A DNA stretch of 64,000 nucleotides, taken from an uncultured Clostridia bacterium (GTDB lineage: Bacteria; Bacillota; Clostridia; TANB77; CAG-508). Made by a program: the position numbers and the translations under genes. The stretch covers positions 499 through 64,498 of the forward strand of contig CANQDX010000003.1 in NCBI GenBank assembly GCA_947594065.1, read 5' to 3'. Each line of letters starts with the position of its first letter. Position 1 is the stretch's first letter. Under the pieces are notes generated by a model. The model was not told where the DNA came from. It was given only the letters and a program-made list of their open reading frames with translations, and did not search any database. Positions 1 through 64,000 of this stretch are shown in pieces.

Positions 1-344
1 GTGTTGATAGAAAAGACATCGAAAGAGGTCAAGTTTTAGCAAAACCAGGAACAATACATCCACATACAAAATTCAAAGCAGAAGTTTATGTATTAACTAA
101 AGAAGAAGGTGGAAGACATACACCATTCTTCAATGGATATAGACCACAATTCTATTTCAGAACAACAGACGTTACAGGTGTTATTGAATTACCTGCTGGA
201 ACAGAAATGGTAATGCCAGGAGATAACGTTTCAATGACAATCGAATTAATTACACCAATTGCTATTGAAAAAGGATTAAGATTCGCTATTCGTGAAGGTG
301 GTAGAACAGTAGGTTCTGGTATCGTTTCAGAAATAATTGCGTAA
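1..344 (+). CDS. tuf: Elongation factor Tu, C-terminal fragment (5' end upstream of window)
   Basis: Frame 3 reads ...[57 protein letters not shown]...[17 protein letters not shown], the conserved EF-Tu domain 2/3 sequence. TAA at 342-344. Confidence 0.97.
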
Positions 345-360
345 TTTAATTAAATACAAA

Positions 361-390
361 AAAAGAATTCCTTTGGGAATTCTTTTTTTT
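361..390 (+). terminator. Rho-independent terminator after tuf
   Basis: Stem AGAATTCC (364-371) / GGAATTCT (376-383) followed by a T-run. Confidence 0.85.
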
Positions 391-412
391 GTAAAAAAGG
401 CTTCAAAACATA

Positions 413-441
413 TTGACAAATAACCAAAAAAGAAATATAAT
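413..441 (+). promoter_or_regulatory. Consensus sigma-A-type promoter upstream of the TA pair
   Basis: TTGACA 413-418, 17-nt spacer, TATAAT 436-441. Confidence 0.65.
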
Positions 442-459
442 GCTACCCAAAGGTATTAA

Positions 460-711
460 ATGAAAAAACAAGAACCTTTAAAGTTAGAAAAGGAGATGAT
501 GTTAATGACAAACGAAGAGAAAATACAATGCTACAGACAAAAAACAATAGAAGAATTAGAAGAAATATTGAATGATCCAAATTCCACAGAATCAGATATT
601 ATTATAGCTACCTTTGAAAAACAAGACAAAGAAGAAGCATTAGGAATAGCTGTGCATTATACTACAGAAGAGGTTTTGGAGCATATATTTGGTAAAACTA
701 AACTGGCTTAA
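460..711 (+). CDS. Putative antitoxin (small acidic protein); real start may be ATG 505 after AGGAG 491-495
   Basis: Small ORF directly upstream of, and overlapping by 23 nt, a RelE/ParE-like toxin ORF. I recognise no family, so the call rests on position and size. Confidence 0.5.
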   Translation: MKKQEPLKLEKEMMLMTNEEKIQCYRQKTIEELEEILNDPNSTESDIIIATFEKQDKEEALGIAVHYTTEEVLEHIFGKTKLA

Positions 712-985
712 TGAAGCAAACAGTGATTTATTTCAAATTTATAGCTATATAAATCAAGATTCAATATATTATTCTATAAAAACAATAAATGAAATTTTAA
801 AATTAATAGATTACTTGAAGGTTTCACCATATATGGGAAGAAAAATACCAGAATTTAATGAAATCAATAAACGAGAGTTAATTTATAAATCGTATAGAAT
901 AATGTATAAAATTGAGTTCAATGAAGTTTTTATTCGTAGAATTTGGCATTCGGCAAGAAATTTGCCACAACAACTTATTTCATAA
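689..985 (+). CDS. RelE/ParE-family type II toxin (TTG start overlapping the antitoxin 3' end)
   Basis: Pattern typical of ParE/RelE toxins: LNEANSDLFQIYSYI...ILKLIDYLKVSPYMGRKIPEF...RELIYKSYRIMYKIEFNEVFIRRIWHSARN. Confidence 0.8.
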   Translation: MVKLNWLNEANSDLFQIYSYINQDSIYYSIKTINEILKLIDYLKVSPYMGRKIPEFNEINKRELIYKSYRIMYKIEFNEVFIRRIWHSARNLPQQLIS

Positions 986-1148
986 AAATTTAAATCAATT
1001 ATAAATTCCAAAAAATCATTTAATACCTTTTAAATAAAAAACAAGTAGTACGAATTGGTCAAAAAGTATTGCTTTTTTTCAGAATAAATAATAAAATAAT
1101 AACATTACGAATAACAATATTAATGAAAACAAAAAAACGGAGGAGATT

Positions 1149-2189
1149 ATGATTATTTTAGTAGATGCAATGGGTGGAGACAATGCACCAGACGCAGTAA
1201 TAAAAGGAGCAGTAAAGGCGGTAAACGAAGTAGATTCTAATATTGTATTAATAGGAAATAAAGAAATCATAAACAGCAAAGTAAAAGAATTTTTTGGAAA
1301 AGAAAAATTGGAAGATATATCACCAAAATTTAGTATATATCATACAGAAGATGTTATTACAATGGAAGATAAGCCAACAGATGCAATAAAACACAAAAAA
1401 GAATCATCAATGGTAGTTGGTTTTAACCTATTAAAAGAAGGAAAAGGAGATGTATTTATCTCAGCAGGAAATTCTGGAGCCCTACTTACAGGAGCAACTT
1501 TATTAATAGGTAGAATAAAAGGAATAGATAGACCAGCAATGGCACCAATGCTACCTGCTTATCATAAAAGACTAATGCTTATTGATGCAGGTGCTAATAC
1601 AAATTGTAAACCTATTAACCTAGTACAATTTGCACAAATGGCTACTATATATTTAAAAAATACATATAATATAGAAAAACCAGCAATAGGATTATTGAAC
1701 ATAGGAACAGAGCCTACAAAGGGAAATGAGCTAATAAAAGAAAGCTATCAGATTTTAACAAATGAATCAGAAAAATTAGGAATCAATTTCGTTGGAAATG
1801 TAGAAGGAAGAGATGCATTCTCAGGTAAAATAGATGCAATAGTATGTGATGGATTTACAGGTAATGTATTTCTAAAAACAGTAGAGGGGCTAGGAAAATT
1901 TGTAAAAAGAACTTTGTCAGAAAGCTTAAAAAAATCTCTTTTGTCTACTATAGCAACCATACCAGCAATGCCTGGAATAAAAAGATTTTCTAAAACATTA
2001 GACTACAAAGAATATGGTGGGGCATTATTTTTAGGAGTTAAAAAACCAGTAATTAAAGCACACGGAAGTAGTGATGAAAAGTTATTTCATTATACAATAA
2101 AGCAAGCTGAAGAATTTGCAAAAAATAAAGCAGTAGAAATGATGATAGAACAATTCTCAAATATAGAAACATTTAAAATTGAAGAATAA
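1149..2189 (+). CDS. plsX: Phosphate acyltransferase PlsX
   Basis: MIILVDAMGGDNAP...DVFISAGNSGALL...IDAGANT...CDGFTGNVFLKT...GVKKPVIKAHGSS. GGAGG RBS upstream. Confidence 0.95.
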   Translation: MIILVDAMGGDNAPDAVIKGAVKAVNEVDSNIVLIGNKEIINSKVKEFFGKEKLEDISPKFSIYHTEDVITMEDKPTDAIKHKKESSMVVGFNLLKEGKGDVFISAGNSGALLTGATLLIGRIKGIDRPAMAPMLPAYHKRLMLIDAGANTNCKPINLVQFAQMATIYLKNTYNIEKPAIGLLNIGTEPTKGNELIKESYQILTNESEKLGINFVGNVEGRDAFSGKIDAIVCDGFTGNVFLKTVEGLGKFVKRTLSESLKKSLLSTIATIPAMPGIKRFSKTLDYKEYGGALFLGVKKPVIKAHGSSDEKLFHYTIKQAEEFAKNKAVEMMIEQFSNIETFKIEE

Positions 2190-2292
2190 ATTATAAAAAT
2201 TTTATAATTATGCTTGACAAATATAGGTCATTATAATATAACAAATATGAAACAATATAGTAAGAAATTTTAAGGAGGTGAACTTAAAGCCA

Positions 2293-2532
2293 ATGAGTTC
2301 AGAAGAAGTATTTGATAAAGTAAAAGAAATTATAGTAGAGCAATTAGGAGTTGCTGAAAATGCTGTAACAAACGAAGCTTCCTTTATAGATGATTTAGGA
2401 GCAGATTCTTTAGATATAGTAGAATTAATTATGGCATTAGAAGAAGAATTTGATATAGAAATTCCAGATAGTGATGCTGAAAAAGTTGTAACAGTTGGAG
2501 ATGTTGTTGATTATATAAAAGATAACGTTTAA
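2293..2532 (+). CDS. acpP: Acyl carrier protein
   Basis: [29 protein letters not shown] (phosphopantetheine Ser motif DSLD). ATG 2293 preferred over the GTG 2278 of the ORF track because of AGGAGG at 2274-2279. Confidence 0.95.
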
Positions 2533-2540
2533 TTAAATAA

Positions 2541-2571
2541 AAAAATAACCGTTTGAACGGTTATTTTTTTT
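2541..2571. terminator. Bidirectional terminator hairpin between acpP and the convergent membrane-protein gene
   Basis: ATAACCG (2545-2551) / CGGTTAT (2558-2564), flanked by an A-run on the left and a T-run on the right. Confidence 0.75.
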
Positions 2572-2590
2572 ATTTAATAGGAAATTTTTA

Positions 2591-3073
2591 TTATATATGT
2601 TCAAAAATTGTTACTACACTTCCAGTTGCAATAAGAATAATGCATCCAGCAGTTAAAACTCCTAAAACAAGAGGTAACCAAGCTTTTTTTAGTGGTACGT
2701 GTAAGAAATTAGCTATTAAAGACCCTACCCAGGCACCTGTACCAGGAAGAGGAATAGCAACAAACAAATATAAACCTAATGCAGTAAAGTTTTGCAATCT
2801 CTCACTTTCTTCTATATGTTTTGTTGCCTTATTACTTGCCCAGTCTATAATTATTTTAAAAGGTTTAAATCTGCCAAAAAAATCGAAAATAGGTCCAATA
2901 TATTTTACAATAAAATATATTGGTATAATATTAGCAATAAAGCCAGTAACAAAGGCTTCAAAATAACTTAATCCTAATCCAACACCTACAGGGATTGCTC
3001 CTCTAATTTCAATAATTGGGCACATTCCAAGAAAGAATGTAATTAAATATTTTACAATTATATTTTCAAACAT
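2591..3073 (-). CDS. Small multidrug-export-family (COG2426-like) membrane protein
   Basis: 160 aa, about 4 TM segments, MCPIIEIRGAIPVG...AIPLPGTGAWVGSLIA motif typical of that family. Confidence 0.65.
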   Translation of the reverse strand: MFENIIVKYLITFFLGMCPIIEIRGAIPVGVGLGLSYFEAFVTGFIANIIPIYFIVKYIGPIFDFFGRFKPFKIIIDWASNKATKHIEESERLQNFTALGLYLFVAIPLPGTGAWVGSLIANFLHVPLKKAWLPLVLGVLTAGCIILIATGSVVTIFEHI

Positions 3074-3074
3074 A

Positions 3075-3707
3075 TTATTCTACCTTTCCAATTTTACGAA
3101 GAGAATCTATAGAAATAGAACCTTCTCGCAATATTTTTATTTTATTATCTTCTACTTTAACAATTGTAGAAGGAATGCCGTTTTTTATTTCTCCATTGTC
3201 AATTATAAAATCAACTTTAGAATTAAAATCATTTAAAATTGTATTTACCATAGTTGCTGGCGGATTATCAGAAATATTAGCACTTGACATTGCAAGTGGT
3301 GAATTAAATTGTTCTATAATATCTAAACACAAGTTATTATTTGGCATTCTAATTCCAATTGTATCAAGATTTGATGTTAATATATTTGGCACAATGGAGG
3401 ACTTATTAAAAATAATTGTGAGGGCACCTGGCCAAAATTCCTTCATTAATGCTTCCTCTATTGAATTAATATTAGTTACAAATCTTTTAACCATTTCCAT
3501 ATTAGAAACCAAAACATTAATTGGTTTGCTTAGGTTTCTTTGCTTGATGTCATATAAGCTATGTATTGCATTTTCATTTAAGGCATCACAACCAATACCA
3601 TATACGGTATCAGTAGGGAAAATACCAACTGCACCGTTTTTTAATTTATGTATAATATCTTTTATCAAAAGAGTATCGCACTTTGTATTATAAATTACTG
3701 TCTGCAA
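3075..3707 (-). CDS. tsaC: L-threonylcarbamoyladenylate synthase (YrdC/Sua5-type domain)
   Basis: GAVGIFPTDTVYGIGCDALNE...SKPINVLV...WPGALTII...IGIRMP...PLAMSSAN. Confidence 0.85.
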   Translation of the reverse strand: MQTVIYNTKCDTLLIKDIIHKLKNGAVGIFPTDTVYGIGCDALNENAIHSLYDIKQRNLSKPINVLVSNMEMVKRFVTNINSIEEALMKEFWPGALTIIFNKSSIVPNILTSNLDTIGIRMPNNNLCLDIIEQFNSPLAMSSANISDNPPATMVNTILNDFNSKVDFIIDNGEIKNGIPSTIVKVEDNKIKILREGSISIDSLRKIGKVE

Positions 3708-3734
3708 ATCTAATTTCTTCTCCCTTCATTAACA

Positions 3735-5963
3735 CTAATAAGAAAGTGTTACATTAATTATTGTTCCTTCTTCAACAGAAGTGCCTTCCTTTATACTTTG
3801 ACTTGCAACAACTCCTGTTCCAGTATATGAAATGTTCAAATTCTTTTCCTTTAATTCTGCTTTAGCTTCAGTTAAAGTCTTTTTAGTTAAGTTAGGAACA
3901 GTAACAGAAGTTCTAGTATTATTTTCTTCACTATATAATAAAACAACAGAATCTTTTAATAAAATAGTTCTAGCAGATGGAACTTGTGTTGTTACAAGAG
4001 TAGAATTTTTATCACTAGTAGATGGAATAATAACATTTAATCCTGCATTTTTAAGTATCTTTTCAGCCTCTGTAATAGTTTTATTTACTACATTTGGTAC
4101 GGTAATTGAATTATCATTTGAATTAATATTAGCATCATCAGATGTAACTCCTAAATAAGATAAAACTTCAGACAATATGTTAGAGATAATTGGACCAGCA
4201 ACTGTACTACCGTGAGAATCTGTAGTAGGTGTATCATATAAAACAACCAAAGCAACTAATTTAGGATTTTCAGAAGGTGCAACAGCAATATATGAAAGTG
4301 TATTTCCTTTTTTAGATCCTTTAATAGCCTCAGAAGTACCTGTTTTTCCAGCTATTGTATAACCTTTTACTCTTCCCTTTTTACCAGTACCATTTGTTAC
4401 AACATACTCCATCATATCAATTACGCTATCTGCTGTTTCTTTTGAAACAACCTGTCTAACAGGCGTTGTTTGTGTACTAGTAACAGCACCAGAATCTTTA
4501 TTTACTATTTTGCTAACAATTTGAGGTTTTACTAAAACACCACCATTAGCTAGAGAAGAAACAGCTGTAATTAATTGCAATGGGGTTATTGTAAATCTCT
4601 GACCAAATGACATAGTTGCTATGTTTACAGGCAAAACATCTTCTTTATTCCACCATTCACCTACTGCTTCAGCAGGTAAATCAATGCCTGTTTTACTCTT
4701 TAATCCAAATGCTTCAAAATATTTATAGTATGTATCTACACCAATACGTTTTCCAAGTTGCATAAAAGCAGGGTTACAAGAATTTGCCAAAGCCTGTGTT
4801 AAAGTTTCATATCCGTGAGAACTAGAAGACCAACATCTTATCTTGGTACCATTAATTTCCTCATAACCTTTACAATAAAAATCTTTTGGAATATTTGTTT
4901 CTGTTATATTTTCCTCTAAAGCAATAGCAGAAACAAGAGTTTTAAAAGTAGAGCCGGGTTCATAAGGATCAGACACATTTTTATTTCTCCACATTTTATT
5001 TAAAAAATCGCTCTTTTCTTTAGTGCTTAACGTTTCCCAATTATTTTTAGCATCTTCTGTATTAGGCTCAAAAGGTGTATTTAAATTATAATTTGGGTAA
5101 GAAGCCATTGCTAAAATATTCCCTGTAGATGGTTCCATAATTATAGAACTTGCAGAGGCACACTGTTTATTTTCAACGGATTTCTTTATATATTTCTCAA
5201 CAACAGATTGAATATTAATATCTAGTGTTAAATAAACATCACTACCATTTTCAACTTCAACATAAGTAGAATAGTTATCTGAAATTTCACTATTGTTTAA
5301 ATCAATCGTTGTAACTATTTTACCAGAACGACCTGTTAGAATATTCTCATAAGATAATTCTATTCCAGATAATCCTTGATTATCTGTTCCACAAAAACCA
5401 ATTACCTGTGATGCTATTTCATTGTATGGATAAAACCTTTTATTATCTGCATCAATATTAATGCCTTTTTTTATTTTATTTTCAGACATCCATATTTCTA
5501 ATTTTTTTACTTTATCATTTTCTACTTTTTTTGCAATTGTTTCAAATGAAGATGTACTGCATACTTTTTTTAGAGTTTCTTCATAATCTAATTCAAATAT
5601 ATCAGACAAACCTTTTGCAACAATTTCTTTAATATTGGGATTATTACTATCAGGAACAATTTGAGAAGGATTAATAGAAATTGTATCTACTTCTTCGCTT
5701 TGTGCTAGTGTCTTACCATTTAAATCTAGTATATTACCTCTTTCAGGGCTAATAATTTTGCTTGCTGTTTGTTGCCTATAGGCTTTTTCCTTTAGCCAAG
5801 AGCCATCTATAAATTGAATCCAGAATAATCTGATAATTAATAAAGCTAAAATTGTAAATGAACATATTAATATAATACGCAATCTAGTAATAGGTAATGG
5901 TTTATCTATTTTTACTTGAGTAGAATGTTTTTTATTAGCGTTTTTTTTCAAACTACTTTTCAT
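3735..5963 (-). CDS. Class B penicillin-binding protein with two C-terminal PASTA domains (SpoVD/PBP2B/FtsI-like)
   Basis: N-terminal TM segment. Transpeptidase motifs STFK (EPGSTFKT), SCN and KTGT. Two PASTA-like modules (VPNVVNKTITEAEKILKNAGLNV; VPNLTKKTLTEAKAELKEKNLNI). Confidence 0.9.
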   Translation of the reverse strand: MKSSLKKNANKKHSTQVKIDKPLPITRLRIILICSFTILALLIIRLFWIQFIDGSWLKEKAYRQQTASKIISPERGNILDLNGKTLAQSEEVDTISINPSQIVPDSNNPNIKEIVAKGLSDIFELDYEETLKKVCSTSSFETIAKKVENDKVKKLEIWMSENKIKKGINIDADNKRFYPYNEIASQVIGFCGTDNQGLSGIELSYENILTGRSGKIVTTIDLNNSEISDNYSTYVEVENGSDVYLTLDINIQSVVEKYIKKSVENKQCASASSIIMEPSTGNILAMASYPNYNLNTPFEPNTEDAKNNWETLSTKEKSDFLNKMWRNKNVSDPYEPGSTFKTLVSAIALEENITETNIPKDFYCKGYEEINGTKIRCWSSSSHGYETLTQALANSCNPAFMQLGKRIGVDTYYKYFEAFGLKSKTGIDLPAEAVGEWWNKEDVLPVNIATMSFGQRFTITPLQLITAVSSLANGGVLVKPQIVSKIVNKDSGAVTSTQTTPVRQVVSKETADSVIDMMEYVVTNGTGKKGRVKGYTIAGKTGTSEAIKGSKKGNTLSYIAVAPSENPKLVALVVLYDTPTTDSHGSTVAGPIISNILSEVLSYLGVTSDDANINSNDNSITVPNVVNKTITEAEKILKNAGLNVIIPSTSDKNSTLVTTQVPSARTILLKDSVVLLYSEENNTRTSVTVPNLTKKTLTEAKAELKEKNLNISYTGTGVVASQSIKEGTSVEEGTIINVTLSY

Positions 5964-6039
5964 AGGTTCAAATAAACCTCCCGTAAGGAAAATTTTTATA
6001 CAATTATTTTATATTAAAATAATAGAAAATGCAATAATT

Positions 6040-6068
6040 TTGATAATAATATGAAAATATGTTATACT
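6040..6068 (+). promoter_or_regulatory. Candidate rsmA promoter (extended -10)
   Basis: TTGATA 6040-6045, 17-nt spacer ending TGt, TATACT 6063-6068. Confidence 0.4.
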
Positions 6069-6116
6069 TGAAAAAGACAAATTACAATTTACAAATATGA
6101 ATATGAGGGATAAAGA

Positions 6117-6974
6117 ATGAATAATTTATTAGAAGAAACAAAGTTTATTTTAAAAAAATATGGAATTTCAGCCAATAAAAGCTTAGGACAAAATTTCTTA
6201 ATTAATGAAGAAGTAATTAAGAAAATGATAGAAGGAGCTGAAGTTTCTAAAAACGACCTAATTATTGAAATTGGACCTGGCTTGGGCACATTAACTAAAG
6301 AACTTCTAGAAAAAGCAGGAAAAGTAATTGCAATTGAACTAGATAAAAGAATGATAGAAATATTATCAGATAGATTTGCTTTATACACAAATTTTGAACT
6401 TATTAACCAAGATGTTTTAAAAGTAAATCTAAAAGAATTAATTTCTAATAATAAAATTCAAAATGGAACAGTAAAAATTGTTGCAAATTTGCCATATTAT
6501 ATAACAACACCAATTATAATGAAATTATTAGAAGAAAAGTTAGAGGTTGAATCTATTACAGTAATGGTGCAAAAAGAAGTTGCAGATAGACTAATAGAAA
6601 AACCAGGTGGCAAAAATTCTGGAGCAATTACCTATTCTGTTTACTATTATGCAACATCAGCTAATATTATAGAAGTAATGCCAGAATCCTTTATACCAGA
6701 GCCTTCTGTAGAATCTGAAGTAATCAAACTAACAATTAGAAAACAAGTACCTGTACAGATACAAAACGAAGAACTTTTATTTAAAATAATAAAATATGCA
6801 TTTATGCAACGAAGAAAAACATTGGTAAATGCATTAGAAAAAAGTGGAATATTTAATTCCAAAGAAGAAATTATAAAGATTTTAAAAAAATTAAACCTAA
6901 ATGATAGGGTAAGAGGAGAAGCGTTGTCCCTAGAAGATTATGCTAATATTACAAATCTCGTAACAAAAATGTAA
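6117..6974 (+). CDS. rsmA: 16S rRNA dimethyladenosine transferase
   Basis: LGQNFLINEEVIKKMIE...IIEIGPGLGTLT...VANLPYYITTPII... (KsgA/RsmA signature). Confidence 0.95.
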   Translation: MNNLLEETKFILKKYGISANKSLGQNFLINEEVIKKMIEGAEVSKNDLIIEIGPGLGTLTKELLEKAGKVIAIELDKRMIEILSDRFALYTNFELINQDVLKVNLKELISNNKIQNGTVKIVANLPYYITTPIIMKLLEEKLEVESITVMVQKEVADRLIEKPGGKNSGAITYSVYYYATSANIIEVMPESFIPEPSVESEVIKLTIRKQVPVQIQNEELLFKIIKYAFMQRRKTLVNALEKSGIFNSKEEIIKILKKLNLNDRVRGEALSLEDYANITNLVTKM

Positions 6975-7021
6975 AGAAAAAATAATATTATTTTAAAGCA
7001 AAATGTCGAAATAGTATATCC

Positions 7022-7073
7022 GTAAACGAAAAACAGACCTTTTTTAGAAAAAAGTCTGTTTTTTGGCGTTTAC
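7022..7073 (+). terminator. rsmA terminator (nested hairpin)
   Basis: Inner stem AAAACAGAC..GTCTGTTTT plus T6/A6 followed by a T-run. Outer stem GTAAACG (7022-7028) / CGTTTAC (7067-7073). Confidence 0.75.
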
Positions 7074-7207
7074 AGGAATAAATTGGATTAGCATTTTGAA
7101 AAAATATATTATATAATAAATATAATAGTGTACATAAAATACACTAATAAAAATTTAGCATAATTAAAAATATGGTTACACCATACTTTTAAAGGAGGAA
7201 ATTTCAA

Positions 7208-10200
7208 ATGAATCTTAGGAAATTTATTTTAAAATCTGTAGCAACAACTATGGCCATATCACTGGTCTATGGGAATGTTTCTATTTGTGGAATAGGAATA
7301 AGTAAAGCAATAGCTGAAGATAATATTCCACCAGAAATAGGAATAGAACTAAAAAATGAAGAGTATGTTCCATTCCATAAAGAAAAAGAAGAAGTAACAA
7401 ATAAAGGAATAGCAATTCATAGTAGTTTGGAAATACAACCAAAACAAGAAGAAGATAATTACCTACCAACCGAAAAAGTTGAGCTTGGAGTAAACTTACC
7501 TCAAATAAATGGAAGTTATCCAGAAGTTGCAAATGTAGTGCAAGCATCTACAAAATCTACTACTGGAGAAGAATTAAATACAAATATTACTCAGAATTAT
7601 AATAAAGATTCTGGTTTATTAAGTGTTTCCTATTTAAACTCTTCTAAAGAAGGAAACAAAAATGAAAAAGATAGATTTGAAATAATATATAAGTATTCTG
7701 TTCAAGATAATAATGAAGTTAATTTAACATATAAAGTAAATGCAAAAGTAACTTTCAAAGCAGAAAATGAAAACATTACATCAGAAAACAGTAAAGAAAT
7801 TTCCATAACAGAAAAAGAAAGTAAAGGAAACCTAACAGCATTTAACACACAAGCAAAAGAAGAAATTTATAAAGGATATTTATATTCAAATGTAGAAAAT
7901 CATACAAATTATGAAACAACTTTTAATACAGTATCTACTTATACAGTGTTAAATAGCCAATTAGCAGATACAACAACTTTAGAATTAGAAGAAAATAAAT
8001 TCTTATTAAATAAAGAAGAAAAAGATGCTAATGAAAATATCATATATAAACAAACAAAAATAAGCAAATATGAATTCGATAGAATGTTAGGACAAGAAGG
8101 AAAAATAGAAGTATATAAAGGAGAAGAAGTATTTGCAACTGTACAATATATTGATATAGATAATACAAAAAAATTAGCAGTTATTTACTTAAATGGAGAA
8201 ACAGAAGCATTACAAGATAACGAAGCTTATGCAGTTATAAAATACTCAGAAGATTTTACAAACTTAAATATAAAAATAACAAAACCAAATTCAGAAGGTT
8301 TCTTACATTTCGAAAATGAAAGCGCAATAAAAGCATCAGACAATTATGGAAATAATGTAGAAAAAATAAATGCAATTAGAATAACTAGCAAAATAAATAA
8401 TCAAACATCTAATACAGATATTACATTATCAGAACCAGAAACAAAAATAGCAATTACATCCAGCAATGTAAATCTTTCAACATTACAAGTTAATAAAACA
8501 ACATTAACTGTAAAATTAGACGATACAAATGCAAGTACAAAATTATTTAATAATCCTATCGTTACTATAAAATTACCAGAAGGTTTAACAAGCGGACACT
8601 TATCTAGCCCAAGACTTGTAAATGACAATGGATTAAAAATAAAGAAATCATCAACAAATAATAATGTCATTACAATAGAATTAGAAGGAAAACAATCTGC
8701 TTACGATTTAGAGAATGTAAGTGGTGGCGTAAGCATTGTAATGGATATTGATAACTTAAATTATAGCGATAAATTAGCATCTCATACAGACAAAATAGAA
8801 GTAACCTGTAAACAAGAAAAAGCAGAAACAAAGCAAAGTTTTCCTGTAAATATTGTATCTAAAGCAGGATTATTAATGTTATCTAAATTAAGTAATTTTG
8901 ATAATAGTGGAAATGTAAGCTCTACAGTTGATGACTTAAAAGTAATCAACTTAGAAAACGATGCAGAAACAAAAGAAGCAGTTCATACACTTACTTTAGT
9001 AAACAATTATGATGAAAATTTAACAAATGTAAAAATTATAGGAAGAATAGGCTATAGTAATGATGAATTAAAATCAACATTTGATACAAACTTAAGTAAA
9101 CCATTAGAAGTAGAAAATGCAAAAGTTTATTATTCTACTAATAAAGATGCAAAATTTGAAGATGAAGGATGGACAGAAGAATTTACAAATAATGCAAAAG
9201 CTTTTAAGGTAGAATTAAAAGATAATACAATGGCAAAAGCAGCAGGAATGGAAATAAAAGAAGCTGTACAAATTCCAGAAAAATTAGGTAACAATCAATC
9301 ATCTTACCTAAATTTAAGTATGACTTATCAATATCAAGAAAAAACTGTAGCAGATGAAGTTACAATAGGAATGCAAACACCACAAGATGGTTTAGCAAAT
9401 AATAGTAGTAAAGCAGAAAAAACAATAGTAACGCCAAAAGGTGAAAATTTACCAGTAAGCTTAGAAATAACACCATACATTAAACAAGACTATGTACATT
9501 CTGGACAAATTGTTATTTACAAATTACAAGTAAGAAATAACTCAGAACAAGATTTAGCTAACTTAGTATTAAAAGACATCATTCCAGAAAATGCAGTTTA
9601 TACATACAGAGGATTTGACGAAGAGGAAGAATTAAAAGCAATACAGGATGAAACTAAAGAAAAAGAATGGAAAATAGAAAGCCTAAAAGCAGGAGAAGTA
9701 CAAGAATTTGAAATAGCTCTTTTAATGAAAGAAACTAGCCAAGATTCAACTATTGAAAATAAAATACAATTAAAATATGAAGAACAAACCGTAGAACAAT
9801 CAAGTACTTTAACATTAAAACCTGCTAAAGCAACAGTAGTATTAAGCACTATTAGAGACGAGTCAAATACAGAAGAAGTAGGTTCATATGGTGCTAACGA
9901 AACAATTCAATACAGAGTAAGGGTAAAAAATACTACAGAAGATAACCTAAAAAATGTTAAAGTAACTTATGAAATTCCACAAGAAATAACATATATAACT
10001 GGAGGACTTGCTGAACTAGGAGAATTTGAAAGCAAGATAATTAAAGAAGGCACTATAAATAATAATATTTTTGAATATACAATTGATAATTTAAAATCAA
10101 ATGAAGAAAAAATATTATTTATAGAATGTGAAGTAAAACGTATGGCAAACAAATATAATGTACGAATAAGTGGTATTGCTAATATAGAAGTAGATGGAGA

Positions 10201-11734
10201 AGTATACGAATCAAACGTAAAAATGGATGAAACTTCTCAAGCAGCCTACAATATGTCTGTAGATACTAATATACCAATCGACCAACTTTTAGTATATGAC
10301 GATGAAATAACATATACAATAAGTGTAGTAAATATAGGAAAAGAGTCTGGTAGTATCAACATAAAAAACACTCTTCCAGCAGAAATAGAACCAGAAAAAA
10401 TGGAATATGGAAAACAGGGAGAAGAACCAACTATTATAGAAAAACCTTATAGAGAAATAGAAATTAGTGGAGAATTAGAACCAAACGAAGTAGAAATTAT
10501 TAAAATCTCAGGTACAGTAACTGTTAAAGAAGTAGAACAAACAACTGCATTTGAATTAACGAATGCTACTCAATTAGTTGTTGGAGAAGAAGTAATTTTA
10601 TCTAATGAATTAACACATAGAATGGAAATAGAAGTATTTAACCCAGACGACCCAACTAATCCAACCAATCCAGATAACCCAACTAACCCAGATGACCCAA
10701 GCAATCCAACCAACCCAGAAAATCCAGAAACAAATTCTTATACAATATCTGGAACAGCGTGGGTAGATGAAAACAAAAATGGTAAAAGAGATGAAAGCGA
10801 AAAACTACAAGATAGTGTAGTAGTAAGCTTAGTAAATAAAGAAACAGGAAACTTTGCCTTAGACCAAAATGGAAATAGAATTACTACAGTAACAGATGCA
10901 AACGGAAGATATGCTTTTACAGGTCTTCCACAAGGAAACTATATAGTATTATTCGAATTTGATATAAATACTTTTGCAGTAACTACTTATCAAAAAGAAG
11001 AAGTAGAAAAAAATCTAAATTCAGATGTTATTATGTCTAATGTAACAATAGACGGACAAGAAAAATTTGTGGCAATCACAAATACTATTTCATTAGATGA
11101 TAACGCAAACTATGTAGATATTGGTTTAATAGTAAATGCAACATTCGATTTAAGCTTAGAAAAATTAGTTTCAAAAGTTGCTGTTGTAGATAGCCGTGGA
11201 ACAGAAGAAACAACTTACGACAATAGCAATGTAGCAAAAGTAGACTTAGTTGCAAAATATATGAAAGGTGCTAATGTAATTGTAACTTACAAATTTGTAA
11301 TAAAGAACGAAGGAGAAGTAGCAAGCTTTGCAGATAGTTTAGTAGATAATTTACCAAGCGGATTAGAGTTTAACTCAGAATTAAATCCAGACTGGTATAG
11401 AGGAAATGATGGCAGCATATATACAACAGCATTAGCAGGAAAAACAATACAACCAGGTGAAAGCATTACAACAGAATTAGTATTAACAAAGAAAATGACA
11501 GAAGAAAATACAGGAACATTCCCTAATAGTGCAAAACTAGAAAAAATAAGTAACTTACAAAATATAGCAGAAAGCGAAAAAGCAATGGAAAATAATGAAT
11601 CATCAGCATTATTAATTATATCAATAAAAACAGGTTCAATATGGCTATATACAGGAATTACATTAATTAGCTTAAGCATTTTACTTGCAGGAGCTTACTT
11701 AATTAAGAAAAAAGTTCTGAATAAAGAAATATAA
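7208..11734 (+). CDS. Giant surface protein A1: signal peptide, ~700-aa unassigned region, three DUF11-type modules, (NPx)n linker, SdrD-B/Cna-B-like module, isopeptide-type Ig domain, SIKTG + hydrophobic + KKK tail
   Basis: 1508-aa ORF with AGGAGG at 7193-7198. DUF11-like strings: GQIVIYKLQVRNNSEQDLANLVLKDIIPENAVY; ETIQYRVRVKNTTEDNLKNVKVTYEIPQEITY; DEITYTISVVNIGKESGSINIKNTLPAEIE. SdrD-B-like string: YTISGTAWVDENKNGKRDE...DANGRYAFTGLPQGNYIV. Ig-domain string: SLEKLVSKV...VTYKFVIKNEGEVASFADSLVDNLPSGLEF...FPNSAKLEKISN. Confidence 0.85.
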   Translation: MNLRKFILKSVATTMAISLVYGNVSICGIGISKAIAEDNIPPEIGIELKNEEYVPFHKEKEEVTNKGIAIHSSLEIQPKQEEDNYLPTEKVELGVNLPQINGSYPEVANVVQASTKSTTGEELNTNITQNYNKDSGLLSVSYLNSSKEGNKNEKDRFEIIYKYSVQDNNEVNLTYKVNAKVTFKAENENITSENSKEISITEKESKGNLTAFNTQAKEEIYKGYLYSNVENHTNYETTFNTVSTYTVLNSQLADTTTLELEENKFLLNKEEKDANENIIYKQTKISKYEFDRMLGQEGKIEVYKGEEVFATVQYIDIDNTKKLAVIYLNGETEALQDNEAYAVIKYSEDFTNLNIKITKPNSEGFLHFENESAIKASDNYGNNVEKINAIRITSKINNQTSNTDITLSEPETKIAITSSNVNLSTLQVNKTTLTVKLDDTNASTKLFNNPIVTIKLPEGLTSGHLSSPRLVNDNGLKIKKSSTNNNVITIELEGKQSAYDLENVSGGVSIVMDIDNLNYSDKLASHTDKIEVTCKQEKAETKQSFPVNIVSKAGLLMLSKLSNFDNSGNVSSTVDDLKVINLENDAETKEAVHTLTLVNNYDENLTNVKIIGRIGYSNDELKSTFDTNLSKPLEVENAKVYYSTNKDAKFEDEGWTEEFTNNAKAFKVELKDNTMAKAAGMEIKEAVQIPEKLGNNQSSYLNLSMTYQYQEKTVADEVTIGMQTPQDGLANNSSKAEKTIVTPKGENLPVSLEITPYIKQDYVHSGQIVIYKLQVRNNSEQDLANLVLKDIIPENAVYTYRGFDEEEELKAIQDETKEKEWKIESLKAGEVQEFEIALLMKETSQDSTIENKIQLKYEEQTVEQSSTLTLKPAKATVVLSTIRDESNTEEVGSYGANETIQYRVRVKNTTEDNLKNVKVTYEIPQEITYITGGLAELGEFESKIIKEGTINNNIFEYTIDNLKSNEEKILFIECEVKRMANKYNVRISGIANIEVDGEVYESNVKMDETSQAAYNMSVDTNIPIDQLLVYDDEITYTISVVNIGKESGSINIKNTLPAEIEPEKMEYGKQGEEPTIIEKPYREIEISGELEPNEVEIIKISGTVTVKEVEQTTAFELTNATQLVVGEEVILSNELTHRMEIEVFNPDDPTNPTNPDNPTNPDDPSNPTNPENPETNSYTISGTAWVDENKNGKRDESEKLQDSVVVSLVNKETGNFALDQNGNRITTVTDANGRYAFTGLPQGNYIVLFEFDINTFAVTTYQKEEVEKNLNSDVIMSNVTIDGQEKFVAITNTISLDDNANYVDIGLIVNATFDLSLEKLVSKVAVVDSRGTEETTYDNSNVAKVDLVAKYMKGANVIVTYKFVIKNEGEVASFADSLVDNLPSGLEFNSELNPDWYRGNDGSIYTTALAGKTIQPGESITTELVLTKKMTEENTGTFPNSAKLEKISNLQNIAESEKAMENNESSALLIISIKTGSIWLYTGITLISLSILLAGAYLIKKKVLNKEI
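10641..10732 (+). repeat. In-frame 9-nt (Asn-Pro-x)n linker repeat in A1
   Basis: NPDDPTNPTNPDNPTNPDDPSNPTNPENPE encoded by reiterated aayccaRMY units. Confidence 0.9.
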
Positions 11735-11752
11735 GGGGAAGGAGGAAATAGA

Positions 11753-14700
11753 ATGAAAAAGAAATTAAAATTCAAGATTGTTATAATGTTAATTGCGATT
11801 TTATTGTTATTAGTTCCCATAATAACAAAAGCTTCAATATATAGTGATAGTGATTTAAAAAATAATAGAAACTATGTGTTCAGTAATGATTCTTATGGCG
11901 ATGAAAGCCATACCAAAAATAATCATTTTGTTGAAATAAAAGTAGGAAATGAAATAGCGGTTTATGTTAACGGTACATCCCCTGAAATGAGTCCTCACGT
12001 AAATACACTTAGCCTTCCTAATGTATATTGTCTTAATAACGGAGTAAACGCAGGTTGGGGTAGTTATAAAATAACTTCTGTTGGAAATAAAGCAAGCCCA
12101 TTACTAGCATATATATTAGCTCAAGGCCCAACGATGGGTCAACTTGAAAGTAATTATAAAAACGATCCATCACAACAGGCTTTGTGGTATTATATATCTA
12201 AAAGTAATTCAAGTGAGGCTTCATTTCTTCGTGGAAGCTTGGGATGCAATTCCGGTTCTCCTTCCAGCAAGGCACTAGAATATTATAATGATGCAGTAGC
12301 TTATGCAAATAAAGTAAATAATTCTAGTGGAATTATTTCTGAAGATGATGTAAGTGCTTCAATAAAAGATAGTACGTTAACAGTAACTGTAAAAGGAAGT
12401 TTTGAAAAATACGATTTATTAGTAAATGGTACAAAAAAAGGTGAATATTATGTTAGCAGTGGTCCACATTCTTATACTGTAAGTGGAGATACAGCAACAG
12501 TAAAAGTCATACCTTATGAGAAAAGATATAACGCAACATATGCTATAATAGAAAGATCTGGTCAACAAAGAATGATGGCAGTAACTAGCACATCATATGG
12601 TGATGAATTGTCAAAAATAGCTTGTGAGAAAACAGTAAGAAAAGAAGAAACCAATGTTTCTTTACAAAAATATATTGCTGCAGTAAATGGTTCAACAAGT
12701 AATATTCCGTTACAACCAAGAACAAACTTACAAGCTATAAGCAGTTCAAAGAATCAAATTTATGCATATAATAAATTTATAAATGAATTTGGCGATTCAA
12801 CACCAAATTCCTACAATGGAACAGGTTATAAAAAAACATCACCTGTTACAATTAAAAAGAATGATATTGTAACATATTATATACATCTTTATAATAATGG
12901 AAACGTATCTGCGAAGGTATCTGTGAATGATACTTTGAAAAAACTTTCTAATAGTAGTAGTACACTTGCTTTTAGTATTGCAGAAACTCCTAAAATAGAA
13001 TTTAGTACAAAAGGTTACAATTCAAATGGAAGTTATTCTGTAAAATCTACCAATTCTCTTACATATAGCAAGAGTGGAGCTTATATTTTGTTTAATGCAA
13101 TTACTTTAGAGGCCAATTCAACAGCACGTATAACTTTAAAAATAAAAATTGAGGAACAAATTGACTCAGGAGATCTAATAGAAAATAATGCGTGGATAAC
13201 AGGCGATGGATATAACAATCCTAATGGATATAGAACAGATGACTACGATTATGTAAAAATGGAACAGCCAGAAGCAACAAAACCAAATGTATCTTTACAA
13301 AAATATATTGCACAAGTAAATAATAAAAATTTAACATCTGCCCAGACATCTGTTACAAATAGATGGAACAGAAAAGATAATTCTGAAAGCATAGGACAAA
13401 TCTTTGATGGTGGTATTTTTAAAGATCCAAGTGGCAATAATGGTGGTTTGTCTTATAATAACGGTTATAAAAGTGAAAACCCTGTAAAAATACAATCTGG
13501 TGACAGTGTAACTTACTACATTTATGTATATAATAATAGCAATAAAATGGTCAAAGTTGATGTAAGTGACCACATATGCTTTGTATCAGATTCAGTCCTT
13601 TCTGAAAACGAATATACAATAACGCAAAGTGCATATGAAAATAGTAGTGATGGATATACATTCACAAGTAATGGTGGCAACAGCAGGATGACTCTTGACT
13701 ATAAAAAAGAAGGTGGCACAATTTACTTTAATACTATTACATTAGATGGTAAAAAAGCTGCTCGAATAACATTAACTGTTAAGTTTAATACCGATATTTC
13801 ATCAAGAGGGGTATTAGAAAATTATGCTGGTATTAGAAGTACAGATCCAACGAATAATACAACATTTAGAACAGGTGACTATGATTATGTAGAAATGGAA
13901 GAACCAGAGCTACCACCACCAGAAACACCAAAAACAAATGTATCTTTACAAAAATATATTGCTCAAGTAAATGGACAAAATTTAACTTCTGAAAATACAG
14001 ATGTTATAAATAGATGGAATGTGCAAGCAACATCACAAAGTGTAAATCAAATTTTTGCATCTAGGACTAAATTTGTGAATCCAGGAGGAAAAGAATATGA
14101 TGGAACTTCTAATACTACTATAGGCTATAAAAAAATAGATCCTGTTTTAATTAAACAAGGTGATATTGTAACTTATTACATCTATGTTTATGCTAATGAT
14201 AATAAAAAAGTTGATAGCATTATAGTAAAAGATCAATTAACTCATACCAATAGCAGTACACGACCATCTTATGCTATTCAGGGAAGTCCTACAATAGAAT
14301 ATAGTGATTTTGGCTATTCATATGGATCAGCCCAAACACTTAATTATACAACAAGTAACGATATTATTACTTTTAGTTCATTTAGCTTAAATTATCAAGT
14401 TGCTCGTATTACATTAAAAGTAAAAATAAATGAACAAATTCCAGCAGGAGATATGATAGAAAATAATGCATACATATATGATACAAATCCAGATAATAAT
14501 ACAACCTATAGAACAAGCGACTCTGATTATGTAGAAATGGAAGAACCAGAGCTACCACCACCAGAAGCACCAAAAACGAATGTATCTTTACAAAAATACA
14601 TTGGACAAGTAAATAATAAAAACTTAACCTTATCTATGTTAGAAATTTATGACAGATGGAACAGAAAAGATGTATCAGGAAGTATAGATAAAATTTATGA

Positions 14701-17700
14701 TACAAATATATTTAAAGCGCCAGATGGCAAAAATATGAATGGCTCTTTTGTAAATGGCTTTAAAAGAGATTATCCTGTAACTATTTCAGTTGGTGATGAA
14801 GTAACCTATTACATTTATGTATATAATAATGACGATGAAACAGCCAAATTAAATGTAAGTGACCAATTAAGTTTCGTGTCTGGTTCTAGTCTTTCTGAAA
14901 GCGAATATACAATAACACAAAGTGTATATGAAACTAGTAGTGATGGACATACATTTAATGGCAATAGCGAAAAACTTGGCTATGCAAGACAAGGTAACAG
15001 TATTTACTTTGATGCTATTACATTAAGTGGCAAAACAGTTGCTCGTATAACATTAAAAGTTAAATTTAATACAGATATTTCATCAAAGGGAATATTAAAA
15101 AATTATGCATATATATCATACACAAACCCAAATAATAAAACTGATTATAGAACATCAGATTCAGACTATATTGAAATGAAACAACCACCAAAAGGAAGCG
15201 TTTCTTTACAAAAATATATAACACAAGTAAATAATCGAAATTTAACATCTGATAATACATCTCTTACAAAAAGATGGAATTTAAGGGATGAATCTACAAG
15301 TATAGGACAAATATTTAATGGAAATATATTTAAAAATGAAGGTGGATTTTCATCTGGTAGTTCATATAATACAGGATATAAAAGCCAAAACCCTGTTATA
15401 ATTAAACAAGGAGATACTGTAACTTACTACATCTATATATATAATGAAAGTAAAGATAGCACTAAAGTTTCTGTAAAAGATACATTAAGTTTTGTATCTA
15501 ATAATTACCTTTCTTCATCATATTATTCAATATCAAGTATTACAATGCAATATGCAAATGATGCCTATAGTTTTGGAAATATCAGTGATATTAGTTACTC
15601 TACGAGTGGAAATACAATAACATTTAATTCATTTAATTTGGGTGGAAAAAAGGCAGCTCGTATAACCTTAAAAGTTAAATTTAGTACAGACATTTCTGCG
15701 TATGGAGTAGTAAGAAATTATGCTTATATAAGTAGCACAAATCCATCTAATACAACAAGCTATAGAACAGAAGATGCTGATTATGTTCAGATGGTAAGTG
15801 CAAATGTTTCTTTACAAAAATATATTGCAGAAGTAAATGGACAAAGCTTAACATCTCATCAATCTTCTATTGGAGATAGATGGAACCTAAGAGATACAGG
15901 AAGTAGTACATCACAAATTTTTGGAAATAGTGGAACACTTAAAAATCCAAATGGCTTATGGTCAGGTAGTTCAAGAACTGGTTACAAGAGTCAAAATCCG
16001 GTTTTAATTAAAAAAGGCGATGTAGTAACATATTATATATATGTATATAACAATAGCCATATTGTAGATTCTAAAGTAACTATAGAAGATAGCTTAAATA
16101 ACAGTAGTTATAGTGTGCAAAGTGCAACAATTGAATTTGGAGATGGATATAATTTTAATGGTACACAAAGCATAAATTATACTAACTCAAATGGTACAAT
16201 GATATTTGATCAATTTACTCTAAATCGTGATACAGCAGCAAGAATTACACTTAAAGTAGCATTTAACACAAGAATTTCTTTAGGAACAACTGTAAAGAAC
16301 TATGCAAAAATTAGAAGTGTTGACCTTGCAAATAGCACAACTTATAGAACAGAAGATGCAGACTATCTTCAAATGGAAGAAGAATACAAAGTAAGCTTGG
16401 AAAAATACATTTCTTCTGTACGTAACGATAAAGGCGTAAATGAATCTATTACTTCAAGAAAAGGTCAAGAAGAATATAAAACAGAAAGAAATGGTAAATT
16501 AGTAGACGAAACGGATAAAGATACTGATTGGACACAACATAACCGTAAAAAGGAACTTTCACCAGTAACAGTAGGAAATGGATATTATATTACATATACA
16601 ATTGAAGTAAGAAATGATGGCGAATGTGATGTATATGTTTCAGAAATTGTAGATACTTTACCAGCCGGAATTTCTCATTATAAAGAGAGTGGATACTCAT
16701 CTAATAAAAACGATTATAAAGCAAGACCAAGTGGTGGTGATATTACAATAACAAGAACCGGTGCAACATTGTTACACCCAGGAGATAGTACATCTGTAAC
16801 ACTTACTGTTATTGTAAGCGAGTCTAACCTTTCTATGAGAGTATTGAAGAATACAGCTAAAATTACAAAACTTACAAATTCAGACGGTACACAATTAGAT
16901 GCAGATGCAAACGATAAAACACGATATAATAACCAAGACTCTGATTATTTCCAAATGAACTTAATGCTTCCAGTTGGAATCGGAGGAATGGTATGGAATG
17001 ATAAAGCATTAAATAAACAACAAGATAGTTATAATGGCTTATATGATGCTAATAGTGAAAGCAAATTAGCTGGAATTAAAGTTTACTTATATAGAGATGG
17101 AGAAAATGGAGTTGTAGCTACTACAACAACAAATTCAAGCGGAAATTATGTATTTACAAATCTTCCAGGACGTAACAGAGTAACAGGAGGATTCTATTCA
17201 TACTATGTAGTATTCGAATATGATGGTATTACTTATACACCAACTAATGATAATAATAATTATAAAAAAGTTGCAACGCCAGGAGATGATCCGTTAACAT
17301 CAAACGCAAGAGAAAAATTAAATAGTACTGATAGTTTCGACGGAATAGTAAATAAAGCAAGAACAACATTTAATAATGGATTTGGTACAATAAATAATTC
17401 TAAGGGAATTAGTTATACAACACAAAACGATGCAGGCTGGACGCCAGAGTCACATCATAACTACAATACAAATATGGCAATTCAAGCTTCAACAGAAAAA
17501 ATAACTATAGCAGACAATGCTACACTAATGGCACAATTACAACACATTAACTTAGGATTAAGAGGTAGAGATATAGTAGACTTACAATTAACATCAGATG
17601 TATACTCTACAAAGGTGACAGTAAATGGCGTAGATGGTGCATATAAATTCAATAGCAACCAAGTTACAGTAAGAAAAGAAGATATAGGTATAGCAGAAGA

Positions 17701-19963
17701 TACAGTAAACTTTGGACACGAAGAATTAATACCTACTGTAGCAAAAGTAGATCAGAACATTAGAAGCTCAGACATTAAAAATACACAATATAATAAGACT
17801 GGCTTAAAAATACAAGTAACATATAAGTTGACTGTTACAAATGCATCTGTAACAATTGCAAAAGCAAATATTATTACAGATTACTTCGATAACAAATATG
17901 ATTTTGTAGAAGCATATTACTTAAATGGAAATAGTCAATCTAAATTAAGTGCAAGTAGTTCAAACAGAAACGGATATAAATCTGTAGCAATCACAATGCC
18001 AAGCAACTGGTTAAATCAAAATGCATTAATGGATGTATACCTAGTTCTTGATTTAAAAGATGCAGAAACAGTTTTACAACAAATAGTAAATAGTGGAGTA
18101 GGAAACTTACCTACATTCAACATTGCAGAAATAACAGAATATTCAACAACAGTAACAAACGGTAGATCCGAATATACAAGAGGCTTAATAGATAAAGACT
18201 CAGCACCAGGAAGTATAGATAGAGAGCAAGCAAGATTAACAACAACAGTAGGACAAAGTACATCTACAGTAAATGGAAACCCAACAACATTAGGTTACTA
18301 TTATCAAAAAGCAAATGAATATCTAAATGATAGAAGCAAAACAGAAATAAATAACCTAAAATGTGAAGATGATACAACTACATCACCAGTTCTATACTTT
18401 ACAGCTTCCGGAAATAGCAGAACAATAAGCGGAACAGTATTTAGAGATAATACAACAACTAACAATACAACAAGAATAAAAACTGGAAATGGAAAATTAG
18501 ATAATGGCGAAGTAGGAGTATATGGTGCAACAGTAGAATTGATAGAACAAACAAGCAACAACCAAGTTGTAAGATATACTACAACATCAGATAAAAATGG
18601 TAAGTTTACATTCTCAGGATTCTTACCAGGTGATTACTTAATTAGATATCAATATGGTGATACAACAAATACTGTATTGTTAAATCAAGCAGGTTCAAAC
18701 ATTAACAGATATTCATATAACGGAGAAGATTATCAAGCAACAAATAATACAGGAAAATATGGGGCAGAGAAACTAAACGACACAGCAAACTTCTGGTATG
18801 TATACAACGAAAATCAAGGTGTATCAACAGCTACAGATAGTATAAGCAGAAGAAATACTGTAAGTGCAAATGTAACAGACTTTACAGATGAACAAATGAC
18901 AGTATTAAACGATATAAGAGATGGCAAAACTGTGGAACAATCTGTAATTCAAGATATTATTAATAAAACAAAGATGGAATCTAACACACCTAAGTTCCAC
19001 ATCACAGTTGAAAAGACAGAAATTACAAGTGGAGGCTTACAAGAAAGAGAAGCATTTAGTCCATATGATGTAACAAATATGAACTTTGGTGTAGCAGAAG
19101 TACCAGTAACAACAATTAATTTAACAAAACAAATAAAAGAATTCTCAATAATTGATTCATCAGGCGAAAATGTAATAGCAAAAGCAAGTAAAAAAGCAAA
19201 TGGTGATTGGGATAGAGAAGGCGATACACTTATATTACCAAATAAGGGATTTGATGTAAGCGTTATAGATGAGAGATTACAAGGTGCAAAATTAACTGTA
19301 ACTTACGAAATTAAAGCAACAATTGCAATGGAGAAAAACTTCAACAACGGAAATGCAGTTGTACCAACAATTACAGGAATAGTAGACTTTATCGATAATG
19401 ACTTATCATATAATCCAGAGCTAGGAAATAACGATACTTATTGGGAAATAACAACATTTGACCAAGTTAAGAGTACCCTTGCACAAGCACAATACAAACA
19501 AGGAAGTATACCACAAGGTACTGTTGACCCAGATGGAAGCAGATATCAATCATTTGTAAAGGCAAAAGCATCTAACCCATTGCTAACACCAATTAATGGA
19601 ACAGCAACGGTAGAAATAACATTAGAAAAAGTATTATCATCAACAGATTCTACATTCGAGGAAATTGTAACAAGTGCAGTAGATGGTTATGAATATAACA
19701 ATACAATAGAGATAACAGGCTTGAACTATAAGAATGTTACAGATGACGGAACAGAGCCACAAAGAGATAGAGTAAGAATACCAACAAGATATATTATTCT
19801 ACCAGGTGTACAACACGATAGTGCTACATCAGACACAATTAATATTCACCCAAAACTAGGAGATAGCAGTATGATGATAACATACTATGTAATTGCAGCA
19901 GCTTCATTAATTGTATTAGCAGGAGGAATATTCATTATCAAAAAGTATGTAATTGCAAAATAA
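11753..19963 (+). CDS. Giant surface adhesin B1: signal peptide, putative thioester (TQxA-type) domain, 6+1 Ig-like repeats, two SdrD-B-like modules, HPKLG + hydrophobic + KK tail
   Basis: 2736-aa ORF starting 18 nt after A1 with a GGAGG RBS. VYCLNNG (Cys93) and DPSQQALWYY (Gln141). Repeats start [NS]VSLQKYI and end YRTxDxDY[VI]xM. SdrD-B-like strings: GGMVWNDKALNKQQD...SSGNYVFTNLPG and RTISGTVFRDN...DKNGKFTFSGFLPGDYLIRY. Confidence 0.85.
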   Translation: MKKKLKFKIVIMLIAILLLLVPIITKASIYSDSDLKNNRNYVFSNDSYGDESHTKNNHFVEIKVGNEIAVYVNGTSPEMSPHVNTLSLPNVYCLNNGVNAGWGSYKITSVGNKASPLLAYILAQGPTMGQLESNYKNDPSQQALWYYISKSNSSEASFLRGSLGCNSGSPSSKALEYYNDAVAYANKVNNSSGIISEDDVSASIKDSTLTVTVKGSFEKYDLLVNGTKKGEYYVSSGPHSYTVSGDTATVKVIPYEKRYNATYAIIERSGQQRMMAVTSTSYGDELSKIACEKTVRKEETNVSLQKYIAAVNGSTSNIPLQPRTNLQAISSSKNQIYAYNKFINEFGDSTPNSYNGTGYKKTSPVTIKKNDIVTYYIHLYNNGNVSAKVSVNDTLKKLSNSSSTLAFSIAETPKIEFSTKGYNSNGSYSVKSTNSLTYSKSGAYILFNAITLEANSTARITLKIKIEEQIDSGDLIENNAWITGDGYNNPNGYRTDDYDYVKMEQPEATKPNVSLQKYIAQVNNKNLTSAQTSVTNRWNRKDNSESIGQIFDGGIFKDPSGNNGGLSYNNGYKSENPVKIQSGDSVTYYIYVYNNSNKMVKVDVSDHICFVSDSVLSENEYTITQSAYENSSDGYTFTSNGGNSRMTLDYKKEGGTIYFNTITLDGKKAARITLTVKFNTDISSRGVLENYAGIRSTDPTNNTTFRTGDYDYVEMEEPELPPPETPKTNVSLQKYIAQVNGQNLTSENTDVINRWNVQATSQSVNQIFASRTKFVNPGGKEYDGTSNTTIGYKKIDPVLIKQGDIVTYYIYVYANDNKKVDSIIVKDQLTHTNSSTRPSYAIQGSPTIEYSDFGYSYGSAQTLNYTTSNDIITFSSFSLNYQVARITLKVKINEQIPAGDMIENNAYIYDTNPDNNTTYRTSDSDYVEMEEPELPPPEAPKTNVSLQKYIGQVNNKNLTLSMLEIYDRWNRKDVSGSIDKIYDTNIFKAPDGKNMNGSFVNGFKRDYPVTISVGDEVTYYIYVYNNDDETAKLNVSDQLSFVSGSSLSESEYTITQSVYETSSDGHTFNGNSEKLGYARQGNSIYFDAITLSGKTVARITLKVKFNTDISSKGILKNYAYISYTNPNNKTDYRTSDSDYIEMKQPPKGSVSLQKYITQVNNRNLTSDNTSLTKRWNLRDESTSIGQIFNGNIFKNEGGFSSGSSYNTGYKSQNPVIIKQGDTVTYYIYIYNESKDSTKVSVKDTLSFVSNNYLSSSYYSISSITMQYANDAYSFGNISDISYSTSGNTITFNSFNLGGKKAARITLKVKFSTDISAYGVVRNYAYISSTNPSNTTSYRTEDADYVQMVSANVSLQKYIAEVNGQSLTSHQSSIGDRWNLRDTGSSTSQIFGNSGTLKNPNGLWSGSSRTGYKSQNPVLIKKGDVVTYYIYVYNNSHIVDSKVTIEDSLNNSSYSVQSATIEFGDGYNFNGTQSINYTNSNGTMIFDQFTLNRDTAARITLKVAFNTRISLGTTVKNYAKIRSVDLANSTTYRTEDADYLQMEEEYKVSLEKYISSVRNDKGVNESITSRKGQEEYKTERNGKLVDETDKDTDWTQHNRKKELSPVTVGNGYYITYTIEVRNDGECDVYVSEIVDTLPAGISHYKESGYSSNKNDYKARPSGGDITITRTGATLLHPGDSTSVTLTVIVSESNLSMRVLKNTAKITKLTNSDGTQLDADANDKTRYNNQDSDYFQMNLMLPVGIGGMVWNDKALNKQQDSYNGLYDANSESKLAGIKVYLYRDGENGVVATTTTNSSGNYVFTNLPGRNRVTGGFYSYYVVFEYDGITYTPTNDNNNYKKVATPGDDPLTSNAREKLNSTDSFDGIVNKARTTFNNGFGTINNSKGISYTTQNDAGWTPESHHNYNTNMAIQASTEKITIADNATLMAQLQHINLGLRGRDIVDLQLTSDVYSTKVTVNGVDGAYKFNSNQVTVRKEDIGIAEDTVNFGHEELIPTVAKVDQNIRSSDIKNTQYNKTGLKIQVTYKLTVTNASVTIAKANIITDYFDNKYDFVEAYYLNGNSQSKLSASSSNRNGYKSVAITMPSNWLNQNALMDVYLVLDLKDAETVLQQIVNSGVGNLPTFNIAEITEYSTTVTNGRSEYTRGLIDKDSAPGSIDREQARLTTTVGQSTSTVNGNPTTLGYYYQKANEYLNDRSKTEINNLKCEDDTTTSPVLYFTASGNSRTISGTVFRDNTTTNNTTRIKTGNGKLDNGEVGVYGATVELIEQTSNNQVVRYTTTSDKNGKFTFSGFLPGDYLIRYQYGDTTNTVLLNQAGSNINRYSYNGEDYQATNNTGKYGAEKLNDTANFWYVYNENQGVSTATDSISRRNTVSANVTDFTDEQMTVLNDIRDGKTVEQSVIQDIINKTKMESNTPKFHITVEKTEITSGGLQEREAFSPYDVTNMNFGVAEVPVTTINLTKQIKEFSIIDSSGENVIAKASKKANGDWDREGDTLILPNKGFDVSVIDERLQGAKLTVTYEIKATIAMEKNFNNGNAVVPTITGIVDFIDNDLSYNPELGNNDTYWEITTFDQVKSTLAQAQYKQGSIPQGTVDPDGSRYQSFVKAKASNPLLTPINGTATVEITLEKVLSSTDSTFEEIVTSAVDGYEYNNTIEITGLNYKNVTDDGTEPQRDRVRIPTRYIILPGVQHDSATSDTINIHPKLGDSSMMITYYVIAAASLIVLAGGIFIIKKYVIAK
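12653..16960 (+). repeat. Tandem array of seven ~190-217-aa Ig-like domain repeats in B1
   Basis: Repeat starts at 12653, 13286, 13937, 14579, 15197, 15803 (VSLQKYI type) and 16388 (KVSLEKYISSV, divergent). Confidence 0.9.
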
Positions 19964-19970
19964 ATAAATT

Positions 19971-20013
19971 AGAATGACCTTAAAAGGATTGCCCTTTTGG
20001 GTCATTCTTTTTG
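19971..20013 (+). terminator. Terminator after B1
   Basis: AGAATGACC (19971-19979) / GGTCATTCT (20000-20008) with inner AAAAGG/CCTTTT, then TTTTT. Confidence 0.85.
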
Positions 20014-20028
20014 CAAAAATAAAAAAGT

Positions 20029-20084
20029 ATTGTCCCTAGAAAATAAGTTAAAAACGCCAGTTTTTGTAATACAAATGTAAAGAA
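20029..20084 (+). pseudogene. Degenerate relic of the rsmA 3' end at the duplication junction
   Basis: TTGTCCCTAGAA + 41 nt + ATGTAAAGAAAAAATAATATT matches rsmA 6921-6990 with identical spacing. The middle 41 nt are only partly conserved. Confidence 0.7.
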
Positions 20085-20135
20085 AAAATAATATTTCTTT
20101 AATGCAAATGTTGAAATAGTATATCCGTAAGCATA

Positions 20136-20170
20136 AAACAGACATTTTTTTGAAAAAAGTCTGATTTTTT
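20136..20170 (+). terminator. Duplicated copy of the rsmA terminator hairpin
   Basis: AAAACAGAC ATTTTTTTGAAAAAA GTCTGATTTTTT, homologous to 7029-7064. Confidence 0.6.
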
Positions 20171-20306
20171 GCGCCTTTTGAACCTTTTTTTTACAAAAAT
20201 ACTAGATTTTATGAAAAAAATGTTGTATAATTAATATAATAGTGGACATAAAATTGGCATAATAATGGTATGCATACACTATACTTTCTAAAGGAGGAAA
20301 TTTCAA

Positions 20307-23300
20307 ATGAATCTTAAGAAATTTATTTTAAAATCTGTAGCTACAACAATGGCCATATCATTGGTCTATGGAAATGTTTCTATTTGTGGAATAGGAATAA
20401 GTAAAGCAATCGCTGAAGATAATATTCCACCAGAAATAGGAATAGAACTAAAAAATGAAGAGTATGTTCCATTCCATAAAGAAAAAGAAGAGGTAACAAA
20501 TAAAGGAATAGCAGTTCATAGTAGTTTGGAAATACAACCAAGGTATGAAGATACTAATTACTTACCAACCGAGAAGCTAGACCTAGAAGTAAGCTTACCT
20601 CAAATAAATGGAAGTTATCCAGAAGTTGCAAGTGTAGTAGAAGCCGCTACAGAGTCTACTACTGGCAAAGAATTAAATACAAACATTACTCAGAATTATA
20701 ATAAAGATTCTGGGTTATTAAGTGTTTCTTATTCAGATTCTTCTAATGAAGTAAATAAAAATGAAAAAGATAAGTTTGAAATAATATATATATATCCAGC
20801 AGAAGCTTATACAGAAAATGAAGAAGTTGCATTAAAATATACAGTAAATGCAACATTAACATTAAAAGCAGAAAGTGAAAGCATAACTGCAAAAGGAAAT
20901 AAAGAAATTTCTATCATTGCAAAAGAAGATAAGGGAACCTTAACAGAATTTAACACACAATCAAAAGAAGATATTTATAAAGGTTATTTATATTCAAATG
21001 TAGAAAACAATACAAATTATGAAACGACCTTTAATACTGTATCTACTTATACTGTATTAAATAGTAAATTAGCAGATACAGCAAGATTAATGCTAGAAGA
21101 AAATAAACTTGTATTAAATGATAAACAAAAAACAGAATTAAAAACTGATGGAAATATTGTATATAAACAAACAAAAATAAACAAATATGAATTCGATAGA
21201 ATGTTAGGACAAGAAGGAAAAATAGAAATATATAAAGGAGAAGAAGTATTTGCAACTGTACAATATATTGATATAGATAATACTAAAAAATTAGCAGTTA
21301 TTTACTTAAACGGAAAAGTTGATGTAATTGAAAACGATAGCCAATATATTATTGTTAAATACGAAGAAATCTTTACAGACTTAAATATTGAAATTTCAAA
21401 ACCAATTACAGAAGGTTTCTTACATTTTGAAAATGAAAGTTCAATAAAAGCATCAAAAAATTATGGAAGTAGTGTAGAAAAAATAAATGCAATTAGAGTA
21501 TCCAGCAAGGTAAATGATTACACATATGATACAGACATTAGTTTATCAGAACCAGAAACAAAAATGACAGTTACATCTAGCAATGTAAATTTTTCAACAT
21601 TACAAGTTAATAAAACAACATTAACTGTAAAATTAGACGATACAAATGCTAGTGCAAAATTGTTTAACAACCCTATAATTACTATAAAATTACCAGAAGG
21701 ATTAACAAGTGGTAATTTGTCTAGCCCAAGTCTTGTAAACGAAAATGGATTAAAAATAAAGAAATCATCAACAAATAATAATATCATTACAATCGAATTA
21801 GAAGGAAAACAATCCGCTTACGATTTAGAAAATGTAAGTGGTGGCGTAAGCATTGTAATGGATATTGAAAACTTAAATTACAAAGATACTCTTCCAACAC
21901 ATACAGATAAAATAGAAGTAACTTGTAAACAAGGAAAAGCAGAAACAAAACAAAATATTCCTGTAAATATTGTATCTAAAGCAGGATTATTAATGTTGTC
22001 TAAATTAAGCAACTTTGACAATAGCGGTAGCGTAAGTTCTACAATAGAAGATGCAAAACTAATCGAAATTGGAAGTGATGAACCTGCTAAAGAAGCAGTT
22101 CATACACTTGATTTGGTAAATAATTATAACGAAGATTTAACAAACGTAAAAATTATAGGAAAAGTAGGCTATAGCAATGATGAATTAAAATCTACATTTG
22201 ATACAAACTTAAGCAAAGCTCTTTCAATAGAAAATGCAAAAGTTTATTATTCTACTAATAAAGATGCAAAATTTGAAGATGAAAGCTGGTCAGAAGAATT
22301 TACAAGTGATGCAAAAGCTTTCAAAGTAGAATTAGAAGATAATACAATGTCAAAATCATCAGGAATGGAAATAAAAGAAGCTGTACAAATTCCAGAAAAG
22401 TTAGGTAACAATCAATCAACTTATCTAAATTTAAGTATGTCTTATCAATATCAAGAAAAAACTTTAGAAGATGAAGTTACAATTGGAATGCAAACAACAC
22501 AAGATGGTTTAACAAACAATAGTAGTAAAGCAGAAAAAGAAATAATAACATCAGAAGGTGAAAATTTACCAGTAAGCTTAGAAATAACACCATACATTAA
22601 ACAAAACTATGTACATTCTGGACAAATTGTTATTTACAAATTACAAGTAAGAAATAATTCTGATAAAGATTTAACCAACTTAGTATTAAAAGACATCATT
22701 CCAGAAAATGCAATATACACATATAGAGGATTTGACGAAGAGGAAGAATTAAAAGCAATACAAGAAGATGTAAGAGAAAAGGAATGGGAAATAGAAAGTC
22801 TAAAAGCAGGAGAAGTACAAGAATTTGAAATAGCATTATTAATGAAAGAAACAGACGTAGACTCAACTATTGAAAATAAAATACAATTACAATACGAGGG
22901 ACAAACAATAGAGCAATCAAGTAGCTTAGCTTTAAAACCAGCTAAAGCAACAGTAGTATTAAGTACTTCTATAGATGAAAGTTACATATATGACAGTAGT
23001 ATGGTTACATTTGAAAAAGATGAAGTTGTTCAATATAGAGTAAGAGTAAAAAATATTACGAAAGATAGCTTAAAAAATATTAAAGTAACTTATGAAATTC
23101 CAAAAGAAATGGAATATGTAACTGGCGGTCTTGCTGAACTAGGAGAATATAGATATAACATAACAAAACAAGGAGTTTTAAATAACAATACTTTTGAATA
23201 TACAATTGCAAATTTAACACCAGATGAAGAAGTATTACTATTTATAGAATGTAAAGTAAAATCATTGCAAAAAGATTATAATATTCAAATAAGTGGTATT

Positions 23301-24884
23301 GCTAATGCGGAAGTAGAACAAGACATATATGAATCTAATACAAAAACAATTGAAACTTCTCAAGCAGTATACAATATGACTGTAACTCCTAATATACCAA
23401 CTGAACAATTGCTAGCAATGGGAGATAAGATAGTTTATACAATTAATGTAACAAATATTGGAAATAATTTTGGATCTACTGATGTAAAATACAGTATTCC
23501 TGAGGGAATAGAAGTAGAAAAAATTGAATATGGCAAAAAAGGCGAAAAACCATCTATTATAGAAACATCATTAAAAGAAAGAGAAATAAATATTACATTA
23601 GATCCACAAGAAATAGAAGAAATTAAAATTACAGGTACAGTAGTAGGCAAAGAAGTAGAAAAAACTACTATTTTGGAATTAACAAGTAACATTCAATTAA
23701 TTGTAGGAGAAGAAGTAATTTTATCTAATGAATTAACACATAAAATGGCAATAGAAGTAGTTATTCCAGATAATCCAAGCAATCCTGATAATCCAAATAA
23801 TCCAGACAAACCAGATAGACCAAGCAATCCAGATAACCCAAGCAATCCAGGAAATCCAACTAACCCAGAAAACCCAGAAACAAATTCTTATACAATATCT
23901 GGAACAGCGTGGGTAGATGAAAATAAAGATGGTAAAAGAGATGAAGGCGAAAAATTGCAAGATAGTGTAATAGTAAGCTTAATAAACAAAGAAACAGGAA
24001 ACTTTGCTTTAGACCAAAATGGAAATAGAATTACTACAGTAACAGATGCAAACGGAAATTATACATTTGCAAATATTCCAAAAGGAAACTATATAGTATT
24101 ATTTGAATTTGATACTAATACTTATACTGTAACTACTTATCAAAAAGATGGAGTAAAAGAAAATTGTAATTCAGATGCTATTATGTCTAACGTTACAATA
24201 GATGGACAAGAAAAACTAGTTGCAATTACAAATACTATGTCATTAGATGAAAATACAAGTAATATAGACATTGGTCTAATAGTAAATGCAACATTCGATT
24301 TAAGCATAGAAAAATTAGTTTCAAAAGTTGCTGTTGTAGATAAACGTGGAACAGAAGAAACAACTTACGACAATAGCAATGTAGCAAAAGTAGACTTAGT
24401 TGCAAAATATATGAAAGGTGCTAATGTAATTGTAACTTACAAATTTGTAATAAAGAACGAAGGAGAAGTAGCAAGCTTTGCAGATAGTTTAGTAGATAAT
24501 TTACCAAGCGGATTAGAGTTTAACTCAGAATTAAATCCAGACTGGTATAGAGGAAATGATGGCAGCATATATACAACAGCATTAGCAGGAAAAACAATAC
24601 AACCAGGTGAAAGCATTACAACAGAATTAGTATTAACAAAGAAAATGACAGAAGAAAATACAGGAACATTTCCTAATAGTGCAAAACTAGAAAAAATAAG
24701 TAACTTACAAAATATAGTAGAAAACGAAAAAGCAATGGAAAATAATGAATCATCAGCATTGTTAATCATATCAATAAAAACAGGTTCAGTATGGCTATAT
24801 ACAGGAATTACGTTAGTTTGTTTAGGAATATTACTTGTAGGAACTTATTTCATTAAGAAAAAAGTTCTAAATAGAGGAATATAA
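20307..24884 (+). CDS. Giant surface protein A2 (paralog of A1, same architecture)
   Basis: 1525-aa ORF. The first ~70 aa and last ~330 aa are almost identical to A1 and the central part is diverged. Same DUF11-like modules, NPx linker, SdrD-B-like module and SIKTGS tail. Confidence 0.85.
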   Translation: MNLKKFILKSVATTMAISLVYGNVSICGIGISKAIAEDNIPPEIGIELKNEEYVPFHKEKEEVTNKGIAVHSSLEIQPRYEDTNYLPTEKLDLEVSLPQINGSYPEVASVVEAATESTTGKELNTNITQNYNKDSGLLSVSYSDSSNEVNKNEKDKFEIIYIYPAEAYTENEEVALKYTVNATLTLKAESESITAKGNKEISIIAKEDKGTLTEFNTQSKEDIYKGYLYSNVENNTNYETTFNTVSTYTVLNSKLADTARLMLEENKLVLNDKQKTELKTDGNIVYKQTKINKYEFDRMLGQEGKIEIYKGEEVFATVQYIDIDNTKKLAVIYLNGKVDVIENDSQYIIVKYEEIFTDLNIEISKPITEGFLHFENESSIKASKNYGSSVEKINAIRVSSKVNDYTYDTDISLSEPETKMTVTSSNVNFSTLQVNKTTLTVKLDDTNASAKLFNNPIITIKLPEGLTSGNLSSPSLVNENGLKIKKSSTNNNIITIELEGKQSAYDLENVSGGVSIVMDIENLNYKDTLPTHTDKIEVTCKQGKAETKQNIPVNIVSKAGLLMLSKLSNFDNSGSVSSTIEDAKLIEIGSDEPAKEAVHTLDLVNNYNEDLTNVKIIGKVGYSNDELKSTFDTNLSKALSIENAKVYYSTNKDAKFEDESWSEEFTSDAKAFKVELEDNTMSKSSGMEIKEAVQIPEKLGNNQSTYLNLSMSYQYQEKTLEDEVTIGMQTTQDGLTNNSSKAEKEIITSEGENLPVSLEITPYIKQNYVHSGQIVIYKLQVRNNSDKDLTNLVLKDIIPENAIYTYRGFDEEEELKAIQEDVREKEWEIESLKAGEVQEFEIALLMKETDVDSTIENKIQLQYEGQTIEQSSSLALKPAKATVVLSTSIDESYIYDSSMVTFEKDEVVQYRVRVKNITKDSLKNIKVTYEIPKEMEYVTGGLAELGEYRYNITKQGVLNNNTFEYTIANLTPDEEVLLFIECKVKSLQKDYNIQISGIANAEVEQDIYESNTKTIETSQAVYNMTVTPNIPTEQLLAMGDKIVYTINVTNIGNNFGSTDVKYSIPEGIEVEKIEYGKKGEKPSIIETSLKEREINITLDPQEIEEIKITGTVVGKEVEKTTILELTSNIQLIVGEEVILSNELTHKMAIEVVIPDNPSNPDNPNNPDKPDRPSNPDNPSNPGNPTNPENPETNSYTISGTAWVDENKDGKRDEGEKLQDSVIVSLINKETGNFALDQNGNRITTVTDANGNYTFANIPKGNYIVLFEFDTNTYTVTTYQKDGVKENCNSDAIMSNVTIDGQEKLVAITNTMSLDENTSNIDIGLIVNATFDLSIEKLVSKVAVVDKRGTEETTYDNSNVAKVDLVAKYMKGANVIVTYKFVIKNEGEVASFADSLVDNLPSGLEFNSELNPDWYRGNDGSIYTTALAGKTIQPGESITTELVLTKKMTEENTGTFPNSAKLEKISNLQNIVENEKAMENNESSALLIISIKTGSVWLYTGITLVCLGILLVGTYFIKKKVLNRGI
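23766..23880 (+). repeat. (Asn-Pro-x)n linker repeat in A2, longer than in A1
   Basis: PDNPSNPDNPNNPDKPDRPSNPDNPSNPGNPTNPENPE. Confidence 0.9.
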
Positions 24885-24904
24885 TTAGAAAGGAGGAGAC
24901 AAAT

Positions 24905-27900
24905 ATGAGTAAAAACTTAAAATTTAAAATAATAACAATAATGATATTTGCAATATTCTTACTTTTAGTTCCTATGCAAAATATTGTGCAAGCAAGTACA
25001 TTTGAAGATTATGGAAAATATAGTAATTGGAGAGAGTATATTTTCAATAATGTTAATAAGGCAACAAGAGTTGGTGACGATATGGTAATGCAAGATTATG
25101 GAAAAAATAATAAAGATGGTGACTATATATCTACTTTAAGTCTTCTAAATACATATTGTGTTGGACACGGTATAAAACTTCATCAAACCACATATAAATC
25201 AATAAGTAAAAGCGCATTTACCGTTACAGATCCTATATTAGAATACATTTTTGCAAATGGTCCTGCAGGATATGGTGTAACTACAGGAGGTAAGCTAGAA
25301 AGTGAGTATTGGACAGAACCAAGTCAAATAGTTTTATGGCATTATTTATTAAGTAACGCATCTAAAAATTCTTACGATGCCAATATTATGACAAATGGTA
25401 ATCCAGGTGGATACGGTCATAGTTCTTCATATTATGAATGCTGCGATATATTATTCAATAAAGATCATAAAACACTTAAAGAATTAACAGGAAAGTATAA
25501 AGAGTTTTGGGACGCAGCACAAAACTATAAACAAATGGTGAGCCACATTAATGGTCAACCAAAATTAAGTGCAAAACTTGATGGTAATACTTTAAAAGTA
25601 ACAGTAAGTGGCGATTTCACAGATTTTGAACTAAAAATAAACGACCAATCAAAAGGAAAATACACAAAATCTATGGATGAAACCAAAGTAATTACATTTA
25701 ATAATGTTAGTAGCTCTTCATCTATCAAAGTAACAGTAACAGCAGAAAGATATGAATATAATGTAAAATATTATGTATATGTAGATTCTGCAAATAGATA
25801 CCAACCAGTGGTTGTTATAACAGATGTTACTAAAAGAATAGTTACTACATCAACTACAACTACTATTAATAATAAGGTTAATATTTCATTACAAAAACAT
25901 ATTGCAATGGTAAATGATAAAAGATTAACAGTAAATAATTCAGATGAAACTTGGAGAACAAATTTGAAAGCAGAAAGTAGTTCAACAAGTAAAATTCATA
26001 ATGGTAAATTTTATAATGAACACGTAGGCTTATATGATAAAGATGGAGGAAGTAAAGAAGGAATAAAGAAACAATCTCCTGTTGCTATCCAAAAAGGAGA
26101 TATTGTAACCTACTACATACATATTTATAATAATGGTACAGCAACTGCTAATAATATTATTTTAAAAGATACTTTAACCCATTTGGGAAGTACAAATACA
26201 CCTAGTTTCAGTATTGAGAGTGCGTTATTAGAATTTGGTACATATGTAGAACCAGGTTTGTACGATATGTATACACCTTTTAAAGCCACATCTCAAAGAA
26301 ACTTAGGTTATACTAAGAGTGGTAAAACGATGACATTTAATTCATTCTCCTTAAATGGAGGATCTATGGCTCGTTTAACATTAAAGGTAAAAATCAATGA
26401 GCAAATTTACAAGGGAGAACTAATAGAAAATAATGTATATATATCAAATTATACTAACCCAGAGGGCTATAGAACAAGCGACTCAGATTATGTTACAATG
26501 AATGAAATACCAAAAACAAATGTAAGTGTATCTTTACAAAAATATATTGCTGAAGTAAACGGACAAAGTTTAACAGCTGACAACACAGATACTACAAAGA
26601 GATGGAATTTAAGAGCACAATCAAATAGTATAAGCCAAATTTTCAGTACTCGTTTGAAATATACAAGCCCAGAGGGAGATTATGTTGGAACTTCTTATGA
26701 TGAAAGAGGTTATAAAATTCAACACCCTGTTACAATAAAAAATGGTGATGTTGTAACATATTATATATTTGTTTATGTTCACGATAATAGCTATGTTGCA
26801 AATGATATTATTGTAAAAGATCAATTAACTCATAGAAACAGTGATTCAAGTCCATCTTATATTATACAAGAACAACCTATTATTGAGTACAGTTATGATG
26901 GAAATAGTTCTTTTGATGATGCAAGTCCGCTAGGATTTAATATAAGCAATAATATGATTACATTTAGTCCATTTAATTTAAATAATAAAGCAGCTCGTAT
27001 TACATTAAAAGTAAAAATAAATGAACAAATTCCAGCAGGAGATATGATAGAAAACAAAGCATATATATATGATACAGACCCAGAAAATAATACAACATTT
27101 AGAACCGAAGACGCAGATTATGTAAAAATGATTGAACAAGATACTCCAAAAACAAACGTATCTTTACAAAAATATATTGCACAAGTAAATAATCAAAATT
27201 TAACAGCAAGTAATACATCAGTTCAAAATAGATGGAATTTGAAAGATGAACAAGGCAGCATAGACCAAATTTTTGATGGAAACATATTTAAGAACCCAGC
27301 TGGATTGCAATATAGTACATCTTATAGAGATTTAAAGAGCAAAAATGCTGTTAAGATTATAAAAGGAGATACAGTAACTTATTATATCTATGTTTATAAT
27401 AATAGTGAAAATAAAACAAATCTTTATGTAACAGATATATTAGGATTTGTATCTTTACAAAATAATCTTTCAGATAATGATTATACTATAATTAATAGCA
27501 CAATAGAGTTTGGCAGCGATGGATTTAACTTCAGTAATGGCAAGGAGCTTACATATGATAAAAATGGAAATAAAATAGAATTTGATACATTCGATTTGGA
27601 AGGTAAAACAGCTGCTCGTATAACATTAAAAGTTAGATTTGATACAGATATTTCTGATAAGGGAGTTTTAAGAAATTATGCTTGTATCAGTTACACTAGC
27701 CCAGAAAATAATACAACTTATAGAACAGAAGATGCAGACTATATTGAAATGGTAAAAGAATTCAAAGTAAGTTTGGAAAAATATATTTCTTCTGTACATA
27801 ACGATAAAGGCGTAAATGTACCTATTAATTCAAGAAGCGGTTTAGAAGAATATAAAACAGAAAGAAATGGTAGATTAGTAGACGAAACGGATAAAGATAC

Positions 27901-30900
27901 TGATTGGACACAACATAACAAGAGAAAAGAGCTTTCACCAGTAACAGTAGGAAATGGATATTATATTACTTATACAATTATAGTAAGAAATGATGGAATT
28001 TGCCCAATAACAGTTAGCAAAATTATAGATAGTTTACCAGAAGGAATTTCTTACTATAAAGACGGTGGATATTCTGCAACATTAAGTGATTATACAGCAA
28101 GACCAAGTGGTGGTGATATTACAATAACAAGAACCGGTGCAACATTGTTAAAACCAGGAGGTAGCACATCTGTATTACTTACTGTTGTTGTAAGCGAATC
28201 TAACCTTTCTATGAGGGTATTGAAAAATACAGCTAAAATTACAGAACTTAAAGATGGAAATGACATATTAGTTGCAGATAAGTATGATATGACACCATAT
28301 AATAACCAAGACTCTGATTATTTCCAAATGAACTTAATGCTACCAGTTGGAATTAGAGGAATGGTATGGAATGATAAAGCATTAAATAAACAACAAGATA
28401 ATTACAATGGAATATATGATGCAGACAAGGAAAATAAATTAGGCGGAATTAAAGTTTACTTATATAGAGAAGGAGAAAATGGATTTGTAGCTACTACAAC
28501 AACAGATTCAGACGGAAATTACGAATTTACAAATATTCCAGGACGTAACAGAGTAACAGGAGATTTCTATTCATACTATGTAGTATTCGAATATGATGGT
28601 ATTACTTATACACCAACTGTTTATGCAGAAGCGATAACATCAAAAGATATAGAACATACATCAAATGCACAAGAAAAATTAAATAGTAATGATAGTTTTG
28701 ACGGAAGAGTAAATAAAGCAAGAACAACATTTAATAATGAATTTGGTACAATAAATAATTCTACTAAGGAAATTAAATATACAACACAAAACGAAGATGG
28801 CTGGACACCAGAGTCACATCATATCTATAATTCAAATATGGCAATTCAAGCTTCAACTAGAAAAATTACAATAAGAGATAATGATAGCGATTTAATGGCA
28901 AAATTACAACACATCGACTTAGGATTAAGAGGTAGAGATATAGTAGACTTACAATTAACATCAGATGTATATTCTACAAGGGTAACAGTAAATGGTGTAG
29001 ATGGAGCATATAAATTCAATAGCAACCAAGTTACAGTAAGACAAGAAGATATAGGTATAAAACCAGATGCAGCAAACTTTGGACGTGAAGAATTAATACC
29101 TTCTATATCAGAAGTAAATCAAGAAATCAGAAAAACAGATATTAAAAATTCTCAATATGATCATACAGGTTTAAAAATACAAGTAACATATAAATTAACT
29201 ATTAAAAATGCATCTGTAACAACTGCAAAAGCAAATATTATTACAGATTACTTCGATAACAAGTATGATTTTGTAGAAGCATATTACCTAAACGGAAATA
29301 CTAAATCTACATTAAATACATCAACTGGAACAAGCGGAAATGGATATAAATCTGTAGCAATCACAACTCCAAACAGCTGGTTAAATCAAAATGCATTAAT
29401 GGATATATACTTAGTTCTTGATTTAAAAGATGCAGAAACAGTTTTACAACAAATAGTAAATAGTGGAGTAGGAAACTTACCTACATTCAACATTGCAGAA
29501 ATAACAGAATACTCAACAACAGTAACAAGCGGTGGAACAGAGTTTACAAGAGGCTTAATAGATAAAGACTCAGCACCAGGAAGTATAGATAGAGAGCAAG
29601 CAAGATTAACAACAACATTATGGAGTACACCTACAGAAGGTGGAAATCCAACAACATTAGGTTACTATTATGGAAAAGCAATTGAATATTTAAATGACAG
29701 AAGCAAAACAGAAATAAATAACCTAAAATGTGAAGACGATACAACTACATCACCAGTTCTATACTTTACAGCTTCCGGAAATAACAGAACAATAAGCGGA
29801 ACAGTATTTAGAGATAACACAAAAACTGATGCTACAACAAGAATAAAAACCGGAAATGGAAAATTAGATAATGGCGAAGTAGGAGTATATGGAGCAACAG
29901 TAGAATTAATAGAATTAGTAGGAAATGACCAAAAAGTAAGAAGTAAAGTAACAACAGGAACAGACGGAAAATACACATTCTCAGGATTCTTACCAGGTAA
30001 CTATATTATAAGATATCATTATGGTGATACAACAAATACTGTATTATTAAATCAAGCAGGTCCAGACATTAATAAATATTCATATAACGGAGAAGATTAC
30101 CAAGCAACAAATAATACAGGAACGTACGGAGCATCTAAATTAGATACTACACCAGACTTCTGGTATGTATATAACGAAAACCAAGGTGTATCAACAGCTA
30201 CAGATAGTATAAGCAGAAGAAATACTGTAAGTGCAAATGTAACAAACTTTACAGATGAGCAAATGACAGTATTAAATAATATAAGAGACGGTAAAAATGC
30301 TGAAGATGCAAAAGTAACTTACACAAAGGCCGATGGTACTACAGAAACTATTACTGTACAAGACATTATAGATAAAACAAATATGGAATCTAACACACCT
30401 TCATTCCGAATCACAGTTGAAAAAACAGAAATTACAAGTGGAGGCTTACAAGAAAAAGCAGCATTTAGTCCATACACTGTAACAAATATGAACTTTGGTG
30501 TAGCAGAAGTACCAGTAACAACAATTAATTTAACAAAACAAATAAAAGAATTCTCAATAATTGACTCTGCAGGCGAAAATGTAATGGCAAAAGCAACTAG
30601 AAAAGCAAATGGTGATTGGGATATTCCGGAGGCAGACAGCGATGTACTTATATTACCAGGTAAGGGATTAGATGTAAGTGTTATAGATGAGAGATTACAA
30701 GGTGCAAGATTAACAGTAACATATACAATTACTTCAACTATCTCATTAGAGAAAAACTTCAACAACGGAAATGCGGTTGTACCAACAATTACAGGAATGG
30801 TAGACTTTATCGATAACGACTTATCATATAATCCAGATTTGGGAAACAACAATACTTATTGGGAATCAGTAACATTTGATGATGTAAGAAATATATTTGC

Positions 30901-31381
30901 ACAAGCTAAGTATAAAAATGGAAGTGTTCCAAAAGGAACAGTTGATCCAGACGGAACTAAATTCCAGACAATTGTAAAAGCAAAATCATCTAACCCAATA
31001 CTAACACCAACAAACGGAACAGCAACAACAGAAATAACATTAGAAAAAGTATTATCATCAACAGATTCAACATTCCAAGAAATTGTAACAAGTGCAGTAG
31101 ATGGTTATGAATACAACAACACAGTAGAAATAACAGGTTTGGACTATAAGAATGTTACAGATGACGGAACAGAGCCACAAAGAGATAGAGTAAGAATACC
31201 AACAAGATATATTATTCTACCAGGCGTACAACACGATAGTGCTACATCAGACACAATTAATATTCACCCAAAACTAGGAGATAGCAGTATGATGATAACT
31301 TACTATGTAATTGCAGCAGTTTCATTAGTTGTATTAGCAGGAGGAATCTTCATTATCAAAAAATATGTAATTGCAAAATAA
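24905..31381 (+). CDS. Giant surface adhesin B2 (paralog of B1; divergent N-terminal Cys/Gln domain, 3+1 repeats)
   Basis: 2158-aa ORF starting 20 nt after A2. TYCVGHG (Cys85) and EPSQIVLWHY (Gln141). The C-terminal ~1200 aa are highly similar to B1, with the same HPKLGD tail. Confidence 0.85.
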   Translation: MSKNLKFKIITIMIFAIFLLLVPMQNIVQASTFEDYGKYSNWREYIFNNVNKATRVGDDMVMQDYGKNNKDGDYISTLSLLNTYCVGHGIKLHQTTYKSISKSAFTVTDPILEYIFANGPAGYGVTTGGKLESEYWTEPSQIVLWHYLLSNASKNSYDANIMTNGNPGGYGHSSSYYECCDILFNKDHKTLKELTGKYKEFWDAAQNYKQMVSHINGQPKLSAKLDGNTLKVTVSGDFTDFELKINDQSKGKYTKSMDETKVITFNNVSSSSSIKVTVTAERYEYNVKYYVYVDSANRYQPVVVITDVTKRIVTTSTTTTINNKVNISLQKHIAMVNDKRLTVNNSDETWRTNLKAESSSTSKIHNGKFYNEHVGLYDKDGGSKEGIKKQSPVAIQKGDIVTYYIHIYNNGTATANNIILKDTLTHLGSTNTPSFSIESALLEFGTYVEPGLYDMYTPFKATSQRNLGYTKSGKTMTFNSFSLNGGSMARLTLKVKINEQIYKGELIENNVYISNYTNPEGYRTSDSDYVTMNEIPKTNVSVSLQKYIAEVNGQSLTADNTDTTKRWNLRAQSNSISQIFSTRLKYTSPEGDYVGTSYDERGYKIQHPVTIKNGDVVTYYIFVYVHDNSYVANDIIVKDQLTHRNSDSSPSYIIQEQPIIEYSYDGNSSFDDASPLGFNISNNMITFSPFNLNNKAARITLKVKINEQIPAGDMIENKAYIYDTDPENNTTFRTEDADYVKMIEQDTPKTNVSLQKYIAQVNNQNLTASNTSVQNRWNLKDEQGSIDQIFDGNIFKNPAGLQYSTSYRDLKSKNAVKIIKGDTVTYYIYVYNNSENKTNLYVTDILGFVSLQNNLSDNDYTIINSTIEFGSDGFNFSNGKELTYDKNGNKIEFDTFDLEGKTAARITLKVRFDTDISDKGVLRNYACISYTSPENNTTYRTEDADYIEMVKEFKVSLEKYISSVHNDKGVNVPINSRSGLEEYKTERNGRLVDETDKDTDWTQHNKRKELSPVTVGNGYYITYTIIVRNDGICPITVSKIIDSLPEGISYYKDGGYSATLSDYTARPSGGDITITRTGATLLKPGGSTSVLLTVVVSESNLSMRVLKNTAKITELKDGNDILVADKYDMTPYNNQDSDYFQMNLMLPVGIRGMVWNDKALNKQQDNYNGIYDADKENKLGGIKVYLYREGENGFVATTTTDSDGNYEFTNIPGRNRVTGDFYSYYVVFEYDGITYTPTVYAEAITSKDIEHTSNAQEKLNSNDSFDGRVNKARTTFNNEFGTINNSTKEIKYTTQNEDGWTPESHHIYNSNMAIQASTRKITIRDNDSDLMAKLQHIDLGLRGRDIVDLQLTSDVYSTRVTVNGVDGAYKFNSNQVTVRQEDIGIKPDAANFGREELIPSISEVNQEIRKTDIKNSQYDHTGLKIQVTYKLTIKNASVTTAKANIITDYFDNKYDFVEAYYLNGNTKSTLNTSTGTSGNGYKSVAITTPNSWLNQNALMDIYLVLDLKDAETVLQQIVNSGVGNLPTFNIAEITEYSTTVTSGGTEFTRGLIDKDSAPGSIDREQARLTTTLWSTPTEGGNPTTLGYYYGKAIEYLNDRSKTEINNLKCEDDTTTSPVLYFTASGNNRTISGTVFRDNTKTDATTRIKTGNGKLDNGEVGVYGATVELIELVGNDQKVRSKVTTGTDGKYTFSGFLPGNYIIRYHYGDTTNTVLLNQAGPDINKYSYNGEDYQATNNTGTYGASKLDTTPDFWYVYNENQGVSTATDSISRRNTVSANVTNFTDEQMTVLNNIRDGKNAEDAKVTYTKADGTTETITVQDIIDKTNMESNTPSFRITVEKTEITSGGLQEKAAFSPYTVTNMNFGVAEVPVTTINLTKQIKEFSIIDSAGENVMAKATRKANGDWDIPEADSDVLILPGKGLDVSVIDERLQGARLTVTYTITSTISLEKNFNNGNAVVPTITGMVDFIDNDLSYNPDLGNNNTYWESVTFDDVRNIFAQAKYKNGSVPKGTVDPDGTKFQTIVKAKSSNPILTPTNGTATTEITLEKVLSSTDSTFQEIVTSAVDGYEYNNTVEITGLDYKNVTDDGTEPQRDRVRIPTRYIILPGVQHDSATSDTINIHPKLGDSSMMITYYVIAAVSLVVLAGGIFIIKKYVIAK
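25880..28335 (+). repeat. Tandem array of four Ig-like domain repeats in B2
   Basis: Repeat starts at 25880 (NISLQKHI), 26519 (NVSVSLQKYI), 27155 (NVSLQKYI) and 27764 (KVSLEKYISSV). Confidence 0.9.
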
Positions 31382-31388
31382 GTAAATT

Positions 31389-31432
31389 AGAATGACCTTA
31401 AAAGGAATAACCTTTTAAGGTCATTCCTTTAA
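31389..31432 (+). terminator. Terminator after B2
   Basis: GAATGACCTTAAAAGG AATAA CCTTTTAAGGTCATTC, homologous to the B1 terminator. Confidence 0.8.
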
Positions 31433-31476
31433 AATAAGGAAAATTTTTGAATTTTCTTATTTGTTCATAAAATGTA

Positions 31477-31505
31477 TTTAAAATGTTAAAAATTCGTGTT
31501 ATAAT
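31477..31505 (+). promoter_or_regulatory. Candidate sortase promoter (extended -10)
   Basis: TGtTATAAT at 31497-31505; weak -35 TTTAAA at 31477-31482. Confidence 0.4.
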
Positions 31506-31525
31506 AGATATGAAGGAGATAAAAG

Positions 31526-32326
31526 ATGAATCAGATATTAGTATGCGAAAAAATATATGTAACACCAGAATTAAAAAGAAAAAAGAAACTATATAAATTC
31601 AACTTTATAGCTTCTATTTTTCTTGTTATTGTTTTATTTGGTTATTATGTATATGCTGAATATGATAGAAATTCATCTGACAAGTCTAAAGAAATTCTTT
31701 CACAGCTAGAGGTAGTAGAAACTCCTGTAGATGTTGGACAAATAGATTCTACAGTAAAATTACAAGATGATGTACTAGTGGTAGTGCTAGATGATACACA
31801 AGAAGATACTTCAGAATCAACAGAAGTAAATTTGGAAGAATTAATAGAAGCAAACAAAAGAGCAGAATCTAAAATAGATACAAAATATTATCAAACCAAA
31901 AGTGGAGAAAGTTATACAACTGTAGCAGTAATAGAAATACCAAAAATAAATGTTACTTATCCTGTTATTTATAGTAAAAATACAAGTGCTGAAACAACAG
32001 AGGAATTATTAAAAATTTCAGTAGTAAAATATTGGGGACCTGAACCAAATGAGCAAGGTAATTTCTGTATTGTAGGGCATAATTACCATAATAAAAAATT
32101 TTTCAGTAAAGCATCTACCTTGAAAAAGGGAGACAGTATTTATTTAACAGGTACTAACAACGAAACTTTAGAGTATAAGGTGTATGATAATTATGTTGTA
32201 GAGCCTAATAATTTAAAATGTACCAGTCAATTAACAAATGGTCAAACAGAACTTACTTTAATCACTTGCACAATGACAGGAAAGCAAAGAACAATTATTA
32301 AAGCAAGAGCGGTCAGTGCAAACTAA
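31526..32326 (+). CDS. Sortase-family transpeptidase (N-terminal TM anchor, acidic spacer, TLITC active site)
   Basis: FCIVGHNY (His185), TELTLITCT (Cys248), GKQRTIIKA (Arg255). No C-terminal TM segment and no obvious DP[WFY] lid. Confidence 0.85.
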   Translation: MNQILVCEKIYVTPELKRKKKLYKFNFIASIFLVIVLFGYYVYAEYDRNSSDKSKEILSQLEVVETPVDVGQIDSTVKLQDDVLVVVLDDTQEDTSESTEVNLEELIEANKRAESKIDTKYYQTKSGESYTTVAVIEIPKINVTYPVIYSKNTSAETTEELLKISVVKYWGPEPNEQGNFCIVGHNYHNKKFFSKASTLKKGDSIYLTGTNNETLEYKVYDNYVVEPNNLKCTSQLTNGQTELTLITCTMTGKQRTIIKARAVSAN

Positions 32327-32365
32327 TTTAACTAATAACTTGGTAATTTCTAGTAAATTGAATAT

Positions 32366-32394
32366 TTGATTGAAAACCTTCTTAGTGTTATGTT
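32366..32394 (+). promoter_or_regulatory. Candidate autolysin promoter
   Basis: TTGATT 32366-32371, 17-nt spacer, TGt TATGTT 32386-32394. Overlaps a perfect 14-bp palindrome at 32388-32401. Confidence 0.4.
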
Positions 32395-32419
32395 AACATA
32401 ATATTAAGGAGGTTTTTGT

Positions 32420-34213
32420 ATGAATAATAAAATAAGTCTAAGATTAGTATCACTCATTATTTGCATCATAATGATGACTACATTTATGATGCCAGCTGTA
32501 GTGAATGCATCTAGCTTATCCGATTCTGCTAAAAAAACAGTATTAAAAACAGTAAATGATATAGAAAAATATATAGATGAAAATAAATATCCTGGTTATA
32601 AGGAAAAATTAGTTGCATTAAAAAAAGCGAATCCTAACTGGAAATTTACTTTATATTATACAGGATTAAATTGGGAAACTGTTGTATATAACGAAGCAAA
32701 GGGATTACATAGCAGAAGCTTAGTACAAGGTAAAACAGGAGAATGGTTATGCGAGAATTGTGGAACAAAAGTATATGATGCAGGTGGTTGGATGTGTGCT
32801 TCAGAAAAGGCTGTAAGTTATTTAATGGATGTGAGAAATTATTTAACAGCAAGTTACATATTTCAGTTTGAAGAACTATCTTATAATAAAGATACATACA
32901 CAATCGATGGCATAGAAAAAGTATTAAATGGAACATTTATGTATAAAAAAAGCATAAGAGATTATTATAATAATTCTAAATTTGAAGATATTACATTTTC
33001 AAAAGCAATTATGGAAGCAGCAAATCAAAGTGGGGTAAGCCCTTATTATTTAGCCGCAAGAATTAGACAAGAAATTGGTGTAAATGGATCTAACTCTATT
33101 TATGGAACATATAAAGGATATGAAGGATACTACAATTTTTATAACATTGGTGCTACAAGTGGAAGTGACCCAATTGCAAATGGATTAAAATATGCTTCTA
33201 ATACAAGCGTAGGAAAATACTTATTACCTTGGAATGATCCTATAAAAGCAATTAAAGGTGGAGCAATATGGATTGCAACAAATTATATTGCAGTAGGTCA
33301 AGATACATTATATTTCCAAAAATTTGATGTTGTACAAAATGGAACAGCATTTTATAATCACCAATATATGCAAAATATCTTTGCTGCCAAAAACGAAGGA
33401 TATACGACATATAATGCATATAGTAAATTAGGACTATTAGATAATAATTACAACTTTATAATACCAGTATACGAAAAAATGCCAAAGGCAGTATCTACAG
33501 AACCTAAAAATACTGTAACAAGCGAACAAATGAAAGTAACAGAAAATAATGTAATGCTTAGAGAAGAGCCAACAACTTCTAGCGCAAGATTAGCTGTTTT
33601 AAAGAAAGATACAGTTTTAACTAGACTAGAGGCGAAAGTGGCAACTGCAAACGGATATAGTTGGGATAAGGTAAGATTATCAAATGGAACAGTAGGTTAT
33701 GTAGCAACTAACTATCTAAGCGCTGTAAAAGCAAATTCATCAAGTAGTTCTTCAAGCACAAGTTCATCAGAAAAAGTAAAAGTAAATGCAAGTAATGTAA
33801 ATGTAAGAAAAAGTGCAACTACATCTAGTAGCAAAATAACAACATTAGCTAAAAATACTGTTGTAACAAGATTACAAAAGAATGTAGCATATAAAAATGG
33901 CTACTACTGGGATAAGATACAATTATCAAATGGCAAAACAGGTTATATGGCATCTAAATATTTAACGGTTGTAAGTTCTTCATCTAGCAGTAATAGCAGT
34001 TCATCATCAGGCGAAAAAGTTAAAATAAATGCAAGTAGAGTAAATGTAAGAAAGAGTGCAACAACATCTAGTGGAGTAATAAAAACACTTTCAAAAAATA
34101 CAGTAGTAACAAGATTACAAAAGAAAGTAGCATATAAAAACGGTTACTACTGGGACAAAGTAAAGTTATCTGATGGAAAAATAGGATATATTGCTTCAAA
34201 ATATTTATCATAA
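32420..34213 (+). CDS. Secreted peptidoglycan hydrolase: GH73 N-acetylglucosaminidase-type domain + three SH3b domains with poly-Ser linkers
   Basis: Signal peptide. AIMEAANQSGVSPYYLAARIRQEIGV...YNFYNIGA (glucosaminidase motif). Three SH3b-like units (...NGYSWDKVRLSNGTVGYV; ...NGYYWDKIQLSNGKTGYM; ...NGYYWDKVKLSDGKIGYI). Confidence 0.85.
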   Translation: MNNKISLRLVSLIICIIMMTTFMMPAVVNASSLSDSAKKTVLKTVNDIEKYIDENKYPGYKEKLVALKKANPNWKFTLYYTGLNWETVVYNEAKGLHSRSLVQGKTGEWLCENCGTKVYDAGGWMCASEKAVSYLMDVRNYLTASYIFQFEELSYNKDTYTIDGIEKVLNGTFMYKKSIRDYYNNSKFEDITFSKAIMEAANQSGVSPYYLAARIRQEIGVNGSNSIYGTYKGYEGYYNFYNIGATSGSDPIANGLKYASNTSVGKYLLPWNDPIKAIKGGAIWIATNYIAVGQDTLYFQKFDVVQNGTAFYNHQYMQNIFAAKNEGYTTYNAYSKLGLLDNNYNFIIPVYEKMPKAVSTEPKNTVTSEQMKVTENNVMLREEPTTSSARLAVLKKDTVLTRLEAKVATANGYSWDKVRLSNGTVGYVATNYLSAVKANSSSSSSSTSSSEKVKVNASNVNVRKSATTSSSKITTLAKNTVVTRLQKNVAYKNGYYWDKIQLSNGKTGYMASKYLTVVSSSSSSNSSSSSGEKVKINASRVNVRKSATTSSGVIKTLSKNTVVTRLQKKVAYKNGYYWDKVKLSDGKIGYIASKYLS

Positions 34214-34240
34214 TGAAAAACAAACGCATATAATATTTTG

Positions 34241-34290
34241 AAGGGGAACCAAAAAGGGTCAGACCCTTTTGGGTTCCCCTTATTTTTTCT
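34241..34290 (+). terminator. Terminator after the autolysin gene
   Basis: AAGGGGAACC..AAAGGGTC AGA GACCCTTTT..GGGTTCCCCTT followed by a T-run. Confidence 0.85.
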
Positions 34291-34306
34291 TTTTGGAGGT
34301 ACTTTT

Positions 34307-35215
34307 ATGAAGGATGTTATTTTTAAAGGTTGTGCTAGTGCAATTGTTACTCCTTTCAATGAAGAGAATGAAATTAATTTTGATGAATTTAAAAGATTAG
34401 TAGATTTTCAAATTGATAATGGGGTAAATGGTATTGTAGTTTGCGGTACAACAGGGGAAGCGGTTACTTTATCTCAAGAGGAAAAACAAGAGCTAACTAG
34501 ATACTGCGTAAAGGTAGTAAACAAAAGAGTGCCAGTTATTGCAGGTATTGGAAGCAACAATACAAAAGCTGTTATTGAAAATGAAAAATATGCAGAAAAA
34601 GTAGGAATAGATGCATTACTTTCTGTTACACCATACTATAACAAAACAACACAAAATGGTTTAATAGAACACTTTAAGATGATTGCACAAAATACAAATC
34701 TTCCTATTATTTTATACAATGTGCCAAGTAGAACAGGAGTAGATATTGCACCAAGTACATATTTTGAATTATCTAAAATAAAGAATATTGTAGCAACAAA
34801 AGAAGCAAGTGGAGATATTTCTAAGGTCTTGAAAATTAGAAATTTGTGTAAAGATGAATTGGGTGTTTATTCAGGAAATGATGATCAAATCATTCCATTT
34901 TTATCTTTGGGTGGATTGGGCGTTATTTCTGTACTTTCAAATATTATGCCTAACTATACATCTAAGATGATTGAAAATTATTTTCAGGGAAGAACAGAAG
35001 AGGCAGCATCTATGCAAATTAATGTATGTAAGTTAATTGAATATTTATTTCAAGAAGTTAATCCAATTCCTATTAAAGCAGCATTGAATTTGACTGGATT
35101 TCAATGCGGAGTGCCAAGACTTCCTTTGGTCGAATGTAGTGACACATTAAAATTAGAGTTAGAAAAAGAATTAAACAAACAAACGAACACAATAAATAAT
35201 ATAAATTACCAATAA
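34307..35215 (+). CDS. dapA: 4-hydroxy-tetrahydrodipicolinate synthase
   Basis: GCASAIVTPFNE...VNGIVVCGTTGEAVTLS...ILYNVPSRTG. ATG 34307 follows GGAGG. The upstream part of the tracked ORF is the terminator hairpin. Confidence 0.93.
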   Translation: MKDVIFKGCASAIVTPFNEENEINFDEFKRLVDFQIDNGVNGIVVCGTTGEAVTLSQEEKQELTRYCVKVVNKRVPVIAGIGSNNTKAVIENEKYAEKVGIDALLSVTPYYNKTTQNGLIEHFKMIAQNTNLPIILYNVPSRTGVDIAPSTYFELSKIKNIVATKEASGDISKVLKIRNLCKDELGVYSGNDDQIIPFLSLGGLGVISVLSNIMPNYTSKMIENYFQGRTEEAASMQINVCKLIEYLFQEVNPIPIKAALNLTGFQCGVPRLPLVECSDTLKLELEKELNKQTNTINNINYQ

Positions 35216-36130
35216 AATCACACCATTTAATCTCGTCAACGTATGGTCTTTATTACCAAGTGCATACAACCAAATTAAAATACAAGATGCAAATAGCAAT
35301 ATAATATTTTCTATAAATTCTATGCTTAAAATTAAATTAGAAAAGAATGCTCCTACCCCTAAAATTAAGCATAAATTAATAATACAAGAACCCAAAATGT
35401 TTCCTTCAGCAATATCGTCATCACCTTTAATAACAGCAATAACAGAAGTAGCAAGCTCAGGAAGTGACGTTCCTAAAGCAACAATTGTAAGGCTAACTAC
35501 TCTTTCAGGTATATTGAAAAGAAAGGCAATATTACTTGCACTATCTACAACAAAGTCACCACCATACTTTAATGCAATACATCCAATTAAACAATAAATA
35601 ATACATTGTACTATATTTATATTATCACTTTCTTGATGTAGTTGAACAATTTCTTTTTTCCTTTCTTTCATATATGTCAAAATTGGATATACAAAGTAAA
35701 TAAATCCAATTAATAAAAGAATGATAGCGTCAAATTTGTTTAAAGTAAGTGGCTTTTTAGAAAATAGTCCTAATCCCATAATAAGTACAAGCAAAGTTAT
35801 ACCATTTAATAATGGCATATTTTGCTTAATAGAAGAGTCTTCAAATTTAATAGGCTTAATAATAGATAAAATACCTAAAACAAGCAATAAATTACACAAA
35901 TTGCTTCCTATTACATTTCCTATAATAATATCTGTATTACCGGTTGCAGCAGATATAATTGTAACAACAAGTTCAGGTAATGATGTGCCTAATGCTACAA
36001 TTGTAAGACCAATTAGAATTTCAGATATATGAAATTTTTTTGCAATATTAGATGCACCTTTTACTAATAAATCTGCTCCCCAAATTAATAAACCAAAACC
36101 AAATATTAAAATTATAAATTGTTCAATCAT
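35171..36130 (-). CDS. Ca2+/Na+ antiporter (CaCA/YrbG family)
   Basis: Two alpha-repeats, GLTIVALGTSLPELVVTIISA and LTIVALGTSLPELATSVIAV; about 10 TM segments. Confidence 0.88.
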   Translation of the reverse strand: MIEQFIILIFGFGLLIWGADLLVKGASNIAKKFHISEILIGLTIVALGTSLPELVVTIISAATGNTDIIIGNVIGSNLCNLLLVLGILSIIKPIKFEDSSIKQNMPLLNGITLLVLIMGLGLFSKKPLTLNKFDAIILLLIGFIYFVYPILTYMKERKKEIVQLHQESDNINIVQCIIYCLIGCIALKYGGDFVVDSASNIAFLFNIPERVVSLTIVALGTSLPELATSVIAVIKGDDDIAEGNILGSCIINLCLILGVGAFFSNLILSIEFIENIILLFASCILIWLYALGNKDHTLTRLNGVILLVIYIIYCVRLFV

Positions 36131-36304
36131 TTTTTTTACCTCCTGTATATTATAAACAAATAATAGAAAAAAGAAAACACTTTTTTAATATAAATTTTAT
36201 TAAATAGAAAATTTGTGTATTGTATTGAAATTTAAAAATATCTATTTATTTTTTAAAAAAATAATGGTATGATATAAATATATTAGATAAAATGGAGAAA
36301 AAAT

Positions 36305-37093
36305 ATGTTTAATACAATAAAAATTTATTTTCTACTATTTATTATTTATTCATTTTTAGGCTGGTGTATAGAAGTTGTTTGTAATTCCATAGAAAGAAAA
36401 AAGTTTGTAAATCGTGGCTTTCTATTAGGTCCATATTGTCCTATATATGGATGTGGAGGATTGCTTATTACTCTTTTTTTAGGAAGATTTACAAATAGAC
36501 CCGTATTTTTATTTATAATGACTATATTATTATGTGGCATTTTAGAATATTCAACCAGTTATGTAATGGAAAAGTTATTTCATCTTAGATGGTGGGATTA
36601 TAGCAAGAAAAAGTGGAATATAAATGGACGAGTCTGCTTAGATACAATTATTCCATTCGGAATTTTAGGAATGATTATTTTATATATAAGTAATCCATTT
36701 TTATTAGATAAAATTGAAAAAATTCCAAGCCTTACTTTAACGATTTTATTTTATATTCTTGCTGTTGTTTTTTTAATAGATATTATTATATCATTGTCTA
36801 CTATTCTTGGAATTAGAAAAACAACAAAACAAATCAACAAAGAAAACACCGAAGATAATACTGAAGAAATCACTAAAAAAGTAAAAGAAATTTTACTTGG
36901 AAAATCATTTGTTCAAAGGCGTTTGGTAAATGCATATCCTAAACTACAAACAATTAAGATTAAGGTGAAAGAAAAAATAAATCAAACAAAAGATGAAATA
37001 GAAAAACAAAAAGAAATAATAGACAGAAAAGTTAATATAGCCAAAAAACAAATAAACAGGAAAATAAAAAAAGTAAAGAAAAAGAAAGAATAG
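36305..37093 (+). CDS. Membrane protein of the putative ABC-transporter type IV (CmpB-like) family with a Lys-rich C-terminal tail
   Basis: GWCIEVV...RGFLLGPYCPIYGCGG...YSTSYVMEKLFHLRWWDYS pattern. Confidence 0.6.
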   Translation: MFNTIKIYFLLFIIYSFLGWCIEVVCNSIERKKFVNRGFLLGPYCPIYGCGGLLITLFLGRFTNRPVFLFIMTILLCGILEYSTSYVMEKLFHLRWWDYSKKKWNINGRVCLDTIIPFGILGMIILYISNPFLLDKIEKIPSLTLTILFYILAVVFLIDIIISLSTILGIRKTTKQINKENTEDNTEEITKKVKEILLGKSFVQRRLVNAYPKLQTIKIKVKEKINQTKDEIEKQKEIIDRKVNIAKKQINRKIKKVKKKKE

Positions 37094-37101
37094 GGAATCT
37101 T

Positions 37102-37605
37102 ATGAAAATTTTGTTTAAAAACACTACTAAATACACAAAAGAAAATTGTAATGAATTTATAGAGTTTCACAATAGAAAATATGGCAAAAGAGAGATATTA
37201 AAATTAGGATTAATTGCTATTGCAATTTTATATATTTTTATTTTTAACTTAATATATAAAAATTGGAAACTTATATTAGGGATTATATTACTTGGAATTG
37301 TTTTGTATTTCATACAAAACAATATGAATATTAAAAAAGAAAAAAAGAGAAATAAAGTAAAAGAATATAGCTTTTATTTTTATGAAAAATATATAAAAGT
37401 TAAATGTAGAAAAGAATTTGATCGACTATTTTATTTTAACCTTCATAAAATATTTGAAACAGATGAGTATTTTTATTTATATTTAGATGAAAAAAGCTCG
37501 TTTATTCTGAGAAAAGATGGGTTTGAAATAGGAACTCCAGAAGAGTTTTCAAAATTTATAAAGGAAAAATGTCCACTTAAGTATAGTAAAGAAAGAAAAC
37601 ATTAA
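37102..37605 (+). CDS. YcxB-like membrane protein
   Basis: Two central TM helices, then ...FETDEYFYLYLDEKSSFILRKDGFEIGTPEEFSKFI, typical of YcxB-family proteins. Confidence 0.5.
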   Translation: MKILFKNTTKYTKENCNEFIEFHNRKYGKREILKLGLIAIAILYIFIFNLIYKNWKLILGIILLGIVLYFIQNNMNIKKEKKRNKVKEYSFYFYEKYIKVKCRKEFDRLFYFNLHKIFETDEYFYLYLDEKSSFILRKDGFEIGTPEEFSKFIKEKCPLKYSKERKH

Positions 37606-37617
37606 AGTAATTAAAGA

Positions 37618-37648
37618 ATGCCCCGGGACTAACTCGGAGCATTTTTTA
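37618..37648 (+). terminator. Terminator after the ycxB-like gene
   Basis: ATGCCCCGGG / CTCGGAGCAT stem (one mismatch, one GU pair), then TTTTTT. Confidence 0.7.
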
Positions 37649-37651
37649 TCT

Positions 37652-37679
37652 AATAAAGAGCGACTAGGCGCTCTTTATT
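37652..37679 (-). terminator. Hairpin immediately downstream of murC (no clear U-tract)
   Basis: AATAAAGAGCG / CGCTCTTTATT 11-bp stem abutting the murC stop codon. Confidence 0.45.
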
Positions 37680-39056
37680 CTATATTAGATACTTTGACAG
37701 ATTTGTTATAGTTCCAGCACCTAAAGTAATAATAATATCATCACCGTGAACGTGATTCTTTAGGTAATTTGCTATATTATTAAAATCAGATATAAAAATA
37801 GCTTTTTTTCCATAAGCATTGATTTTATCAACTAAATCTTGTGAAGAAATATTATATGTATTGTCTTCTCTGGCTGCATAAATATCAGTTACGATAATAT
37901 TATCAAAATTAATTAATGCTTTAGCAAAATCATCTAACAAATTTTTTGTTCTACTATAAGTATGTGGTTGAAATATACACCAAGATTGATTAAACTGCTT
38001 ATTTTTTATGGCATTTGCTGTGGCAATTATTTCAGTAGGGTGATGTGCATAGTCATCGAATATACTAGCATTATTAAAAGTTCCCTTATATTCCAAACGC
38101 CTATTAGCTCCAGTAAATTCTAAAAGTGCATCTTTAATATACATTTTTGAAATACCATAAGAATGACAAATAGCAATACAAGCAAGTGCATTAGAAACAT
38201 TGTGTATTCCTGCAACAGAAAGTTTAATTGTACTATAAAAATTGTTATTAAAATAAACATCAAATGTAGCAAATCCATTCCTATCAAAGGAAATATTTTT
38301 TGCTATAAAATTTGCATAAGGATTTTTAATAGAATATGTAACTGCAGTTGCATCTGAATGATTTCTTAAGTCTAAACAATTTTCATCATCTGCATTTAAT
38401 ACAAGAAAACCATTTTTAGGAAGTAAAGCAACATATCTAATAAATGCATTTTTTATATTTTCAAATGTTTTAAAATAATCTAAATGGTCATTATCTATAT
38501 TTAAAATAACCTCAGATTTTGGTCTAAATTTTAAGAAGCTTTCTACATATTCGCACGCTTCTAAAATAAAATATTCGCTTTTTCCAATTCTATAATTTCC
38601 GTTAATTTCTTTTAATATAGCACCAACTTGAATATTTGGATCCATATTTGCTCTTAAGAAACAGCAAGAAATCATTGAAGTAGTTGTTGTTTTACCGTGT
38701 GTTCCAGAAATACCAATTGTATCTTGAAAACAAGTTGTAATTTTCCCTAAGAAATCTGCTCTTTCTATTGTAGGAATATTTAACTCTTTTGCTCTTACTA
38801 TTTCCGGATCATTAGGTTTAATTGCAGCAGTATACACAACAACATCAGATTTTTCTAGATTTTCAAAGTCAGGACCAATCCTTACATAAATTCCAGTTCT
38901 TTGTAATCTTCTGATAATTGGTGTTAAAGATACATCAGTTCCAGTAACAACAAATCCCCACGTTTTAAGCATTTCTGCAATTCCGCTCATACTTACTCCG
39001 CCAATTCCTATCATATGTATATGCTTATAATTTTTTAAAATATCAATGTTTGCCAA
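37680..39056 (-). CDS. murC: UDP-N-acetylmuramate--L-alanine ligase
   Basis: IHMIGIGGVSMSGIAEML...GISGTHGKTTTTSM...DDYAHHPTEI. Confidence 0.95.
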   Translation of the reverse strand: MANIDILKNYKHIHMIGIGGVSMSGIAEMLKTWGFVVTGTDVSLTPIIRRLQRTGIYVRIGPDFENLEKSDVVVYTAAIKPNDPEIVRAKELNIPTIERADFLGKITTCFQDTIGISGTHGKTTTTSMISCCFLRANMDPNIQVGAILKEINGNYRIGKSEYFILEACEYVESFLKFRPKSEVILNIDNDHLDYFKTFENIKNAFIRYVALLPKNGFLVLNADDENCLDLRNHSDATAVTYSIKNPYANFIAKNISFDRNGFATFDVYFNNNFYSTIKLSVAGIHNVSNALACIAICHSYGISKMYIKDALLEFTGANRRLEYKGTFNNASIFDDYAHHPTEIIATANAIKNKQFNQSWCIFQPHTYSRTKNLLDDFAKALINFDNIIVTDIYAAREDNTYNISSQDLVDKINAYGKKAIFISDFNNIANYLKNHVHGDDIIITLGAGTITNLSKYLI

Positions 39057-39308
39057 TATTATTCGCTCCCTTTATATAATATAGTAAATTATATACTCAA
39101 ATTTCGCTTTTTTCAATATAAATCATAAAATTTTATATAATTAATTTATGAATAAAAATGTAAAATCGTGCCATACTACTATAGAAGAAGTATAAATAAA
39201 ATTATTTTAAAAAAATGTAAAATTAAGAAGGAAAAAATTTTTTTTTGACGAATAAATATGATAGTACATACAAATGTACAGATACATAATTTATGGAGGT
39301 GCACTAAA

Positions 39309-39581
39309 ATGCAAATAACAGACGTACGTTTAAGAAAGGTTAATTCAGAAAACAGAATGAAAGCTGTTGCTTCTGTAACATTCGATAATGAGTTCGCAGT
39401 ACACGATATTAAAGTTATCGAAAGCCAAAACGGATTATTCATAGCTATGCCTAGCAGAAAAACTCCTAACGGAGAATTTAAGGATATAGCTCATCCAATC
39501 AATGCTGAAACTAGGGAGAAAATTCAAAAAGCTGTATTAGAAGCTTATGAAGCTCCAGAAACAGAGGAATCAGCAGAATAA
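39309..39581 (+). CDS. spoVG: Septation/sporulation regulator SpoVG
   Basis: [74 protein letters not shown] at 39296-39302. Confidence 0.95.
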
Positions 39582-39598
39582 TAAATATGTTTAACAAT

Positions 39599-39626
39599 AA
39601 AAGACATCTTTAAGATGTCTTTTTTG
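39599..39626 (+). terminator. Terminator after spoVG
   Basis: AAGACATC TTTAA GATGTCTT followed by TTTTT. Confidence 0.85.
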
Positions 39627-39664
39627 TATGTCAAAAAAAATGTTAAAAAAATATAAAAAACCAC

Positions 39665-39693
39665 TTGACATACGGAAATAAGGGTTGTATAAT
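39665..39693 (+). promoter_or_regulatory. Consensus sigma-A promoter of the S10 operon
   Basis: TTGACA 39665-39670, 17-nt spacer, TATAAT 39688-39693. Confidence 0.75.
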
Positions 39694-39947
39694 AGAAAGG
39701 TATGTAGATTTGCGATGAAGTAAGATGTGGCTACGCTAGTATGTTATTTAGCGGAGGGAACTCTTACGGAGTATGTCTTGGCATAGACCGGGCGATAAGT
39801 TAAGTATAAGCACTTATCCCAAGAAAATCATACGGAAACTTGGGAATTTTAAAAAAGTGAATAAGAAACACTAGGGTGCGTTTAACTTGCCATAGTAGGT
39901 CAAAGGTGACAAAAATCACTAGACTATAAAAATAAGGAGGGAAAAAT
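39694..39947 (+). promoter_or_regulatory. Long (~250 nt), comparatively GC-rich 5' leader of rpsJ with several hairpins
   Basis: Hairpins GATAAGT..ACTTATC (39794-39818) and CCCAAG..CTTGGG (39818-39844, followed by AATTTT). TACGGA occurs three times. Confidence 0.5.
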
Positions 39948-40277
39948 ATGGCAACAAAAAGCAAAACTGTAGGAAACGAAAAAATTAGAATAAGATTAAA
40001 AGCTTATGATCACGTTGTTTTAGATCAGTCTGCTGAAAAAATAGTAGATACTGCTAAAAGAACAGGTGCTAAAGTTTCAGGTCCTATTCCATTACCTACA
40101 CAAAAAGAAATCGTAACAATATTACGTAGTCCTCATAAACACAAAGATGCAAGAGAGCAATTTGAAATGAGAACACATAAAAGAGTAATCGATATTCTTT
40201 ACCCAACACAAAAAACAGTTGACAATTTAATGAAGTTAGAATTACCAGCTGGTGTTGATATAGAAATTAAACTTTAA
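39948..40277 (+). CDS. rpsJ: 30S ribosomal protein S10
   Basis: [39 protein letters not shown]. Confidence 0.97.
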
Positions 40278-40333
40278 AAAATTAAATAAACTTATGCTGG
40301 CGAAGATGTCAGCCAATGAGAGGAGAGAAAAAA

Positions 40334-40966
40334 ATGAAAGCAATTATAGGCAAAAAACTTGGAATGACACAAATATTTGATGAAAATGGATATGTAATTC
40401 CAGTTACAGTTATTGAAGCAGGACCTTGTGTTGTTGCTCAAGTAAAATCAAAAGAAACAGATGGATATAATGCAATACAATTAGGTTTTGGTGAAGTTAA
40501 AGATAAACATATTAATAAACCAGAGAAAGGACATTTTGCAAAATCTAAATTAACAGCAAAAAAACATTTAAGAGAATTTAGAACAAATTCAACTGAAGAT
40601 GTTAAAGTTGGAGATGAAGTAAAAGCAGATGTCTTCACAGCTGGAGAAAAAGTAGACATTCAAGGTATTACAAAAGGAAAAGGATTCCAAGGCGTTATTA
40701 AACGTCACGGACAATCAAGAGGACCAATGGGACACGGTTCTATGTATCACAGAAGACCAGGTTCAATGGGATCTACATCTACTCCAGGTAGAGTATATAA
40801 AGGTAAAAAACTACCAGGACATATGGGAGTTCAAACAGTTACAATACAAAACTTAGATGTTGTAAGAGTAGATATGGATAAAAATGTATTGTTAGTAAAA
40901 GGTAGTGTACCTGGACCTAAAGGTGCAATATTAAAAATCAAAGCAACAGTAAAAAGTGCGAAATAG
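40334..40966 (+). CDS. rplC: 50S ribosomal protein L3
   Basis: [19 protein letters not shown]...[12 protein letters not shown] 40334 follows GAGGAGAG. Confidence 0.96.
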
Positions 40967-40984
40967 AGAAAGGAGGAAATGTAA

Positions 40985-41608
40985 ATGCCAAAAGTAAATG
41001 TATATAACGTAGATGGTAAAAAAGTTAGCGACGTAGATTTAAAAGAAGAGATATTTGGTATAGAACCAAATGAAAATGTTATACATAATGTTCTTGTAAA
41101 CTATCAAGCTAATCAAAGACAAGGTACACAAAGTACAAAAACAAGATCAGAAGTTACTGGTGGAGGCAAAAAGCCTTGGAAACAAAAAGGAACTGGTAGA
41201 GCAAGACAAGGAAGCATTCGTGCACCACAATGGATAAAAGGTGGTATAGCATTAGGACCAAAACCACGTAGCTATAAATATACAGTTAATAGAAAAGAAA
41301 AACAATTAGCTGTTAAATCAATGCTTAGTATGAAAGTTTTAGAACAATCATTAGTTGTTTTAGATAAATTAGATTTAGCTGAAATCAAAACAAAAAATAT
41401 GGTAGCAGTATTGAATAATTTAAAAGTAGCAGGAAAAACATTAATTATGCTACCAGAAAAGAACGAAAAAGTTCAAAAATCAGCAAGAAATATCGAAGGT
41501 GTTAAAACTACTTTAGTAAATACTATTAATGTATATGATTTATTAAAATACAATAATTTAGTAGTTACATTAGACACTGTTAAAAAATTAGAGGAGGTGT
41601 ACGCTTAA
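40985..41608 (+). CDS. rplD: 50S ribosomal protein L4
   Basis: GGGKKPWKQKGTGRARQGSIRAPQW. Confidence 0.96.
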   Translation: MPKVNVYNVDGKKVSDVDLKEEIFGIEPNENVIHNVLVNYQANQRQGTQSTKTRSEVTGGGKKPWKQKGTGRARQGSIRAPQWIKGGIALGPKPRSYKYTVNRKEKQLAVKSMLSMKVLEQSLVVLDKLDLAEIKTKNMVAVLNNLKVAGKTLIMLPEKNEKVQKSARNIEGVKTTLVNTINVYDLLKYNNLVVTLDTVKKLEEVYA

Positions 41609-41609
41609 G

Positions 41610-41957
41610 ATGTTAGCAGAAGAAGTTATTATTAAACCAATTGTTACAGAAAAAAGCAGTAGCGAATTAGAGCAAGGAAAGTATACCTTTAAAGTAAATA
41701 AAAAAGCAACAAAAGTTGAAATTGCAAAAGCTGTTGAAAAACTTTTCGAAGTTAAAGTATTAAATGTAAATACAATGACAGTTAAAGGAAAAGAAAAAAG
41801 AGTAGGAGCACATACAGGAATGACACCTGATTGGAAGAAAGCAATTGTTACAATTGACACAAATCCAGGAGATAAAACATACTTAGGAAAAGGCGGAAAA
41901 GAAGTTAAGATTTCTAAGAAGTATAAGGAGTCTATTGACGAATTTATGGGTGCTTAG
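41610..41957 (+). CDS. rplW: 50S ribosomal protein L23 (with ~20-aa C-terminal extension)
   Basis: KPIVTEKSS...KYTFKVNKKATKVEIAKAVEKLFEVKVLNVNT...KKAIVT. Confidence 0.93.
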   Translation: MLAEEVIIKPIVTEKSSSELEQGKYTFKVNKKATKVEIAKAVEKLFEVKVLNVNTMTVKGKEKRVGAHTGMTPDWKKAIVTIDTNPGDKTYLGKGGKEVKISKKYKESIDEFMGA

Positions 41958-41964
41958 AAATGAT

Positions 41965-42064
41965 AAGCGTCGTCTAACTTCGTTAACCTTCGGATAAAAA
42001 TATAATCAACGTACAATAGTACGTCTCATATATTTTTGCCTCGGTTGCCTCGTTATACTCGCTT
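41965..42064 (+). repeat. Structured intergenic element, copy 1 (rplW-rplB spacer)
   Basis: AAGCG..CGCTT closing stem; 9-bp AT stem 41996-42004/42029-42037; internal loop AUCA/CUCA; 6-bp stem ACGTAC/GTACGT. Homologous to 48167-48271. Confidence 0.6.
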
Positions 42065-42247
42065 CTAATTTCTAAGCAATTCAAGAAGTAAGTAATATGC
42101 TACTTTTACTACATCTTAGGTAAACCAAAAGAAATATCGGGAAAGACCCCGGAAAATAAAGAATAGCTGTTATGCGGAGCAGGAAAAATATCCGTAAATA
42201 AAAAAAGAAAGAGAACGTATCAAAAACAAGTATTGCTAGGCATTTGA

Positions 42248-42296
42248 AATATTAATCGACGAGACAGTACTTGTGTACGTCGAGACGATTAATATT
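42248..42296 (+). other. Long hairpin in the rplW-rplB spacer
   Basis: AATATTAATCG (42248-42258) / CGATTAATATT (42286-42296) with inner TCGACG/CGTCGA pairing option. Confidence 0.55.
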
Positions 42297-42351
42297 GAAA
42301 ATAACGACGCAAGACGCAGTTTTTCATACGTTCGAGAAAGGAAAAGTAAAA

Positions 42352-43179
42352 ATGGGAATGAAACACTTCAAAGCCTATACCCCATCAAGAAGAAATATGA
42401 CTGTTTCAACATTTGAGGAAGTTACAAAGAAAACTCCTGAAAAAACTCTACTTGCTAAAAAGAAGAAAAATGCAGGAAGAAATTCTGGCGGTAGAATAAC
42501 AGTTAGACATCAAGGTGGAGGAAATAGACAAAAATATAGAATAATTGATTTTAAAAGAAATAAAGACAATATGTTTGCAACAGTTATGGGAATTGAATAT
42601 GATCCAAACAGAAGCGCAAATATTGCATTATTAAAATACGAAGATGGAACATTAAGTTATATTATTGCTCCACAAGGATTAAAAGATGGAGATAAAGTAA
42701 TATCTGGAGATAAAGCAGATATTAAACCAGGTAATTGTATGTCAATTGAAAATATTCCAGTTGGTACAATGATACACAATATTGAATTAAATCCAGGTCA
42801 AGGTGCAAAAATGGTTAGAGCAGCAGGTCAAGCAGCACAATTAATGGCAAAAGAGGGAAAATTCTCTCACGTTAGATTACCATCAGGAGAAATGAGACTT
42901 GTTTTAACAAGATGTAGAGCTACAATAGGAACAATAGGAAACAGTGATCACGAAAATGTTAATTTAGGTAAAGCAGGAAAAACAAGACATTTAGGAATTC
43001 GTCCAACTGTTAGAGGTTCTGTAATGAACCCAGTAGATCACCCTCACGGTGGTGGTGAAGGTAGAGCACCAGTAGGACATAGTGGACCATTAACTCCTTG
43101 GGGCAAACCAGCACTTGGATATAAGACAAGAAAGAAAAATAAACAATCTAACAAATTCATAGTAAAAAGGAGGAAATAA
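42352..43179 (+). CDS. rplB: 50S ribosomal protein L2
   Basis: [14 protein letters not shown]...[15 protein letters not shown]...HPHGGGEGR. The upstream part of the tracked ORF (42271-42351) is non-coding spacer. Confidence 0.96.
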
Positions 43180-43183
43180 TTAA

Positions 43184-43459
43184 ATGTCAAGATCAAGTAA
43201 AAAAGCACCATTTGTAGCTCCAGAATTAATGAAAAGAGTAGAAGCTATGAATGAATCAGGTAAAAAAGAAGTGTTAAAAACGTGGTCAAGAGCATCAACT
43301 ATTTATCCACAGTTTGTAGGACATACAATTGCTGTTCACGATGGTAGAAAACACGTGCCAGTTTATATCACTGAAGAAATGATAGGACATAAATTAGGAG
43401 AATTTGCACCAACAAGAACATTTAAAGGACACGCAGGAGCTAAATCTTCTAAACAATAA
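43184..43459 (+). CDS. rpsS: 30S ribosomal protein S19
   Basis: [38 protein letters not shown]. Confidence 0.97.
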
Positions 43460-43527
43460 TAGATTACGAATCTAAACAAGATAAAACTAGCTTAAAATCT
43501 TAAGCAGGTTTAAAACTTGGGAAAGGA

Positions 43528-43896
43528 ATGATGTTAACAATGGAGCAAAATACTACAGTATTAGAAGCAAGAGCAACTCTTAAATATGCTAGAATATCAG
43601 CTAGAAAAGTAAAAATTGTAGCAGACTTAATAAGAGGAAAAGATGTTTCTGAAGCTTTAGCAATTATAAAATTCACACCAAAAGCTTCATCTGAAATAGT
43701 AGAAAAATTATTAAAGTCAGCTATTGCTAATGCTGAAACAAATCATAATATGACAAGTAATAACTTATATGTTGATCAAATTTATGCAAATCAAGGTCCA
43801 ACATTAAAAAGAATTAGACCTGCAGCAAAAGGATCAGCAGTAAGAATTAGAAAAAGAACAAGTCATATAACTATTGTATTGAAAGAGAGACAATAA
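43528..43896 (+). CDS. rplV: 50S ribosomal protein L22 (start ambiguous: ATG 43528, 43531 or 43540)
   Basis: [36 protein letters not shown]. Confidence 0.93.
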
Positions 43897-43926
43897 AATT
43901 AGTTAAGAGAAAGGAGGATTCTTAAT

Positions 43927-44583
43927 ATGGGACAAAAAATGAATCCACACGGGTTAAGAGTAGGTGTTATTAAAGATTGGAATTCAAAATGGTATGCAGA
44001 TTCTAAAAACTTTAGTGATTACTTAGTAGAGGATCATAAAATCCGTGAATATGTTAAGAAAAAATTATTTATTAGCGGTATTTCAAAAATAGAAATTGAA
44101 AGAACTGCAAAATTTGTTAGAGTAAATGTTTACACTGCGAAACCTGGATTAGTAATTGGTAAAGGTGGAACAATTGCTGAAAATTTAAAAAATGAATTAT
44201 CAAAAATGATTAATAAAGAAGTTAATTTGAATATTGTTGAGGTAAAAGATATTGACTTAGATGCACAATTAGTTGCTGAAAATATCGCTTCTCAACTAGA
44301 AAGAAGAATTTCATTTAGAAGAGCAATGAAACAATGTATGCAAAAAACATTAAAAGCTGGAGCATTAGGAATTAAGACTGCAGTATCTGGTAGATTAGGT
44401 GGAGCTGATATGGCAAGAACAGAATTTTACAAAGAAGGTACAATTCCACTTCAAACTTTAAGAGCAGATATTGATTATGGATTTGCAGAAGCAGATACAA
44501 CCTATGGAAAAATAGGTGTAAAAGTATGGATATATAAAGGAGAAGTTCTTCCAACTAAGAAAACAGAAAGGGGAGAAGAATAA
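43927..44583 (+). CDS. rpsC: 30S ribosomal protein S3
   Basis: [24 protein letters not shown]... Confidence 0.97.
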
Positions 44584-45029
44584 TGCCATTAATGCCAAAA
44601 AGAACAAAATATAGAAAAATGCAAAAAGGTAGAAATAGAGGAAAAGCAACAAGAGGAACAACTGTTACTGATGGTGAATACGGTTTACAAGCAGTAGGTG
44701 CAGGAGCAATTAAATCAAATCAAATTGAAGCTGCCCGTATTGCAATGACACGTTATATAAAAAGAGGTGGTAAAGTTTGGATTAAAATTTTCCCAGACAA
44801 ACCAATCACAAAGAAACCAGCAGAAACTCGTATGGGTAAAGGAAAAGGAGCACCAGAATATTGGGTAGCTTTAGTAAAACCAGGAAGAGTAATGTTCGAG
44901 ATTGCGGGAATTCCTGAAGATGTAGCAAGAGAAGCTATGAGACTTGCTGCAAACAAACTACCAGTTAAATCAAAGTTTGTAGTAAAAGAAACTGAAAGTA
45001 CAGGTGGTGATAATGATGAAGATAAATAA
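44583..45029 (+). CDS. rplP: 50S ribosomal protein L16
   Basis: [20 protein letters not shown]... Confidence 0.96.
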
Positions 45030-45216
45030 AATAAAAGAAATGTCTTCACCAGAGTTAGAAAAAGAATTAAGCGAGCTAAAAAATGAATTATTCAAATTAA
45101 GATTTAGCTTAGCAACAAATGGATTAGATAATCCTATGAAAATTAAAGAAGTGAAAAAAGACATTGCAAGAATTAATACAGTTCTAAGAGAACGTGAATT
45201 AGCTGAAAATAAATAA
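45013..45216 (+). CDS. rpmC: 50S ribosomal protein L29
   Basis: [38 protein letters not shown]. Overlaps the rplP 3' end. Confidence 0.93.
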
Positions 45217-45249
45217 TTAGATGTTTGAAATAAGGGAGGAAAGCAAATA

Positions 45250-45513
45250 ATGGAAGAAAGAAATCTTCGCAAAGTAATGATCGGAAAAGTTGTATCAGAC
45301 AAAATGGATAAAACAGTTGTAGTAGCTGTTGAAACAAGTGTAAAACATAAAGTGTACAACAAGATTATGAAAAGAACATATAAATTAAAAGCTCACGATG
45401 AAGATAATAAATGTAAAGTAGGAGATACAGTTAAAGTAATGGAAACAAGACCTTTATCTAAGGAAAAAAGATGGAGAGTTGTAGAAATTATGGAAGAAGC
45501 TGTAGTTGAATAA
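45250..45513 (+). CDS. rpsQ: 30S ribosomal protein S17
   Basis: [22 protein letters not shown]...HDE.N.CKVGD.V. Confidence 0.96.
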
Positions 45514-45530
45514 AAAAGGAGGAAAACCAA

Positions 45531-45899
45531 ATGGTACAACAACAATCAATATTAAAAGTTGCTGATAACACTGGCGCAAAAGAAATTATGTGCATTAGAT
45601 GTTTAGGTGGATCATATAGAAAATATGCAGAAATAGGAGACGTTATTGTTGCTTCTGTTAAAAGTGCTACACCAGGAGGAGTTGTTGCTAAAGGTGAAGT
45701 AGTAAAAGCAGTTGTTGTAAGAACAAAAAAAGGAGTTAGACGTCCTGACGGATCTTATCTAAAATTTGATGAAAATGCTGCTGTCATTATACGTGATGAT
45801 AAAACACCAAGAGGAACACGTATATTTGGACCAATAGCAAGAGAACTTAGAGATAAAGATTATATGAAAATTATTTCTTTAGCTCCAGAAGTATTATAA
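45531..45899 (+). CDS. rplN: 50S ribosomal protein L14
   Basis: [27 protein letters not shown]. Confidence 0.97.
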
Positions 45900-45935
45900 A
45901 AGTACAAAATACAAATTAAGGAGGCGAAAACCTAA

Positions 45936-46244
45936 ATGAAAATAAAAAAAGGTGATACTGTTAAAGTTTTATCAGGAAATGATAAAGGAAAAACAGGCGA
46001 AGTGCTAGAAGTTATACCTAAAACTCAAAAAATTATTGTAAAAGGTGTAAATATTAGAAAAAAACATATTAAACCTAAAAAACAAGGCGAGGAAGGTGGA
46101 ATTATTCCAATAGAATGTGCAATACATAGTGCAAAGGTAAATGTTGTATGTCCTAAATGCAATAAAGCTACAAGAATCGGATATGAAATAGAAAAAGAAC
46201 AAAAGGTTCGCGTTTGTAAAAAATGTGGAGCTAAATTAAAGTAG
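45936..46244 (+). CDS. rplX: 50S ribosomal protein L24
   Basis: [26 protein letters not shown] (KOW motif). Confidence 0.95.
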
Positions 46245-46269
46245 ATTTCAGGAAAGGAGAAAATTTATA

Positions 46270-46809
46270 ATGGAAAAGTTAAAAGAACAATATCAAAAAG
46301 AAGTTGTTCCAGCTTTAATGAAAAAGTTTAACTACAAATCTGTTATGGAAGTTCCAAAGCTAGAAAAAATAGTTATAAATGTTGGATTAGGAGATATAAG
46401 AGAAAATCCAAAATCTCTAGAAAATACAATGAATGATTTAGGGATTATAACAGGTCAAAAACCAGTTGTAACAAAAGCTAGAAAATCAATTGCAGCTTTT
46501 AAAATAAGAGAAGGTGCAAATATTGGATGCAAAGTAACCTTAAGAAGTGAAAAAATGTATGCATTTGCATATAAATTATTTACAGTTGCATTACCAAGAG
46601 TAAGAGATTTCAGAGGAGTATCTGCAAACTCATTTGATGGTAGAGGAAACTATTCTATGGGTATAAAAGAACAATTAATATTCCCAGAAATAGAATATGA
46701 TAAGGTAGATAAATTAAGAGGAATGGATATTATATTTGTAACAACTGCAAAAACAGATGAAGAAGCAAAAGAACTATTGGAATTACTTGGTATGCCATTC
46801 AAAAATTAA
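46270..46809 (+). CDS. rplE: 50S ribosomal protein L5
   Basis: [38 protein letters not shown]. Confidence 0.97.
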
Positions 46810-46874
46810 TTTTAATATAATTGTAAAATTAAAAAAGTTTTTATTGATTTTTAAAGAAAGGAGAATAAAACCTA

Positions 46875-47060
46875 ATGGCAAAAAAATCTTTAAAGGTTAA
46901 ACAACAAAAAGAACAAAAATATAAAACAAGGGAATATAATAGATGCAAAATTTGTGGTAGACCACACGCATATATTAGAAAATATGGAATCTGCCGTGTG
47001 TGCTTTAGAGAATTAGCACATAAGGGGGAAATACCAGGAGTTAAGAAGGCTAGCTGGTAG
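46875..47060 (+). CDS. rpsN: 30S ribosomal protein S14 type Z (zinc-binding, 61 aa)
   Basis: [38 protein letters not shown] (CxxC...CxxC). Confidence 0.96.
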
Positions 47061-47119
47061 AAAACAAATTTTAAGCGGCGTCTTAATGATAAAATTTAAG
47101 AAAAGGAGGAAGAAAATAT

Positions 47120-47518
47120 ATGAATATAACAGATCCTATAGCAGATATGCTAACAAGAATTAGAAATGCAAGTAGATCAAAGCATAAAATAGTAGATATA
47201 CCTGCATCCAATATAAAGAAATCAATAGCTGATATATTGTTTAAAGAAGGATATATAAAGGCTTATGAAGAGATTTCAAACGAAACACAAGGTATTATTA
47301 GAATAACCTTAAGATATGATGAAAAAGGCCATAAAGTAATATCTGGATTAAAGAGAATTAGTAAACCAGGATTAAGAGTTTATGCAGCTAAAGACGAATT
47401 ACCAAGAGTTTTAAATGGTTTAGGTATTGCTTTAATTTCTACATCAAAAGGAATTGTAACAGATAAACAAGCAAGAGAACTAGGTGTAGGTGGAGAGGTC
47501 CTAGCTTATATATGGTAA
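47120..47518 (+). CDS. rpsH: 30S ribosomal protein S8
   Basis: [17 protein letters not shown]... Confidence 0.97.
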
Positions 47519-47612
47519 AAGAAAAATAAGATGTGAGAAATTTTTTAAAAAATATCACGCATCTAATCTCACATAACAAAAAGAAAATAATAAATTAAAG
47601 AGGTGAAAGAAA

Positions 47613-48152
47613 ATGTCAAGAATAGGAAATAAACCTATTACTATACCAGAAGGTGTAGAGGTAACAGTTGCAGACAAATTAGTTACAGTAAAAGGTCCAA
47701 AGGGTACATTAAGTAAAGAAATTCATAAAAATATGAACGTTACAGTAGATGGCAATGTTATTAAAATCTCTAGACCAGATGATGAACCAGCAAATAAAAG
47801 TCTACACGGCTTAACAAGAACATTAATCAATAATATGATTTTAGGTGTAAAAGAAGAATTTAAAAAAGAATTAGAAATTAATGGTGTTGGATATAGAGCT
47901 CAAAAACAAGGAACAAAGCTTGTTATGAACTTAGGATATTCACATCCAGTAGAAATGGCTGCTCCAGAAGGAATAACTTTTGACGTGCCAAATCCAAACC
48001 AAATCATTGTAAGAGGAATTGATAAAGAGTTGGTAGGTCAAACTGCAGCTGTTGTAAGAACAAAAAGACCACCTGAAGTGTATAGAGGAAAAGGTATTAA
48101 GTACGTTGATGAGGTTATTAGGCGTAAAGAGGGTAAAGCTGGTAAAAAATAA
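47613..48152 (+). CDS. rplF: 50S ribosomal protein L6
   Basis: MSRIGNKPITIPEGVEV...GVGYRA. Confidence 0.97.
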   Translation: MSRIGNKPITIPEGVEVTVADKLVTVKGPKGTLSKEIHKNMNVTVDGNVIKISRPDDEPANKSLHGLTRTLINNMILGVKEEFKKELEINGVGYRAQKQGTKLVMNLGYSHPVEMAAPEGITFDVPNPNQIIVRGIDKELVGQTAAVVRTKRPPEVYRGKGIKYVDEVIRRKEGKAGKK

Positions 48153-48166
48153 AATGTAAACAAATG

Positions 48167-48271
48167 AAAAGCGGCATCTTGCGTCGTTAAACTTCAAATT
48201 TAATTTAATCAACGTGCAAAAAGCACGCCTCATAAATTAAATTTTCGTTTGCCTAGCAATATACCACTTTT
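48167..48271 (+). repeat. Structured intergenic element, copy 2 (rplF-rplR spacer)
   Basis: AAAAGCGG..CCACTTTT closing stem; 11-12-bp AT stem 48196-48207/48233-48244; internal loop AUCAA/CCUCA; stem CGTGC/GCACG. Homologous to 41965-42064. Confidence 0.6.
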
Positions 48272-48327
48272 GCTTTGTTTAATAATTTAGAAAGAATGAA
48301 AGATTTGTAAGGAAGGGAGAGAGAATA

Positions 48328-48687
48328 ATGATTTCTAAAATTGATAGGAAAGCTACAAGAAAAATTAGACATTTACGTGTTCGTAGAAAAATAAACGGAA
48401 CAGCTGAATGTCCAAGATTATGTGTTTATAGAAGTAATAGCAATCTTTATGCACAAATTGTTGATGATGTAGCAGGAAATACAATAGTAAGTGCATCAAC
48501 TTTAGATAAAGATATAAAAACTAAAAAAGCCAATAAAGAAGCTGCTAAAGAAGTTGGAAATTTAATAGCAAAAAAAGCTATTGAGAAGAAAATAAAAACT
48601 GTCGTTTTTGACAGAGGCGGATATATTTATCACGGCATTGTAAAAGAATTAGCAGAAGCTGCAAGAGAAGGTGGCTTAGAATTCTAA
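48328..48687 (+). CDS. rplR: 50S ribosomal protein L18
   Basis: [34 protein letters not shown]...[10 protein letters not shown]. Confidence 0.97.
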
Positions 48688-48798
48688 TCTAAAAAGTCAT
48701 TTAAAGTTTACAGGGAAAGTTTATTAACCCTTGAAAGATGACTAAAAAGGGAAAGTATGTCCCTTACATTAATTAGAAAAGGAGGAAACTTAAAACTG

Positions 48799-49287
48799 AT
48801 GGAAGAAAATACAGTTGAATTGAAAGAAAAAGTTGTTGCAATTAATAGAGTTGCTAAAGTTGTTAAAGGTGGTAGAACATTTAGATTTAGTGCAGTTGTT
48901 GTAGTTGGCGATGAAAATGGACACGTTGGCGTAGGAAATGGTAAAGCTGCAGAGGTTCCAGATGCCATAAAGAAAGCAATAGAGGATGCTAAGAAAAACT
49001 TAGTTGAAGTTCCTATTGTTGGAACAACAATACCTCACGAACTTGTGGGACAATTTGGAAGTGCTAATGTTCTTTTAAAACCTGCAGCAGAAGGTACAGG
49101 AATTATTGCTGGAGGTAGCGTAAGACCAGTAATTGAACTTGCAGGTTACAAAAATATTAGAACAAAAGTTATTGGAACAAATAATCCAAGAAATGTCGTT
49201 TATGCGACAATTAATGGTCTTTCTAATATGAGAACAGTAGAACAAATAGCTGCAAAAAGAGGAAAAAAATCTAGCGAAATATTATAA
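48799..49287 (+). CDS. rpsE: 30S ribosomal protein S5
   Basis: [42 protein letters not shown] 48799 follows AAGGAGG. Confidence 0.96.
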
Positions 49288-49308
49288 TAATAGAAGGAGG
49301 TGCATCAA

Positions 49309-49743
49309 ATGCAATTAGGTGAAGTTAAAAGACCTACAGAAAAGGTAGAAAGAAAAAGAGTTGGTCGTGGAATTGGTTCAGGTCTTGGAAAAACCTCTGG
49401 AAGAGGACACAAAGGTCAAAAAGCAAGAAGCGGCGGAGGAGTAAGACGTGGATTTGAAGGTGGTCAAACACCATTATATAGAAGATTACCTAAAAGAGGA
49501 TTTACAAATATTCACGCTAAAAATTATACAGAAGTAACTTTAAGTATGCTTAATAAATCTCAAGCAACAGAGGTTACTGCCGAAAGTTTAATAGCTGAAG
49601 GAATTATTGATAAGAAAAATGAAGGAATCGTTGTTTTAGGCACTGGAAATTTAGAGAAAAAATTAACAGTTAAAGCAAAAAGATTTACAAAATCTGCCTC
49701 AGAAAAAATAGAAGCTGTTGGTGGAAAGATAGAGGTGATTTAA
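49309..49743 (+). CDS. rplO: 50S ribosomal protein L15
   Basis: [28 protein letters not shown] 49309 follows GGAGGTG. Confidence 0.96.
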
Positions 49744-51066
49744 TTGTTTAAAACATTAAAAAATGCAATCAAAACACCAGATGTAAGAAAAAGATTATTA
49801 TACACACTACTATTAATTGTAATATTCAGACTAGGATGTTTTATAACAGTACCAGGGGTAAATGCAGTTACCTTAAATCAAATAATGAGTCAATCTACAA
49901 ATGGTTTAAGTAGTTTAATCGACTTAATATCAGGTGGAGCTTTCTCAAGACTTTCATTATTTGCAATGAGTATAAATCCTTATATTACCGCATCTATTGT
50001 TATTCAATTGTTAGCAATGGTTATACCTGCTTTAGAAAGAATGGCAAAAGAAGGTGGAGAAGAAGGAAGAAACAAAATGAATGGTTATACGAAAATTCTT
50101 ACAATTGTCCTTGCAATTGTAGAAGCAATTGGAGTTTACTTTACATATAGAAGTTCAGGAATTTTCGTAGATACAGGATTCTTAACAGGATTTGTATTTA
50201 TTTTGTCTTTAGTTACAGGAACTGCAATTTTAATGTGGCTTGGTGAACAAATAACAGCAAAGGGAGTTGGAAATGGAATTTCTATGATTATCTTTGTTGG
50301 AATTATATCAGGATTACCAACCGCTGTAACCACGCTATATGGATTAATAGCAACAAGCGCAGGATTTTCAACAACAGGATTATTACTAGCATTAGGTATT
50401 ATCATTGGTGCAATTATTCTAATTGCAGGAGTTGTATTTGTAACAGAAGCAGAAAGAAGAGTACCAGTTCAATATGCTAAAAAAGTTGTTGGAAGAAAAA
50501 TGTATGGAGGGCAAAATACACACATACCAATTAAATTGGTAATGGCAGGTGTAATGCCAGTTATCTTTGCATCATCATTTATGACATTTCCAATGATGAT
50601 AATTCCATTATTCAATCCAAACATAGCAACAGCTACAGGATTTTGGGCAGGAGTATATAAATTCTCTCTTGCAACATCATCAACTGCTGTACCAGTGGGA
50701 TACACAATCGCAAATGCAATTGTATACTTATTGTTAATTATAGGATTCACATTCTTCTATACTTATGCAACATTCAATCCAGCAGAAGTATCAAGTAATA
50801 TTAAAAAGAATGGTGGATTTATTCCAGGCATTAGAGCTGGAAAACCAACAACAGATTATTTATCATCTATAATGAGAAAATTAATTTGGTTTGGTGGACT
50901 ATTCTTAGCAATTATTGCAATTATTCCAATGTTACTAAGATTTACAAACTTAAACTTCTCATTTGGAGGTACTACTATTTTAATCGTAGTAGGTGTTGCA
51001 CTAGAAACAGTTCAACAATTAGAATCTCAATTAGTAATGAGACACTACAAAGGTTTCTTAGAATAG
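49744..51066 (+). CDS. secY: Preprotein translocase subunit SecY (TTG start)
   Basis: 10-TM protein, ...RLLYTLLLIVIFRLG..I.VPGV...GISMIIFVGI... Confidence 0.96.
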   Translation: MFKTLKNAIKTPDVRKRLLYTLLLIVIFRLGCFITVPGVNAVTLNQIMSQSTNGLSSLIDLISGGAFSRLSLFAMSINPYITASIVIQLLAMVIPALERMAKEGGEEGRNKMNGYTKILTIVLAIVEAIGVYFTYRSSGIFVDTGFLTGFVFILSLVTGTAILMWLGEQITAKGVGNGISMIIFVGIISGLPTAVTTLYGLIATSAGFSTTGLLLALGIIIGAIILIAGVVFVTEAERRVPVQYAKKVVGRKMYGGQNTHIPIKLVMAGVMPVIFASSFMTFPMMIIPLFNPNIATATGFWAGVYKFSLATSSTAVPVGYTIANAIVYLLLIIGFTFFYTYATFNPAEVSSNIKKNGGFIPGIRAGKPTTDYLSSIMRKLIWFGGLFLAIIAIIPMLLRFTNLNFSFGGTTILIVVGVALETVQQLESQLVMRHYKGFLE

Positions 51067-51260
51067 AGATTAGGCGAGAAAATTACTCTCGCCTAAATGT
51101 ATTTAAAATTTTGTGTTTGGTATAACCACTACCAAACACAAAATATAATATTTATAAATATTGTAATTAAAGTGGTATTAGGTGCAATATTTATAAGTGT
51201 TATATGAAATTTGAAATACCAAATTTTAAACACAAAAATACAAAAAAGGAGAGAAAAAAT

Positions 51261-51923
51261 ATGATATTACTTATGTTAGGTGCTCAAGGTACAGGAAAAG
51301 GAACTGTTGCAGGAATATTAAGTCAAAAAACAGGATGGCCACAAATATCAACAGGAGATATTTTTAGAAAAAATATTTCAGAAAAAACAGAACTTGGAAT
51401 CGAAGCAAATAAATATATAGCTGCTGGAAATTTAGTTCCAGATGAAATCACTGTTCCTATGGTAAAAGCCAGATTACAAGAAGCAGACGCTAAAGAGGGA
51501 GCTATTTTAGATGGATTCCCTAGAACAATTGCACAAGCTGAAAAATTAGATGAAATTTTAGCAGAAAGCAATAGAAAGGTAGACTTGGTTATTAACCTTA
51601 CAACACCAAGAGATGAAATCATTACAAGAATACTAAACAGAAGAGTATGTTCAAATCAAGACTGTAAAGCAACATACAATCTAACAATGCATCCTTCAAA
51701 AGTAGAAGGAATATGCGACAAATGTGGTGCTAAATTAGTACAAAGAGAAGACGATTCAAATAGAGAATCAATTGAAAGAAGATTAGCTATTTATGATGAA
51801 AAAACAAAACCATTAGTAGATTATTATAGCGCAAAAGGAATAGTAACTAACCAAGAAGTAAGTGAAAGAATAAATAGATTAGGTAAAGACGTTGCAGAAG
51901 ACGTTTATAAAATGATAGTATAA
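51261..51923 (+). CDS. adk: Adenylate kinase (zinc-lid type)
   Basis: MILLMLGAQGTGKGT...DGFPRT..QA...CSNQDCKATYN...CDKCGAKLVQREDD. ATG 51261 follows AAGGAGAG. Confidence 0.95.
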   Translation: MILLMLGAQGTGKGTVAGILSQKTGWPQISTGDIFRKNISEKTELGIEANKYIAAGNLVPDEITVPMVKARLQEADAKEGAILDGFPRTIAQAEKLDEILAESNRKVDLVINLTTPRDEIITRILNRRVCSNQDCKATYNLTMHPSKVEGICDKCGAKLVQREDDSNRESIERRLAIYDEKTKPLVDYYSAKGIVTNQEVSERINRLGKDVAEDVYKMIV

Positions 51924-51987
51924 TGGGGACGTTCCTAAAAAGGGTCATTTGACCCATTGAGGGACACTCCTTAAGAAAGAAGAAAAA

Positions 51988-52758
51988 ATGATAGATATTA
52001 AATCAAAAAGAGAAATAGAATTAATGCGTGAATCTTGTAGAGTAACCGCATTAGTACATAAAGCAATAGAAGAAGCTATTAAGCCTGGAATATCTACATT
52101 AGAATTAGATAGAATAGCAGAAAGAGTAATAAGAGAAAATGGAGGAATACCTGCACAAAAGGGTTATCCTGGTCCAGATAAATATACTCCAGATTTTCCA
52201 GCTTCAATCTGTGCTTCTGTAAATGATGAAATTATTCACGGAATACCATCTAGTAGAGTCATTTTAAAAGAAGGAGACGTAATAAGTATAGACTTAGTTG
52301 TTTATAAAAATGGATTCAATGGTGATGCAGCAAGAACATATATAGTTGGAAAAGGTTCTAAAGAAGATGAAAGATTGTTGCAAATTACAAAACAAGCTTT
52401 TTTTGAGGGAATACAATTTGCTAAAAAAGGTTACAGAATAGGAGATATTTCACACGCAATTGGCGAATTTGTAGAAAAAAATGGATTTAGTGTAGTTAAA
52501 GAATTTCAAGGACACGGAATAGGAAAAAATATGCACGAGGATCCAGGAATTCCAAACTATGGTAAAGCAGGAAAAGGGCCAAGACTAGAACCAGGAATGA
52601 CACTAGCTATAGAGCCAATGGTTATTGCCGGAAAAGAAAACATAATAGAATTAGATGATGGATGGACAATTGTAACAGAAGATGGTAGCAATTCTGCACA
52701 TTATGAAAATACAATTTTAATTACAGAAAAAGACCCAGAAGTATTGACAATATTATAG
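51988..52758 (+). CDS. map: Type I methionine aminopeptidase
   Basis: ICASVNDEIIHGIPS...ISIDLVV..NGFNGDAARTY...GHGIG..MHE...LAIEPM. Confidence 0.95.
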   Translation: MIDIKSKREIELMRESCRVTALVHKAIEEAIKPGISTLELDRIAERVIRENGGIPAQKGYPGPDKYTPDFPASICASVNDEIIHGIPSSRVILKEGDVISIDLVVYKNGFNGDAARTYIVGKGSKEDERLLQITKQAFFEGIQFAKKGYRIGDISHAIGEFVEKNGFSVVKEFQGHGIGKNMHEDPGIPNYGKAGKGPRLEPGMTLAIEPMVIAGKENIIELDDGWTIVTEDGSNSAHYENTILITEKDPEVLTIL

Positions 52759-52834
52759 AATTATTATATAATATATGAGTTAATTGCGTTATTATGCCAT
52801 TTTGCATATAAAATGCAATTATAGGAGGTAAAAA

Positions 52835-53053
52835 TTGAGTAAAGAAGATGTTATAGAAGTAGAAGGCACAGTTGTTGAAACATTACCTAATACTAATTTT
52901 AAAGTAGAATTAGAAAATGGACATCAAATACTAGCTCACATTTCTGGAAAACTTAGAATGAATTACATTAAAATTCTACCAGGAGATAAGGTAAAAGTAG
53001 AACTTTCTCCTTATGATTTAAGTCGTGGGCGTATTACTTGGCGCGCTAAATAA
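52835..53053 (+). CDS. infA: Translation initiation factor IF-1 (TTG start)
   Basis: [63 protein letters not shown]. Confidence 0.96.
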
Positions 53054-53091
53054 AAACTAAATAACAAATAAATTAAGAAGAGGTGAAGAAA

Positions 53092-53205
53092 ATGAAAGTA
53101 AGACCATCTGTAAAGAAAATATGCGATAAATGCAAAATAATCAAAAGAAAAGGAGTAACAAGAGTTATTTGCGAAAATCCTAAACATAAACAAAGACAAG
53201 GATAA
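53092..53205 (+). CDS. rpmJ: 50S ribosomal protein L36 (not in the ORF track; found by reading the sequence)
   Basis: ATG 53092 after GAGGTG. Translates [37 protein letters not shown], stop TAA 53203-53205. Confidence 0.95.
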
Positions 53206-53396
53206 TTAATTAGTTAATAACACAAATTAGGTAGCGGCTGTGAAACCATTATTTTGGGTTTACATATCATATTTGTGTTTTTATATATGTTTATCTATTA
53301 TTAAAAACTATTTATTTAAAAACAATCCAAATAAATACATTTCATTTTAAGAATAGATAATCAATTTAAATTTAAAATGCGGAGGTGCAAAATAAT

Positions 53397-53774
53397 ATGG
53401 CTCGTATAGCAGGAGTAGATTTGCCTAGAGAAAAAAGAGTAGAAATAGGACTAACATACATCTATGGAATAGGAGTATCAAGTTCTAACAAAATACTTAA
53501 AAAAGCTGGAATTAATCCAGATACTAGAGTAAAAGACTTAACAGACGATCAAGTTAATAGCATTAGAAAAGTTTTAGATGATGACGAATATAAATTAGAA
53601 GGTGACTTAAGAAGAGAAGTTGCTCTTAATATTAAAAGATTAACTGAAATTGGATGTTATAGAGGATTAAGACATAGAAAAGGACTACCTGTAAGAGGAC
53701 AAAGAACAAAGACAAATGCTCGTACAAGAAAAGGTCCAAGAAAATTAGTTAGCAGAGTAAAAGCTGACAAATAA
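53397..53774 (+). CDS. rpsM: 30S ribosomal protein S13
   Basis: [26 protein letters not shown]. Confidence 0.97.
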
Positions 53775-53843
53775 GACAAATAAAAATATCGTTTTTACTT
53801 TGTTTCAAAGTGAAAATTATAAAATTAAGGAGGGTAAAACCAA

Positions 53844-54239
53844 ATGGCTAAAACAATAACAACAAAGAAAACACCTAGAAGAAATAGAAAAAACATAGAT
53901 AAAGGTGCAGCTCATATTCATTCAAGTTTTAACAATACTATTGTTTCAATAACAGATGTTAACGGAAATGTAATATCTTGGGCTAGCGCTGGAGAATTAG
54001 GATTTAAAGGCTCAAGAAAAAGTACACCATTTGCTGCTGGAGAAGCTGCAGAAACAGCTGCAAAAGCTGCAATGGAACACGGATTAAAAACTGTTGAAGT
54101 AATAGTAAAAGGACCAGGTTCTGGTCGTGAAGCAGCAATTAGATCACTTCAAACAGCAGGTCTAGAAATTAGTGCAATTAAAGACGTAACACCTATACCT
54201 CATAATGGTTGTAGACCACCAAAAAGAAGAAGAGTATAG
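53844..54239 (+). CDS. rpsK: 30S ribosomal protein S11
   Basis: [28 protein letters not shown]...[18 protein letters not shown]. Confidence 0.97.
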
Positions 54240-54271
54240 TTAGTAGAGATTATAAAAAGGAGGAAAGCTAA

Positions 54272-54898
54272 ATGGCAAGATACAAAGATGAACAATGTCG
54301 AATTTGCCGTAGAGAAGGACAAAAATTGTTCTTAAAAGGTTCAAGATGTTTTTCAGATAAATGTAGTGTTTCTAGAAGAAATTATGCACCAGGACAACAC
54401 GGTCAAAAGAAAGCTAAACTTTCTGAATACGGAACACAGTTAAGAGAAAAACAAAAAACAAAAGCATTCTATGGAGTTGGAGAAAGACAATTTAGAAAAT
54501 ATTTTGAAATGGCTTCTAATAAAAAAGGAATTACTGGTGAAAACTTATTACAAATATTAGAAAGCAGATTAGATAATGTAGTTTATAAACTAGGATATGG
54601 AAGTTCAAGAGCACAAGCAAGACAGCTTGTAAACCACGGACTTTTCGATGTAAATGGTAAAAAAGTAGATATAGTTTCTTATCTAGTTAAGCCTGGAGAT
54701 GTAGTTTCTGTTAGAGAAAACAAGAAAGATGCAGAAATTATAAAACAAAATGTAGAAGCAAATGCTGCAAGACCAGTTCCAGCTTGGCTTGAAAAAGACG
54801 CAGAAAATTTAAGCGGAAAAGTAGTAAGACTAGCAACAAGAGAAGAAGTAGATTTAGCAGTTGAAGAACATTTAATAGTAGAGCTTTATTCTAAATAG
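54272..54898 (+). CDS. rpsD: 30S ribosomal protein S4
   Basis: [23 protein letters not shown]...[12 protein letters not shown]...R.QARQLV.HG. Confidence 0.97.
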
Positions 54899-55045
54899 GA
54901 GTTAGAATTTGGAACTTCTAAAACATCAAAAATAATAGTTCCAAAATATATCTTAATGAATTAATACAAAGATATGAAAGTTAGAAGTTAGAGGTTAGAA
55001 ATGTCAATCATCTAGCATCGAACTTCAAAGTATTAGGAGGTAAAA

Positions 55046-55993
55046 ATGATAGAATTTGAAAAGCCAAATATTGAATGTCTAGAAATAAATGAAGAAAATA
55101 ATTACGCAAAATTTGTTTGTGAGCCACTAGAAAGAGGATATGGAGTAACAATAGGAAACTCTTTAAGAAGAATTTTACTTTCTTCACTACCTGGATATGC
55201 AATTACAGGAGTAAAAATTAATGGAGTTGTTCACGAATTCTCAACAATACCTAATGTGGTAGAAGATGTTCCAGAAATCATTGTTAACTTAAAAGGAGTA
55301 AGATTAAAATCTTTTGATAGCGAAGATAAAATATTAACTATTAACTTCCAAGGAGAAGGAGAAGTTAAAGCAGGTGATATTATAACAGATGGTACAATTG
55401 AAATATTGAATCCAGATTTACATATTGCTACTGTATCAGAAGGCGGAAGCTTAGTAATGGAAATGACAGCAAATAAAGGAAGAGGATACAACATAGCATA
55501 TAAAAATAAAAAAGCTACACAAGACATATCTTATCTTCCAATAGACTCTATTTATACACCAGTTAGAAAAGTTAATTACACAGTTGAAAGCACTAGAGTT
55601 GGACAAATGGTTGACTTCGATAAATTAATTATTGAAGTATGGACAGATGGAAGCCTAAAAGCAGATGAAGCATTAAGTTTAGCTGCAAAAGTTATGACAG
55701 AACACTTATCTTTATTTATAGACTTATCAGAAGCAACAAAGAATACACAAGTTATGGTTGAAAAAGAAGAGTCTATGAAAGAAAAAGTATTAGAAATGTC
55801 AATTGAAGAATTAGAATTATCAGTAAGATCATTTAACTGTTTAAAAAGAGTTGGAATTTCAACAGTTGAAGACTTAACTAATAAAACAGAAGCAGAAATG
55901 CTTAAAGTTAGAAATTTAGGTAAAAAATCATTTGACGAAGTTACAAACAAATTACATTCATTGGGGTTAGATTTTGCTGAAGATGAAGACTAA
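55046..55993 (+). CDS. rpoA: DNA-directed RNA polymerase alpha subunit
   Basis: [38 protein letters not shown]... and C-terminal [19 protein letters not shown]. Confidence 0.97.
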
Positions 55994-56077
55994 ACAAGAC
56001 AAATGAAACTTCATATTACGTTAAACCTATAAGGTTTATTCGTTAAATCAAAGAAATAAGTGGAAAGGGTGAATAAA

Positions 56078-56587
56078 ATGGCAATAAATAGAAAGTTAGG
56101 CAGAACAACTGACCAACGTTTAGCAATGCTTAAAACTCAAGCTACTGACTTAATTTTAAATGGTAAAATTGAAACTACGCAAGCAAGAGCAAAAGAAGTA
56201 AAAGCAATTGTAGATAGTATTATTTCTTTAGCAGTTAAAGAAAAAGATAATTTTGAAACAGTAGAAGTAAAAGTTGTTAAAGCTAAGCTAGATAGTAAAG
56301 GTAATAAAGTTACAGAAAAAGTAACAAGCAAAAATGGAAAAGAATATTTAAAAGTAGTAAAAGAAGAAACTACTGAAAAAAGACAAAAAGATATGCCTTC
56401 TAGATTAAATGCAAGAAGAAAAATAATGAGAAAAATTAACAAAGTAGAAGGTGTAGATTTAGTAGGAAAGCTATTTGGAGAAATAGCAACTAAATATTCA
56501 GGAAGAGTTGGTGGATATACTAGAATTATAAAAAAAGGTTATAGAAGAGGCGACTCAGCTGAAATTGTTATATTAGAATTAATTTAA
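56078..56587 (+). CDS. rplQ: 50S ribosomal protein L17 (169 aa; contains a Lys/Glu-rich internal insertion)
   Basis: MAINRKLGRTTDQRLAMLKTQATDLILNGKIETTQARAKEV...GGYTRIIKKGYRRGDSAEIVILEL. Confidence 0.94.
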   Translation: MAINRKLGRTTDQRLAMLKTQATDLILNGKIETTQARAKEVKAIVDSIISLAVKEKDNFETVEVKVVKAKLDSKGNKVTEKVTSKNGKEYLKVVKEETTEKRQKDMPSRLNARRKIMRKINKVEGVDLVGKLFGEIATKYSGRVGGYTRIIKKGYRRGDSAEIVILELI

Positions 56588-56589
56588 AA

Positions 56590-56617
56590 AAAATCCCAAA
56601 CAATTGGGATTTTTTTA
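56590..56617 (+). terminator. Terminator after rplQ
   Basis: AATCCCAA ACAA TTGGGATT followed by TTTTTT. Confidence 0.85.
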
Positions 56618-56651
56618 TTTAATTAGATATACAAGCCAATTTTGTGTTTAG

Positions 56652-56978
56652 TTATTGATTAATAATCACTTTTGCAATATCATAAATTAACTTAATTTTT
56701 TCTGGTGGACAATTTTTTAGCAAATTAGAAAAATCTTCAGTAAGATAATTTTTTGAATTACATCCAGTACCAGTTAAAATATAAGATAAAGATATATTCA
56801 ATATATCACATAATTGGTTTAATCTAGTTAGATTTATTTTTACATCACCACGTTCAACTCTGCTTAAAAAAGCAACAGAAACATCAATTTGTTCTGCTAA
56901 TTGTTCCTGAGTAAGCTTCTTGTCTTTTCTTGCCTTTTTCAATCTCTCTCCAATTATTGAATAATCTAATGCCATCAC
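56652..56978 (-). CDS. XRE-family helix-turn-helix transcriptional regulator
   Basis: IGERLKKARKDKKLTQEQLAEQIDVSVAFLSRVERGD. Confidence 0.85.
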   Translation of the reverse strand: MMALDYSIIGERLKKARKDKKLTQEQLAEQIDVSVAFLSRVERGDVKINLTRLNQLCDILNISLSYILTGTGCNSKNYLTEDFSNLLKNCPPEKIKLIYDIAKVIINQ

Positions 56979-57051
56979 TAATCATCCTTTCCAAATTTAT
57001 TAATTTAATAAGTAAAATATAGCATTAGAAGATTTAATTTTACAGAAAGTA

Positions 57052-57087
57052 ATAGGTTAAATTATACCATAGTATAATTTAACCTAT
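57052..57087. promoter_or_regulatory. Perfect 16-bp inverted repeat upstream of the XRE regulator gene (candidate operator)
   Basis: ATAGGTTAAATTATAC CATA GTATAATTTAACCTAT. Confidence 0.4.
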
Positions 57088-57264
57088 ATATTAAAAAACA
57101 TACATTCACTTCATCATAATAATTTTTCATAAAAACTCCACTTCATAAAAACTTATAAAAATTATAACAAAAAAATAATTGAAAGTAAACAAGTTGTTGT
57201 TGCAAAAATGAAAATATATGATAAAATAATAGAAAAGATGTTTGAGTAAAAGGAAGGAATAAAA

Positions 57265-57870
57265 ATGATAGCTTATGTAAGTGGAAATTTAGAAATGAAA
57301 TTTAATGGGTATATAGTAATTGATGCAGGAGGAATCGGGTATAAAATATTTATGTCTGACGCATCTATTGAAAGTTTGGGAGAAATAGGAGAAAAGGTAA
57401 AAGTATATACACATCATCACGTAAGAGAAGATGAAATGAGTTTGTATGGATTTTTAACAATGGAAGAGTTAAATATGTTTGAACTATTAATTTCTGTAAG
57501 CGGAGTAGGAGCGAAATCTGCATTGAATACTTTAGCTAATATAACGCCATCTTCATTTGCACTTGCTGTTATTACAAACGACACATCCAAACTTATTAAA
57601 ATACCAGGTGTTGGTGCAAAGACAGCAGCTCGTATTATTTTGGAATTAAAAGATAAAATAAAGAATGAAAGCTTAGTAAAAAATATGCAAGAAAGCACTA
57701 TTAAAACAAATGCAACAGAAGATAATGAAATAAGCGAAGCAATTTCAGCTTTGCAAGTGTTAGGCTACAACAGAAAAGACATTGAAAAAGCATTAGAAAA
57801 AATAGACACAAAAGATTTAAAACTAGAAGATATTATTAAGCAGGGATTAAAAAATCTTGCAAGAAATTAA
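57265..57870 (+). CDS. ruvA: Holliday junction DNA helicase subunit RuvA
   Basis: MIAYVSGNL...LYGF....E...F..LISVSGVGAK.AL..L...IPGVGAKTA.RI.LELKDK. Confidence 0.93.
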   Translation: MIAYVSGNLEMKFNGYIVIDAGGIGYKIFMSDASIESLGEIGEKVKVYTHHHVREDEMSLYGFLTMEELNMFELLISVSGVGAKSALNTLANITPSSFALAVITNDTSKLIKIPGVGAKTAARIILELKDKIKNESLVKNMQESTIKTNATEDNEISEAISALQVLGYNRKDIEKALEKIDTKDLKLEDIIKQGLKNLARN

Positions 57871-57901
57871 GAAAAATTACAATTTTGAAAAGGAGAGTTT
57901 T

Positions 57902-59155
57902 ATGGAATTTGATAAACCACTTGCCTATAGAATGAGGCCAAGAACACTAGAAGAATATGTAGGCCAAGAACACATACTTGGAAAAGACAAAATATTGTAC
58001 AGAACCATAAAAGCAGACAGACTATCTAGCATTATTTTATTTGGACCACCAGGCTGTGGAAAAACGTCCTTAGCCAAAGTAATTAGTGAAACAACTAAAT
58101 ATAAATTTGAAAAAATAAATGCAGTTACAGCAGGGGTTTCAGACATAAAAAAAGTCATAGAAGATGCTAAAAATTTATTCTTAAACCCAACAGGAAAATG
58201 CATATTATTTATAGACGAAATACATAGATTTAACAAACTACAACAAGACGCTTTACTTCCAGCAGTTGAAGATGGAACAATTATTTTGATAGGAGCAACC
58301 ACTGAAAATCCATATTTTGAAGTAAATAAAGCCTTAATATCTCGTTCAATGGTATTCAAACTAGAACCATTATCAGAAGAAGATATTTTAAAAGTTCTAA
58401 AAATGTCATTAGAAAGAAAAGATGGATTAGGCGAATATAATATAAAAATCGAAGAAGATACATTAAAAAGTATAGCAAGAATTTCTGGAGGAGATGTTAG
58501 AACTGCTTTAAATGGCTTAGAAGTTGCAGTGTTAACAACGCAAATGGACAAAGATGGTTATATTCATATTACTGACCAAATTGCAGCAGATAGTATGCAA
58601 AAGAAAAAAGCAATATTTGATAAAGCAGGAGAAAGCCACTACGATAACATAAGTGCTTTTATAAAATCAATGAGAGGAAGCGACCCAGATGCTGCTATCT
58701 TTTATCTAGCAAGAGCTTTAAATGCTGGAGAAGATCCAATGTTTTTAGCTAGAAGAATAACAATTGCTGCATCAGAAGATGTTGGAATGGCAAATCCAAA
58801 TGCTCTAGTTGTTGCAAATTCTGCTATGCAAGCAATACATTCAATAGGAATGCCAGAAGCTAGAATACTTTTAGCAGAAGCTGCAGTATATGTTGCTATA
58901 TCTAAAAAATCAAATGCATCATATTTAGCAATTGAAAAAGCATTGCAAGATGTATCTACAAAAGATACAGGAGAAGTCCCAATGCACATTAGAAATGCAC
59001 CTATAGAAGATATGAAAAACTTAGGTTATTCAAATGGCTATAAATATCCTCACGATTATCCAGGACATATTGTAGAACAGCAATATTTGCCTGACAAAAT
59101 GTTAGGCACAAAATATTATATTCCAGATGAAAATTCATTATCTAAATTAATATAA
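57902..59155 (+). CDS. rarA: Replication-associated recombination protein A (MgsA/RarA AAA+ ATPase)
   Basis: PLAYRMRPRTLEEYVGQEHILG...SIILFGPPGCGKTSLA...FIDEIHRFNK.QQDALLP.VE.G.I.LIGATTENP...YKYPHDY. Confidence 0.92.
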   Translation: MEFDKPLAYRMRPRTLEEYVGQEHILGKDKILYRTIKADRLSSIILFGPPGCGKTSLAKVISETTKYKFEKINAVTAGVSDIKKVIEDAKNLFLNPTGKCILFIDEIHRFNKLQQDALLPAVEDGTIILIGATTENPYFEVNKALISRSMVFKLEPLSEEDILKVLKMSLERKDGLGEYNIKIEEDTLKSIARISGGDVRTALNGLEVAVLTTQMDKDGYIHITDQIAADSMQKKKAIFDKAGESHYDNISAFIKSMRGSDPDAAIFYLARALNAGEDPMFLARRITIAASEDVGMANPNALVVANSAMQAIHSIGMPEARILLAEAAVYVAISKKSNASYLAIEKALQDVSTKDTGEVPMHIRNAPIEDMKNLGYSNGYKYPHDYPGHIVEQQYLPDKMLGTKYYIPDENSLSKLI

Positions 59156-59220
59156 AATTATGATGATATTAATTTTATAAAAAATTACATATTTTTAAAA
59201 AAATTTCTAAAACTATCAAT

Positions 59221-59586
59221 ATGTTTAGAAATTTTTTTAATTGGAAAATAATTTTAATTGGACTACTTTCTGGTGTTATAAATGGATTATTTGCTAGCGG
59301 TGGAGGAATGATACTTGTTCCAGCATTTCTTTATATGCTAAAAATGGACGATATAAAATCACGAGCAACATCTGTATTATGTATTCTGCCAATGGTAGTC
59401 ACAAGTGGAATTTTTTATTATACAAATAATTATATTAACTGGAATGTGGGTATTCTATGCGCAATTGGTGGAATAATAGGAGGAATAGTTGGAGCAAAAT
59501 TACTAAACAAACTTCCAACAAAATACCTAAAAATTGCTTTTACCATTTTCCTACTTTATGCTGCTTACAAAATGATATCAAATTAG
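59221..59586 (+). CDS. Half-size (4-TM) TSUP/TauE-SafE-family membrane protein
   Basis: LLSGVINGLFASGGGMILVPAFLYML...GGIIGGIVGAKLL. Confidence 0.75.
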   Translation: MFRNFFNWKIILIGLLSGVINGLFASGGGMILVPAFLYMLKMDDIKSRATSVLCILPMVVTSGIFYYTNNYINWNVGILCAIGGIIGGIVGAKLLNKLPTKYLKIAFTIFLLYAAYKMISN

Positions 59587-59598
59587 TTTGGAGTGTTT

Positions 59599-60007
59599 AT
59601 GATAGAAATTTTAACAGGCTTTGTTTCAGGAATTGTCAGCCGGCACAGGTATGGGCGGAGGAACTATCCTAATATTATGCTTATCCATATTTTTGAATAT
59701 GGACCAGAAAATAGCACAGGCAACCAACTTAATATTCTTCATTCCTACATCTATTGCCGCAATCTATGTAAATATAAAATCAAAAAAAATAAATTTTAAA
59801 ATAGCAAAACCTATTATACTTTGGGGCATAATTGGGGCAATTATAGGAGCAATTATAGCACAAAAAATAGATGTAAAATTATTAAAAAAATTATTTGGTA
59901 TATTTTTAATTTTAATTTCAATACACGAAATTTATATCTTGATAAAAACGTATAGAAATCAAAAAAATAAGAATAATAATAAAAGAAAGGGATGTGAGAA
60001 ACAATGA
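59599..60007 (+). pseudogene. Second half-size TSUP-family gene, interrupted by a 1-nt frameshift near 59640-59641
   Basis: The ATG 59599 frame gives MIEILTGFVSGIVS, then runs out of family similarity. The +1 frame continues (A)GTGMGGGTILILCLSIF...GAIIGAIIAQKI. Removing one C in AGCCGGC restores GFVSGIVSGTGMGGG. Confidence 0.6.
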
Positions 60008-60138
60008 AATTTACAAAAGGAATGATAATCGGTGGAATGATAACAGCCGGATTAATGATGATGTATACAGATAATATGAATACTAAAAAAATGATGAAAA
60101 AAGGAAAACAATTAGTTAGAAAAATGGGAATCATATAA
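60004..60138 (+). CDS. Possible 44-aa membrane peptide, ATGA-coupled to the preceding gene
   Basis: MKFTKGMIIGGMITAGLMMMY...KKGKQLVRKMGII. The start overlaps the upstream stop. No strong RBS. Confidence 0.3.
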   Translation: MKFTKGMIIGGMITAGLMMMYTDNMNTKKMMKKGKQLVRKMGII

Positions 60139-60211
60139 TGATTCTCATTTTTCAAATAAAAAGAAAAGACTCAAAAGGTCTATTTATCTTTCAAGTCTTT
60201 TAATGCTTTTA

Positions 60212-60685
60212 TTAGGCATTAGGTTTATTATCACATTCATCGTGTTTTGGTGTACAGCACATATCTTTACATTTCTCAAAATCTTCTTTTTTTCCAACAT
60301 AGCAATCACAATGTTTTAAATCTACGCCTTTTAAACACTTTCCTTCACGATGACACTTTGAACAAACTTTAACGTGTTTTACCCTATTTACCCATATTTG
60401 GATGTCGTATTTTTTATCTGGGCAAAGAGGACCAAAAACAAACTCTCCATCTTTATCTGTAAAAGTATGAGAAACTGGTCTTCTTTCTTCTTTTCCACAC
60501 TCGTAATCAACTTCAATTAACTTTACAACTGCATCTCTTATAGGTTCTTTATAACAGTCTTTAACAGTGCCAAATAAAACACCTCTGTTATCTTCTGGTA
60601 AAACAATATCTAAATCAAATTGCTTACCAGTTGCAATATGACCATCAATATCAGTAACTGGACAACATTTATCTTCGAAATCCAT
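60212..60685 (-). CDS. Cysteine-rich protein (14 Cys) with a carboxypeptidase-regulatory/prealbumin-like core; function unknown
   Basis: GVLFGTVKD..EPIRDAVVKLIE...FTDKDGEFVFGPLCPDKKYDIQIW, then CSKCHREGKC...HCDCY...CKDMCCTPKHDEC. The second ATG (60685) is preferred because of AAAGGA spacing. Confidence 0.55.
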   Translation of the reverse strand: MDFEDKCCPVTDIDGHIATGKQFDLDIVLPEDNRGVLFGTVKDCYKEPIRDAVVKLIEVDYECGKEERRPVSHTFTDKDGEFVFGPLCPDKKYDIQIWVNRVKHVKVCSKCHREGKCLKGVDLKHCDCYVGKKEDFEKCKDMCCTPKHDECDNKPNA

Positions 60686-60824
60686 AAAAAACATCCTTTC
60701 TTTAAAATTGTTTAAGCAAATTAGCTTAATATATTATATGAAAATTGAATATTATTGGTACTTAATGTTGAAAAATAATCATAAATATGATATAAAATAA
60801 GAATGAAAGAGAGTGATGAATAAA

Positions 60825-60947
60825 ATGGCAAAGAAAAAAATAGATAAAAGTAAAATTGCAACAAGAGTTATAGCAGCAGTAATGGCAGCATTAATGGTAT
60901 TAGGAATTTGTTTTACATTAATATATTATCTTGTTAGAATGTTTTAA
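60825..60947 (+). CDS. Possible 40-aa single-TM peptide upstream of cdaA (not in the ORF track)
   Basis: MAKKKIDKSKIATRVIAAVMAALMVLGICFTLIYYLVRMF: Lys-rich N-terminus followed by a TM helix. Confidence 0.35.
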   Translation: MAKKKIDKSKIATRVIAAVMAALMVLGICFTLIYYLVRMF

Positions 60948-60992
60948 TTATGAGAATAATAAAATATAGATAAATATTGAAAGGAATTGAAA

Positions 60993-61895
60993 ATGAATAA
61001 TAATCCTATGATTGAATTTAAAGATTTTTGGAGTACAACTTTCACAAACTACATACAAAATCCTTGGTCTATTATAACACTAATAATAGATGTTGTTATT
61101 GTTGCTTTTTTAATTTATGAAGTTGTAAAAATATTAAAAGGTTCAAGAGCAATGCAACTAGTAAAAGGAATAATTTTCCTATTTGTTATTACTTGGCTTA
61201 GCTCTATATTCAATTTGAAAATTCTAAACTATTTATTAACTACCATTATGACTTATGGAGTAATTTTACTGATTGTATTATTCCAACCAGAACTTAGAAG
61301 AGCATTAGAACAACTAGGGTCTTCTAATAAATTAACTAGATACTTAGGATTAGAAAAAGATATTATTTCCAAAACAAAAGAAGATATTTACAAAATAGGA
61401 ATAGCTGTAATGGAACTATCTAAAACCAAAACAGGAGCTTTAATCGTTATAGAAAGAGATATTAGGTTAAAAGAAATTATTTCAACAGGAGTAACAATCA
61501 ATGGCGAAATATCACCACAATTATTAGTAAATATATTCACTCCCAATACACCTTTACACGATGGAGCAGTTATTGTAAGCGAAAACAAAATAGCAGCTGC
61601 AGCTTGCGTTTTACCGCTAGCGTCAGATGGAGATATTTCAAGAGAGCTAGGAACTAGACACAGGGCAGCAATTGGAATGAGCAAAGAATCAGACGCAATT
61701 ATTGTTGTCGTTTCAGAAGAAACTGGAAAAATATCAATTGCAAAAGAAGGAACGCTTATTGCAGACTTAAAAGAAGAAGCATTAAAGAAAATTTTAATTA
61801 GCAACATTGTAACAAAAAGATTTAAAATGGGCGATCAAAAATCAATTATAGAAAAAGTAAAAAATATTAAATTTAAAAAGAATAAACAAGAATAA
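60993..61895 (+). CDS. cdaA: Diadenylate cyclase CdaA (DacA)
   Basis: Three N-terminal TM segments, QPELRRALEQLG, ...GALIVIERD...PLHDGAVIV...LGTRHRAAIGMSKESDAIIVVVSEETG. Confidence 0.93.
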   Translation: MNNNPMIEFKDFWSTTFTNYIQNPWSIITLIIDVVIVAFLIYEVVKILKGSRAMQLVKGIIFLFVITWLSSIFNLKILNYLLTTIMTYGVILLIVLFQPELRRALEQLGSSNKLTRYLGLEKDIISKTKEDIYKIGIAVMELSKTKTGALIVIERDIRLKEIISTGVTINGEISPQLLVNIFTPNTPLHDGAVIVSENKIAAAACVLPLASDGDISRELGTRHRAAIGMSKESDAIIVVVSEETGKISIAKEGTLIADLKEEALKKILISNIVTKRFKMGDQKSIIEKVKNIKFKKNKQE

Positions 61896-61944
61896 AGAGC
61901 AAATCATATATTTGCTCTTTCGATATATAAAATAGGTGAAAAAG

Positions 61945-62682
61945 ATGCGTAACATTAAACTAACAATAGAATATGATGGAAAAGATTTTGATGGTTGGCA
62001 AAAGCAACCCAACAAATTAAATATACAAGGAGAAATAGAAAGAGCAATTAAGGAAATTACTGGAGAAGAAATAAATCTAATTGCTTCAGGCAGAACAGAT
62101 GCAGGCGTGCACGCTTTAGGACAAATAGCAAATTTTAAAACAGAAAGCAATTTACCAATAGAGAAAATTCCAATTGCTTTAAATTCTAAACTTAAAAAAA
62201 GCATAAGAGTTATTGAAGCGGAGGAAGTAGAAGAAAGATTTCACAGCCGATATACCTGTAAAAGAAAAACATATAGATATATTATTAATAATTCTCCAAA
62301 TGGTACAGCAATTTATAGAAATTTAGAATATCATTTTCCAATAGTATTAAATGCAGAAAAAATGAATGAAGCAATAAAATACTTTATCGGAGAACACGAT
62401 TTTAAAGGATTTAAGTCAAGTGGGACAAGCTCTAAAAGTTCTGTAAGAACAATTTATGATGCAATAGTTTATAAAGAAAACAATAGAATAATTATAGAAT
62501 TAACAGGTAATGGCTTTTTATACAATATGGTTAGAATAATTGCAGGAACATTAATAGAAGTTGGATTAGGAAAGATAAAACCAGAAGAAATACCAGAAAT
62601 TATAAGGTCAAAAGACAGAACAAAGGCAGGAAAAACATTGCCACCTAATGGACTTTATCTAGTAAAAGTAGAATATAACTAA
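61945..62682 (+). CDS. truA: tRNA pseudouridine(38-40) synthase
   Basis: IKLTIEYDGKDFDGWQKQPN...ASGRTDAGVHALGQ.ANF...GFLYNMVRIIAGTL. Confidence 0.94.
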   Translation: MRNIKLTIEYDGKDFDGWQKQPNKLNIQGEIERAIKEITGEEINLIASGRTDAGVHALGQIANFKTESNLPIEKIPIALNSKLKKSIRVIEAEEVEERFHSRYTCKRKTYRYIINNSPNGTAIYRNLEYHFPIVLNAEKMNEAIKYFIGEHDFKGFKSSGTSSKSSVRTIYDAIVYKENNRIIIELTGNGFLYNMVRIIAGTLIEVGLGKIKPEEIPEIIRSKDRTKAGKTLPPNGLYLVKVEYN

Positions 62683-62798
62683 AATGTATAAAAAAGTAAT
62701 AAAAGCTTGTTTTTTATCATAAAAAGTTGTATAATTAAAAATACGGGAATCGAAAAATGTAGATTCCCAATTATTGTGTTAGGTAGTTGGAGAAAAAA

Positions 62799-63860
62799 AT
62801 GAAAGAAAATAATAACGAAAAAAAAGAAGTTAAGAAAAAATCAGTATTTAAAACATTCTTAAAAGTAATTCTAATCTTATTTATAATTGGAATTATTTCA
62901 GCTTGTACTTTACTATATGGACCTTGGAATGGATTTAGAGATTGGCTTATTACTACAGCTATGACAACATTAAGCCATCAATGGATTGCAACTTGTTTAT
63001 ACAGTGACGAAACAATTCAAACTGTTTTATCAGAAAATGCTGTAATAGAAACAGGAGAAACCACAAATACAGAAGAAGTAGAAATTGCTGTACAACCAGA
63101 AGAGCCAGTTATAGAATATGAAAATGAATATGAAGAAGCAATCTTAAAAAAAGAAGAAGGAAATGAATTATATAAGGTAATTGATATTAAAGGAAAGGGC
63201 TATACAGGGCATCTTGTAGCAATTTATGATCCATCAAAAATTTCTGTATGTACAACTAAATACTTAGGAAGTAAAGGACAATATTTAGTAGATATGGCAA
63301 ACGAAAATAAGGCAGTAGTTGCAATGAACGGCGGTGGATTTTATGATCCTAATTATAATAGCTTAGGTGGAATACCACAGGGAATTGTTATAAAAAATGG
63401 AAAAATTGTTACAAATAGAACCTACAAAAAAACAGGAGGAATTATTGGATTCACTAAAGAAAACAAACTAATTCTAGGAAAAATGACAGCAAATCAAGCT
63501 TTAAAAAAAGGTGTAAGAGACGCAGTAACCTTCGGACCATTTTTAATTGTAAATGGAAAACCTTCCTTCATAAAAGGAAATGGAGGCTGGGGAACAGCTC
63601 CTAGATCAGCAATTGGACAAAGAAAAGATGGAATCGTTTTATTTTTAGTAATCGATGGAAGAATGATTGGCAGACAAGGCGCAGATATGGTAGACCTAAC
63701 AGAAATAATGCAAAATTATGGCGCATATAATGCTGCAAACTTAGATGGAGGAACATCTTGTGGCTTAGTGGTAGAAGGAGAACTAATTAATGACCCTATT
63801 AATGGAAACGGAAAACACAAAACAAGATGGATTGCAACAGGATTTATCGTAAAAGAATAA
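62799..63860 (+). CDS. Phosphodiester glycosidase-family (NAGPA-like) exported protein
   Basis: N-terminal TM segment. AMNGGGFYDPN...GPFLIVNGKP...PRSAIGQRKDGIVLFLVIDGR...AANLDGGTS. Confidence 0.8.
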   Translation: MKENNNEKKEVKKKSVFKTFLKVILILFIIGIISACTLLYGPWNGFRDWLITTAMTTLSHQWIATCLYSDETIQTVLSENAVIETGETTNTEEVEIAVQPEEPVIEYENEYEEAILKKEEGNELYKVIDIKGKGYTGHLVAIYDPSKISVCTTKYLGSKGQYLVDMANENKAVVAMNGGGFYDPNYNSLGGIPQGIVIKNGKIVTNRTYKKTGGIIGFTKENKLILGKMTANQALKKGVRDAVTFGPFLIVNGKPSFIKGNGGWGTAPRSAIGQRKDGIVLFLVIDGRMIGRQGADMVDLTEIMQNYGAYNAANLDGGTSCGLVVEGELINDPINGNGKHKTRWIATGFIVKE

Positions 63861-63904
63861 AAAGATGGGTGTATTTCCTTTTCTATAAATATTAATGAAA
63901 TATC

Positions 63905-63933
63905 TTGACAATGAAAAAGATTAAATATAGAAT
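63905..63933 (+). promoter_or_regulatory. Candidate sigma-A promoter for the gene starting at 63967
   Basis: TTGACA 63905-63910, 17-nt spacer, TAGAAT 63928-63933. Confidence 0.5.
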
Positions 63934-63966
63934 GGAATAAGAAATCAAAAGAAGGAGAAGAAACGA

Positions 63967-64000
63967 ATGATTGCAATGTTAGAAAACGTTAAAACCGTTG
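63967..64000 (+). CDS. 5' end of an unidentified gene (runs off the window)
   Basis: ATG after AAGGAGAAG; only MIAMLENVKTV is visible. Confidence 0.3.
   Translation, partial: MIAMLENVKTV

Follow-up and report, generated by a model that had tools for sequence, protein, structure and literature searches.

INTRODUCTION

Thioester adhesins form covalent bonds with their targets; to our knowledge, few have been described outside pathogens. Thioester domains (TEDs) are also found on tip adhesins of sortase-assembled pili, such as Cpa of Streptococcus pyogenes. Pilus operons route their subunits differently by means of distinct sorting motifs; the B. cereus pilus proteins BcpA and BcpB carry the signals LPVTG and IPNTG.

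The closest described counterparts of the B proteins reported here are the thioester-isopeptide (TIE) proteins, among them SfbI, CpTIE and BaTIE (PDB 6FWV) (Walden 2015, PMC4450167; Miller 2018, PMC6194298). DUF11 has been described as an isopeptide domain of CnaA-like type that builds the stalks of fibrillar adhesins (PMC12617251). In Clostridioides difficile, SrtB cuts between Thr and Gly in a motif-specific manner, and its substrates include adhesins and wall hydrolases (PMC4155245).

Here we describe two tandem pairs of giant genes, A1-B1 and A2-B2, in the genome of an uncultured Clostridia bacterium. The window, i.e., the whole stretch of DNA that was analyzed, comprises 64,000 nucleotides. 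The B proteins share with TIE proteins the N-terminal TED motifs, an isopeptide-type Ig-like stalk, a C-terminal sorting signal and a sortase encoded nearby. They differ in size (2158 to 2736 aa, versus ~560 aa for BaTIE), in a stalk built of extended CLIPPER-like modules of ~200 aa rather than of CnaB domains, in their signal (IHPPTG/IHPKLG instead of LPXTG), and in a head so divergent that the Pfam TED profile remains below threshold and no PDB sequence is matched.

RESULTS

Organization of the locus

The gene order is rsmA, A1-B1, A2-B2, sortase, hydrolase and dapA (Table 1), with plsX and a PBP gene beyond rsmA on one side and murC and ribosomal protein operons beyond dapA on the other. 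A preliminary description of the window had placed four ORFs with 7,927 codons in this layout between rsmA and dapA, and the lengths of the four giants add up to that figure. It had also reported a GGAGG motif in each short A-B gap, which we found in both the 18 nt between the A1 stop and the B1 start (GGGGAAGGAGGAAATAGA) and the 20 nt between the A2 stop and the B2 start (TTAGAAAGGAGGAGACAAAT), and a separate upstream region and terminator for each pair. The latter claim holds as well, as the regions upstream of A1 and A2 show 85% column identity when aligned, and terminator-like hairpins follow both B genes. Each pair would be co-transcribed from its own promoter-like site.

The true start of the dapA ORF is at ~34307, the TTG at 34238 being a wrong start, and minus-strand ORFs within the giants (e.g., 11287-11679 and 30319-30852) were discarded as shadow ORFs. 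No tRNA genes were found, and no integrase or transposase among the ORFs scanned with Pfam. Control by c-di-GMP is known for C. difficile sortase substrates; an Rfam search of the whole window yielded no riboswitch or leader 5′ of A1 or A2, with 0 matches at the gathering score and only chance matches at E ≤ 1.

Table 1. Positions of genes, repeat units and sequence features in the window
Feature	Position	Strand	Remarks
rsmA	6117-6974		Left flank of the giant-gene region
Repeat unit 1	6924-20031	+	Last 51 nt of rsmA, promoter region, A1, B1, terminator
Promoter-like site 5′ of A1	7088-7117	+	TTAGCA-18-TATAAT; consensus match only
A1	7208-11734	+	1508 aa
A1 sorting signal	11621-11731		aa 1472-1508; SIKTGS + TM + KKK
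B1	11753-19963	+	2736 aa
B1 TED-like head	11990-12622	+	aa ~80-290
B1 stalk	12656-16987	+	7 tandem CLIPPER-like modules, ~200 aa each
B1 sorting signal	19844-19960		IHPKLGD + TM + KK
Intrinsic-terminator-like hairpin after B1	19979-20001	+	With T-run to 20011
Repeat unit 2	20030-31449	+	rsmA 3′ relic, promoter region, A2, B2, terminator
Promoter-like site 5′ of A2	20211-20240	+	Counterpart of the A1 site; contains TATAAT
A2	20307-24884	+	1525 aa; architecture as in A1
A2 sorting signal	24771-24881		SIKTGS
B2	24905-31381	+	2158 aa
B2 TED-like head	25118-25834	+	aa ~72-310
B2 stalk	25883-28363	+	4 CLIPPER-like modules
B2 sorting signal	31265-31378		IHPKLGD
Terminator-like inverted repeat after B2	31389-31427	+	Stem 17 bp
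Sortase gene	31526-32326	+	266 aa
Secreted peptidoglycan hydrolase gene	32420-34213	+	597 aa
Terminator hairpin 3′ of hydrolase gene	34243-34290	+	

Tandem duplication of the A-B pair

The two pairs are the diverged copies of a true tandem duplication. Alignment of the units by blastn paired 6924-11820 with 20030-24975 at 84.4% DNA identity and 15041-20032 with 26369-31449 at 79.6%. As the match begins at 6924, the start of 6923 proposed in the preliminary description marks where the repeat unit really begins on its left side. This edge falls within the 3′ end of rsmA, and a decayed 51-nt relic of that gene lies at the unit junction (20030-20080), matching the real rsmA end at 35 of 51 nt and having lost its coding sense. 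The duplication claimed earlier is therefore borne out by both the identity between the copies and the relic.

A1 and A2 are 77.6% identical over their full length. For B1 and B2, protein identity is 67.6% across the C-terminal ~1800 aa, the C-terminal part of B2 being 76 to 85% identical to B1, versus 38% at the N terminus. Values of dN/dS between 0.2 and 0.8 indicate purifying selection on both copies; dS reaches 1.0 to 1.6 in the B head, versus 0.2 to 0.4 elsewhere.

It is highly improbable that the tandem arrangement is an assembly artefact in which alleles of one A-B operon from two strains were joined. The copies are 16 to 20% apart in DNA and differ in module number (7 versus 4), their ORFs are all intact with dN/dS below 1, and a serial arrangement also occurs in lineage L015, where a B tail is followed by A and this by B. 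At the junction, a clean terminator is followed by the decayed rsmA fragment, whereas a mis-join of strains would bring in an intact rsmA end. An artefact would nevertheless account for three observations, namely, that every short-read assembly of this strain breaks within the 3′ region of B2, that the junction 45-mer is absent from the JGI metagenome collection, and that the exact A2 protein has no record elsewhere.

The A proteins

A1 starts with a signal peptide (residues ~1-35) and a succession of Ig-like beta-sandwich domains (36-~745), continues with CLIPPER/DUF11 domains at residues ~752-857, ~893-984, ~1029-1112 and ~1355-1467, and has a Pro/Asn-rich linker (1146-1175) and an SdrD_B/CnaB-like domain (1180-1280) between the last two of these. 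No recognizable head domain was detected in the A proteins, which comprise only Ig-like and stalk domains. A search of the PDB with the A1 sequence gave no match, and a word-indexed homologue search with the A head returned only 4 proteins. We predict gene A to code for a long, stalk-like surface protein whose CLIPPER/CnaB-type domains would form isopeptide bonds, with the reservation that the triad of the A CLIPPER domains was checked by eye only and that some may lack the Lys.

Foldseek matched the predicted fold of residues 36-745 to the Ig-like stalks of enterococcal PrgB (8BEG) and streptococcal antigen I/II (3QE5), with E values of 2e-14 to 2e-9. What they have in common is a series of Ig-like domains that resemble one another, a likeness of fold only, with 8% identity and TM scores below 0.25 because the domain orientations differ. 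The adhesin and polymer-binding domains of PrgB are absent from A, and the locus is core-chromosomal, not plasmid borne. A conjugation or plasmid adhesin, PrgB-like or related to the pLS20 TED adhesin, was rejected on account of this core-chromosomal setting.

A divergent, probably thioester-type head in the B proteins

B1 is composed of a signal peptide, a thioester-type head, seven CLIPPER-like modules, CnaB/SdrD_B and DUF11-like domains and a sorting signal; ~370 aa match no family. The head is probably a divergent class II-like thioester domain, as its motifs match those defined for TEDs (Miller 2018, PMC6194298). The [YFL]C-hydrophobic-hydrophilic motif, which in TEDs holds the bond-forming Cys, is present as VYCLN in B1 (Cys93) and TYCVG in B2 (Cys85), and this Cys is invariant in 19 B-family members. 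The TQXX-hydrophobic-W motif appears as SQQALW in B1 (Gln141/Trp145) and SQIVLW in B2, i.e., with Ser replacing Thr, and its Gln and Trp do not vary across 19 sequences. A later Gln, ~180 aa past the Cys, follows a beta-sandwich insert, and class II TEDs likewise have such an insert ahead of their second Gln. Found in the contexts GQQRMMAV in B1 (Gln272) and RYQPVVV in B2, and invariant in all 16 sequences that reach that point, it is the candidate thioester-bonding residue. The three motifs (YC-hydrophobic, S/A-Q-x-x-hydrophobic-W and hydrophobic-Q-x-hydrophobic-hydrophobic) are kept in 18 sequences with 18 to 35% identity. The reactive-type Cys/Gln N-terminal domain ascribed to B in the preliminary description is thereby recovered as a predicted thioester head.

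The Pfam TED profile PF08341 scored 16.7 to 18.2 bits on B1, versus a gathering threshold of 22, over profile positions 2-102 of 102; it gave no match on B2, and it matched 13 of the 19 B-family members at E ≤ 1 (best value, 5e-6). As the AF2 model of the B1 head, computed from a 3-sequence alignment, was poor (pLDDT 61.8), the TED assignment is based on the motifs and on these transitive Pfam matches. When that poor model was submitted to Foldseek, 6FWV, the B. anthracis TIE protein, ranked second (E 6e-3, TM 0.29) and had the longest alignment, 239 columns. Searches of the PDB with the B1 and B2 sequences gave no match, and those with B-head alignment profiles gave chance lectin matches or nothing. 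The family is rare, with 24 clusters among 1.84 billion representatives, and one fragment was retrieved when the B1 head was used in a word-indexed homologue search.

The CLIPPER-like stalk

PF01345 (34 to 56 bits, cut-off 24.6) and TIGR01451 (38 to 82 bits, cut-off 24) match all four giants. DUF11-type modules had been proposed as a mark of the A-type proteins; they are present there, but B also carries DUF11/CLIPPER domains, and therefore DUF11 does not tell A from B. In the B stalks, Lys59/Asp92/Asn177 are kept in 11 of 11 modules, together with a second invariant set, Lys5/Asp196/Asp198. The Lys-Asp spacing of 33 equals that of K715-D748 in PDB 9IFR (triad K715/D748/N806), the sole PDB match of the module profile. 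Tandem CnaA-like stalk domains and the Lys/Asp/Asn triad are thus common to B and the CLIPPER adhesins (PF01345; PMC12617251; 9IFR), whereas the ~55 additional N-terminal residues, the ~27-residue insert and the second Lys/Asp set are particular to the B modules. Unlike B, the characterized CLIPPER example is a Gram-negative, OmpA-anchored adhesin. B is probably a fibrillar adhesin of the TIE kind, in which thioester and isopeptide bonds would be expected to form.

Sorting signals

The signal peptide and the tail made of a motif, a hydrophobic segment and Lys residues, reported earlier for the four giants, are present in all of them, and no other ORF in the 64-kb window has such a tail. The motif of A, SIKTG, has T-G and lacks Pro. 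In both B copies the motif is IHPKLG, devoid of Thr, whereas more than 13 relatives have IHPPTG between unchanged flanking residues. Even in relatives with no more than 35 to 50% identity, IHPPTG and SI[KG]TG are kept immediately ahead of the TM and the K/R tail. Since the scissile Thr is missing from both B copies, processing of B by the sortase is uncertain in this strain. The DNA (CCA CCA ACA GGT for PPTG, CCA AAA CTA GGA for PKLG) favors neither a compensated frameshift nor four substitutions.

B1 and B2 might therefore no longer be sortase substrates, remaining tethered to the membrane by the C-terminal helix or being shed, with only A linked to the wall. The variant is present in both copies and was found again in three assemblies of this strain that were made independently, and the motif-specific Thr-Gly cleavage by C. 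difficile SrtB (PMC4155245) is in line with such a loss. We nevertheless consider it rather unlikely. The rest of the B1 and B2 genes is under purifying selection (dN/dS 0.3 to 0.65), which argues that the proteins are still used, and the 94% identity of the B1 and B2 3′ ends argues that the PKLG variant was kept or homogenized rather than lost.

Sortase and hydrolase

The TLITC sortase reported downstream of the giants is confirmed by generic models (Pfam Sortase PF04203, 89 bits; TIGR01076, 63.5 versus 39.35), an N-terminal TM and the invariant residues His185, Cys248 (TLITC) and Arg255. Its scores with the NCBIfam class models all lie below cut-off (class C, 62.5 with a cut-off of 160; E, 48.6; SrtD, 40.2; F, 33.6; D, 32.7), and those of classes A and B gave no match. 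The sequence, which ends in ...ARAVSAN, contains neither a second, C-terminal TM nor a DPW-type lid, and among solved structures C. perfringens SrtD (4D70, E 3e-11) comes nearest. By these profile comparisons the enzyme is an unclassified, housekeeping-type sortase that belongs to no curated class. It resembles C. difficile SrtB (PMC4155245) as a single clostridial sortase of housekeeping type associated with non-LPXTG motifs of the x-P-x-T-G form (PPKTG and SPKTG in C. difficile). However, SrtB belongs to class B, and the motifs here depart from that form, SIKTG of A having no Pro and HPKLG of B no Thr.

The hydrolase has a signal peptide, three SH3_3 (SH3b) domains and a GH73-like region at residues ~122-342. 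There, phmmer retrieved SagB (6FXP, 6.8e-8), Atl (6FXO) and AtlE (4PI7) with E values of 7e-8 to 5e-6, and Glu218 aligns with the Glu of the SagB 'LLETG' motif. It scored 42.6 bits with the NCBIfam SagB model, versus 425, and had no match to Pfam Glucosaminidase PF01832. Of the GH73+SH3b hydrolase described before, secretion and the SH3b domains stand, and the GH73 assignment is reduced to a weak similarity.

Variation of the locus among relatives

The sortase-(hydrolase)-dapA block, of which the hydrolase is a usual but not a constant member, is kept in L005, L009, L010 and L011, relatives without any giant gene, and the hydrolase is absent from both single-pair loci, L012 and L018. Sortase and autolysin thus represent the backbone and the giants the variable cargo, numbering 0, 1, 2 or 4 genes per locus between close relatives. 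The earlier view of a self-contained module is not supported by this comparison; that of surface fibre proteins of the wall type, encoded beside a sortase, is supported. The A-B pairing also recurs: B follows A after a gap of 3 to 37 nt twice in the window and in the independent lineages L012, L015 and L018. Co-occurrence is one-sided. B occurs without A in at least five lineages (the L001 group, L003, L006, L017 and L022).

Among the compared loci, A was seen only directly 5′ of B, and no A without B was found. Of the observations that the preliminary description had named as refuting it, the independent occurrence of A- and B-type genes in relatives is thereby half borne out, for B. This hints at a functional tie between the two proteins that anchoring of each on its own leaves unexplained.

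DISCUSSION

We consider it fairly probable that the locus is a variable adhesin island in which A and B are anchored independently by the adjacent housekeeping-type sortase. The locus occupies a core chromosomal site, between rsmA and the conserved sortase-hydrolase-dapA block, and its A-B pairs would form two paralogous bicistronic operons with a promoter-like region and a terminator apiece. All four giants would be exported by Sec and retained through the C-terminal hydrophobic segment and positive tail. The neighboring sortase would then cut at the LPXTG-like motif (SIKT|G in A, HPPT|G in the B family) and link each giant to peptidoglycan on its own. The thioester domain at the B tip could bond a ligand covalently, far from the cell on 4 or 7 modules, with the further Ig-like domains of B adding to stalk length. 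The second pair arose by an in situ tandem duplication that included the final 51 nt of rsmA, after which the B head and first modules were either exchanged or diverged much more strongly than the other parts. The cell would now carry two unlike thioester tips, on stalks that differ in length.

In a different arrangement, the sortase would join the B C terminus to a Lys of A and then A to the wall. Such a two-component covalent fibre would be a minimal heterodimeric pilus, comparable to a base pilin capped by a tip pilin but without polymerization. The conserved A-B order with its 3- to 37-nt gap, the duplication of the pair as a unit, the distinct types of sorting motif (SIKTG and HPPTG) and the lack of a recognizable head in A are consistent with it, as is the existence of pilus-borne TED tip adhesins such as Cpa. 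More broadly, the locus shares with TED-tip pili two neighboring surface-protein genes with unlike sorting motifs, one sortase and a thioester tip. It differs from them in that its giants are 5 to 10 times larger than pilins and in that B occurs alone. A regex search found no LPXTG, YPKN-like motif or E-box in any of the four giants, and the sortase scores 62.5 bits versus 160 for class C and has neither the C-terminal TM nor the DPW-type lid; the preliminary description was right that this is not a textbook pilus locus. Moreover, B already possesses a stalk exceeding 1500 aa, and the same sortase is kept where both A and B are absent. The B signal IHPPTG is the same with or without A, including in the at least five lineages where B stands alone, which argues that B is anchored by itself and not mounted on A. 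We therefore regard the covalent fibre as quite unlikely. That A and B form an obligate fibre, with this non-class C sortase of HPPTG/SIKTG specificity joining B to a Lys of the A stalk before fixation to the wall, appears about as unlikely; were it true, the PKLG variant would reflect a changed routing of B.

This is a real, tidy locus of an already known system type, and it leaves the understanding of such systems unchanged. It adds a rare, very divergent TED family, carried on giant stalks by uncultured Clostridia of the human and rabbit gut. The locus could also be a source of new self-ligating Cys-Gln and Lys-Asn parts for protein engineering, and since the adjacent sortase, which lies outside the curated classes, goes together with HPPTG and SIKTG signals, it could widen the known sortase specificities. 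As the number of giant genes varies between close relatives, the locus is likely a determinant of strain-specific gut colonization.

Organization of the A-B locus

The preliminary description of the locus, with four giant genes between rsmA and dapA, GGAGG in each A-to-B gap (18 nt for A1-B1, 20 nt for A2-B2), a sortase gene, a hydrolase gene and characteristic C-terminal tails, proved accurate. Together the giants amount to 7,927 codons.

Features of the giant-gene island and its flanks (positions in the window)
Feature	Position	Strand	Size	Remark
rsmA	6117-6974			left flank of giants; dapA is the right flank
A1	7208-11734	+	1508 aa	ORF
B1	11753-19963	+	2736 aa	ORF
A2	20307-24884	+	1525 aa	ORF
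B2	24905-31381	+	2158 aa	ORF
Sortase gene	31526-32326		266 aa	3' of giants
SH3b-bearing hydrolase gene	32420-34213		597 aa	after sortase

The window has a G+C content of ~29% and a positive GC skew on the + strand. The island lies in the core chromosome near ribosomal-protein operons, SecY and rpoA (L3/L2/S3 genes, SecY and rpoA at 40-56 kb), and no riboswitch, tRNA or mobile-element gene was found flanking it. Over positions 1-64000, no Rfam family reached its gathering score and no tRNA was found. At 34238-34306, the mechanically called dapA ORF begins with a TTG that overlaps the terminator hairpin of the hydrolase gene; the real start, judged from alignments with homologues and from the gene calls of a relative's locus (L019), is at ~34307, after a GGAGG.

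Tandem duplication of the A-B pair

Analyses by blastn aligned positions 6924-11820 with 20030-24975 (84.4% identity) and 15041-20032 with 26369-31449 (79.6%), edges which show that unit 1, holding A1 and B1, ends exactly where unit 2, holding A2 and B2, starts. The left edge of unit 1 lies 51 nt inside rsmA, and a relic of rsmA at 20030-20080 has kept 35 of these 51 nt and lost its coding sense. Such a decayed relic is expected from duplication in situ but not from mis-assembly of two strains, and thus supports a real duplication. The same strain is present in three independent short-read assemblies (99.98-100% identical); all three break inside the 3' region of B2, as expected of repeats, and no independent assembly across the duplication junction was found. 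The strain also occurs in ERZ27060145, ERZ27249440 and ERZ27249451. We regard an assembly artefact as barely credible, and conclude that the duplication of the pair is real, tandem and old.

As described, each pair has its own conserved stretch upstream and its own terminator; the former contains a promoter-like site of the TATAAT type, and the latter is a hairpin 3' of B. The A2 upstream region carries a T8 run (CCTTTTTTTTAC, 20150-20165) on a 9-nt insertion absent upstream of A1, and 15 contiguous nt of the A1 5' leader have no counterpart there. Given these differences between the leaders, the two operons may be differently regulated.

Identity between the units is mosaic, reaching 94-98% at the 3' end of A, 80-94% over the final third of B (94% for the 3' end) and only 56-62% in the B head region. 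Synonymous divergence is 0.08-0.45 for A1/A2 and 0.19-0.41 for the C-terminal half of B, against 1.0-1.6 for the B head together with the first modules. The history of the head cassette must therefore differ from that of the rest of the unit, through either recombinational replacement or a much older divergence. As dN/dS is 0.2-0.8 throughout, both copies have been maintained.

Thioester-like head of the B proteins

Residues 91-187 of B1 match the Pfam thioester domain (TED) across the full profile, at a sub-threshold score (16.7-18.2 bits versus 22). When 1.84 billion representatives were searched exhaustively by HMMER with a profile of the B1/B2 head, only 24 clusters emerged; most full-length matches are proteins of 1700-2640 aa with the same N-terminal head and an IHPPTG tail, and 13 of 19 head-family members match Pfam TED (best E 5e-6). 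Invariant in the family are the Cys of [VI][YFW]C, the Gln and Trp of S/A-Q-x-x-hydrophobic-W, and a further Gln ~180 residues downstream, past a beta-sandwich insert, in a hydrophobic-Q-x-hydrophobic-hydrophobic context. TEDs display the same three motifs, which are arranged here as in those of class II (PMC6194298). In TEDs it is not the TQxxW Gln but the later one that forms the bond (PMC6194298), making Gln272 of B1 and the Gln of RYQPVVV in B2 the candidate bond-forming residues. AF2 modeled the B1 head poorly (pLDDT 62), and Foldseek aligned the model over the greatest length with the Bacillus anthracis thioester-isopeptide adhesin (TIE) protein 6FWV. A TED is thus the likely, though unproven, identity of the B head.

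The B2 head contains a vicinal Cys-Cys (YYECCDILF, aa 179-180, window 25439-25444), which is shared by two proteins of relatives, P0126 (KECCSDF) and P0127 (HSCCTAY), and absent in B1. One sequence in alignment A7 strongly matched Pfam Ribosomal_L4 (2.2e-13), which suggests a chimeric gene call; the short TED-family fragment P0136 is the suspected source.

Stalk modules and the A proteins

DUF11 (PF01345/TIGR01451) and SdrD_B/CnaB-like domains scored above curated cut-offs in all four giants. Of the domain contents proposed earlier, the Cys/Gln head of B stands as TED-like, while DUF11 is not specific to A. DUF11, recently renamed CLIPPER, is a CnaA-like domain with an isopeptide bond found in stalks of fibrillar adhesins, with a structure (PDB 9IFR) featuring K715/D748/N806 (PMC12617251). 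Behind the B head lie tandem modules of ~200 aa, seven in B1 and four in B2, which accounts for their difference in length. The only PDB match of the module profile is 9IFR (E 0.18); the 33-residue spacing of the invariant Lys59 and Asp92 equals that of K715-D748, and Asn177 is likewise invariant. A second invariant set in each module (12656-16987 and 25883-28363), composed of Lys5 (VSLQKYI) and Asp196/Asp198 (DxDYVxM), may be a strand-swap element or provide a further cross-link within the molecule.

Residues 36-760 of A have no Pfam match and only four homologues among 5.8 billion proteins. An AF2 model (pLDDT 72.8) is all-beta and matches the Ig-like domain strings of integrin legs, of PrgB and of the C-terminal regions of antigen I/II; A thus resembles a stalk without an identifiable head. 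In three metagenome contigs, A-type genes are interrupted by stops, with the frame resuming in the next ORF (L013 7418-11224, L014 1630-5040, L015 1018-5421); the explanation is either pseudogenization or, in such repetitive genes, homopolymer/assembly errors.

Sorting signals and sortase

All four giants begin with a Sec-type signal peptide and end with a short motif, a hydrophobic stretch of ~22 residues and a tail rich in Lys, a C-terminal arrangement found in no other ORF of the 64-kb window. Regex searches of the giants detected no YPKN-type pilin motif, E-box or LPXTG, in agreement with the reported absence of the first two. The sortase matched no class A or class B NCBIfam model and fell below every class cut-off; its best score, for class C, was 62.5 of the 160 bits required, in line with the reported lack of class C features. 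Its nearest solved relative is Clostridium perfringens SrtD (4D70, E 3e-11), which prefers LPQTGS. His185, Cys248 and Arg255 are invariant among 20 homologues. A covalent fibre built of A and B together appears unlikely to us; independent anchoring of each protein by the neighboring sortase is the reading we prefer.

The A tail is (I/V)SIKTGS in the window and in the relatives' loci L012 and L018, and SIGTGA in L015. B proteins of relatives carry (I/V)HPPTG, with the exceptions of IHEPTG (L007) and TGPTG (L015). Both B proteins of the window have IHPKLGD (HPKLG at 19847-19861 and 31265-31279), in which the canonical scissile Thr is replaced by Leu (CCA AAA CTA GGA versus CCA CCA ACA GGT in relatives). 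Three further assemblies of this strain also have the PKLG variant. Because of this variant, B might have lost sortase processing in this strain, a rather unlikely reading that would leave independent anchoring of A intact. As a set, the A and B signals are reminiscent of the (S/P)PXTG signals of Clostridioides difficile SrtB (PMC4155245).

Variable cargo beside a conserved sortase

Many homologues of the sortase (69-81% identical) were found. Every one belongs to an uncultured member of the Clostridia, and MAGs from the human Hadza gut and from rabbit ("Lapin") are among the sources. No giant gene adjoins the sortase gene in loci where it follows rsmA (L005, L010) or a PBP gene (L009) or has a different upstream context (L011). 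B alone separates rsmA from the sortase gene in the L001/2/4/8 lineage, L003, L006, L017 and L022, and one A-B pair does so in L012 (gap ~30 nt) and L018 (20 nt); at least two pairs occur in the window and in L015 (B tail, then A, then B). The hydrolase gene lies 3' of the sortase gene in most loci. It is missing between sortase and dapA in L012 and L018, both single-pair relatives, and kept in the loci examined that have B alone or no giant (L001, L005, L006, L009, L010, L011, L017 and L022).

These locus states identify the sortase, usually with the hydrolase, as part of a conserved backbone, into which variable cargo, the giants, has been inserted between rsmA and the sortase gene. B is autonomous of A; in this small sample, every A had B directly downstream. 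Of the proposed co-occurrence of A and B with this sortase, the A side holds in these loci, but B also occurs without A. The "self-contained module" is not upheld, given the loci without giants.

In one relative (L024), a prophage-like block (13820-19736; serine recombinase, S24 repressor, ERF, HNH, DnaB_2 and a SpoVG-like gene) lies shortly downstream of the Na/Ca exchanger gene adjoining the locus. In L001, L006 and L008 (1-1783), from Hadza-gut MAGs, two overlapping ORFs take the place of a single PBP gene upstream of rsmA, owing to either a frameshift or a fault of assembly.

A variant of a known adhesin system

The locus most probably comprises two bicistronic adhesin operons, whose four products would be exported and then anchored one by one by the neighboring housekeeping-type sortase. 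B would carry a covalent-binding thioester tip on an isopeptide-stabilized stalk, and duplication with head exchange would have yielded tips of two specificities on stalks of two lengths. The system is of a known kind, the sortase-dependent fibrillar TIE adhesins, with variant features: a rare, very divergent TED family, extended CLIPPER-like modules, an unclassified sortase paired with non-LPXTG signals, a conserved A-B gene pair, and a duplicated, mosaic locus.

Follow-up and report, generated by a model that had tools for sequence, protein, structure and literature searches.

Thioester domains of described adhesins

To our knowledge, no bacterial adhesin domains other than thioester domains (TEDs) are known to capture their targets covalently, and nearly all of the functional work on TEDs that we know of has concerned pathogens. 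The TED fold is composed of a β-barrel together with a three-helix bundle, which bury the thioester bond, and class II TEDs, which are defined by an inserted β-sandwich, also have a slipknot hairpin (PMC6194298). The A–B loop of the class II TEDs is variable and extended (Miller 2018, PMC6194298). The bond-forming Gln belongs to a separate β-strand motif, ΦQζΦΦ, located 129–153 residues past the thioester Cys in class I and 171–204 residues past it in class II (PMC4450167, PMC6194298). The spacings in the class II members SaTIE, TIEpLS20, and EfmTIE86 are 171, 188, and 204 residues, respectively (PMC6194298, PMC8092201). Another Gln, in the TQxxΦW motif on the α2 helix, is hydrogen-bonded to the main chain of the thioester Cys, and the thioester can form without it (Walden 2015, PMC4450167; Miller 2018, PMC6194298). 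Mutation of this Gln in Cpa left bond formation intact, and the Thr of the motif is neither essential nor universal (PMC4450167).

In SfbI, FbaB, and Cpa of Streptococcus pyogenes, a Lys residue of the target attacks the thioester and becomes joined to the TED Gln by a covalent isopeptide bond (PMC4450167). TIEpLS20, the product of pLS20 gene 34, is a class II TED adhesin needed for conjugation in liquid (Gago-Cordoba 2021, PMC8092201).

Overall organization of B1 and comparison with known TED adhesins

The window, which is the whole 64,000-nucleotide stretch of DNA analysed here, came from a metagenome-assembled genome of a gut commensal-type Clostridia bacterium. The B1 gene was chromosomal and was located between ksgA and housekeeping genes, alongside an A-type protein and a sortase. 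Its open reading frame encoded 2736 residues. The tip domain of B1 was best read, from its sequence and model, as a divergent class II TED, and B1 was taken, with a probability of roughly 0.7, to be a secreted fibrillar adhesin carrying this domain with a predicted Cys93–Gln272 thioester. The features of B1 were as follows.

11753..19963, + strand: B1 gene, surface protein with TED, repeat stalk, and C-terminal sorting-like signal (ORF list, translation, Pfam)
11753..11833, + strand: predicted Sec signal peptide, residues 1–27, MKKKLKFKIVIMLIAILLLLVPIITKA (read by eye)
11834..12001, + strand: variable segment of the N-terminal domain, residues 28–83 (low conservation, low pLDDT)
12002..12643, + strand: class II-type TED core, residues ~84–297 (AlphaFold2 model, Foldseek, Pfam TED)
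12029..12031, + strand: Cys93 (TGT), the Cys of the predicted thioester; VYCLN fits the [YFL]CΦζ motif (conservation, model, alignments)
12170..12187, + strand: S140-Q141-Q142-A-L-W145, TQxxΦW helix motif, α2 (conservation, model, literature, alignment)
12350..12553, + strand: β-sandwich insert, residues ~200–267, class II-defining (DSSP, Big_15, literature)
12566..12568, + strand: Gln272 (CAA), the Gln of the predicted thioester; GQQRMMAV contains the ΦQζΦΦ motif (conservation, TIEpLS20 alignment)
12659..16957, + strand: stalk of seven ~200-residue repeats with an SLQKYI start and a DxDYxxM end (Pfam, NCBIfam, repeat and motif scan)
19847..19963, + strand: C-terminal sorting-like signal, composed of HPKLG (19847–19861), a hydrophobic segment, and a KKYVIAK tail (sequence)

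The neighbouring genes were as follows.

7208..11734, + strand: A1, partner surface protein of 1508 residues (Pfam and NCBIfam scans)
20307..24884, + strand: A2, paralog of A1, 78% identical (sequence comparison)
24905..31381, + strand: B2, paralog of B1, 2158 residues, with its own TED (sequence comparison)
25157..25159, + strand: Cys85 of the B2 TED
25322..25339, + strand: SQIVLW of the B2 TED
25802..25804, + strand: Gln300 of the B2 TED, in YQPVVVI
31526..32326, + strand: sortase-family gene, downstream of the adhesin genes (Pfam Sortase, E=2e-25)

The first 27 residues of B1 were hydrophobic and positively charged and were immediately followed by the TED. Residues 28–83 were weakly conserved in the 15-sequence family alignment and are expected to contain strands A and B and the 'specificity loop'. 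The order of signal peptide, TED, isopeptide-type stalk, and adjacent sortase agreed with the architecture of the thioester-isopeptide-ester (TIE) adhesins, as had been proposed in the initial annotation.

The closest fold matches of the B1 domain were BaTIE (6FWV), EfmTIE86 (6FWY), and SaTIE (6FX6) (Miller 2018), of which only 6FWY and 6FWV were significant. B1 shared with these proteins a TED behind a signal peptide, a strand-borne Cys in the [YFL]CΦζ motif, a TQxxΦW helix, a β-sandwich inserted downstream of the helical bundle, a Gln about 170–200 residues past the Cys on a returning hairpin (predicted in B1), and a stalk in which Ig-like domains are cross-linked (putative in B1). It differed from them by its low sequence identity, by the Ser in place of Thr, by extra helices in the model, and by a TM-score of only ~0.3. 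The stalk of B1 was composed of CLIPPER/DUF11-type (CnaA-like) repeats, whereas those of BaTIE, EfmTIE86, and SaTIE contain CnaB domains, and the sorting motif was HPKLG instead of LPXTG. B1 was also about five times longer than the 522-residue chain of BaTIE.

TIEpLS20 resembled B1 in the local Gln motif, QRLM in TIEpLS20 and QRMM in B1, and both predicted bond residues were aligned. However, TIEpLS20 is plasmid-borne, belongs to a conjugation operon, and has no clear TQxxΦW motif, whereas B1 is chromosomal and accompanied by the A-type protein and the sortase. Cpe0147 (CpTIE, PDB code 5A0G) of Clostridium perfringens had initially been named as a known example of the TIE adhesins that B1 resembles. 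The likeness held for the clostridial TIE type, the N-terminal TED, and the repeat stalk, but not for the class of the domain: CpTIE has a class I TED (Cys138–Gln267, 129 residues apart) with no β-sandwich insert and an ester-bond stalk (PMC6194298, PMC4450167), whereas B1 was class II-like. SfbI, FbaB, and Cpa provide the mechanistic template for B1, yet they have class I TEDs with a known fibrinogen target.

Sequence family and conserved motifs

An exact-sequence look-up returned no record for B1, and a search for related loci with B1 alone returned none among species-representative genomes. In the word-indexed homolog search, the sole match to the N-terminus of B1 was a 98%-identical fragment, and the family alignment as a query matched two proteins only. 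The family comprised about 15 distant homologs, which were 23–31% identical to B1 and kept all three TED motifs.

The translation of B1 contained the motifs of the initial annotation exactly as described, at the same coordinates. Cys93 was located in NVYCLNNG, with LLAYILAQGP downstream, and the DPSQ141 motif followed, with Gln141 encoded by CAA at 12173–12175. The helix motif, SQQALW, had Ser where TQxxΦW normally has Thr, and Gln141 was located 48 residues past Cys93, also as annotated. In the 15-sequence alignment, the Cys93 column was occupied by Cys in all 13 covering sequences, and the helix motif's Gln and Trp were invariant (15/15). The Gln272 position was covered by eight family sequences, and each of them had Gln, then Arg, Lys, Pro, or Asp, and then hydrophobic residues. 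The downstream Gln motif was also found in the syntenic homolog of a related genome, L093, beyond a frameshift in that sequence.

TEDs are too divergent for plain sequence search. The Pfam TED model (PF08341) was aligned with residues 91–187 of B1 over profile positions 2–102 of 102 (E=0.011), with a score of 16.6–16.9 bits, which was below the gathering cut-off of 22. The model matched eight of the 15 family members. The matches with listed coordinates, from B1 and seven homologs, all began at profile position 2, on [YF]C, and one member, P0005, exceeded the gathering threshold (25.2 against 22). B2 had no Pfam TED match at E≤1. In NCBIfam, neither full-length B1 nor its first 330 residues matched a family named after the thioester or TQXA at E≤1; a match of this kind is a criterion of model sensitivity and not of structure. 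Of the profile searches proposed in the initial annotation, the one with Pfam TED matched B1 below threshold, and the one with TQXA-type models gave no match. HMM searches of the PDB sequences, whether with B1 or with the family profiles, brought up no TED. The polyubiquitin matches of the 15-sequence profile in the PDB were rejected as a repeat-summation artefact, in which ~5-bit matches to a 'QRL' segment had been summed.

A sequence that diverges below the HMM threshold and has Ser in place of Thr may also be read as a TED fold with no thioester, or with a thioester in some paralogs only, that would serve in non-covalent binding or as a structural cap. This reading was considered unlikely. 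The motif Thr is not required in known TEDs (PMC4450167), and the Cys and the downstream Gln, the sole universally required TED residues, were kept amid near-total change of the remaining sequence. Their retention across so divergent a family argues for selection on the bond.

Predicted structure of the N-terminal domain

The AlphaFold2 model of the domain, calculated from the 15-sequence alignment, had a pLDDT of 75.7 and a pTM of 0.69, whereas a model from B1 and B2 alone was unusable, with a pLDDT of 51. The model was confident over model residues 57–270. The first 56 model residues had pLDDT values below 50 and should complete the β-barrel. Cys93 was located on a β-strand (model residues 64–66), and SQQALW was located inside a helix (model residues 112–123). 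Downstream of the helical bundle, the model contained a seven-strand sandwich, with DSSP strands at model residues 173–240; the Pfam Big_15 match to this insert was weak. A long β-hairpin had Gln272 at its tip, where a strand starts. When compared with the class II topology (PMC6194298), the modelled secondary structure of the B1 domain fits it.

In order to find related folds, the model was compared with the PDB by using Foldseek. Among the 50 matches listed, the only ones at E≤1e-3 were to class II TEDs, namely 6fwy and chains A and B of 6fwv, and none of the 50 was a class I TED. The 6fwy and 6fwv alignments spanned 250–255 columns with a probability of 0.99, the 6fwy alignment having an E value of 1.2e-4 over 255 columns, whereas the TM-scores were low (0.27–0.30), with an rmsd of ~9 Å and an identity of 11–13%. 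The class II TED 6fx6 was ranked 13th. The fold search on the structure prediction suggested in the initial annotation returned class II TEDs, albeit with low TM-scores.

The profile-profile alignment of the B1 family with the pLS20 TIE class II TED family was colinear over 246–264 columns. Cys93 was paired with Cys68 of TIEpLS20, and Gln272 was paired with Gln256, which is located in YQRLM. SQQALW was aligned, via TIEpLS20, with the ATQMLIW motif of SaTIE. The hhalign comparison with the 11-sequence pLS20 TIE reference gave a score of 31.2 and a P value of 0.002, with a probability of only 13.6%, and the controls were lower, at 14.1 for the reversed profile and a maximum of 28.1 over 150 block-shuffles. 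The 11-sequence reference alignment was used in place of the single TIEpLS20 sequence, with which hhalign was uninformative (probability 1.5%). This reference family itself matched the SaTIE TED, 6fx6, with an E value of 3.7e-4. The in-register Pfam matches, the class II TEDs at the top of the Foldseek results, and the colinear profile alignment support the initial assignment of the N-terminal domain as a TED relative.

The low TM-scores, the low hhalign probability, and the lack of a TED in the PDB sequence searches would also suit an unrelated helical-plus-Ig domain in which TED-like short motifs had arisen by chance. Such a domain is very improbable. The [YFL]C-hydrophobic and [ST]QxxΦW motifs occurred together in only 0.0245% (2.45e-4) of 200,000 shuffles of residues 28–300, and eight family members matched the same Pfam model. 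The significant fold matches were confined to class II TEDs over ~250 columns, and the hhalign controls never reached the real score. Moreover, the TED of TIEpLS20, when used alone to search the PDB sequences, likewise found no TED.

Predicted thioester-forming residues

In the initial annotation, the thioester had been assigned to Cys93 and Gln141, with their short spacing as a caveat. The sequence comparisons point to a different partner: the thioester of B1 is predicted to join Cys93 and Gln272, not Gln141. The distance along the chain between Cys93 and Gln272 was 179 residues, which lies inside the class II range. The closeness of their side chains is predicted from homology to TIEpLS20 and BaTIE. 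The S140–W145 motif is predicted, by analogy, to hydrogen-bond the backbone of Cys93 and not to act as the thioester partner. Gln272 was preferred over the adjoining Gln271 because the conserved column of the alignment falls on Gln272; Gln271 is retained as a formal alternative partner.

A compact TED with a Cys93–Gln141 bond is hardly tenable, although both residues are conserved and the motif Gln lies directly beside the thioester Cys in known TED structures (PMC6194298, PMC4450167): the TQxxΦW Gln has never been the bond-former in characterised TEDs and the Cpa mutant still forms the bond (PMC4450167, PMC6194298), the separately conserved Gln272 is aligned where TIEpLS20 has its bond-forming Gln, and a gap of 48 residues is normal between the Cys and the helix motif, both of which fit within the 102 positions of the Pfam TED model, so that the caveat about spacing falls away.

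Stalk, sorting-like signal, and neighbouring genes

The seven stalk repeats of B1 showed a recurring K...D...N pattern in the motif scan. The stalk was matched by the Pfam families DUF11/CLIPPER (54.4 bits), DUF7927 (43.8 bits), and SdrD_B (46.0 bits), and by the NCBIfam family B_ant_repeat (67.2 bits). The CLIPPER/DUF11 and DUF7927-type families are classed as isopeptide domains (PMC12617251), and the CLIPPER/DUF11 repeats and SdrD_B domains of B1 are probably isopeptide-stabilised, judging from these matches.

The C-terminus had been annotated as a wall anchor. A sorting-like signal was present there; however, no canonical LPXTG was found at the C-terminus by sequence and motif check, the signal being HPKLG with a transmembrane segment and a KK tail behind it. 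HPKLG has no Thr, after which sortases normally cleave, and the homologs have HPPTG where B1 has HPKLG. The srtB_target match of NCBIfam at this position was weak, with 13.5 bits (cut-off 18.15).

The TED family was present in two diverged copies, B1 and B2, with similar stalks. The TEDs of B1 and B2 were only 30% identical, and B2 kept NTYCVGHG and PSQIVLW. A1 contained CLIPPER/DUF11 and SdrD_B domains and a C-terminal SIKTGS followed by a transmembrane segment and KKK, and no TED was detected in it. For the sortase, the best class-specific NCBIfam model was that of class C, which at 62.5 bits stayed far below its cut-off of 160 and left the gene without a class. The gene order of A, B, sortase, and SH3 protein was kept in L093.

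Proposed mechanism of target binding

Motif presence and conservation, the family and fold assignment, the domain order, and the synteny are shown by the data above, whereas the bond, its Cys93–Gln272 pairing, covalent capture of a target, and the way of anchoring are predictions. In the preferred reading, the internal thioester would be formed between the side chains of Cys93, on the β-strand of VYCLN, and Gln272, in GQQRMMAV, and the hairpin carrying Gln272 would lead back to the N-terminal lobe from the inserted β-sandwich. SQQALW's Gln and Trp would pack on the thioester Cys and hydrogen-bond its backbone. On the model of SfbI, FbaB, and Cpa, the thioester would react with a target nucleophile, usually the amine of a Lys; Gln272 would end up in an intermolecular isopeptide bond, and the Cys93 thiol would be released. 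The seven CLIPPER/DUF11-type repeats and the SdrD_B-type domains would hold the TED off the cell, and the sortase-like sorting signal of B1 may be served by the neighbouring dedicated sortase.

Implications for the TED family

A wider reading, put forward as speculation that is more probably wrong than right by a large measure, is that B1, B2, and the ~15 relatives constitute a distinct TED subclass of uncultured gut Clostridia on a conserved cassette of A, B, and sortase, in which an unclassified sortase recognises non-LPXTG signals. These signals would be HPKLG or HPPTG on B and SIKTGS on A, and the sortase might link the two proteins as a heteromeric fibre whose tip captures targets covalently. 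The two tips of the duplicated cassette would, in the same speculative scheme, be aimed at different gut targets.

The B1 family is best read as a very divergent class II TED family, carried on very large surface proteins in uncultured gut Clostridia. The TEDs of B1 and B2 were missed by the Pfam and NCBIfam models scanned, the B1 match being sub-threshold. The comparison clears up a common confusion between the Gln of the TQxA motif and the bond-forming Gln, and it provides, in Cys93 and Gln272, a concrete testable pair, whereas mutagenesis of Gln141 would have hit the wrong residue. The family sequences could seed a better HMM for TEDs in gut metagenomes.

Probable class II-type thioester domain of B1

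The N-terminal region (residues 28–297) of the surface protein B1 was probably a divergent thioester domain (TED) of class II type. A thioester was predicted between Cys93 and Gln272, with Gln141 and Trp145 forming a supporting helix motif. The B1 features were located from the ORF list, translation and sequence as follows.

11753–19963, + strand: B1 ORF, 2736 residues
12029–12031, + strand: Cys93, codon TGT, in NVYCLNNG
12170–12187, + strand: Ser140-Gln141-Gln142-Ala-Leu-Trp145, Gln141 being CAA at 12173–12175
12566–12568, + strand: Gln272, codon CAA, in QQRMMAV, a conserved family column

The motif details described in the initial annotation, including the segment LLAYILAQGP downstream of NVYCLNNG, were all correct by ORF translation and coordinates. 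In 200,000 shuffles of residues 28–300, a [YFL]C-hydrophobic motif and a [ST]QxxΦW motif occurred together in just 0.0245%.

Three TED motifs have been defined (Walden et al. 2015, PMC4450167; Miller et al. 2018, PMC6194298). The [YFL]CΦζ motif and the weak ΦQζΦΦ motif lie on β-strands and hold the thioester Cys and Gln, respectively, and TQxxΦW, formerly written TQxA(I/V)W, is helical. The Gln and Trp of this helical motif hydrogen bond with the backbone of the thioester Cys, and neither is needed for bond formation (PMC4450167, PMC6194298). The initial annotation therefore chose the correct Cys, Cys93, and its SQQALW was a true TED motif; its choice of Gln141 as the bonding partner was the error, since the literature gives the TQxxΦW Gln a supporting role. 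The short spacing of 48 residues, offered there as a caveat, was simply how far helix α2 lies from the Cys and did not count against a thioester. The bonded pairs are Cys94/Gln247 in PnTIE and Cys138/Gln267 in CpTIE (class I), and Cys296/Gln467 in SaTIE, Cys88/Gln292 in EfmTIE86 and, as modelled, Cys68/Gln256 in TIEpLS20, the pLS20 adhesin (class II) (PMC6194298, PMC4450167, PMC8092201). Cys93 and Gln272 were separated by 179 residues, and the class II range is 171–204.

Profile and fold evidence

The Pfam TED profile matched B1 at residues 91–187 (profile positions 2–102 of 102; E = 0.011), but the score of 16.6 bits was below the cut-off of 22, and no thioester or TQXA family was among the NCBIfam matches of B1 at E ≤ 1. 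B2, the 2158-residue paralog of B1 (24905–31381, + strand), gave no Pfam TED match. The profile matched 8 of 15 family members, with the homolog P0005 above the threshold at 25.2 bits, and all matches with listed coordinates began at profile position 2, on [YF]C. No TED turned up when PDB sequences were searched with plain HMMs; these empty searches say little either way, because the TED sequence of TIEpLS20 alone, a bona fide TED, likewise retrieved none. In a word-indexed protein database the TIEpLS20 TED gave 0 matches, the query itself not being returned. Polyubiquitin PDB matches of the 15-sequence family profile (whole-sequence E to 8.6e-14) were an artefact, in which nine "QRL"-segment matches of ~5 bits were summed.

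The AlphaFold2 model from B1 and B2 only was unusable (pLDDT 51), and that from the 15-sequence alignment reached a pLDDT of 75.7 and a pTM of 0.69, being confident at model residues 57–270 (model residue n corresponding to about B1 residue n+27). Two class II TEDs, EfmTIE86 (6fwy, over 255 columns at E = 1.2e-4) and BaTIE (chains A and B of 6fwv), were the only Foldseek matches in the PDB at E ≤ 1e-3. SaTIE-TED (6fx6) ranked 13th, and the other matches were generic Ig/FnIII domains aligned with the sandwich part. The low TM-scores (0.27–0.30) probably reflect the lack of a model for the variable first 56 residues together with uncertainty in how the two lobes are oriented; therefore, the fold assignment was good and the geometry was not. 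The secondary structure agreed with the class II description (PMC6194298), with a helical bundle followed by a seven-strand sandwich. Cys93 was placed on a strand and SQQALW within a helix, and a long hairpin (model residues 220–240 and 247–259) carried Gln272 at its tip.

Conservation and residue equivalence

A word-indexed protein search with the B1 N-terminus returned one near-identical fragment and no other homolog. An exhaustive HMM search with a B1/B2 profile gave 17 representatives (9 with E ≤ 1e-10), and 15 of these, 23–31% identical to B1, formed the family alignment. The thioester Cys was kept in 13/13 sequences covering its position, and in the helix motif both Gln and Trp were invariant (15/15). 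The third conserved position, a Gln followed by Arg, Lys or Pro and a hydrophobic run, was found in all eight sequences reaching that far: QQRMMAV in B1, YQPVVVI in B2, and QQRVLVV, SQRLIVI, KQRIIAV, RQRMIVV, HQKFLVA and NQKLLVI in other members. B2 was 30% identical to B1 in this domain, yet retained NTYCVGHG and PSQIVLW.

The homolog P0011, from outside the window, was chimeric, with an N-terminal TED fragment and residues 157–218 matching ribosomal protein L4 (E = 5.9e-13; rplD of the window, 40985–41608, being the L4 comparison). Misassembly or erroneous ORF calling of the source contig is the likely cause.

The reference alignment contained 11 sequences of the pLS20 TIE class II TED family, built from plasmid records. 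Its profile matched SaTIE-TED at E = 3.7e-4, placing the family FC on the Cys motif of SaTIE and the family helix on its ATQMLIW. When the B1 family was aligned with this reference by hhalign, the match was colinear over 246–264 columns. The Cys of TIEpLS20 stood opposite Cys93, its equivalent helix opposite SQQALW, and the Gln-Arg of its YQRLM, whose Gln is Gln256 in the numbering of PMC8092201, opposite Gln272-Arg273. The statistics were modest (score 31.2, P = 0.002, probability 13.6%), and controls always scored below 31.2, at 14.1 for the reversed profile and at a mean of 20.9 (sd 2.8, maximum 28.1) for 150 block shuffles.

Stalk and putative sorting signals

12659–16957, + strand: B1 stalk, seven repeats of ~200 residues (residues 303–1735; repeat/motif scan)
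19847–19861, + strand: HPKLG of B1
31265–31279, + strand: HPKLG of B2
near 11600–11734, + strand: SIKTGS, transmembrane segment and KKK of A1, the partner surface protein beside B1

The B1 repeats began with SLQKYI, ended with DxDYxxM and showed a recurring Lys...Asp...Asn pattern. The SLQK start and an xxNxAxI motif were present in 7/7 repeats, and a VxVxDxL-type motif in 5/7. The repeats matched DUF11/CLIPPER, DUF7927 and B_ant_repeat, with SdrD_B-type domains next to them; in these families intramolecular isopeptide bonds have been predicted or shown (PMC12617251). From the motif spacing, CnaA-like CLIPPER domains with a Lys/Asp/Asn isopeptide triad were predicted.

In the B1 C-terminus, HPKLG was followed by a hydrophobic segment and then by a KK tail. 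HPKLG in B1 and B2 has Leu in place of the Thr of sortase substrates, and HPPTG occupied the equivalent place in the homologs P0003, P0005 and P0007. Judged from its sequence, the B1 motif was sortase-like without the usual Thr. A2, the A1 paralog beside B2, ended as A1 did.

Gene cassette

31526–32326, + strand: sortase gene, matched by general sortase models
32420–34213: SH3 protein with three SH3_3 domains and a weak SagB-type glucosaminidase match

The gene order was A1-B1-A2-B2-sortase-SH3 protein, and the locus (7208–32326) comprised a tandem duplication of the A-B pair followed by one sortase and the SH3-domain protein. In the A proteins, CLIPPER and SdrD_B domains were present and a TED was not detected. 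A1 and A2 were 78% identical. Between B1 and B2, identity was ~68% in the stalk but only ~30% in the TED; the tips have diverged and the shafts are conserved. The sortase received no class-specific NCBIfam assignment, the best being class C (62.5 bits, cut-off 160), and it may represent an undescribed class with unusual specificity.

The related metagenomic contig L093 (3261–15598) had the same order and flanks (ksgA and the SH3 protein), but one A-B pair. The SH3 protein, conserved there beside the cassette, may serve the adhesin system as a partner that binds or remodels the cell wall. At L093 8001–8800, a frameshift within the TED β-sandwich split the B homolog into P0017 (241 residues) and a 1946-residue ORF. 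It was seen in the ENA and Logan assemblies alike, and the downstream frame retained the conserved Gln motif, KKTGQDLIASY. The frameshift could reflect a pseudogene, a homopolymer sequencing error or phase variation.

The window was chromosomal, with ribosomal-protein genes at 40.3–49.3 kb. Its PlsX was 90% identical to that of a Clostridia MAG, with neighbours including Candidatus Merdicola and Clostridium sp. CAG:452, and the source, by these relationships, was an uncultured Clostridia lineage of gut type.

By analogy with SfbI, FbaB and Cpa (PMC4450167), we infer that B1 would covalently capture a target nucleophile. The interest of the system lies in the extreme divergence of the B1 TED from current models and its gut-commensal setting, in the duplication of the cassette and the divergence of its tips, and in the non-canonical sorting signals beside an unclassified sortase.

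Follow-up and report, generated by a model that had tools for sequence, protein, structure and literature searches.

The window, the whole 64,000-nt stretch of DNA from an uncultured gut Clostridia bacterium that was analysed, carries two A genes and two B genes in the order A1, B1, A2 and B2, followed by a sortase gene directly downstream of B2 (Table 1). No tRNA gene was found in the window by ARAGORN. The B2 start is preceded by a strong Shine-Dalgarno sequence (AGGAGG) 8–13 nt upstream. The B2 product, a giant surface protein, opens with a putative Sec-type signal peptide, which is recognisable on reading by a K-rich N-terminus, a hydrophobic core and a VQA cleavage-like site. The mature N-terminal domain, here called the tip, runs from the VQA/S cleavage site until the first of the stalk repeats, which opens with ISLQKHI at 25883. 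The proximal stalk follows the repeats, and Pfam matches of the SdrD_B/CnaB-like and SpaA-like types were observed in the stalk domains. At the C-terminus, HPKLG (31265–31279) is followed by a TM helix and a KK tail. Six stalk repeats are present in B1 and three in its paralogue B2.

Table 1. Features of the A–B locus, with positions counted along the window.
Feature	Position	Strand	Description and basis
A1	7208..11734	+	1508-aa partner surface protein (DUF11, SdrD_B), SIKTG sorting-like signal
B1 gene	11753..19963	+	2736 aa, B2 paralogue, 6 repeats
B1 thioester-like domain	11834..12655	+	Residues 28–301; AF2 pLDDT 81.5, Foldseek, Pfam TED 17.0 bits
B1 Cys93	12029–12031	+	Motif YCLN
B1 T-motif Gln141	12173–12175	+	Motif SQQALW
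B1 candidate bond Gln272 (or Gln271)	12566–12568	+	Motif QQRMM
A2	20307..24884	+	1525 aa, A1 paralogue
326-nt tract in A2	24345..24670	+	Identical to 11195–11520 in A1; just upstream of the B tips
B2 gene	24905..31381	+	2158 aa; signal peptide, TED tip, 3 repeats, conserved stalk, sorting signal; ORF list and translation
B2 signal peptide	24905..24994	+	Sec-type, residues 1–30, ...NIVQA/S; putative, by reading the sequence
B2 thioester-like domain	24995..25879	+	Class II type, residues 31–325; AF2 model, Foldseek, B1 homology
B2 Cys motif	25154..25165	+	YCVG (in TYCVGHG); TGT = Cys85 at 25157–25159, predicted thioester Cys
B2 ILEYIFANGP	25235..25264	+	Residues 111–120, first helix of helical lobe; family motif DPxLAYILxxGP
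B2 SQIVLW	25322..25339	+	In EPSQIVLWHY, TED T motif TQxxΦW; CAA = Gln141 at 25325–25327
B2 YQPVV	25799..25813	+	Candidate ΦQζΦΦ motif; Gln300 at 25802–25804, predicted thioester-forming Gln
B2 stalk repeats	25883..27766	+	3 × ~205 aa, DUF11-type, each starting (V/I)SLQK(Y/H)I; 45–65% identity to B1 repeats
B2 conserved proximal stalk	27767..31381	+	Residues 955–2158; DUF11, SdrD_B/CnaB-like; Pfam, B1 comparison
Sortase	31526..32326	+	266 aa, TLITC catalytic motif, directly downstream of B2; Pfam Sortase E 2e-25

The first-pass annotation had described the B2 tip as barely alignable to that of B1 by eye. This description is fair at 29% identity by BLASTP, but with E = 7e-30 the homology is statistically solid. 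The Pfam thioester domain (TED, PF08341) is the sole family that recurs among 20 tip sequences (7 of 20 at E≤10, best E 2.5e-5). B1 scores 17.0 bits against this model (E 0.008), under the 22-bit gathering threshold, and the B2 tip has no match to it even at E≤10; an iterated HMM groups both proteins with the Pfam-TED-matching members at E values no higher than 1e-60. The tips were modelled with AF2 in two separate runs, using largely overlapping alignments of 14–15 sequences each. The B1 model reaches a pLDDT of 81.5 and the B2 model 73.8, the N-terminal lobe of the latter being of low confidence. In Foldseek searches of both models against 350,542 PDB chains, the only matches at E<1e-3 are class II TEDs, which belong to the thioester-isopeptide-ester (TIE) proteins EfmTIE86 of E. 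faecium (6FWY; E 1e-5 for B2 and 6e-5 for B1) and BaTIE of B. anthracis (6FWV; 2.6e-4 for B2 and 2.5e-4 for B1) (Miller et al. 2018, PMC6194298). These alignments cover 250–301 columns, and the significant class II TED matches have Foldseek probabilities of 0.96–1.0 and E values of 1e-5 to 9e-4. A third TED structure, SaTIE of S. aureus (6FX6), matches the B1 model at E 0.049. The order of the secondary-structure elements in both models fits a barrel lobe, a three-helix bundle and, as in class II TEDs, a seven-stranded sandwich inserted ahead of the P-Q hairpin, but global superposition on the TED crystal structures is poor (TM-score 0.24–0.33, rmsd 9–12 Å). The models are in keeping with the TED-type module on a conserved stalk that had been proposed from the first reading. 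Neither uniform identity along the proteins nor unrelated, non-TED tip folds, the two outcomes that the first-pass annotation had named as refuting its reading, was observed.

No TED came up when the PDB sequences were searched with the B2 tip or with tip-only profiles built from 2 and 14 sequences. A 40-sequence profile matched BaTIE mostly through the downstream CnaB/SpaA domains, with the TED region at i-E 0.023 and partly out of register: the family LAYIL was set on BaTIE AYCL, yet HMMER aligned the C-terminal Gln column of the family with Gln266, the crystallographic thioester Gln of BaTIE. In hhalign comparisons, the match of the tip family to the BaTIE sequence was not significant, the T motif alone being aligned, nor was that to an 18-sequence Bacillus TED alignment. 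The low TM-scores and the latter result would also suit a different Cys-containing domain, for instance an enzyme of the papain or transglutaminase type or a lectin, with a coincidental likeness to TED motifs. We consider such a module very improbable. No fold or Pfam family apart from the TED comes up repeatedly, and the three motifs described below agree with TEDs in order, spacing and secondary structure. Moreover, some relatives (the tips in L009 and L003) lack exactly the β-sandwich insert that distinguishes the two TED classes and look class I-like, whereas B1 and B2 are predicted to possess it. A catalytic cysteine enzyme was set aside because the family alignment contains no conserved His/Asp partner for the Cys. 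In all likelihood, B2 carries a class II TED at its tip.

The family conserves three motifs, [YF]C-Φ-ζ, xQxxΦW and xQ[RNK]ΦΦ, which are modelled in a strand, a helix and a strand, respectively. In TEDs generally, the bond-forming Cys belongs to a [YFL]C-Φ-ζ motif within a β-strand. Of the 54 aligned homologous tips, 48 cover the Cys column and all of these have the Cys, which both AF2 models place at a β-strand end. The fourth position of this motif is usually hydrophilic (Q in 18 sequences, E in 16, N in 6 and G in 3) and is Gly in B2. The ILEYIFANGP element, which forms helix 80–87 of the B2 model, is conserved mainly at Y (43/50), I (41/50) and L (38/50); by eye, a comparable segment, AVYRVLLNGYP, follows the Cys of BaTIE at about this spacing. 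The T motif is helical in both models (helix 109–121 in B2) and carries Ser in place of Thr in both proteins, with the equivalent of Gln141 found in 46 of 51 family sequences. Cys85, ILEYIFANGP and Gln141 lie where the first-pass annotation had placed them, in the same order as YCLN, LLAYILAQGP and SQQALW of B1. B1 has a spacing of 48 from the Cys to the T-motif Gln and B2 one of 56, compared with 52 in BaTIE and 54 in EfmTIE86.

The pairing of Cys85 with Gln141 that had been read from these motifs is a mis-assignment. In characterised TEDs, the Gln and Trp of TQxxΦW neither form the thioester nor are needed for it, and the motif is found in most TEDs but not in all; only the Cys and the bond-forming Gln are universally conserved, the latter on a C-terminal β-strand 150–205 residues after the Cys (PMC4450167, PMC6194298). 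As a residue of the helical TQxxΦW motif, Gln141 is predicted to be non-bonding. The likely thioester partner of Cys85 is Gln300, and the corresponding residue of B1 is likely Gln272 (or Gln271). Gln300 is located at the turn or the start of the second strand in a long hairpin that follows the β-sandwich of the B2 model. Its column is Gln in 16 of the 17 sequences that reach it in one alignment and in 21 of 31 in a wider one. The spacing between the Cys and the C-terminal Gln is 179 in B1 and 215 in B2, compared with 195 in BaTIE, 204 in EfmTIE86 and 171 in SaTIE.

The ΦQζΦΦ motif is weak by definition, and its B2 version, YQPVV, has an unusual Pro at the ζ position (1 of 31 sequences). With the Gly of YCVG (3 of 48), the polar position is atypical in both bond motifs of B2, and formation of the bond might be changed or lost as a result. 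These deviations and the missing Pfam TED match of B2 would be expected of a TED fold that is dead or re-tuned, with a thioester that is absent or far less reactive and with non-covalent binding. A tip of this kind seems unlikely to us, as B2 still has the Cys and both Gln residues. The occurrence of YCVG in a B2-like allele of a different sample (P0002, 87% identical) suggests that the variant is maintained, and class II TEDs often have no clear ΦQζΦΦ motif (PMC4450167, PMC6194298), the Cys and Gln being the sole universal residues.

With the Cys85–Gln300 pair, the following chemistry is proposed. After export, the two side chains would spontaneously form an internal thioester with loss of NH3, and this bond would be buried between the β-barrel lobe and the three-helix lobe. 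In the SQIVLW helix, Gln141 and Trp145 would pack on the Cys backbone but not form the bond themselves. A target amine nucleophile, typically a Lys side chain, could then attack the thioester, and the resulting intermolecular isopeptide bond on Gln300 would tether the cell covalently. The DUF11-type repeats and the ~1200-aa stalk, which are both seen in the sequence, would hold the tip away from the C-terminus, and the adjacent sortase would handle the signal formed by HPKLG, the TM helix and the KK tail. Covalent wall anchoring of B2 is uncertain, because HPKLG has Leu where the scissile Thr stands in sortase substrates; relatives carry IHPPTG or xPxTG. The sortase itself reaches no NCBIfam sortase class above its cut-off, and its orthologues are found directly after the B gene in L001 and L002.

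Identity between B1 and B2 is far from uniform along the proteins. It amounts to 25–36% over the first ~300 residues, 45–65% in the ~205-aa repeats and 73–95% over the last ~1200 residues (B1 1546–2736, B2 954–2158), the last figure confirming the high C-terminal similarity noted on first reading. The same picture emerges between L001 and L002, with 90% nucleotide identity in the flank, 20–45% amino acid identity in the distal half and 75–92% in the proximal half. Synonymous divergence follows this pattern: dS between B1 and B2 is 1.2–1.6 in the tip, where it is saturated, and 0.13–0.6 in the stalk, a 3- to 10-fold difference. The two tips (28%, 79 bits) are less similar to each other than each is to the tips of proteins whose stalks are just 37–50% identical. 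The 326-nt identity tract shared by A1 and A2 is the footprint of recent gene conversion. The contrast between tip and stalk reflects a mosaic gene history, in which recombination or gene conversion acted and not selection alone, because dS is saturated in the tip but low in the stalk, the similarities of tips and stalks are discordant, and the A genes carry this tract. The tip cassettes probably represent old lineages, while the stalks and the adjacent A genes would have been recently duplicated, homogenised by gene conversion or both, or else the tips would have been swapped in by recombination.

The first-pass annotation had instead read the contrast as tips that diversified while the shaft and the anchor were kept, and had proposed calculating dN/dS for each domain. 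In its full form, this explanation assumes a single duplication, followed by positive (diversifying) selection for ligands or immune escape on the tips and purifying selection on the shaft and anchor. It accounts for the climb in identity from ~30% in the tip to ~80–95% in the stalk, and a variable specificity loop beside the thioester has been proposed in the TED literature (PMC4450167). The highest dN/dS (0.71) was also found in the C-terminal part of the tip. However, dN/dS between B1 and B2 ranges from 0.24 to 0.71 across all windows and never exceeds 1, so that simple positive selection on the tips was rejected; with tip dS saturated and the tip alignment gappy, these ratios leave room for episodic positive selection in the tip. 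Selection on the protein does not explain a difference in dS itself, and neither the affinity of each tip to tips on distant stalks nor the directly visible gene conversion favours a single duplication. The identity contrast therefore stands, but a single age with differing selection does not, since dS differs so widely and dN/dS stays below 1 throughout; we judge this course of events improbable and favour the mosaic history. Because the tips are just ~28–31% identical, those of B1 and B2 probably bind different targets.

The B1/B2 profile found 17 proteins among 1.84 billion representatives. A word-indexed protein search returned no match with the B2 tip and three fragments only with a 14-sequence profile; tblastn against plasmids gave no match, and two JGI metagenome scans, with the B2 tip and the B2 stalk, gave no relatives. 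Proteins of this kind are widespread among the uncultured, low-GC Clostridia of the gut, in humans (Hadza, Nepal), in other BRZ-labelled samples, and in rabbits, goats and chickens.

Among known systems, the class II TIE proteins resemble B1 and B2 in the position of the tip behind the signal peptide, in a Cys motif on a strand with the TQxxΦW helix ~50 residues later and in a bond Gln, a candidate here, ~170–215 residues after the Cys on a hairpin that comes after a β-sandwich insert of ~7 strands, predicted here from the models. In both, Ig-like repeats make up the stalk, and the C-terminus is of the sortase type, putatively so here. In contrast to these proteins, the B1 and B2 tips have ~11% sequence identity to them and fall below the Pfam TED threshold, and the thioester is a prediction here. 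The stalk consists of DUF11-type repeats and a 1200-aa conserved region instead of a few CnaB isopeptide domains, and the B protein is 4–5 times longer, bears HPKLG instead of LPxTG and is partnered by an A protein. With the class I TED adhesins of streptococci and clostridia (SfbI, FbaB, Cpa and CpTIE; Walden et al. 2015, PMC4450167), B1 and B2 share allelic and tip variability and the proposed chemistry, in which an internal Cys–Gln thioester and a target Lys yield a covalent bond between host and bacterium; class I TEDs have an extra N-terminal helix and no β-sandwich insert. TED tips that Pfam misses have already been documented on long-stalked fibrillar adhesins of Firmicutes (clusters 8, 17, 19, 21 and 24; Monzon et al. 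2022, PMC9210967), and those clusters have 28,000–54,000 MGnify homologues (3,617 in one case), compared with the 17 proteins found here. As in Periscope or repeat-number-variable adhesins such as SasG (cited in PMC9210967), the paralogues differ in repeat number and thus in reach, but the B repeats are 45–75% identical among themselves and are not near-identical tandem copies.

Taken together, we consider it likely that B1 and B2 alike are secreted fibrillar adhesins anchored at the cell surface, that residues 31–325 of B2 form a highly divergent class II TED, and that old tip cassettes are borne on a recently homogenised or shared stalk. A broader proposal, which we regard as a long shot, is that the A–B pairs of small-genome gut Clostridia make up a giant fibre of two proteins assembled by sortase, a system not described before. 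In this system, A would carry SIKTG-type and B xPxTG-type signals served by a dedicated unclassified sortase, and the distal module (TED tip and repeats) would serve as a cassette that recombination passes from one paralogue or species to another at a fixed chromosomal hot spot beside ksgA.

What is new at this locus is a Pfam-invisible TED adhesin of a known type and not a new kind of system, as Pfam-missed TEDs are documented (PMC9210967). The analysis provides a concrete predicted chemistry, covalent thioester adhesion through Cys85 and Gln300, for unannotated 2000–2700-aa proteins of gut Clostridia, and it shifts the target for mutagenesis from Gln141 to Gln300 (Gln272 in B1). Variation of the adhesin tip in this lineage involves cassette-like mosaicism and gene conversion, beyond mere faster protein evolution. 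If the two-protein fibre with exchangeable cassettes were real, each strain would possess a changeable repertoire of covalent adhesins.

The flagged interval of B2 covers residues 31-325, from the end of a Sec-type signal peptide to the first stalk repeat. Its Cys85, ILEYIFANGP and Gln141 motifs lie where the first-pass annotation had placed them, and the same order is found in the paralogous giant surface protein B1 (YCLN with Cys93, LLAYILAQGP, and SQQALW with Gln141). The N-terminal tips of the two proteins (residues 28-301 in B1) align at 29% identity (E = 7e-30). Pfam and NCBIfam annotation is confined to the remainder of each protein, the stalk (DUF11, SdrD_B and similar). The B2 tip alone has no Pfam match, and the B1 tip matches the thioester domain (TED) profile PF08341 over positions 2-102 of 102 at 17 bits (E 0.008), below the 22-bit cut-off. 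A two-tip profile retrieved 17 proteins among 1.84 billion representatives, all with YC[VA][QE], DPxLAYIL and [SA]QIALW; the tip family is rare. The Pfam TED is the sole recurrent family in 20 tip-only sequences (7 members, best E 2.5e-5), and an iterated HMM joins B1 and B2 to these seven at E 1e-60 or better.

AlphaFold models of both tips, built on shallow alignments, point to a class II TED. In a comparison with 350,542 PDB chains, the only matches at E<1e-3 were EfmTIE86 (6FWY) and BaTIE (6FWV), both class II TEDs, for the B2 model (pLDDT 73.8, pTM 0.74; E 1e-5 and 2.6e-4; 272-301 columns) and for the B1 model (pLDDT 81.5, pTM 0.76; E 6e-5 and 2.5e-4; 250-256 columns). The B1 model also matches the third known class II TED, SaTIE (6FX6), at E 0.049 over 236 columns. 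The TM-scores of both models against class II TEDs are low (0.24-0.33), so that global superposition is poor. Profile-profile comparison of the tip family with BaTIE and its Bacillus relatives was not significant, which is unsurprising for a domain whose solved class II examples are 18-23% identical to one another but still counts as a negative result. The tip is most probably a class II TED; since the Pfam threshold is missed and the fold match is local only, membership is very likely, short of proven.

In TEDs, the bond-forming Cys is held by a strand-borne [YFL]CΦζ motif and the bond-forming Gln by a weak ΦQζΦΦ motif on a C-terminal strand. The TQxxΦW motif on the central helix lies outside the bond; through its Gln and Trp it touches the Cys backbone, and both residues are dispensable for bond formation (PMC4450167, PMC6194298). 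Gln141 of B2 (EPSQIVLW), previously paired with Cys85, corresponds to this helical motif instead. It is helical in both models, and the spacing from the Cys is 56 residues in B2 and 48 in B1, compared with 52 in BaTIE and 54 in EfmTIE86. A further conserved Gln is Gln300 in B2 (NRYQPVVVITD) and Gln272 in B1 (SGQQRMMAVTS). This column holds Gln in 16/17 sequences that reach it (21/31 in a wider set) and is aligned by HMMER to BaTIE Gln266. In both models a beta sandwich of about seven strands leads into a long hairpin, and the residue is located at the hairpin turn or where the second strand begins; class II TEDs have this arrangement at their P-Q hairpin. The Cys-to-Gln spacing is 215 (B2) and 179 (B1), compared with 195 in BaTIE (Cys71-Gln266), 204 in EfmTIE86 and 171 in SaTIE. 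From column conservation, hairpin position, spacing and alignment, the predicted thioester pairs are Cys85-Gln300 in B2 and Cys93-Gln272 in B1. In both bond motifs of B2 (YCVG and YQPVV), the polar position is occupied by an atypical residue.

The T-motif helix and the third helix are separated by a variable insert, in which B2 carries Cys179-Cys180 (YYECCDILF). Extra cysteines occur there also in the relatives' proteins P0003 (EEHSCCTAY), P0005 and P0009 (several Cys in the latter two). All these proteins, B2 included, are otherwise Cys-poor; the extra cysteines could pair in a disulfide or bind a metal.

Coordinates of features in the window
Feature	Positions	Length	Remark
ksgA	6117-6974
A1	7208-11734	1508 aa
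A1 sorting-like signal	11621-11635		SIKTG
B1	11753-19963	2736 aa
B1 repeats	12656-16390		six
B1 sorting-like signal	19847-19861		HPKLG, Leu at scissile-Thr position
A2	20307-24884	1525 aa
A2 sorting-like signal	24771-24785		SIKTG
A1/A2 identical tract	11195-11520; 24345-24670	326 nt	3' parts of both genes
B2	24905-31381	2158 aa
B2 tip	24995-25879
B2 Cys85	25157-25159		TGT
B2 ILEYIFANGP	25235-25264
B2 Gln141	25325-25327		CAA
B2 Cys179-Cys180	25439-25444
B2 Gln300	25802-25804
B2 repeats	25883-27766		three
B2 sorting-like signal	31265-31279		HPKLG, Leu at scissile-Thr position
Sortase	31526-32326	266 aa	TLITC motif
SH3_3 protein	32420-34213	597 aa	downstream of sortase

In a sliding-window comparison, identity between B1 and B2 is strongly non-uniform: the first ~300 residues share 25-36%, the repeats 45-65% and the last ~1200 residues, whose high similarity had been noted, 73-95%. 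The ~205-aa (V/I)SLQK(Y/H)I repeats are 45-75% identical, and their differing number in the two paralogues is, as read from sequence, periscope-like length variation. Codon-based analysis gives dS of 1.2-1.6 (saturated) in the tip, 0.5-1.0 in the repeats and 0.13-0.6 in the stalk, with dN/dS within 0.24-0.71 in all three and above 1 in no B1/B2 window. The contrast between tip and stalk therefore needs different ages, beyond different constraints. The proposal that tips were diversified for ligands or immune escape while shaft and anchor were kept thus stands for the contrast itself, but not for a purely selective origin.

Pairwise similarities agree with this dS signal. Tip and stalk identities are 28% (79 bits) and 80% for B1-B2, 32% (107 bits) and 48% for B1-P0003, 34% (106 bits) and 41% for B1-P0006, and 35% (111 bits) and 48% for B2-P0003; across the seven relatives compared with B1 and B2, stalk identity ranges from 36 to 50%. 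The tandem cassettes have recently undergone gene conversion, directly visible as the exactly identical tract in A1 and A2, the partner surface proteins encoded upstream of B1 and B2. Neighbouring windows have dS of 0.2-0.5, and beyond the tract identity falls across the A stop codon, spacer and signal peptide and is down to background where the mature tip begins. The related loci L001 and L002 vary with the same architecture: a 6.2 kb upstream flank is 90% identical in nucleotides up to the start codon, the distal ~1250 residues share 20-45% amino-acid identity and the proximal ~1000 residues 75-92%. On the best reading, the stalk was recently duplicated or homogenised and carries tip (and repeat) cassettes that are old, or else recombination swapped the tips. 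Tip/stalk mosaicism is common among adhesins.

The four large genes lie on the same strand between ksgA and the sortase gene, in a window of ~29% G+C. A1 and A2 (~1500 aa) contain DUF11 and SdrD_B domains and no adhesive domain of recognisable type; they differ in a variable patch at residues ~900-1150 (54-62% identity) and are 90-100% identical at the ends. Among the window ORFs screened, one sortase gene is seen beside these genes, which carry two kinds of sorting-like signal. The enzyme has an N-terminal extension of ~130 aa and reaches the cut-off of no NCBIfam class (best class C, 62 bits vs 160); close orthologues directly follow B in L001 and L002. The SH3_3 protein has three such domains and weakly matches a glucosaminidase (SagB-like); it probably hydrolyses or binds the cell wall.

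When one genome of each GTDB species was scanned with the stalk alignment, 60 loci were found, all in uncultured gut Clostridia/Bacillota MAGs (human from Hadza and Nepal, BRZ-labelled samples, rabbit, goat and chicken). Most have A-B gene pairs, frequently in tandem A-B-A-B arrays, and by iterated HMM a homologous tip is present in most B-type proteins. B-type proteins end in xPxTG, a TM segment and a basic tail (IHPPTG in the closest relatives, PPFG or PPLG in some lineages), and A-type proteins across the loci in SIKTG-like signals. In a few tips, in loci L009 (2-3850) and L003 (2639-8353), the third helix is followed directly by the Gln-bearing hairpin (e.g. ...KINEYHVKIYYLTCGVESWQQLILVEP); lacking the beta-sandwich insert, they represent a class I-like layout within the family. 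The adhesin site is conserved in the chromosome between ksgA and the sortase/SH3-protein/dapA genes (1149-6956 and 28568-39490 vs L001/L002/L004). L001 and L002 are syntenic, with a single B and the orthologous sortase at the ksgA-proximal site, and L004 has one A-B pair there. Compared with A-B-A-B in the window, this marks the site as a variable, copy-number-varying adhesin locus.

In the proposed mechanism, B2 would be exported via its signal peptide and anchored by HPKLG/TM and the adjacent sortase, with cleavage made uncertain by the Thr-to-Leu change. As the sequence shows, the conserved stalk and three or six repeats project the tip, in which fold, motifs and literature suggest an autocatalytic Cys85-Gln300 thioester. 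By analogy with SfbI/FbaB (PMC4450167), a target amine would attack to leave a covalent isopeptide on Gln300. The ~30% identity and the indels before the Cys, a region proposed to hold the specificity loop in TEDs, suggest distinct targets for B1 and B2. Unannotated N-termini of long Firmicute adhesins that turn out to be divergent TEDs have already been described (PMC9210967). Two corrections are useful here: a different Gln is predicted to form the bond, and the tip/stalk contrast is of mosaic rather than purely selective origin; the cassettes may be maintained by selection for ligand or antigenic diversity.

Follow-up and report, generated by a model that had tools for sequence, protein, structure and literature searches.

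A hairpin in ribosomal-protein operon spacers of an uncultured Clostridia bacterium is probably a copy of a dispersed imperfect-palindrome repeat family

The hairpin module that follows rplW and rplF in the DNA analyzed here (the window, a stretch of 64,000 nucleotides from an uncultured Clostridia bacterium) is probably one copy of a family of dispersed imperfect palindromes of about 127 bp that, like ERIC/IRU, Correia and RUP elements, are non-autonomous and derived from mobile elements, and that are transcribed within operon mRNAs. The ribosomal-protein (r-protein) spacers of the window are three among many operon junctions occupied by the repeat. The sequence-only reading that preceded this work had taken the hairpin for a functional RNA or protein-binding motif rather than a chance resemblance; non-chance similarity, covariation and constraint were all borne out, but a motif belonging to r-protein operons was not. 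The features in the window are listed below.

41951 to 42078, minus strand (the strand matched by the covariance model, and the better folder of the two): repeat copy 1, of a variant subfamily in which UAAC/GUUA replaces UUGC/GCAA; covariance model R1, 88.3 bits, E = 5.6e-18
42211 to 42336, plus strand: repeat copy 3, which forms an inverted-repeat pair with copy 1, from the alignment and folds; covariance model, 96.8 bits, E = 5.7e-20
48155 to 48282, minus strand: repeat copy 2; covariance model, 122.1 bits, E = 5.8e-26, the opposite strand scoring only 21.9 bits
48178 to 48189, plus strand: 5' core of copy 2, CTTGCGTCGTTA, the 5' half of the UUGC/GCAA helix together with GUCGUUA, the 5' strand of the asymmetric loop
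48209 to 48231, plus strand: apical module of copy 2, comprising the UCAA loop strand, CGUGC stem, AAAAA loop, GCACG stem and CCUC strand
48250 to 48259, plus strand: 3' core of copy 2, TGCCTAGCAA, UGCCUA (the 3' strand of the asymmetric loop) together with the 3' half of the UUGC/GCAA helix

Both hairpins of the earlier reading, which had been placed at 41965-42064 and 48167-48271, are present, and the whole element, at about 127 nt, is longer than was then claimed. Copies 1 and 2 share 78% identity over about 160 nt in a pairwise alignment, a resemblance beyond chance. The architecture attributed to them was also seen: a closing stem, an AT-rich helix, a 4x4 internal loop (UCAA / CCUC or CUCA in the window copies), a GC helix and a small loop. 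Folded as plus-strand RNAs, copies 1 and 2 reached -27.3 and -32.7 kcal/mol (z = -5.4 and -4.4), and none of 200 shuffled sequences folded equally well. The stems differ by compensatory changes, the GC helix, for example, being ACGUAC/GUACGU in copy 1 and CGUGC/GCACG in copy 2. The flanks said to be common to the two copies stood in part: GCGTCGTNWAACTTC was found twice in the window against 0.19 occurrences expected, but the GCGTCGT of copy 1 is out of register with copy 2. The family alignment sets UAAC/GUUA of copy 1 against the UUGC/GCAA helix of copy 2, in itself a compensatory change.

The covariance model, which has 127 positions, detected three copies and no others in the 64 kb, and all three lie in the S10-spc operon. 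The rplW stop codon (TAG, 41955-41957) is inside the outer arm of copy 1, which is present in the rplW-rplB mRNA in the weaker-folding, "sense-type" orientation; it is most closely related to its orthologue downstream of rplW in another r-protein locus (L012; 0.84 identity). Copy 3, which had been missed earlier, shares the rplW-rplB spacer with copy 1 and is inverted with respect to copies 1 and 2, the mRNA strand being the better-folding strand. Its end lies directly before GAAAGGA, the rplB Shine-Dalgarno sequence, and an ATG follows at 42353; because this ATG is the true rplB start, the spacer measures 395 nt. Orthologues of copy 3 are found upstream of rplB in L012 and L093, and the spacers of L047 and L072 contain related sequence, L047 with a weak partial match. 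Copy 2 begins 2 nt past the rplF stop codon (TAA, 48150-48152), has the sense-type orientation in the rplF-rplR mRNA, and occupies most of the 175-nt rplF-rplR spacer, the length of which had been correctly remarked upon. The same junction is also filled in L063, L061 and Lactococcus hircilactis (L078).

In a scan of species-representative genomes, at least 118 loci carried the repeat. Among the matches listed, nearly all were in metagenome-assembled genomes (MAGs) of uncultured gut Clostridia such as Clostridium sp. CAG:508 and Ca. Scatovivens, with a few in Listeria, Lactococcus and Marinilabilia, and each carrier MAG had the repeat on several contigs. The cultured carriers are Listeria rocourtiae, L. 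newyorkensis, Lactococcus hircilactis DSM 28960 and Marinilabilia salmonicolor JCM 21150. A covariance-model search of 709 kb of seed-centred loci gave 129 matches, about 28 of them outside the seed copies, and an nhmmer search of the sampled loci gave 149; one r-protein locus, L012, has five copies within 8 kb. A pattern match in a Campylobacter MAG (L121) had no covariance-model match and was set aside as chance, and no copies were found in plasmids, phages or IMG/VR viral contigs. The whole window gave no match to Rfam 15 at the gathering score, region 41900-42400 gave a chance match to mir-5880 alone at E<=10, and in seven homologous loci no Rfam family covered the repeat, the only match being to an adjoining M-box element. 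Two core 12-mers occurred in no paper in a search of published full text, in which shorter strings gave unrelated matches, and a keyword search of the literature returned only general papers on REP and MITE sequences. The repeat family is apparently undescribed and of the ERIC-like kind.

The proposal that the helices covary was confirmed with 120 homologues, in which 93.4% of cells were paired, compared with 72% in shuffled alignments and about 40% when partners were slid. Cells with double changes numbered 761 versus 214 in the shuffles, double compensatory changes were observed at 28 of 32 pairs, and the covariation score was 0.542 versus 0.163. Departures from pairing were of the G.U type in 125 cases and of the A.C type in 76; as both are common, the pairing constraint is not clearly strand-specific and may bear on the DNA, and such a pattern is expected of a DNA palindrome. 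Covariation by itself is no proof of an RNA function for the repeat.

The most conserved part in all detected copies is the basal asymmetric loop, with the sense strand reading YCGUUA / UGCCUM, a result to be read with the fact that the seed search pattern itself fixed the 5' core and basal-loop region in the copies collected. The loop is kept even in copy 1, which fails the seed pattern, and divergent subfamilies retain YCGUUA. At the 3' core, the pair table of the 120 homologues reads UA in 120, GC in 119 and CG in 120. The apical-module motif is present in about 80 of the 120, and its helix covaries among GUAC, GUGC and AUAC. The unpaired strands described as conserved are so, AAUCAA and CYUCAU being conserved in some apical subtypes only. 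Several known motifs were considered for the conserved loop: on inspection, the UAGGCA / UAACGAC loop lacks the G.A and A.G positions required of a K-turn in both registers and on both strands, and loop-E-like and UAA/GAN readings likewise lack the required G.A positions.

The two strands of the repeat do not fold equally well. The reverse complement of the window strand folds at -33.4 kcal/mol in copy 1 and -47.2 kcal/mol in copy 2, and the corresponding strand is the better folder in 115 of 119 homologues, by 11-12 kcal/mol on average. In copy 2 the loop reads GAGG/UUGA on this strand and can form a tandem G.A and two G.U pairs, which accounts for the better fold. The transcribed strand has a folding energy of about -34 kcal/mol in copies of the common orientation and about -33 kcal/mol in eight reversed copies, compared with -46 kcal/mol for the untranscribed strand of the common orientation.

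Of the 149 copies, 104 (about 70%) lie between co-directional genes in one shared orientation, and nine are reversed. In the co-directional copies the upstream stop codon is within the outer arm or abuts it, and in about 85% of the 104 it ends 7-28 nt upstream of GCGTCGT, so the element is transcribed within the operon mRNA as a long interrupted hairpin starting from the stop codon. A minority are placed the opposite way round, directly 5' of a Shine-Dalgarno sequence, as at rplB, def and pyrG. The 5' arm has stop codons in two frames and is able to replace the stop of the gene; in orthologues of an ABC ATPase gene, for example, a TAA to GAA change gives read-through. The upstream genes are members of housekeeping operons with short spacers, and the specificity for r-protein spacers suggested earlier did not hold, as more than 80% of the sampled copies follow other genes, including those for ABC ATPases, rpoB, carA, transketolase, divIVA, khpA and, in Listeria, a chitinase. 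Other occupied junctions are rpoB-rpoC, rplJ-rplL and carA-carB. The S10-spc-alpha cluster nevertheless accounts for 19 of the 118 loci (about 16%) among the matches listed, with rplW-rplB, rplN-rplX and rplF-rplR as recurrent junctions; set against the approximately 0.75% of the genome that the cluster is estimated to represent, this is an excess of about 20-fold.

A TATAAT-like hexamer is found at one flank position in just 23% of copies, a -35 element is absent and the information content of the flanks is near zero, and a promoter scan around copy 2 found nothing; a promoter in or beside the element was therefore rejected. An intrinsic terminator was also rejected, as no terminator-like site was present on the plus strand at any window copy; a single weak site is on the minus strand inside copy 1 alone, with none for copy 2. 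A mini-ORF, MK(I/S)xILRR*, in the 5' arm was discounted, as only a subclass with an ATG has it and the majority class lacks it.

Presence and absence at orthologous junctions point to mobile or duplicative behavior. The rplN-rplX spacer is empty in the window (36 nt) and filled in five species (164-194 nt), the rplF-rplR spacer is 24 nt in L090, and empty spacers overall measure 24-36 nt. Paralogues within a genome reach 0.90-0.95 identity, compared with a median of 0.67 for random pairs, and are often mutual nearest neighbors. Some copies stand in head-to-tail triplets (L064) or in arrays of partial copies, others have internal deletions, and inverted pairs occur in the window (41951 and 42211) and in L005, L012 and L085. 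Between filled and empty rplN-rplX and rplF-rplR junctions, whose flanks are AT-rich and whose species are too diverged, no clear direct repeat indicative of a target-site duplication was seen. Terminal inverted repeats are not conserved: the two ends of a copy complement each other, yet no part of the family is more variable, and farther than about 25 nt from the core the information content has dropped to background. The 120 loci examined, each up to 8 kb long, showed no cognate transposase, integrase or RAYT. A RAYT-like ORF between the inverted copies in L005 had been called on the wrong strand, and the real gene, on the other strand, was judged from its sequence to encode peptide deformylase.

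We examined constraint by comparing gapped alignments of the element with third codon positions of the neighboring gene in five ortholog groups. In four of these, identity at the orthologous site was 0.88, 0.96, 0.96 and 0.95 for the element and 0.70, 0.77, 0.87 and 0.72, respectively, for the third codon positions. In the rplN group, the values were 0.72 for the element and 0.65 for third codon positions, with 0.83 for the whole coding sequence. Orthologous copies are thus under constraint in four of the five groups. The earlier reading had held that many copies scattered at random sites would indicate a plain MITE or REP element; many copies, tandem arrays and internally deleted derivatives do exist, which goes against that reading on its own terms, with the qualification that the sites are non-random, being stop codons inside operons, in one orientation, with enrichment in the r-protein cluster.

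According to the explanation that we consider probable, the family has expanded in a low-GC clade of uncultured gut Clostridia (the CAG-508 / Ca. Scatovivens type); it occurs sporadically outside it, in Listeria sensu lato, Lactococcus hircilactis and Marinilabilia. It would have spread by copy-and-paste, tandem duplication or gene conversion, and the surviving copies would be held by selection through a hairpin that acts in cis on the operon transcript. We infer an RNA role by analogy with ERIC and REP; the candidate function is that of an intercistronic determinant of stability or processing, or of a structure opened by terminating ribosomes. The orientation bias would arise if the opposite orientation, with a folding energy of about -46 kcal/mol and GGAGG-like loops, is ill tolerated inside mRNAs. 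Several observations run counter to this explanation. In about 90% of the co-directional copies, the strand that folds best and bears RNA-like G.A and G.U features is the one antisense to the genes, which is awkward for a function as sense RNA. The variable termini around an internal asymmetric conserved block are unlike those of classical MITEs with terminal inverted repeats, and no cognate transposase was seen in the 120 loci. G.U- and A.C-type departures are both common, and in the rplN group the element is just slightly more conserved than third codon positions and less so than the whole coding sequence. A possible, though rather unlikely, extension is that the repeat is more than a tolerated MITE, namely a domesticated, orientation-specific module of operon "punctuation", in which a conserved host factor (an RNase, an RNA-binding protein or the terminating ribosome) would read YCGUUA / UGCCUM and the CCUC(C) loops and set the stability or translation of the neighboring cistrons; the CCUC(C) loop is anti-Shine-Dalgarno-like, and the core operons would be those for r-proteins, rpoBC and carAB. 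If so, a recognition logic would be common to Clostridia, Listeria, Lactococcus and one Bacteroidota species, and the repeat would represent a widespread but hitherto undescribed kind of cis-regulatory RNA with the spreading behavior of a mobile element.

The repeat could instead be a selfish or neutral MITE with no host function, its arms kept complementary by template switching or gene conversion and its position at stop codons being the sole place where insertion is survivable. The frequent G.U- and A.C-type departures fit arm-to-arm copying, the 5'-arm stops can substitute for that of the gene, the empty spacers are merely 24-36 nt, and tandem and deleted derivatives occur; yet orthologous copies, the "variable" interior included, exceed third codon positions in conservation, and the asymmetric loops, which arm-to-arm copying would erase, are kept between Clostridia, Bacilli and Bacteroidota. 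These results, with the 104:9 orientation ratio and the roughly 20-fold r-protein cluster excess (based on an estimated genome share), make a neutral MITE quite improbable. It is also unlikely, if somewhat less so, that the repeat is a single-stranded DNA hairpin of the attC, REP/RAYT or IS200/IS605 type, the strand antisense to most genes being recognized through the asymmetric loop by a putative recombinase or HUH nuclease, with replication setting the orientation. Bacillota genes are co-oriented with replication, and hence the antisense, better-folding strand would be the leading-strand template. The same strand folds better in nearly all copies, G.T-type and A.C-type intermediates are both frequent, inverted pairs occur as in BIMEs, and the structure and a short asymmetric internal motif are conserved while the remainder varies freely. 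At attC sites and IS608 ends, structure and a short motif are likewise conserved with other sequence free. Arguing against such a substrate, a reading of the sequence shows no attC core sites (RYYYAAC / GTTRRRY at the base of the stem), the copies occupy housekeeping operons and not cassette arrays, and GTAG and the 20-40-nt REP format are lacking. Moreover, neither a Y1 transposase nor an integrase was seen in the loci, where the one candidate ORF between inverted copies is that of peptide deformylase, and the plasmids, phages and IMG/VR contigs searched had no copies. Finally, inverted copies persist in one r-protein operon across species, indicating that orientation is not strictly tied to replication.

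Two further explanations fare worse. That the antisense strand is functional, either as a one-way barrier or terminator against antisense transcription in highly expressed operons or as a cis-antisense RNA, is very unlikely; that strand does fold better, the apical hairpin and U-rich arm of copy 1 are terminator-like on the minus strand alone, and copies are enriched in highly expressed operons, but copy 2 has no terminator-like site, U-tracts after the apical stem are poor by sequence reading, and a positionally conserved promoter was not found. The original proposal of a regulatory RNA or protein-binding motif dedicated to r-protein operons, such as an autogenous r-protein site, is highly improbable. 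It accords with the location of all three window copies in the S10-spc operon, with the 19 of 118 listed loci in the r-protein cluster, and with the recurrence of the rplW-rplB, rplN-rplX and rplF-rplR junctions, the last of which is filled even in the distant Lactococcus hircilactis. It is largely refuted by the genome-wide distribution, in which over four-fifths of sampled copies follow unrelated genes; in addition, occupancy is patchy in close relatives (rplN-rplX is empty in the window and rplF-rplR is 24 nt in L090), both orientations occur, and no Rfam r-protein leader matched. An r-protein autoregulatory leader was rejected on the same grounds of non-ribosomal neighbors and patchy junctions.

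For annotation, the repeats explain unusually long spacers in the compact operons of a large clade of uncultured gut Clostridia; they give upstream ORFs longer or substitute C-termini, can be confused with riboswitches or leaders, and should be masked or modelled. The extreme orientation bias, the stop codon in the hairpin, the variable ends around an asymmetric loop, the conservation above third codon positions and the large excess in the most highly expressed operons go beyond classical MITEs, and thus the repeat is a good system for testing domestication of an intercistronic RNA against a single-stranded-DNA mechanism. The cultured carriers make its function testable.

Several known systems resemble the repeat in part. 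REP/BIME sequences are also transcribed extragenic palindromes at the 3' ends of genes in operons, sometimes in inverted pairs, and Liang, Rudd and Deutscher are said to have found in 2015 that REP affects mRNA stability, as well as translation when near a stop codon. However, REPs are 20-40 nt long with a 5' GTAG and are linked to RAYT, and the repeat, at about 127 nt with no conserved GTAG and no RAYT in 120 loci, was not assigned to them. Integron attC sites, such as the Vibrio cholerae repeats of about 120 nt, share with it their length, co-directional ORFs, a single orientation, conserved structure with free sequence, and a best-folding strand antisense to the ORFs. They differ in having R''/R' core sites, cassette arrays and an integrase, whereas the repeat has none of these and lies in essential housekeeping operons; YCGUUA and UGCCUM are neither mutually complementary nor at the stem base, and membership was rejected. 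To our knowledge, practically no integrons have been described in Bacillota.

Correia/NEMIS, RUP and other bacterial MITEs are non-coding elements of 100-200 bp that can overlap or supply ORF ends (PMC2229807), and they share with the repeat long hairpin transcripts and the existence of filled and empty sites. Of the properties by which MITEs are recognized (Delihas 2008, PMC2229807), the repeat has small size, lack of coding capacity, many copies, a long end-to-end stem-loop, and presence or absence at orthologous sites with near-identical paralogues, but not conserved terminal inverted repeats. Correia/NEMIS and RUP have such repeats as well as TA target duplications, and RUP has a known parent IS; in the loci examined, the repeat showed none of these features clearly. 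The repeat also parallels ERIC, which is 127 bp long, is co-transcribed with flanking genes, and has an orientation-dependent effect on the stability of the upstream mRNA (PMC2229807). Like ERIC/IRU, the repeat is an imperfect palindrome of about 127 bp that is dispersed in many copies; both lie between genes in transcribed parts of operons and fold into a long, mismatched stem-loop. Compensatory evolution of the ERIC arms was reportedly described by Wilson and Sharp in 2006, and the arms of the repeat show it too. Sequence kinship was rejected, since E. coli, a carrier of ERIC, gave no blastn match (word size 11) in any of 5,426 complete genomes. The two elements belong to different phyla, and ERIC has a TA duplication and short inverted repeats at its termini, which were not seen in the repeat; the repeat, in contrast, has variable termini, a conserved block that is an internal asymmetric loop, an extreme orientation bias (104:9), and a stop codon that is usually inside the element.

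The sequence-only reading had described one hairpin module, with covarying stems, in two ribosomal-protein spacers. Both hairpins were present where it had placed them and aligned with each other at 78% identity. They folded better than dinucleotide shuffles (+ strand z = -5.4 and -4.4; 0 of 200 shuffles as good) and had the claimed layout of a closing stem, an AT-rich helix, a 4x4 internal loop, a GC helix and a small loop. Their helices differ through compensatory changes as had been stated, and the shared flank pattern occurs twice in the 64 kb against 0.19 expected. That reading missed a third, inverted copy, which we read from the sequence around an inverted pair reported by the repeat finder (I24, 48159-48189 / 42302-42332).

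Repeat copies and neighbouring features in the window
41951-42078: copy 1, after rplW, with the rplW stop codon (41955-41957) inside it
41962-41979, +: mini-ORF of copy 1, MISVV and a stop
42128-42200, +: separate two-hairpin motif, between copies 1 and 3
~42211-42336, inverted: copy 3, before rplB
42300-42338, -: mini-ORF of copy 3
48150-48152: rplF stop codon, 2 nt ahead of copy 2
48155-48282: copy 2, after rplF
48165-48191, +: mini-ORF of copy 2, MKSGILRR and a stop

The ORF list starts rplB at TTG 42271, but the conserved N-terminus MGMKHFK begins at ATG 42353; with this start, the rplW-rplB spacer is 395 nt long and holds two oppositely oriented copies. For the two hairpins described earlier, the fold is more stable on the reverse-complement strand than on the one folded in that reading (-33.4 and -47.2 versus -27.3 and -32.7 kcal/mol). 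A covariance model built from 42 diverse copies of the repeat found exactly three copies in the window, at 122, 97 and 88 bits; the next hit was the opposite strand at 22 bits, followed by noise. The mini-ORFs lie in the 5' arm of an ATG-containing subclass and are probably fortuitous, since the majority class has ATA instead.

The two-hairpin motif consists of P1 (CGGG-AAAGAC-CCCG), a linker (GAAAAUAAAGAAUAKCUG) and P2 (GCGGA-GCAGGAAAAAUA-UCCGU). Seven species have it upstream of rplB (the window, L012, L093, L044, L047, L072 and L018; L numbers denote loci from other genomes), with compensatory double changes in 5 of 10 pairs and an invariant loop, GCAGGAAAA; no Rfam family matched it at E<=10. 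It is a candidate for an undescribed leader or regulatory RNA within the S10 operon, and probably the one element of the rplW-rplB site that is r-protein-operon-specific. Elsewhere in the window, at ~7000-31000, two very large paralogous regions share blocks 82-93% identical at an offset of ~11.4-13.1 kb. Within them are tandem repeats with units of 600-650 bp and stretches of a 9-bp repeat (CCAGATAATCCAAGCAAT...), which, read in frame, would specify tripeptides of the Pro-x-Asn type; the regions likely encode giant repetitive surface proteins.

Scanning one genome per species with a pattern of two conserved blocks (TTGCGTCGTTA, 45-75 nt, TGCCTAGCAA) gave at least 118 loci. Among the matches listed, nearly all carriers were uncultured Clostridia, Eubacteriales or 'Clostridium sp.' MAGs, including Clostridium sp. 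CAG:508 and Candidatus Scatovivens, from guts of rabbit, chicken, ruminant, mouse and human, and several contigs were matched per MAG. Copies built the same way were also found in four Listeria species (L. rustica, L. rocourtiae, L. cornellensis and L. newyorkensis), Lactococcus hircilactis and the Bacteroidota species Marinilabilia salmonicolor; a match in a Campylobacter MAG was rejected as chance. In 709 kb of homologous loci the covariance model recovered 129 copies, about 28 more than the seed copies, and nhmmer recovered 149; one r-protein locus (L012) contains five of the covariance-model copies in 8 kb. No Rfam family matched the repeat in the window or in the seven homologous loci scanned. 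Plasmids, phages, IMG/VR contigs and E. coli genomes gave no match either, and the searchable literature contains neither of the two 12-nt core strings, matches to shorter strings being unrelated. The Listeria rustica copy (L006, 6766-6889) is directly adjoined by an M-box (Mg2+) riboswitch (6882-7052, 133 bits) on the same strand as the better-folding strand of the repeat.

Diverged sister subfamilies of the hairpin occupy the rplF-rplR spacers of L029 and L070, and others lie at L116 3015-3110, L091 5164-5254, L056 1078-1151 and L037 2055-2151; in these subfamilies the GUCGUUA/UGCCUA loop is absent or the core is changed (UUGGCWAGGCR ... RCAACRRCGCCAA). Our search pattern thus captured less than the whole superfamily.

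Anatomy of the repeat, from outside to inside, in the mRNA-sense orientation of most copies
Outer stem: variable, 6-10 bp, e.g. AAUUUGAAAAA / UUUUUCAAAUU
Subfamily-specific stem: AAUAAUCAGCAUC / ...AUAUACUAAUU
Helix: UUGC/GCAA
Asymmetric internal loop: GUCGUUA opposite UGCCUA
AU-rich stems: one or two, with sequences free to vary
Apical internal loop: UCAA facing CCUC(C/A), present in roughly two thirds of copies
Apical end: GC stem CGURC/GYACG with a loop of 4-5 nt

There are at least four types of apical module. RNAalifold predicted 32 pairs from 120 copies, and 28 of these showed double compensatory changes. Paired cells made up 93.4% of the total, compared with 72.0% in column shuffles and 37-46% when partners were slid; double-change cells numbered 761 (214 in column shuffles), and the covariation score was 0.542 (0.163 in column shuffles, 0.08-0.13 with partners slid). 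Although the search pattern allowed no variation of either core block among the seed copies, YCGUUA and UGCCUM are still kept in divergent copies found by the model, including copy 1, the copy upstream of rplB in L047 and a 'GGCWAGGCR' subfamily; such copies alter the helix next to the loop by compensation (e.g. UAAC/GUUA in copy 1). Stems also differ by several compensated changes between orthologue sub-groups.

In 115 of 119 copies the reverse complement has a more stable fold than the common mRNA-sense orientation (mean -48.2 versus -36.8 kcal/mol). Much of this advantage comes from the loops, because UCAA/CCUC becomes GAGG/UUGA, whose sequence can accommodate tandem G.A and two G.U pairs; the basal loop has a U.G pair on the sense strand and a C.A mismatch on the other. 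Departures within the covarying helices were 125 of G.U type on the better-folding strand and 76 of A.C type. This excess is far below what a bona fide RNA helix would give. The covariation thus demonstrates that the arms are kept complementary, but does not identify either RNA strand as the molecule under selection.

By crude longest-ORF gene calls, 104 of the 149 copies are flanked by two co-directional genes to which the better-folding strand is antisense; for only 9 is that strand sense with respect to both genes. Among copies in the common configuration, the distance from the end of the upstream stop codon to GCGTCGT is 7-28 nt in ~85% (peaks at 10, 17 and 22-25 nt), so that the stop lies within the outer arm or abuts it. 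TAA/TGA/TAA are present in the consensus 5' arm itself, and in some species an orthologous ABC-ATPase gene has its native TAA changed to GAA, so that the ORF runs 2-4 codons into the element. The gap to the downstream start is loose (median ~45 nt, interquartile range 29-123). A minority of copies are turned round, so that the mRNA carries the better-folding strand and the end of the element lies 5-25 nt ahead of a Shine-Dalgarno sequence and ATG, as at rplB (window, L012, L093), def (L005), pyrG (L027, L076) and two others. These eight copies have a mean fold of -33 kcal/mol, compared with -34 for the transcribed and -46 for the untranscribed strand of the common configuration, which suggests (n=8) a ceiling on the hairpin stability tolerated within mRNAs and would account for the orientation bias by selection.

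The genes upstream of the copies belong to housekeeping operons, a distribution that contradicts an r-protein-specific motif: ABC ATPase (11 copies), L14 and amino-acid kinase (5 each), L6, L23, RpoB and CarA (4 each), and L10, Transketolase N, DivIVA and KhpA (3 each). The S10-spc-alpha cluster, by our own estimate less than 1% of a genome, holds 19 of the 118 listed loci (at least 118 in all), with recurrent junctions at rplW|rplB, rplN|rplX, rplF|rplR (occupied also in Lactococcus hircilactis) and rpsN|rpsH.

The rplN|rplX spacer is empty in the window (36 nt) and filled in five species (164-194 nt), and rplF|rplR measures 24 nt in L090 versus 175 nt in the window. Paralogues within a genome reach 0.90-0.95 identity, compared with a median of 0.67 for random pairs, and are often nearest neighbours; for both rplW|rplB copies of the window the nearest are orthologues in L012 and L093. 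Three head-to-tail copies follow one stop codon at L064 7463-7845, arrays of a ~184-nt unit built of partial copies occur at L027 6000-6600 and L076 7350-7610, and at L051 5646-5725 an internally deleted copy has its two arms joined directly. The spacer polymorphism, near-identical paralogues and tandem or partial copies argue for duplicative spread. No clear target-site duplication, and no conserved terminal repeats or associated transposase, were found in the filled and empty junctions, flanks and loci examined. The ~90-nt rplN-rplX spacer of L070 contains a small hairpin with perfect pairing, CTAAAACGA(A)TGAAAA-tcggca-TTTTCATCGTTTTAG, which resembles the outer 5' arm of the repeat alone, doubled back; the 3' arm of this hairpin complements its 5' arm exactly and does not look like the 3' arm usual in the family. 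A template-switch deletion could have left it as a footprint, or it could be a target hairpin that was there beforehand.

Identity at orthologous sites: element; upstream gene, third codon positions only; entire coding region
ABC group: 0.88; 0.70; 0.86
g2 group: 0.96; 0.77; 0.91
g3 group: 0.96; 0.87; 0.94
g4 group: 0.95; 0.72; 0.89
rplN group: 0.72; 0.65; 0.83

In four of these five groups the retained copy, its 'variable' interior included, evolves at a slower pace than largely synonymous sites, which is evidence of constraint; for rplN it exceeds third positions only by a little. Neither this conservation nor the conserved asymmetric loop is easily reconciled with a purely neutral MITE. The main rival is that the repeat serves as a single-stranded-DNA substrate like attC or REP, in favour of which the strand antisense to the genes folds better and the helix departures show a weak strand preference. 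We conclude with high confidence that the repeat represents a family of palindromic intergenic repeats resembling ERIC, apparently undescribed so far, and not an r-protein-specific motif. As to its effect, we propose by analogy with ERIC (PMC2229807), and with moderate to low confidence, that the transcribed hairpin probably acts on the flanking cistrons. The repeat would be transcribed inside operon mRNAs and form a long interrupted hairpin beginning at the stop codon; this hairpin would probably affect how the flanking cistrons are processed, how stable they are or how their translation terminates, and selection would retain the copies. REP is a further analogy for such an effect. We consider it unlikely, though a reading to keep, that the repeat is a cis-regulatory RNA module that has been domesticated and is widely recognised.

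Small palindromic repeats are an already known kind, represented by ERIC, REP, Correia and RUP, but the present family itself is not known. It is unusual in having variable ends around a conserved internal asymmetric loop, a stop codon within the hairpin, an orientation bias of 104:9, an occurrence across phyla and a large excess in core operons.
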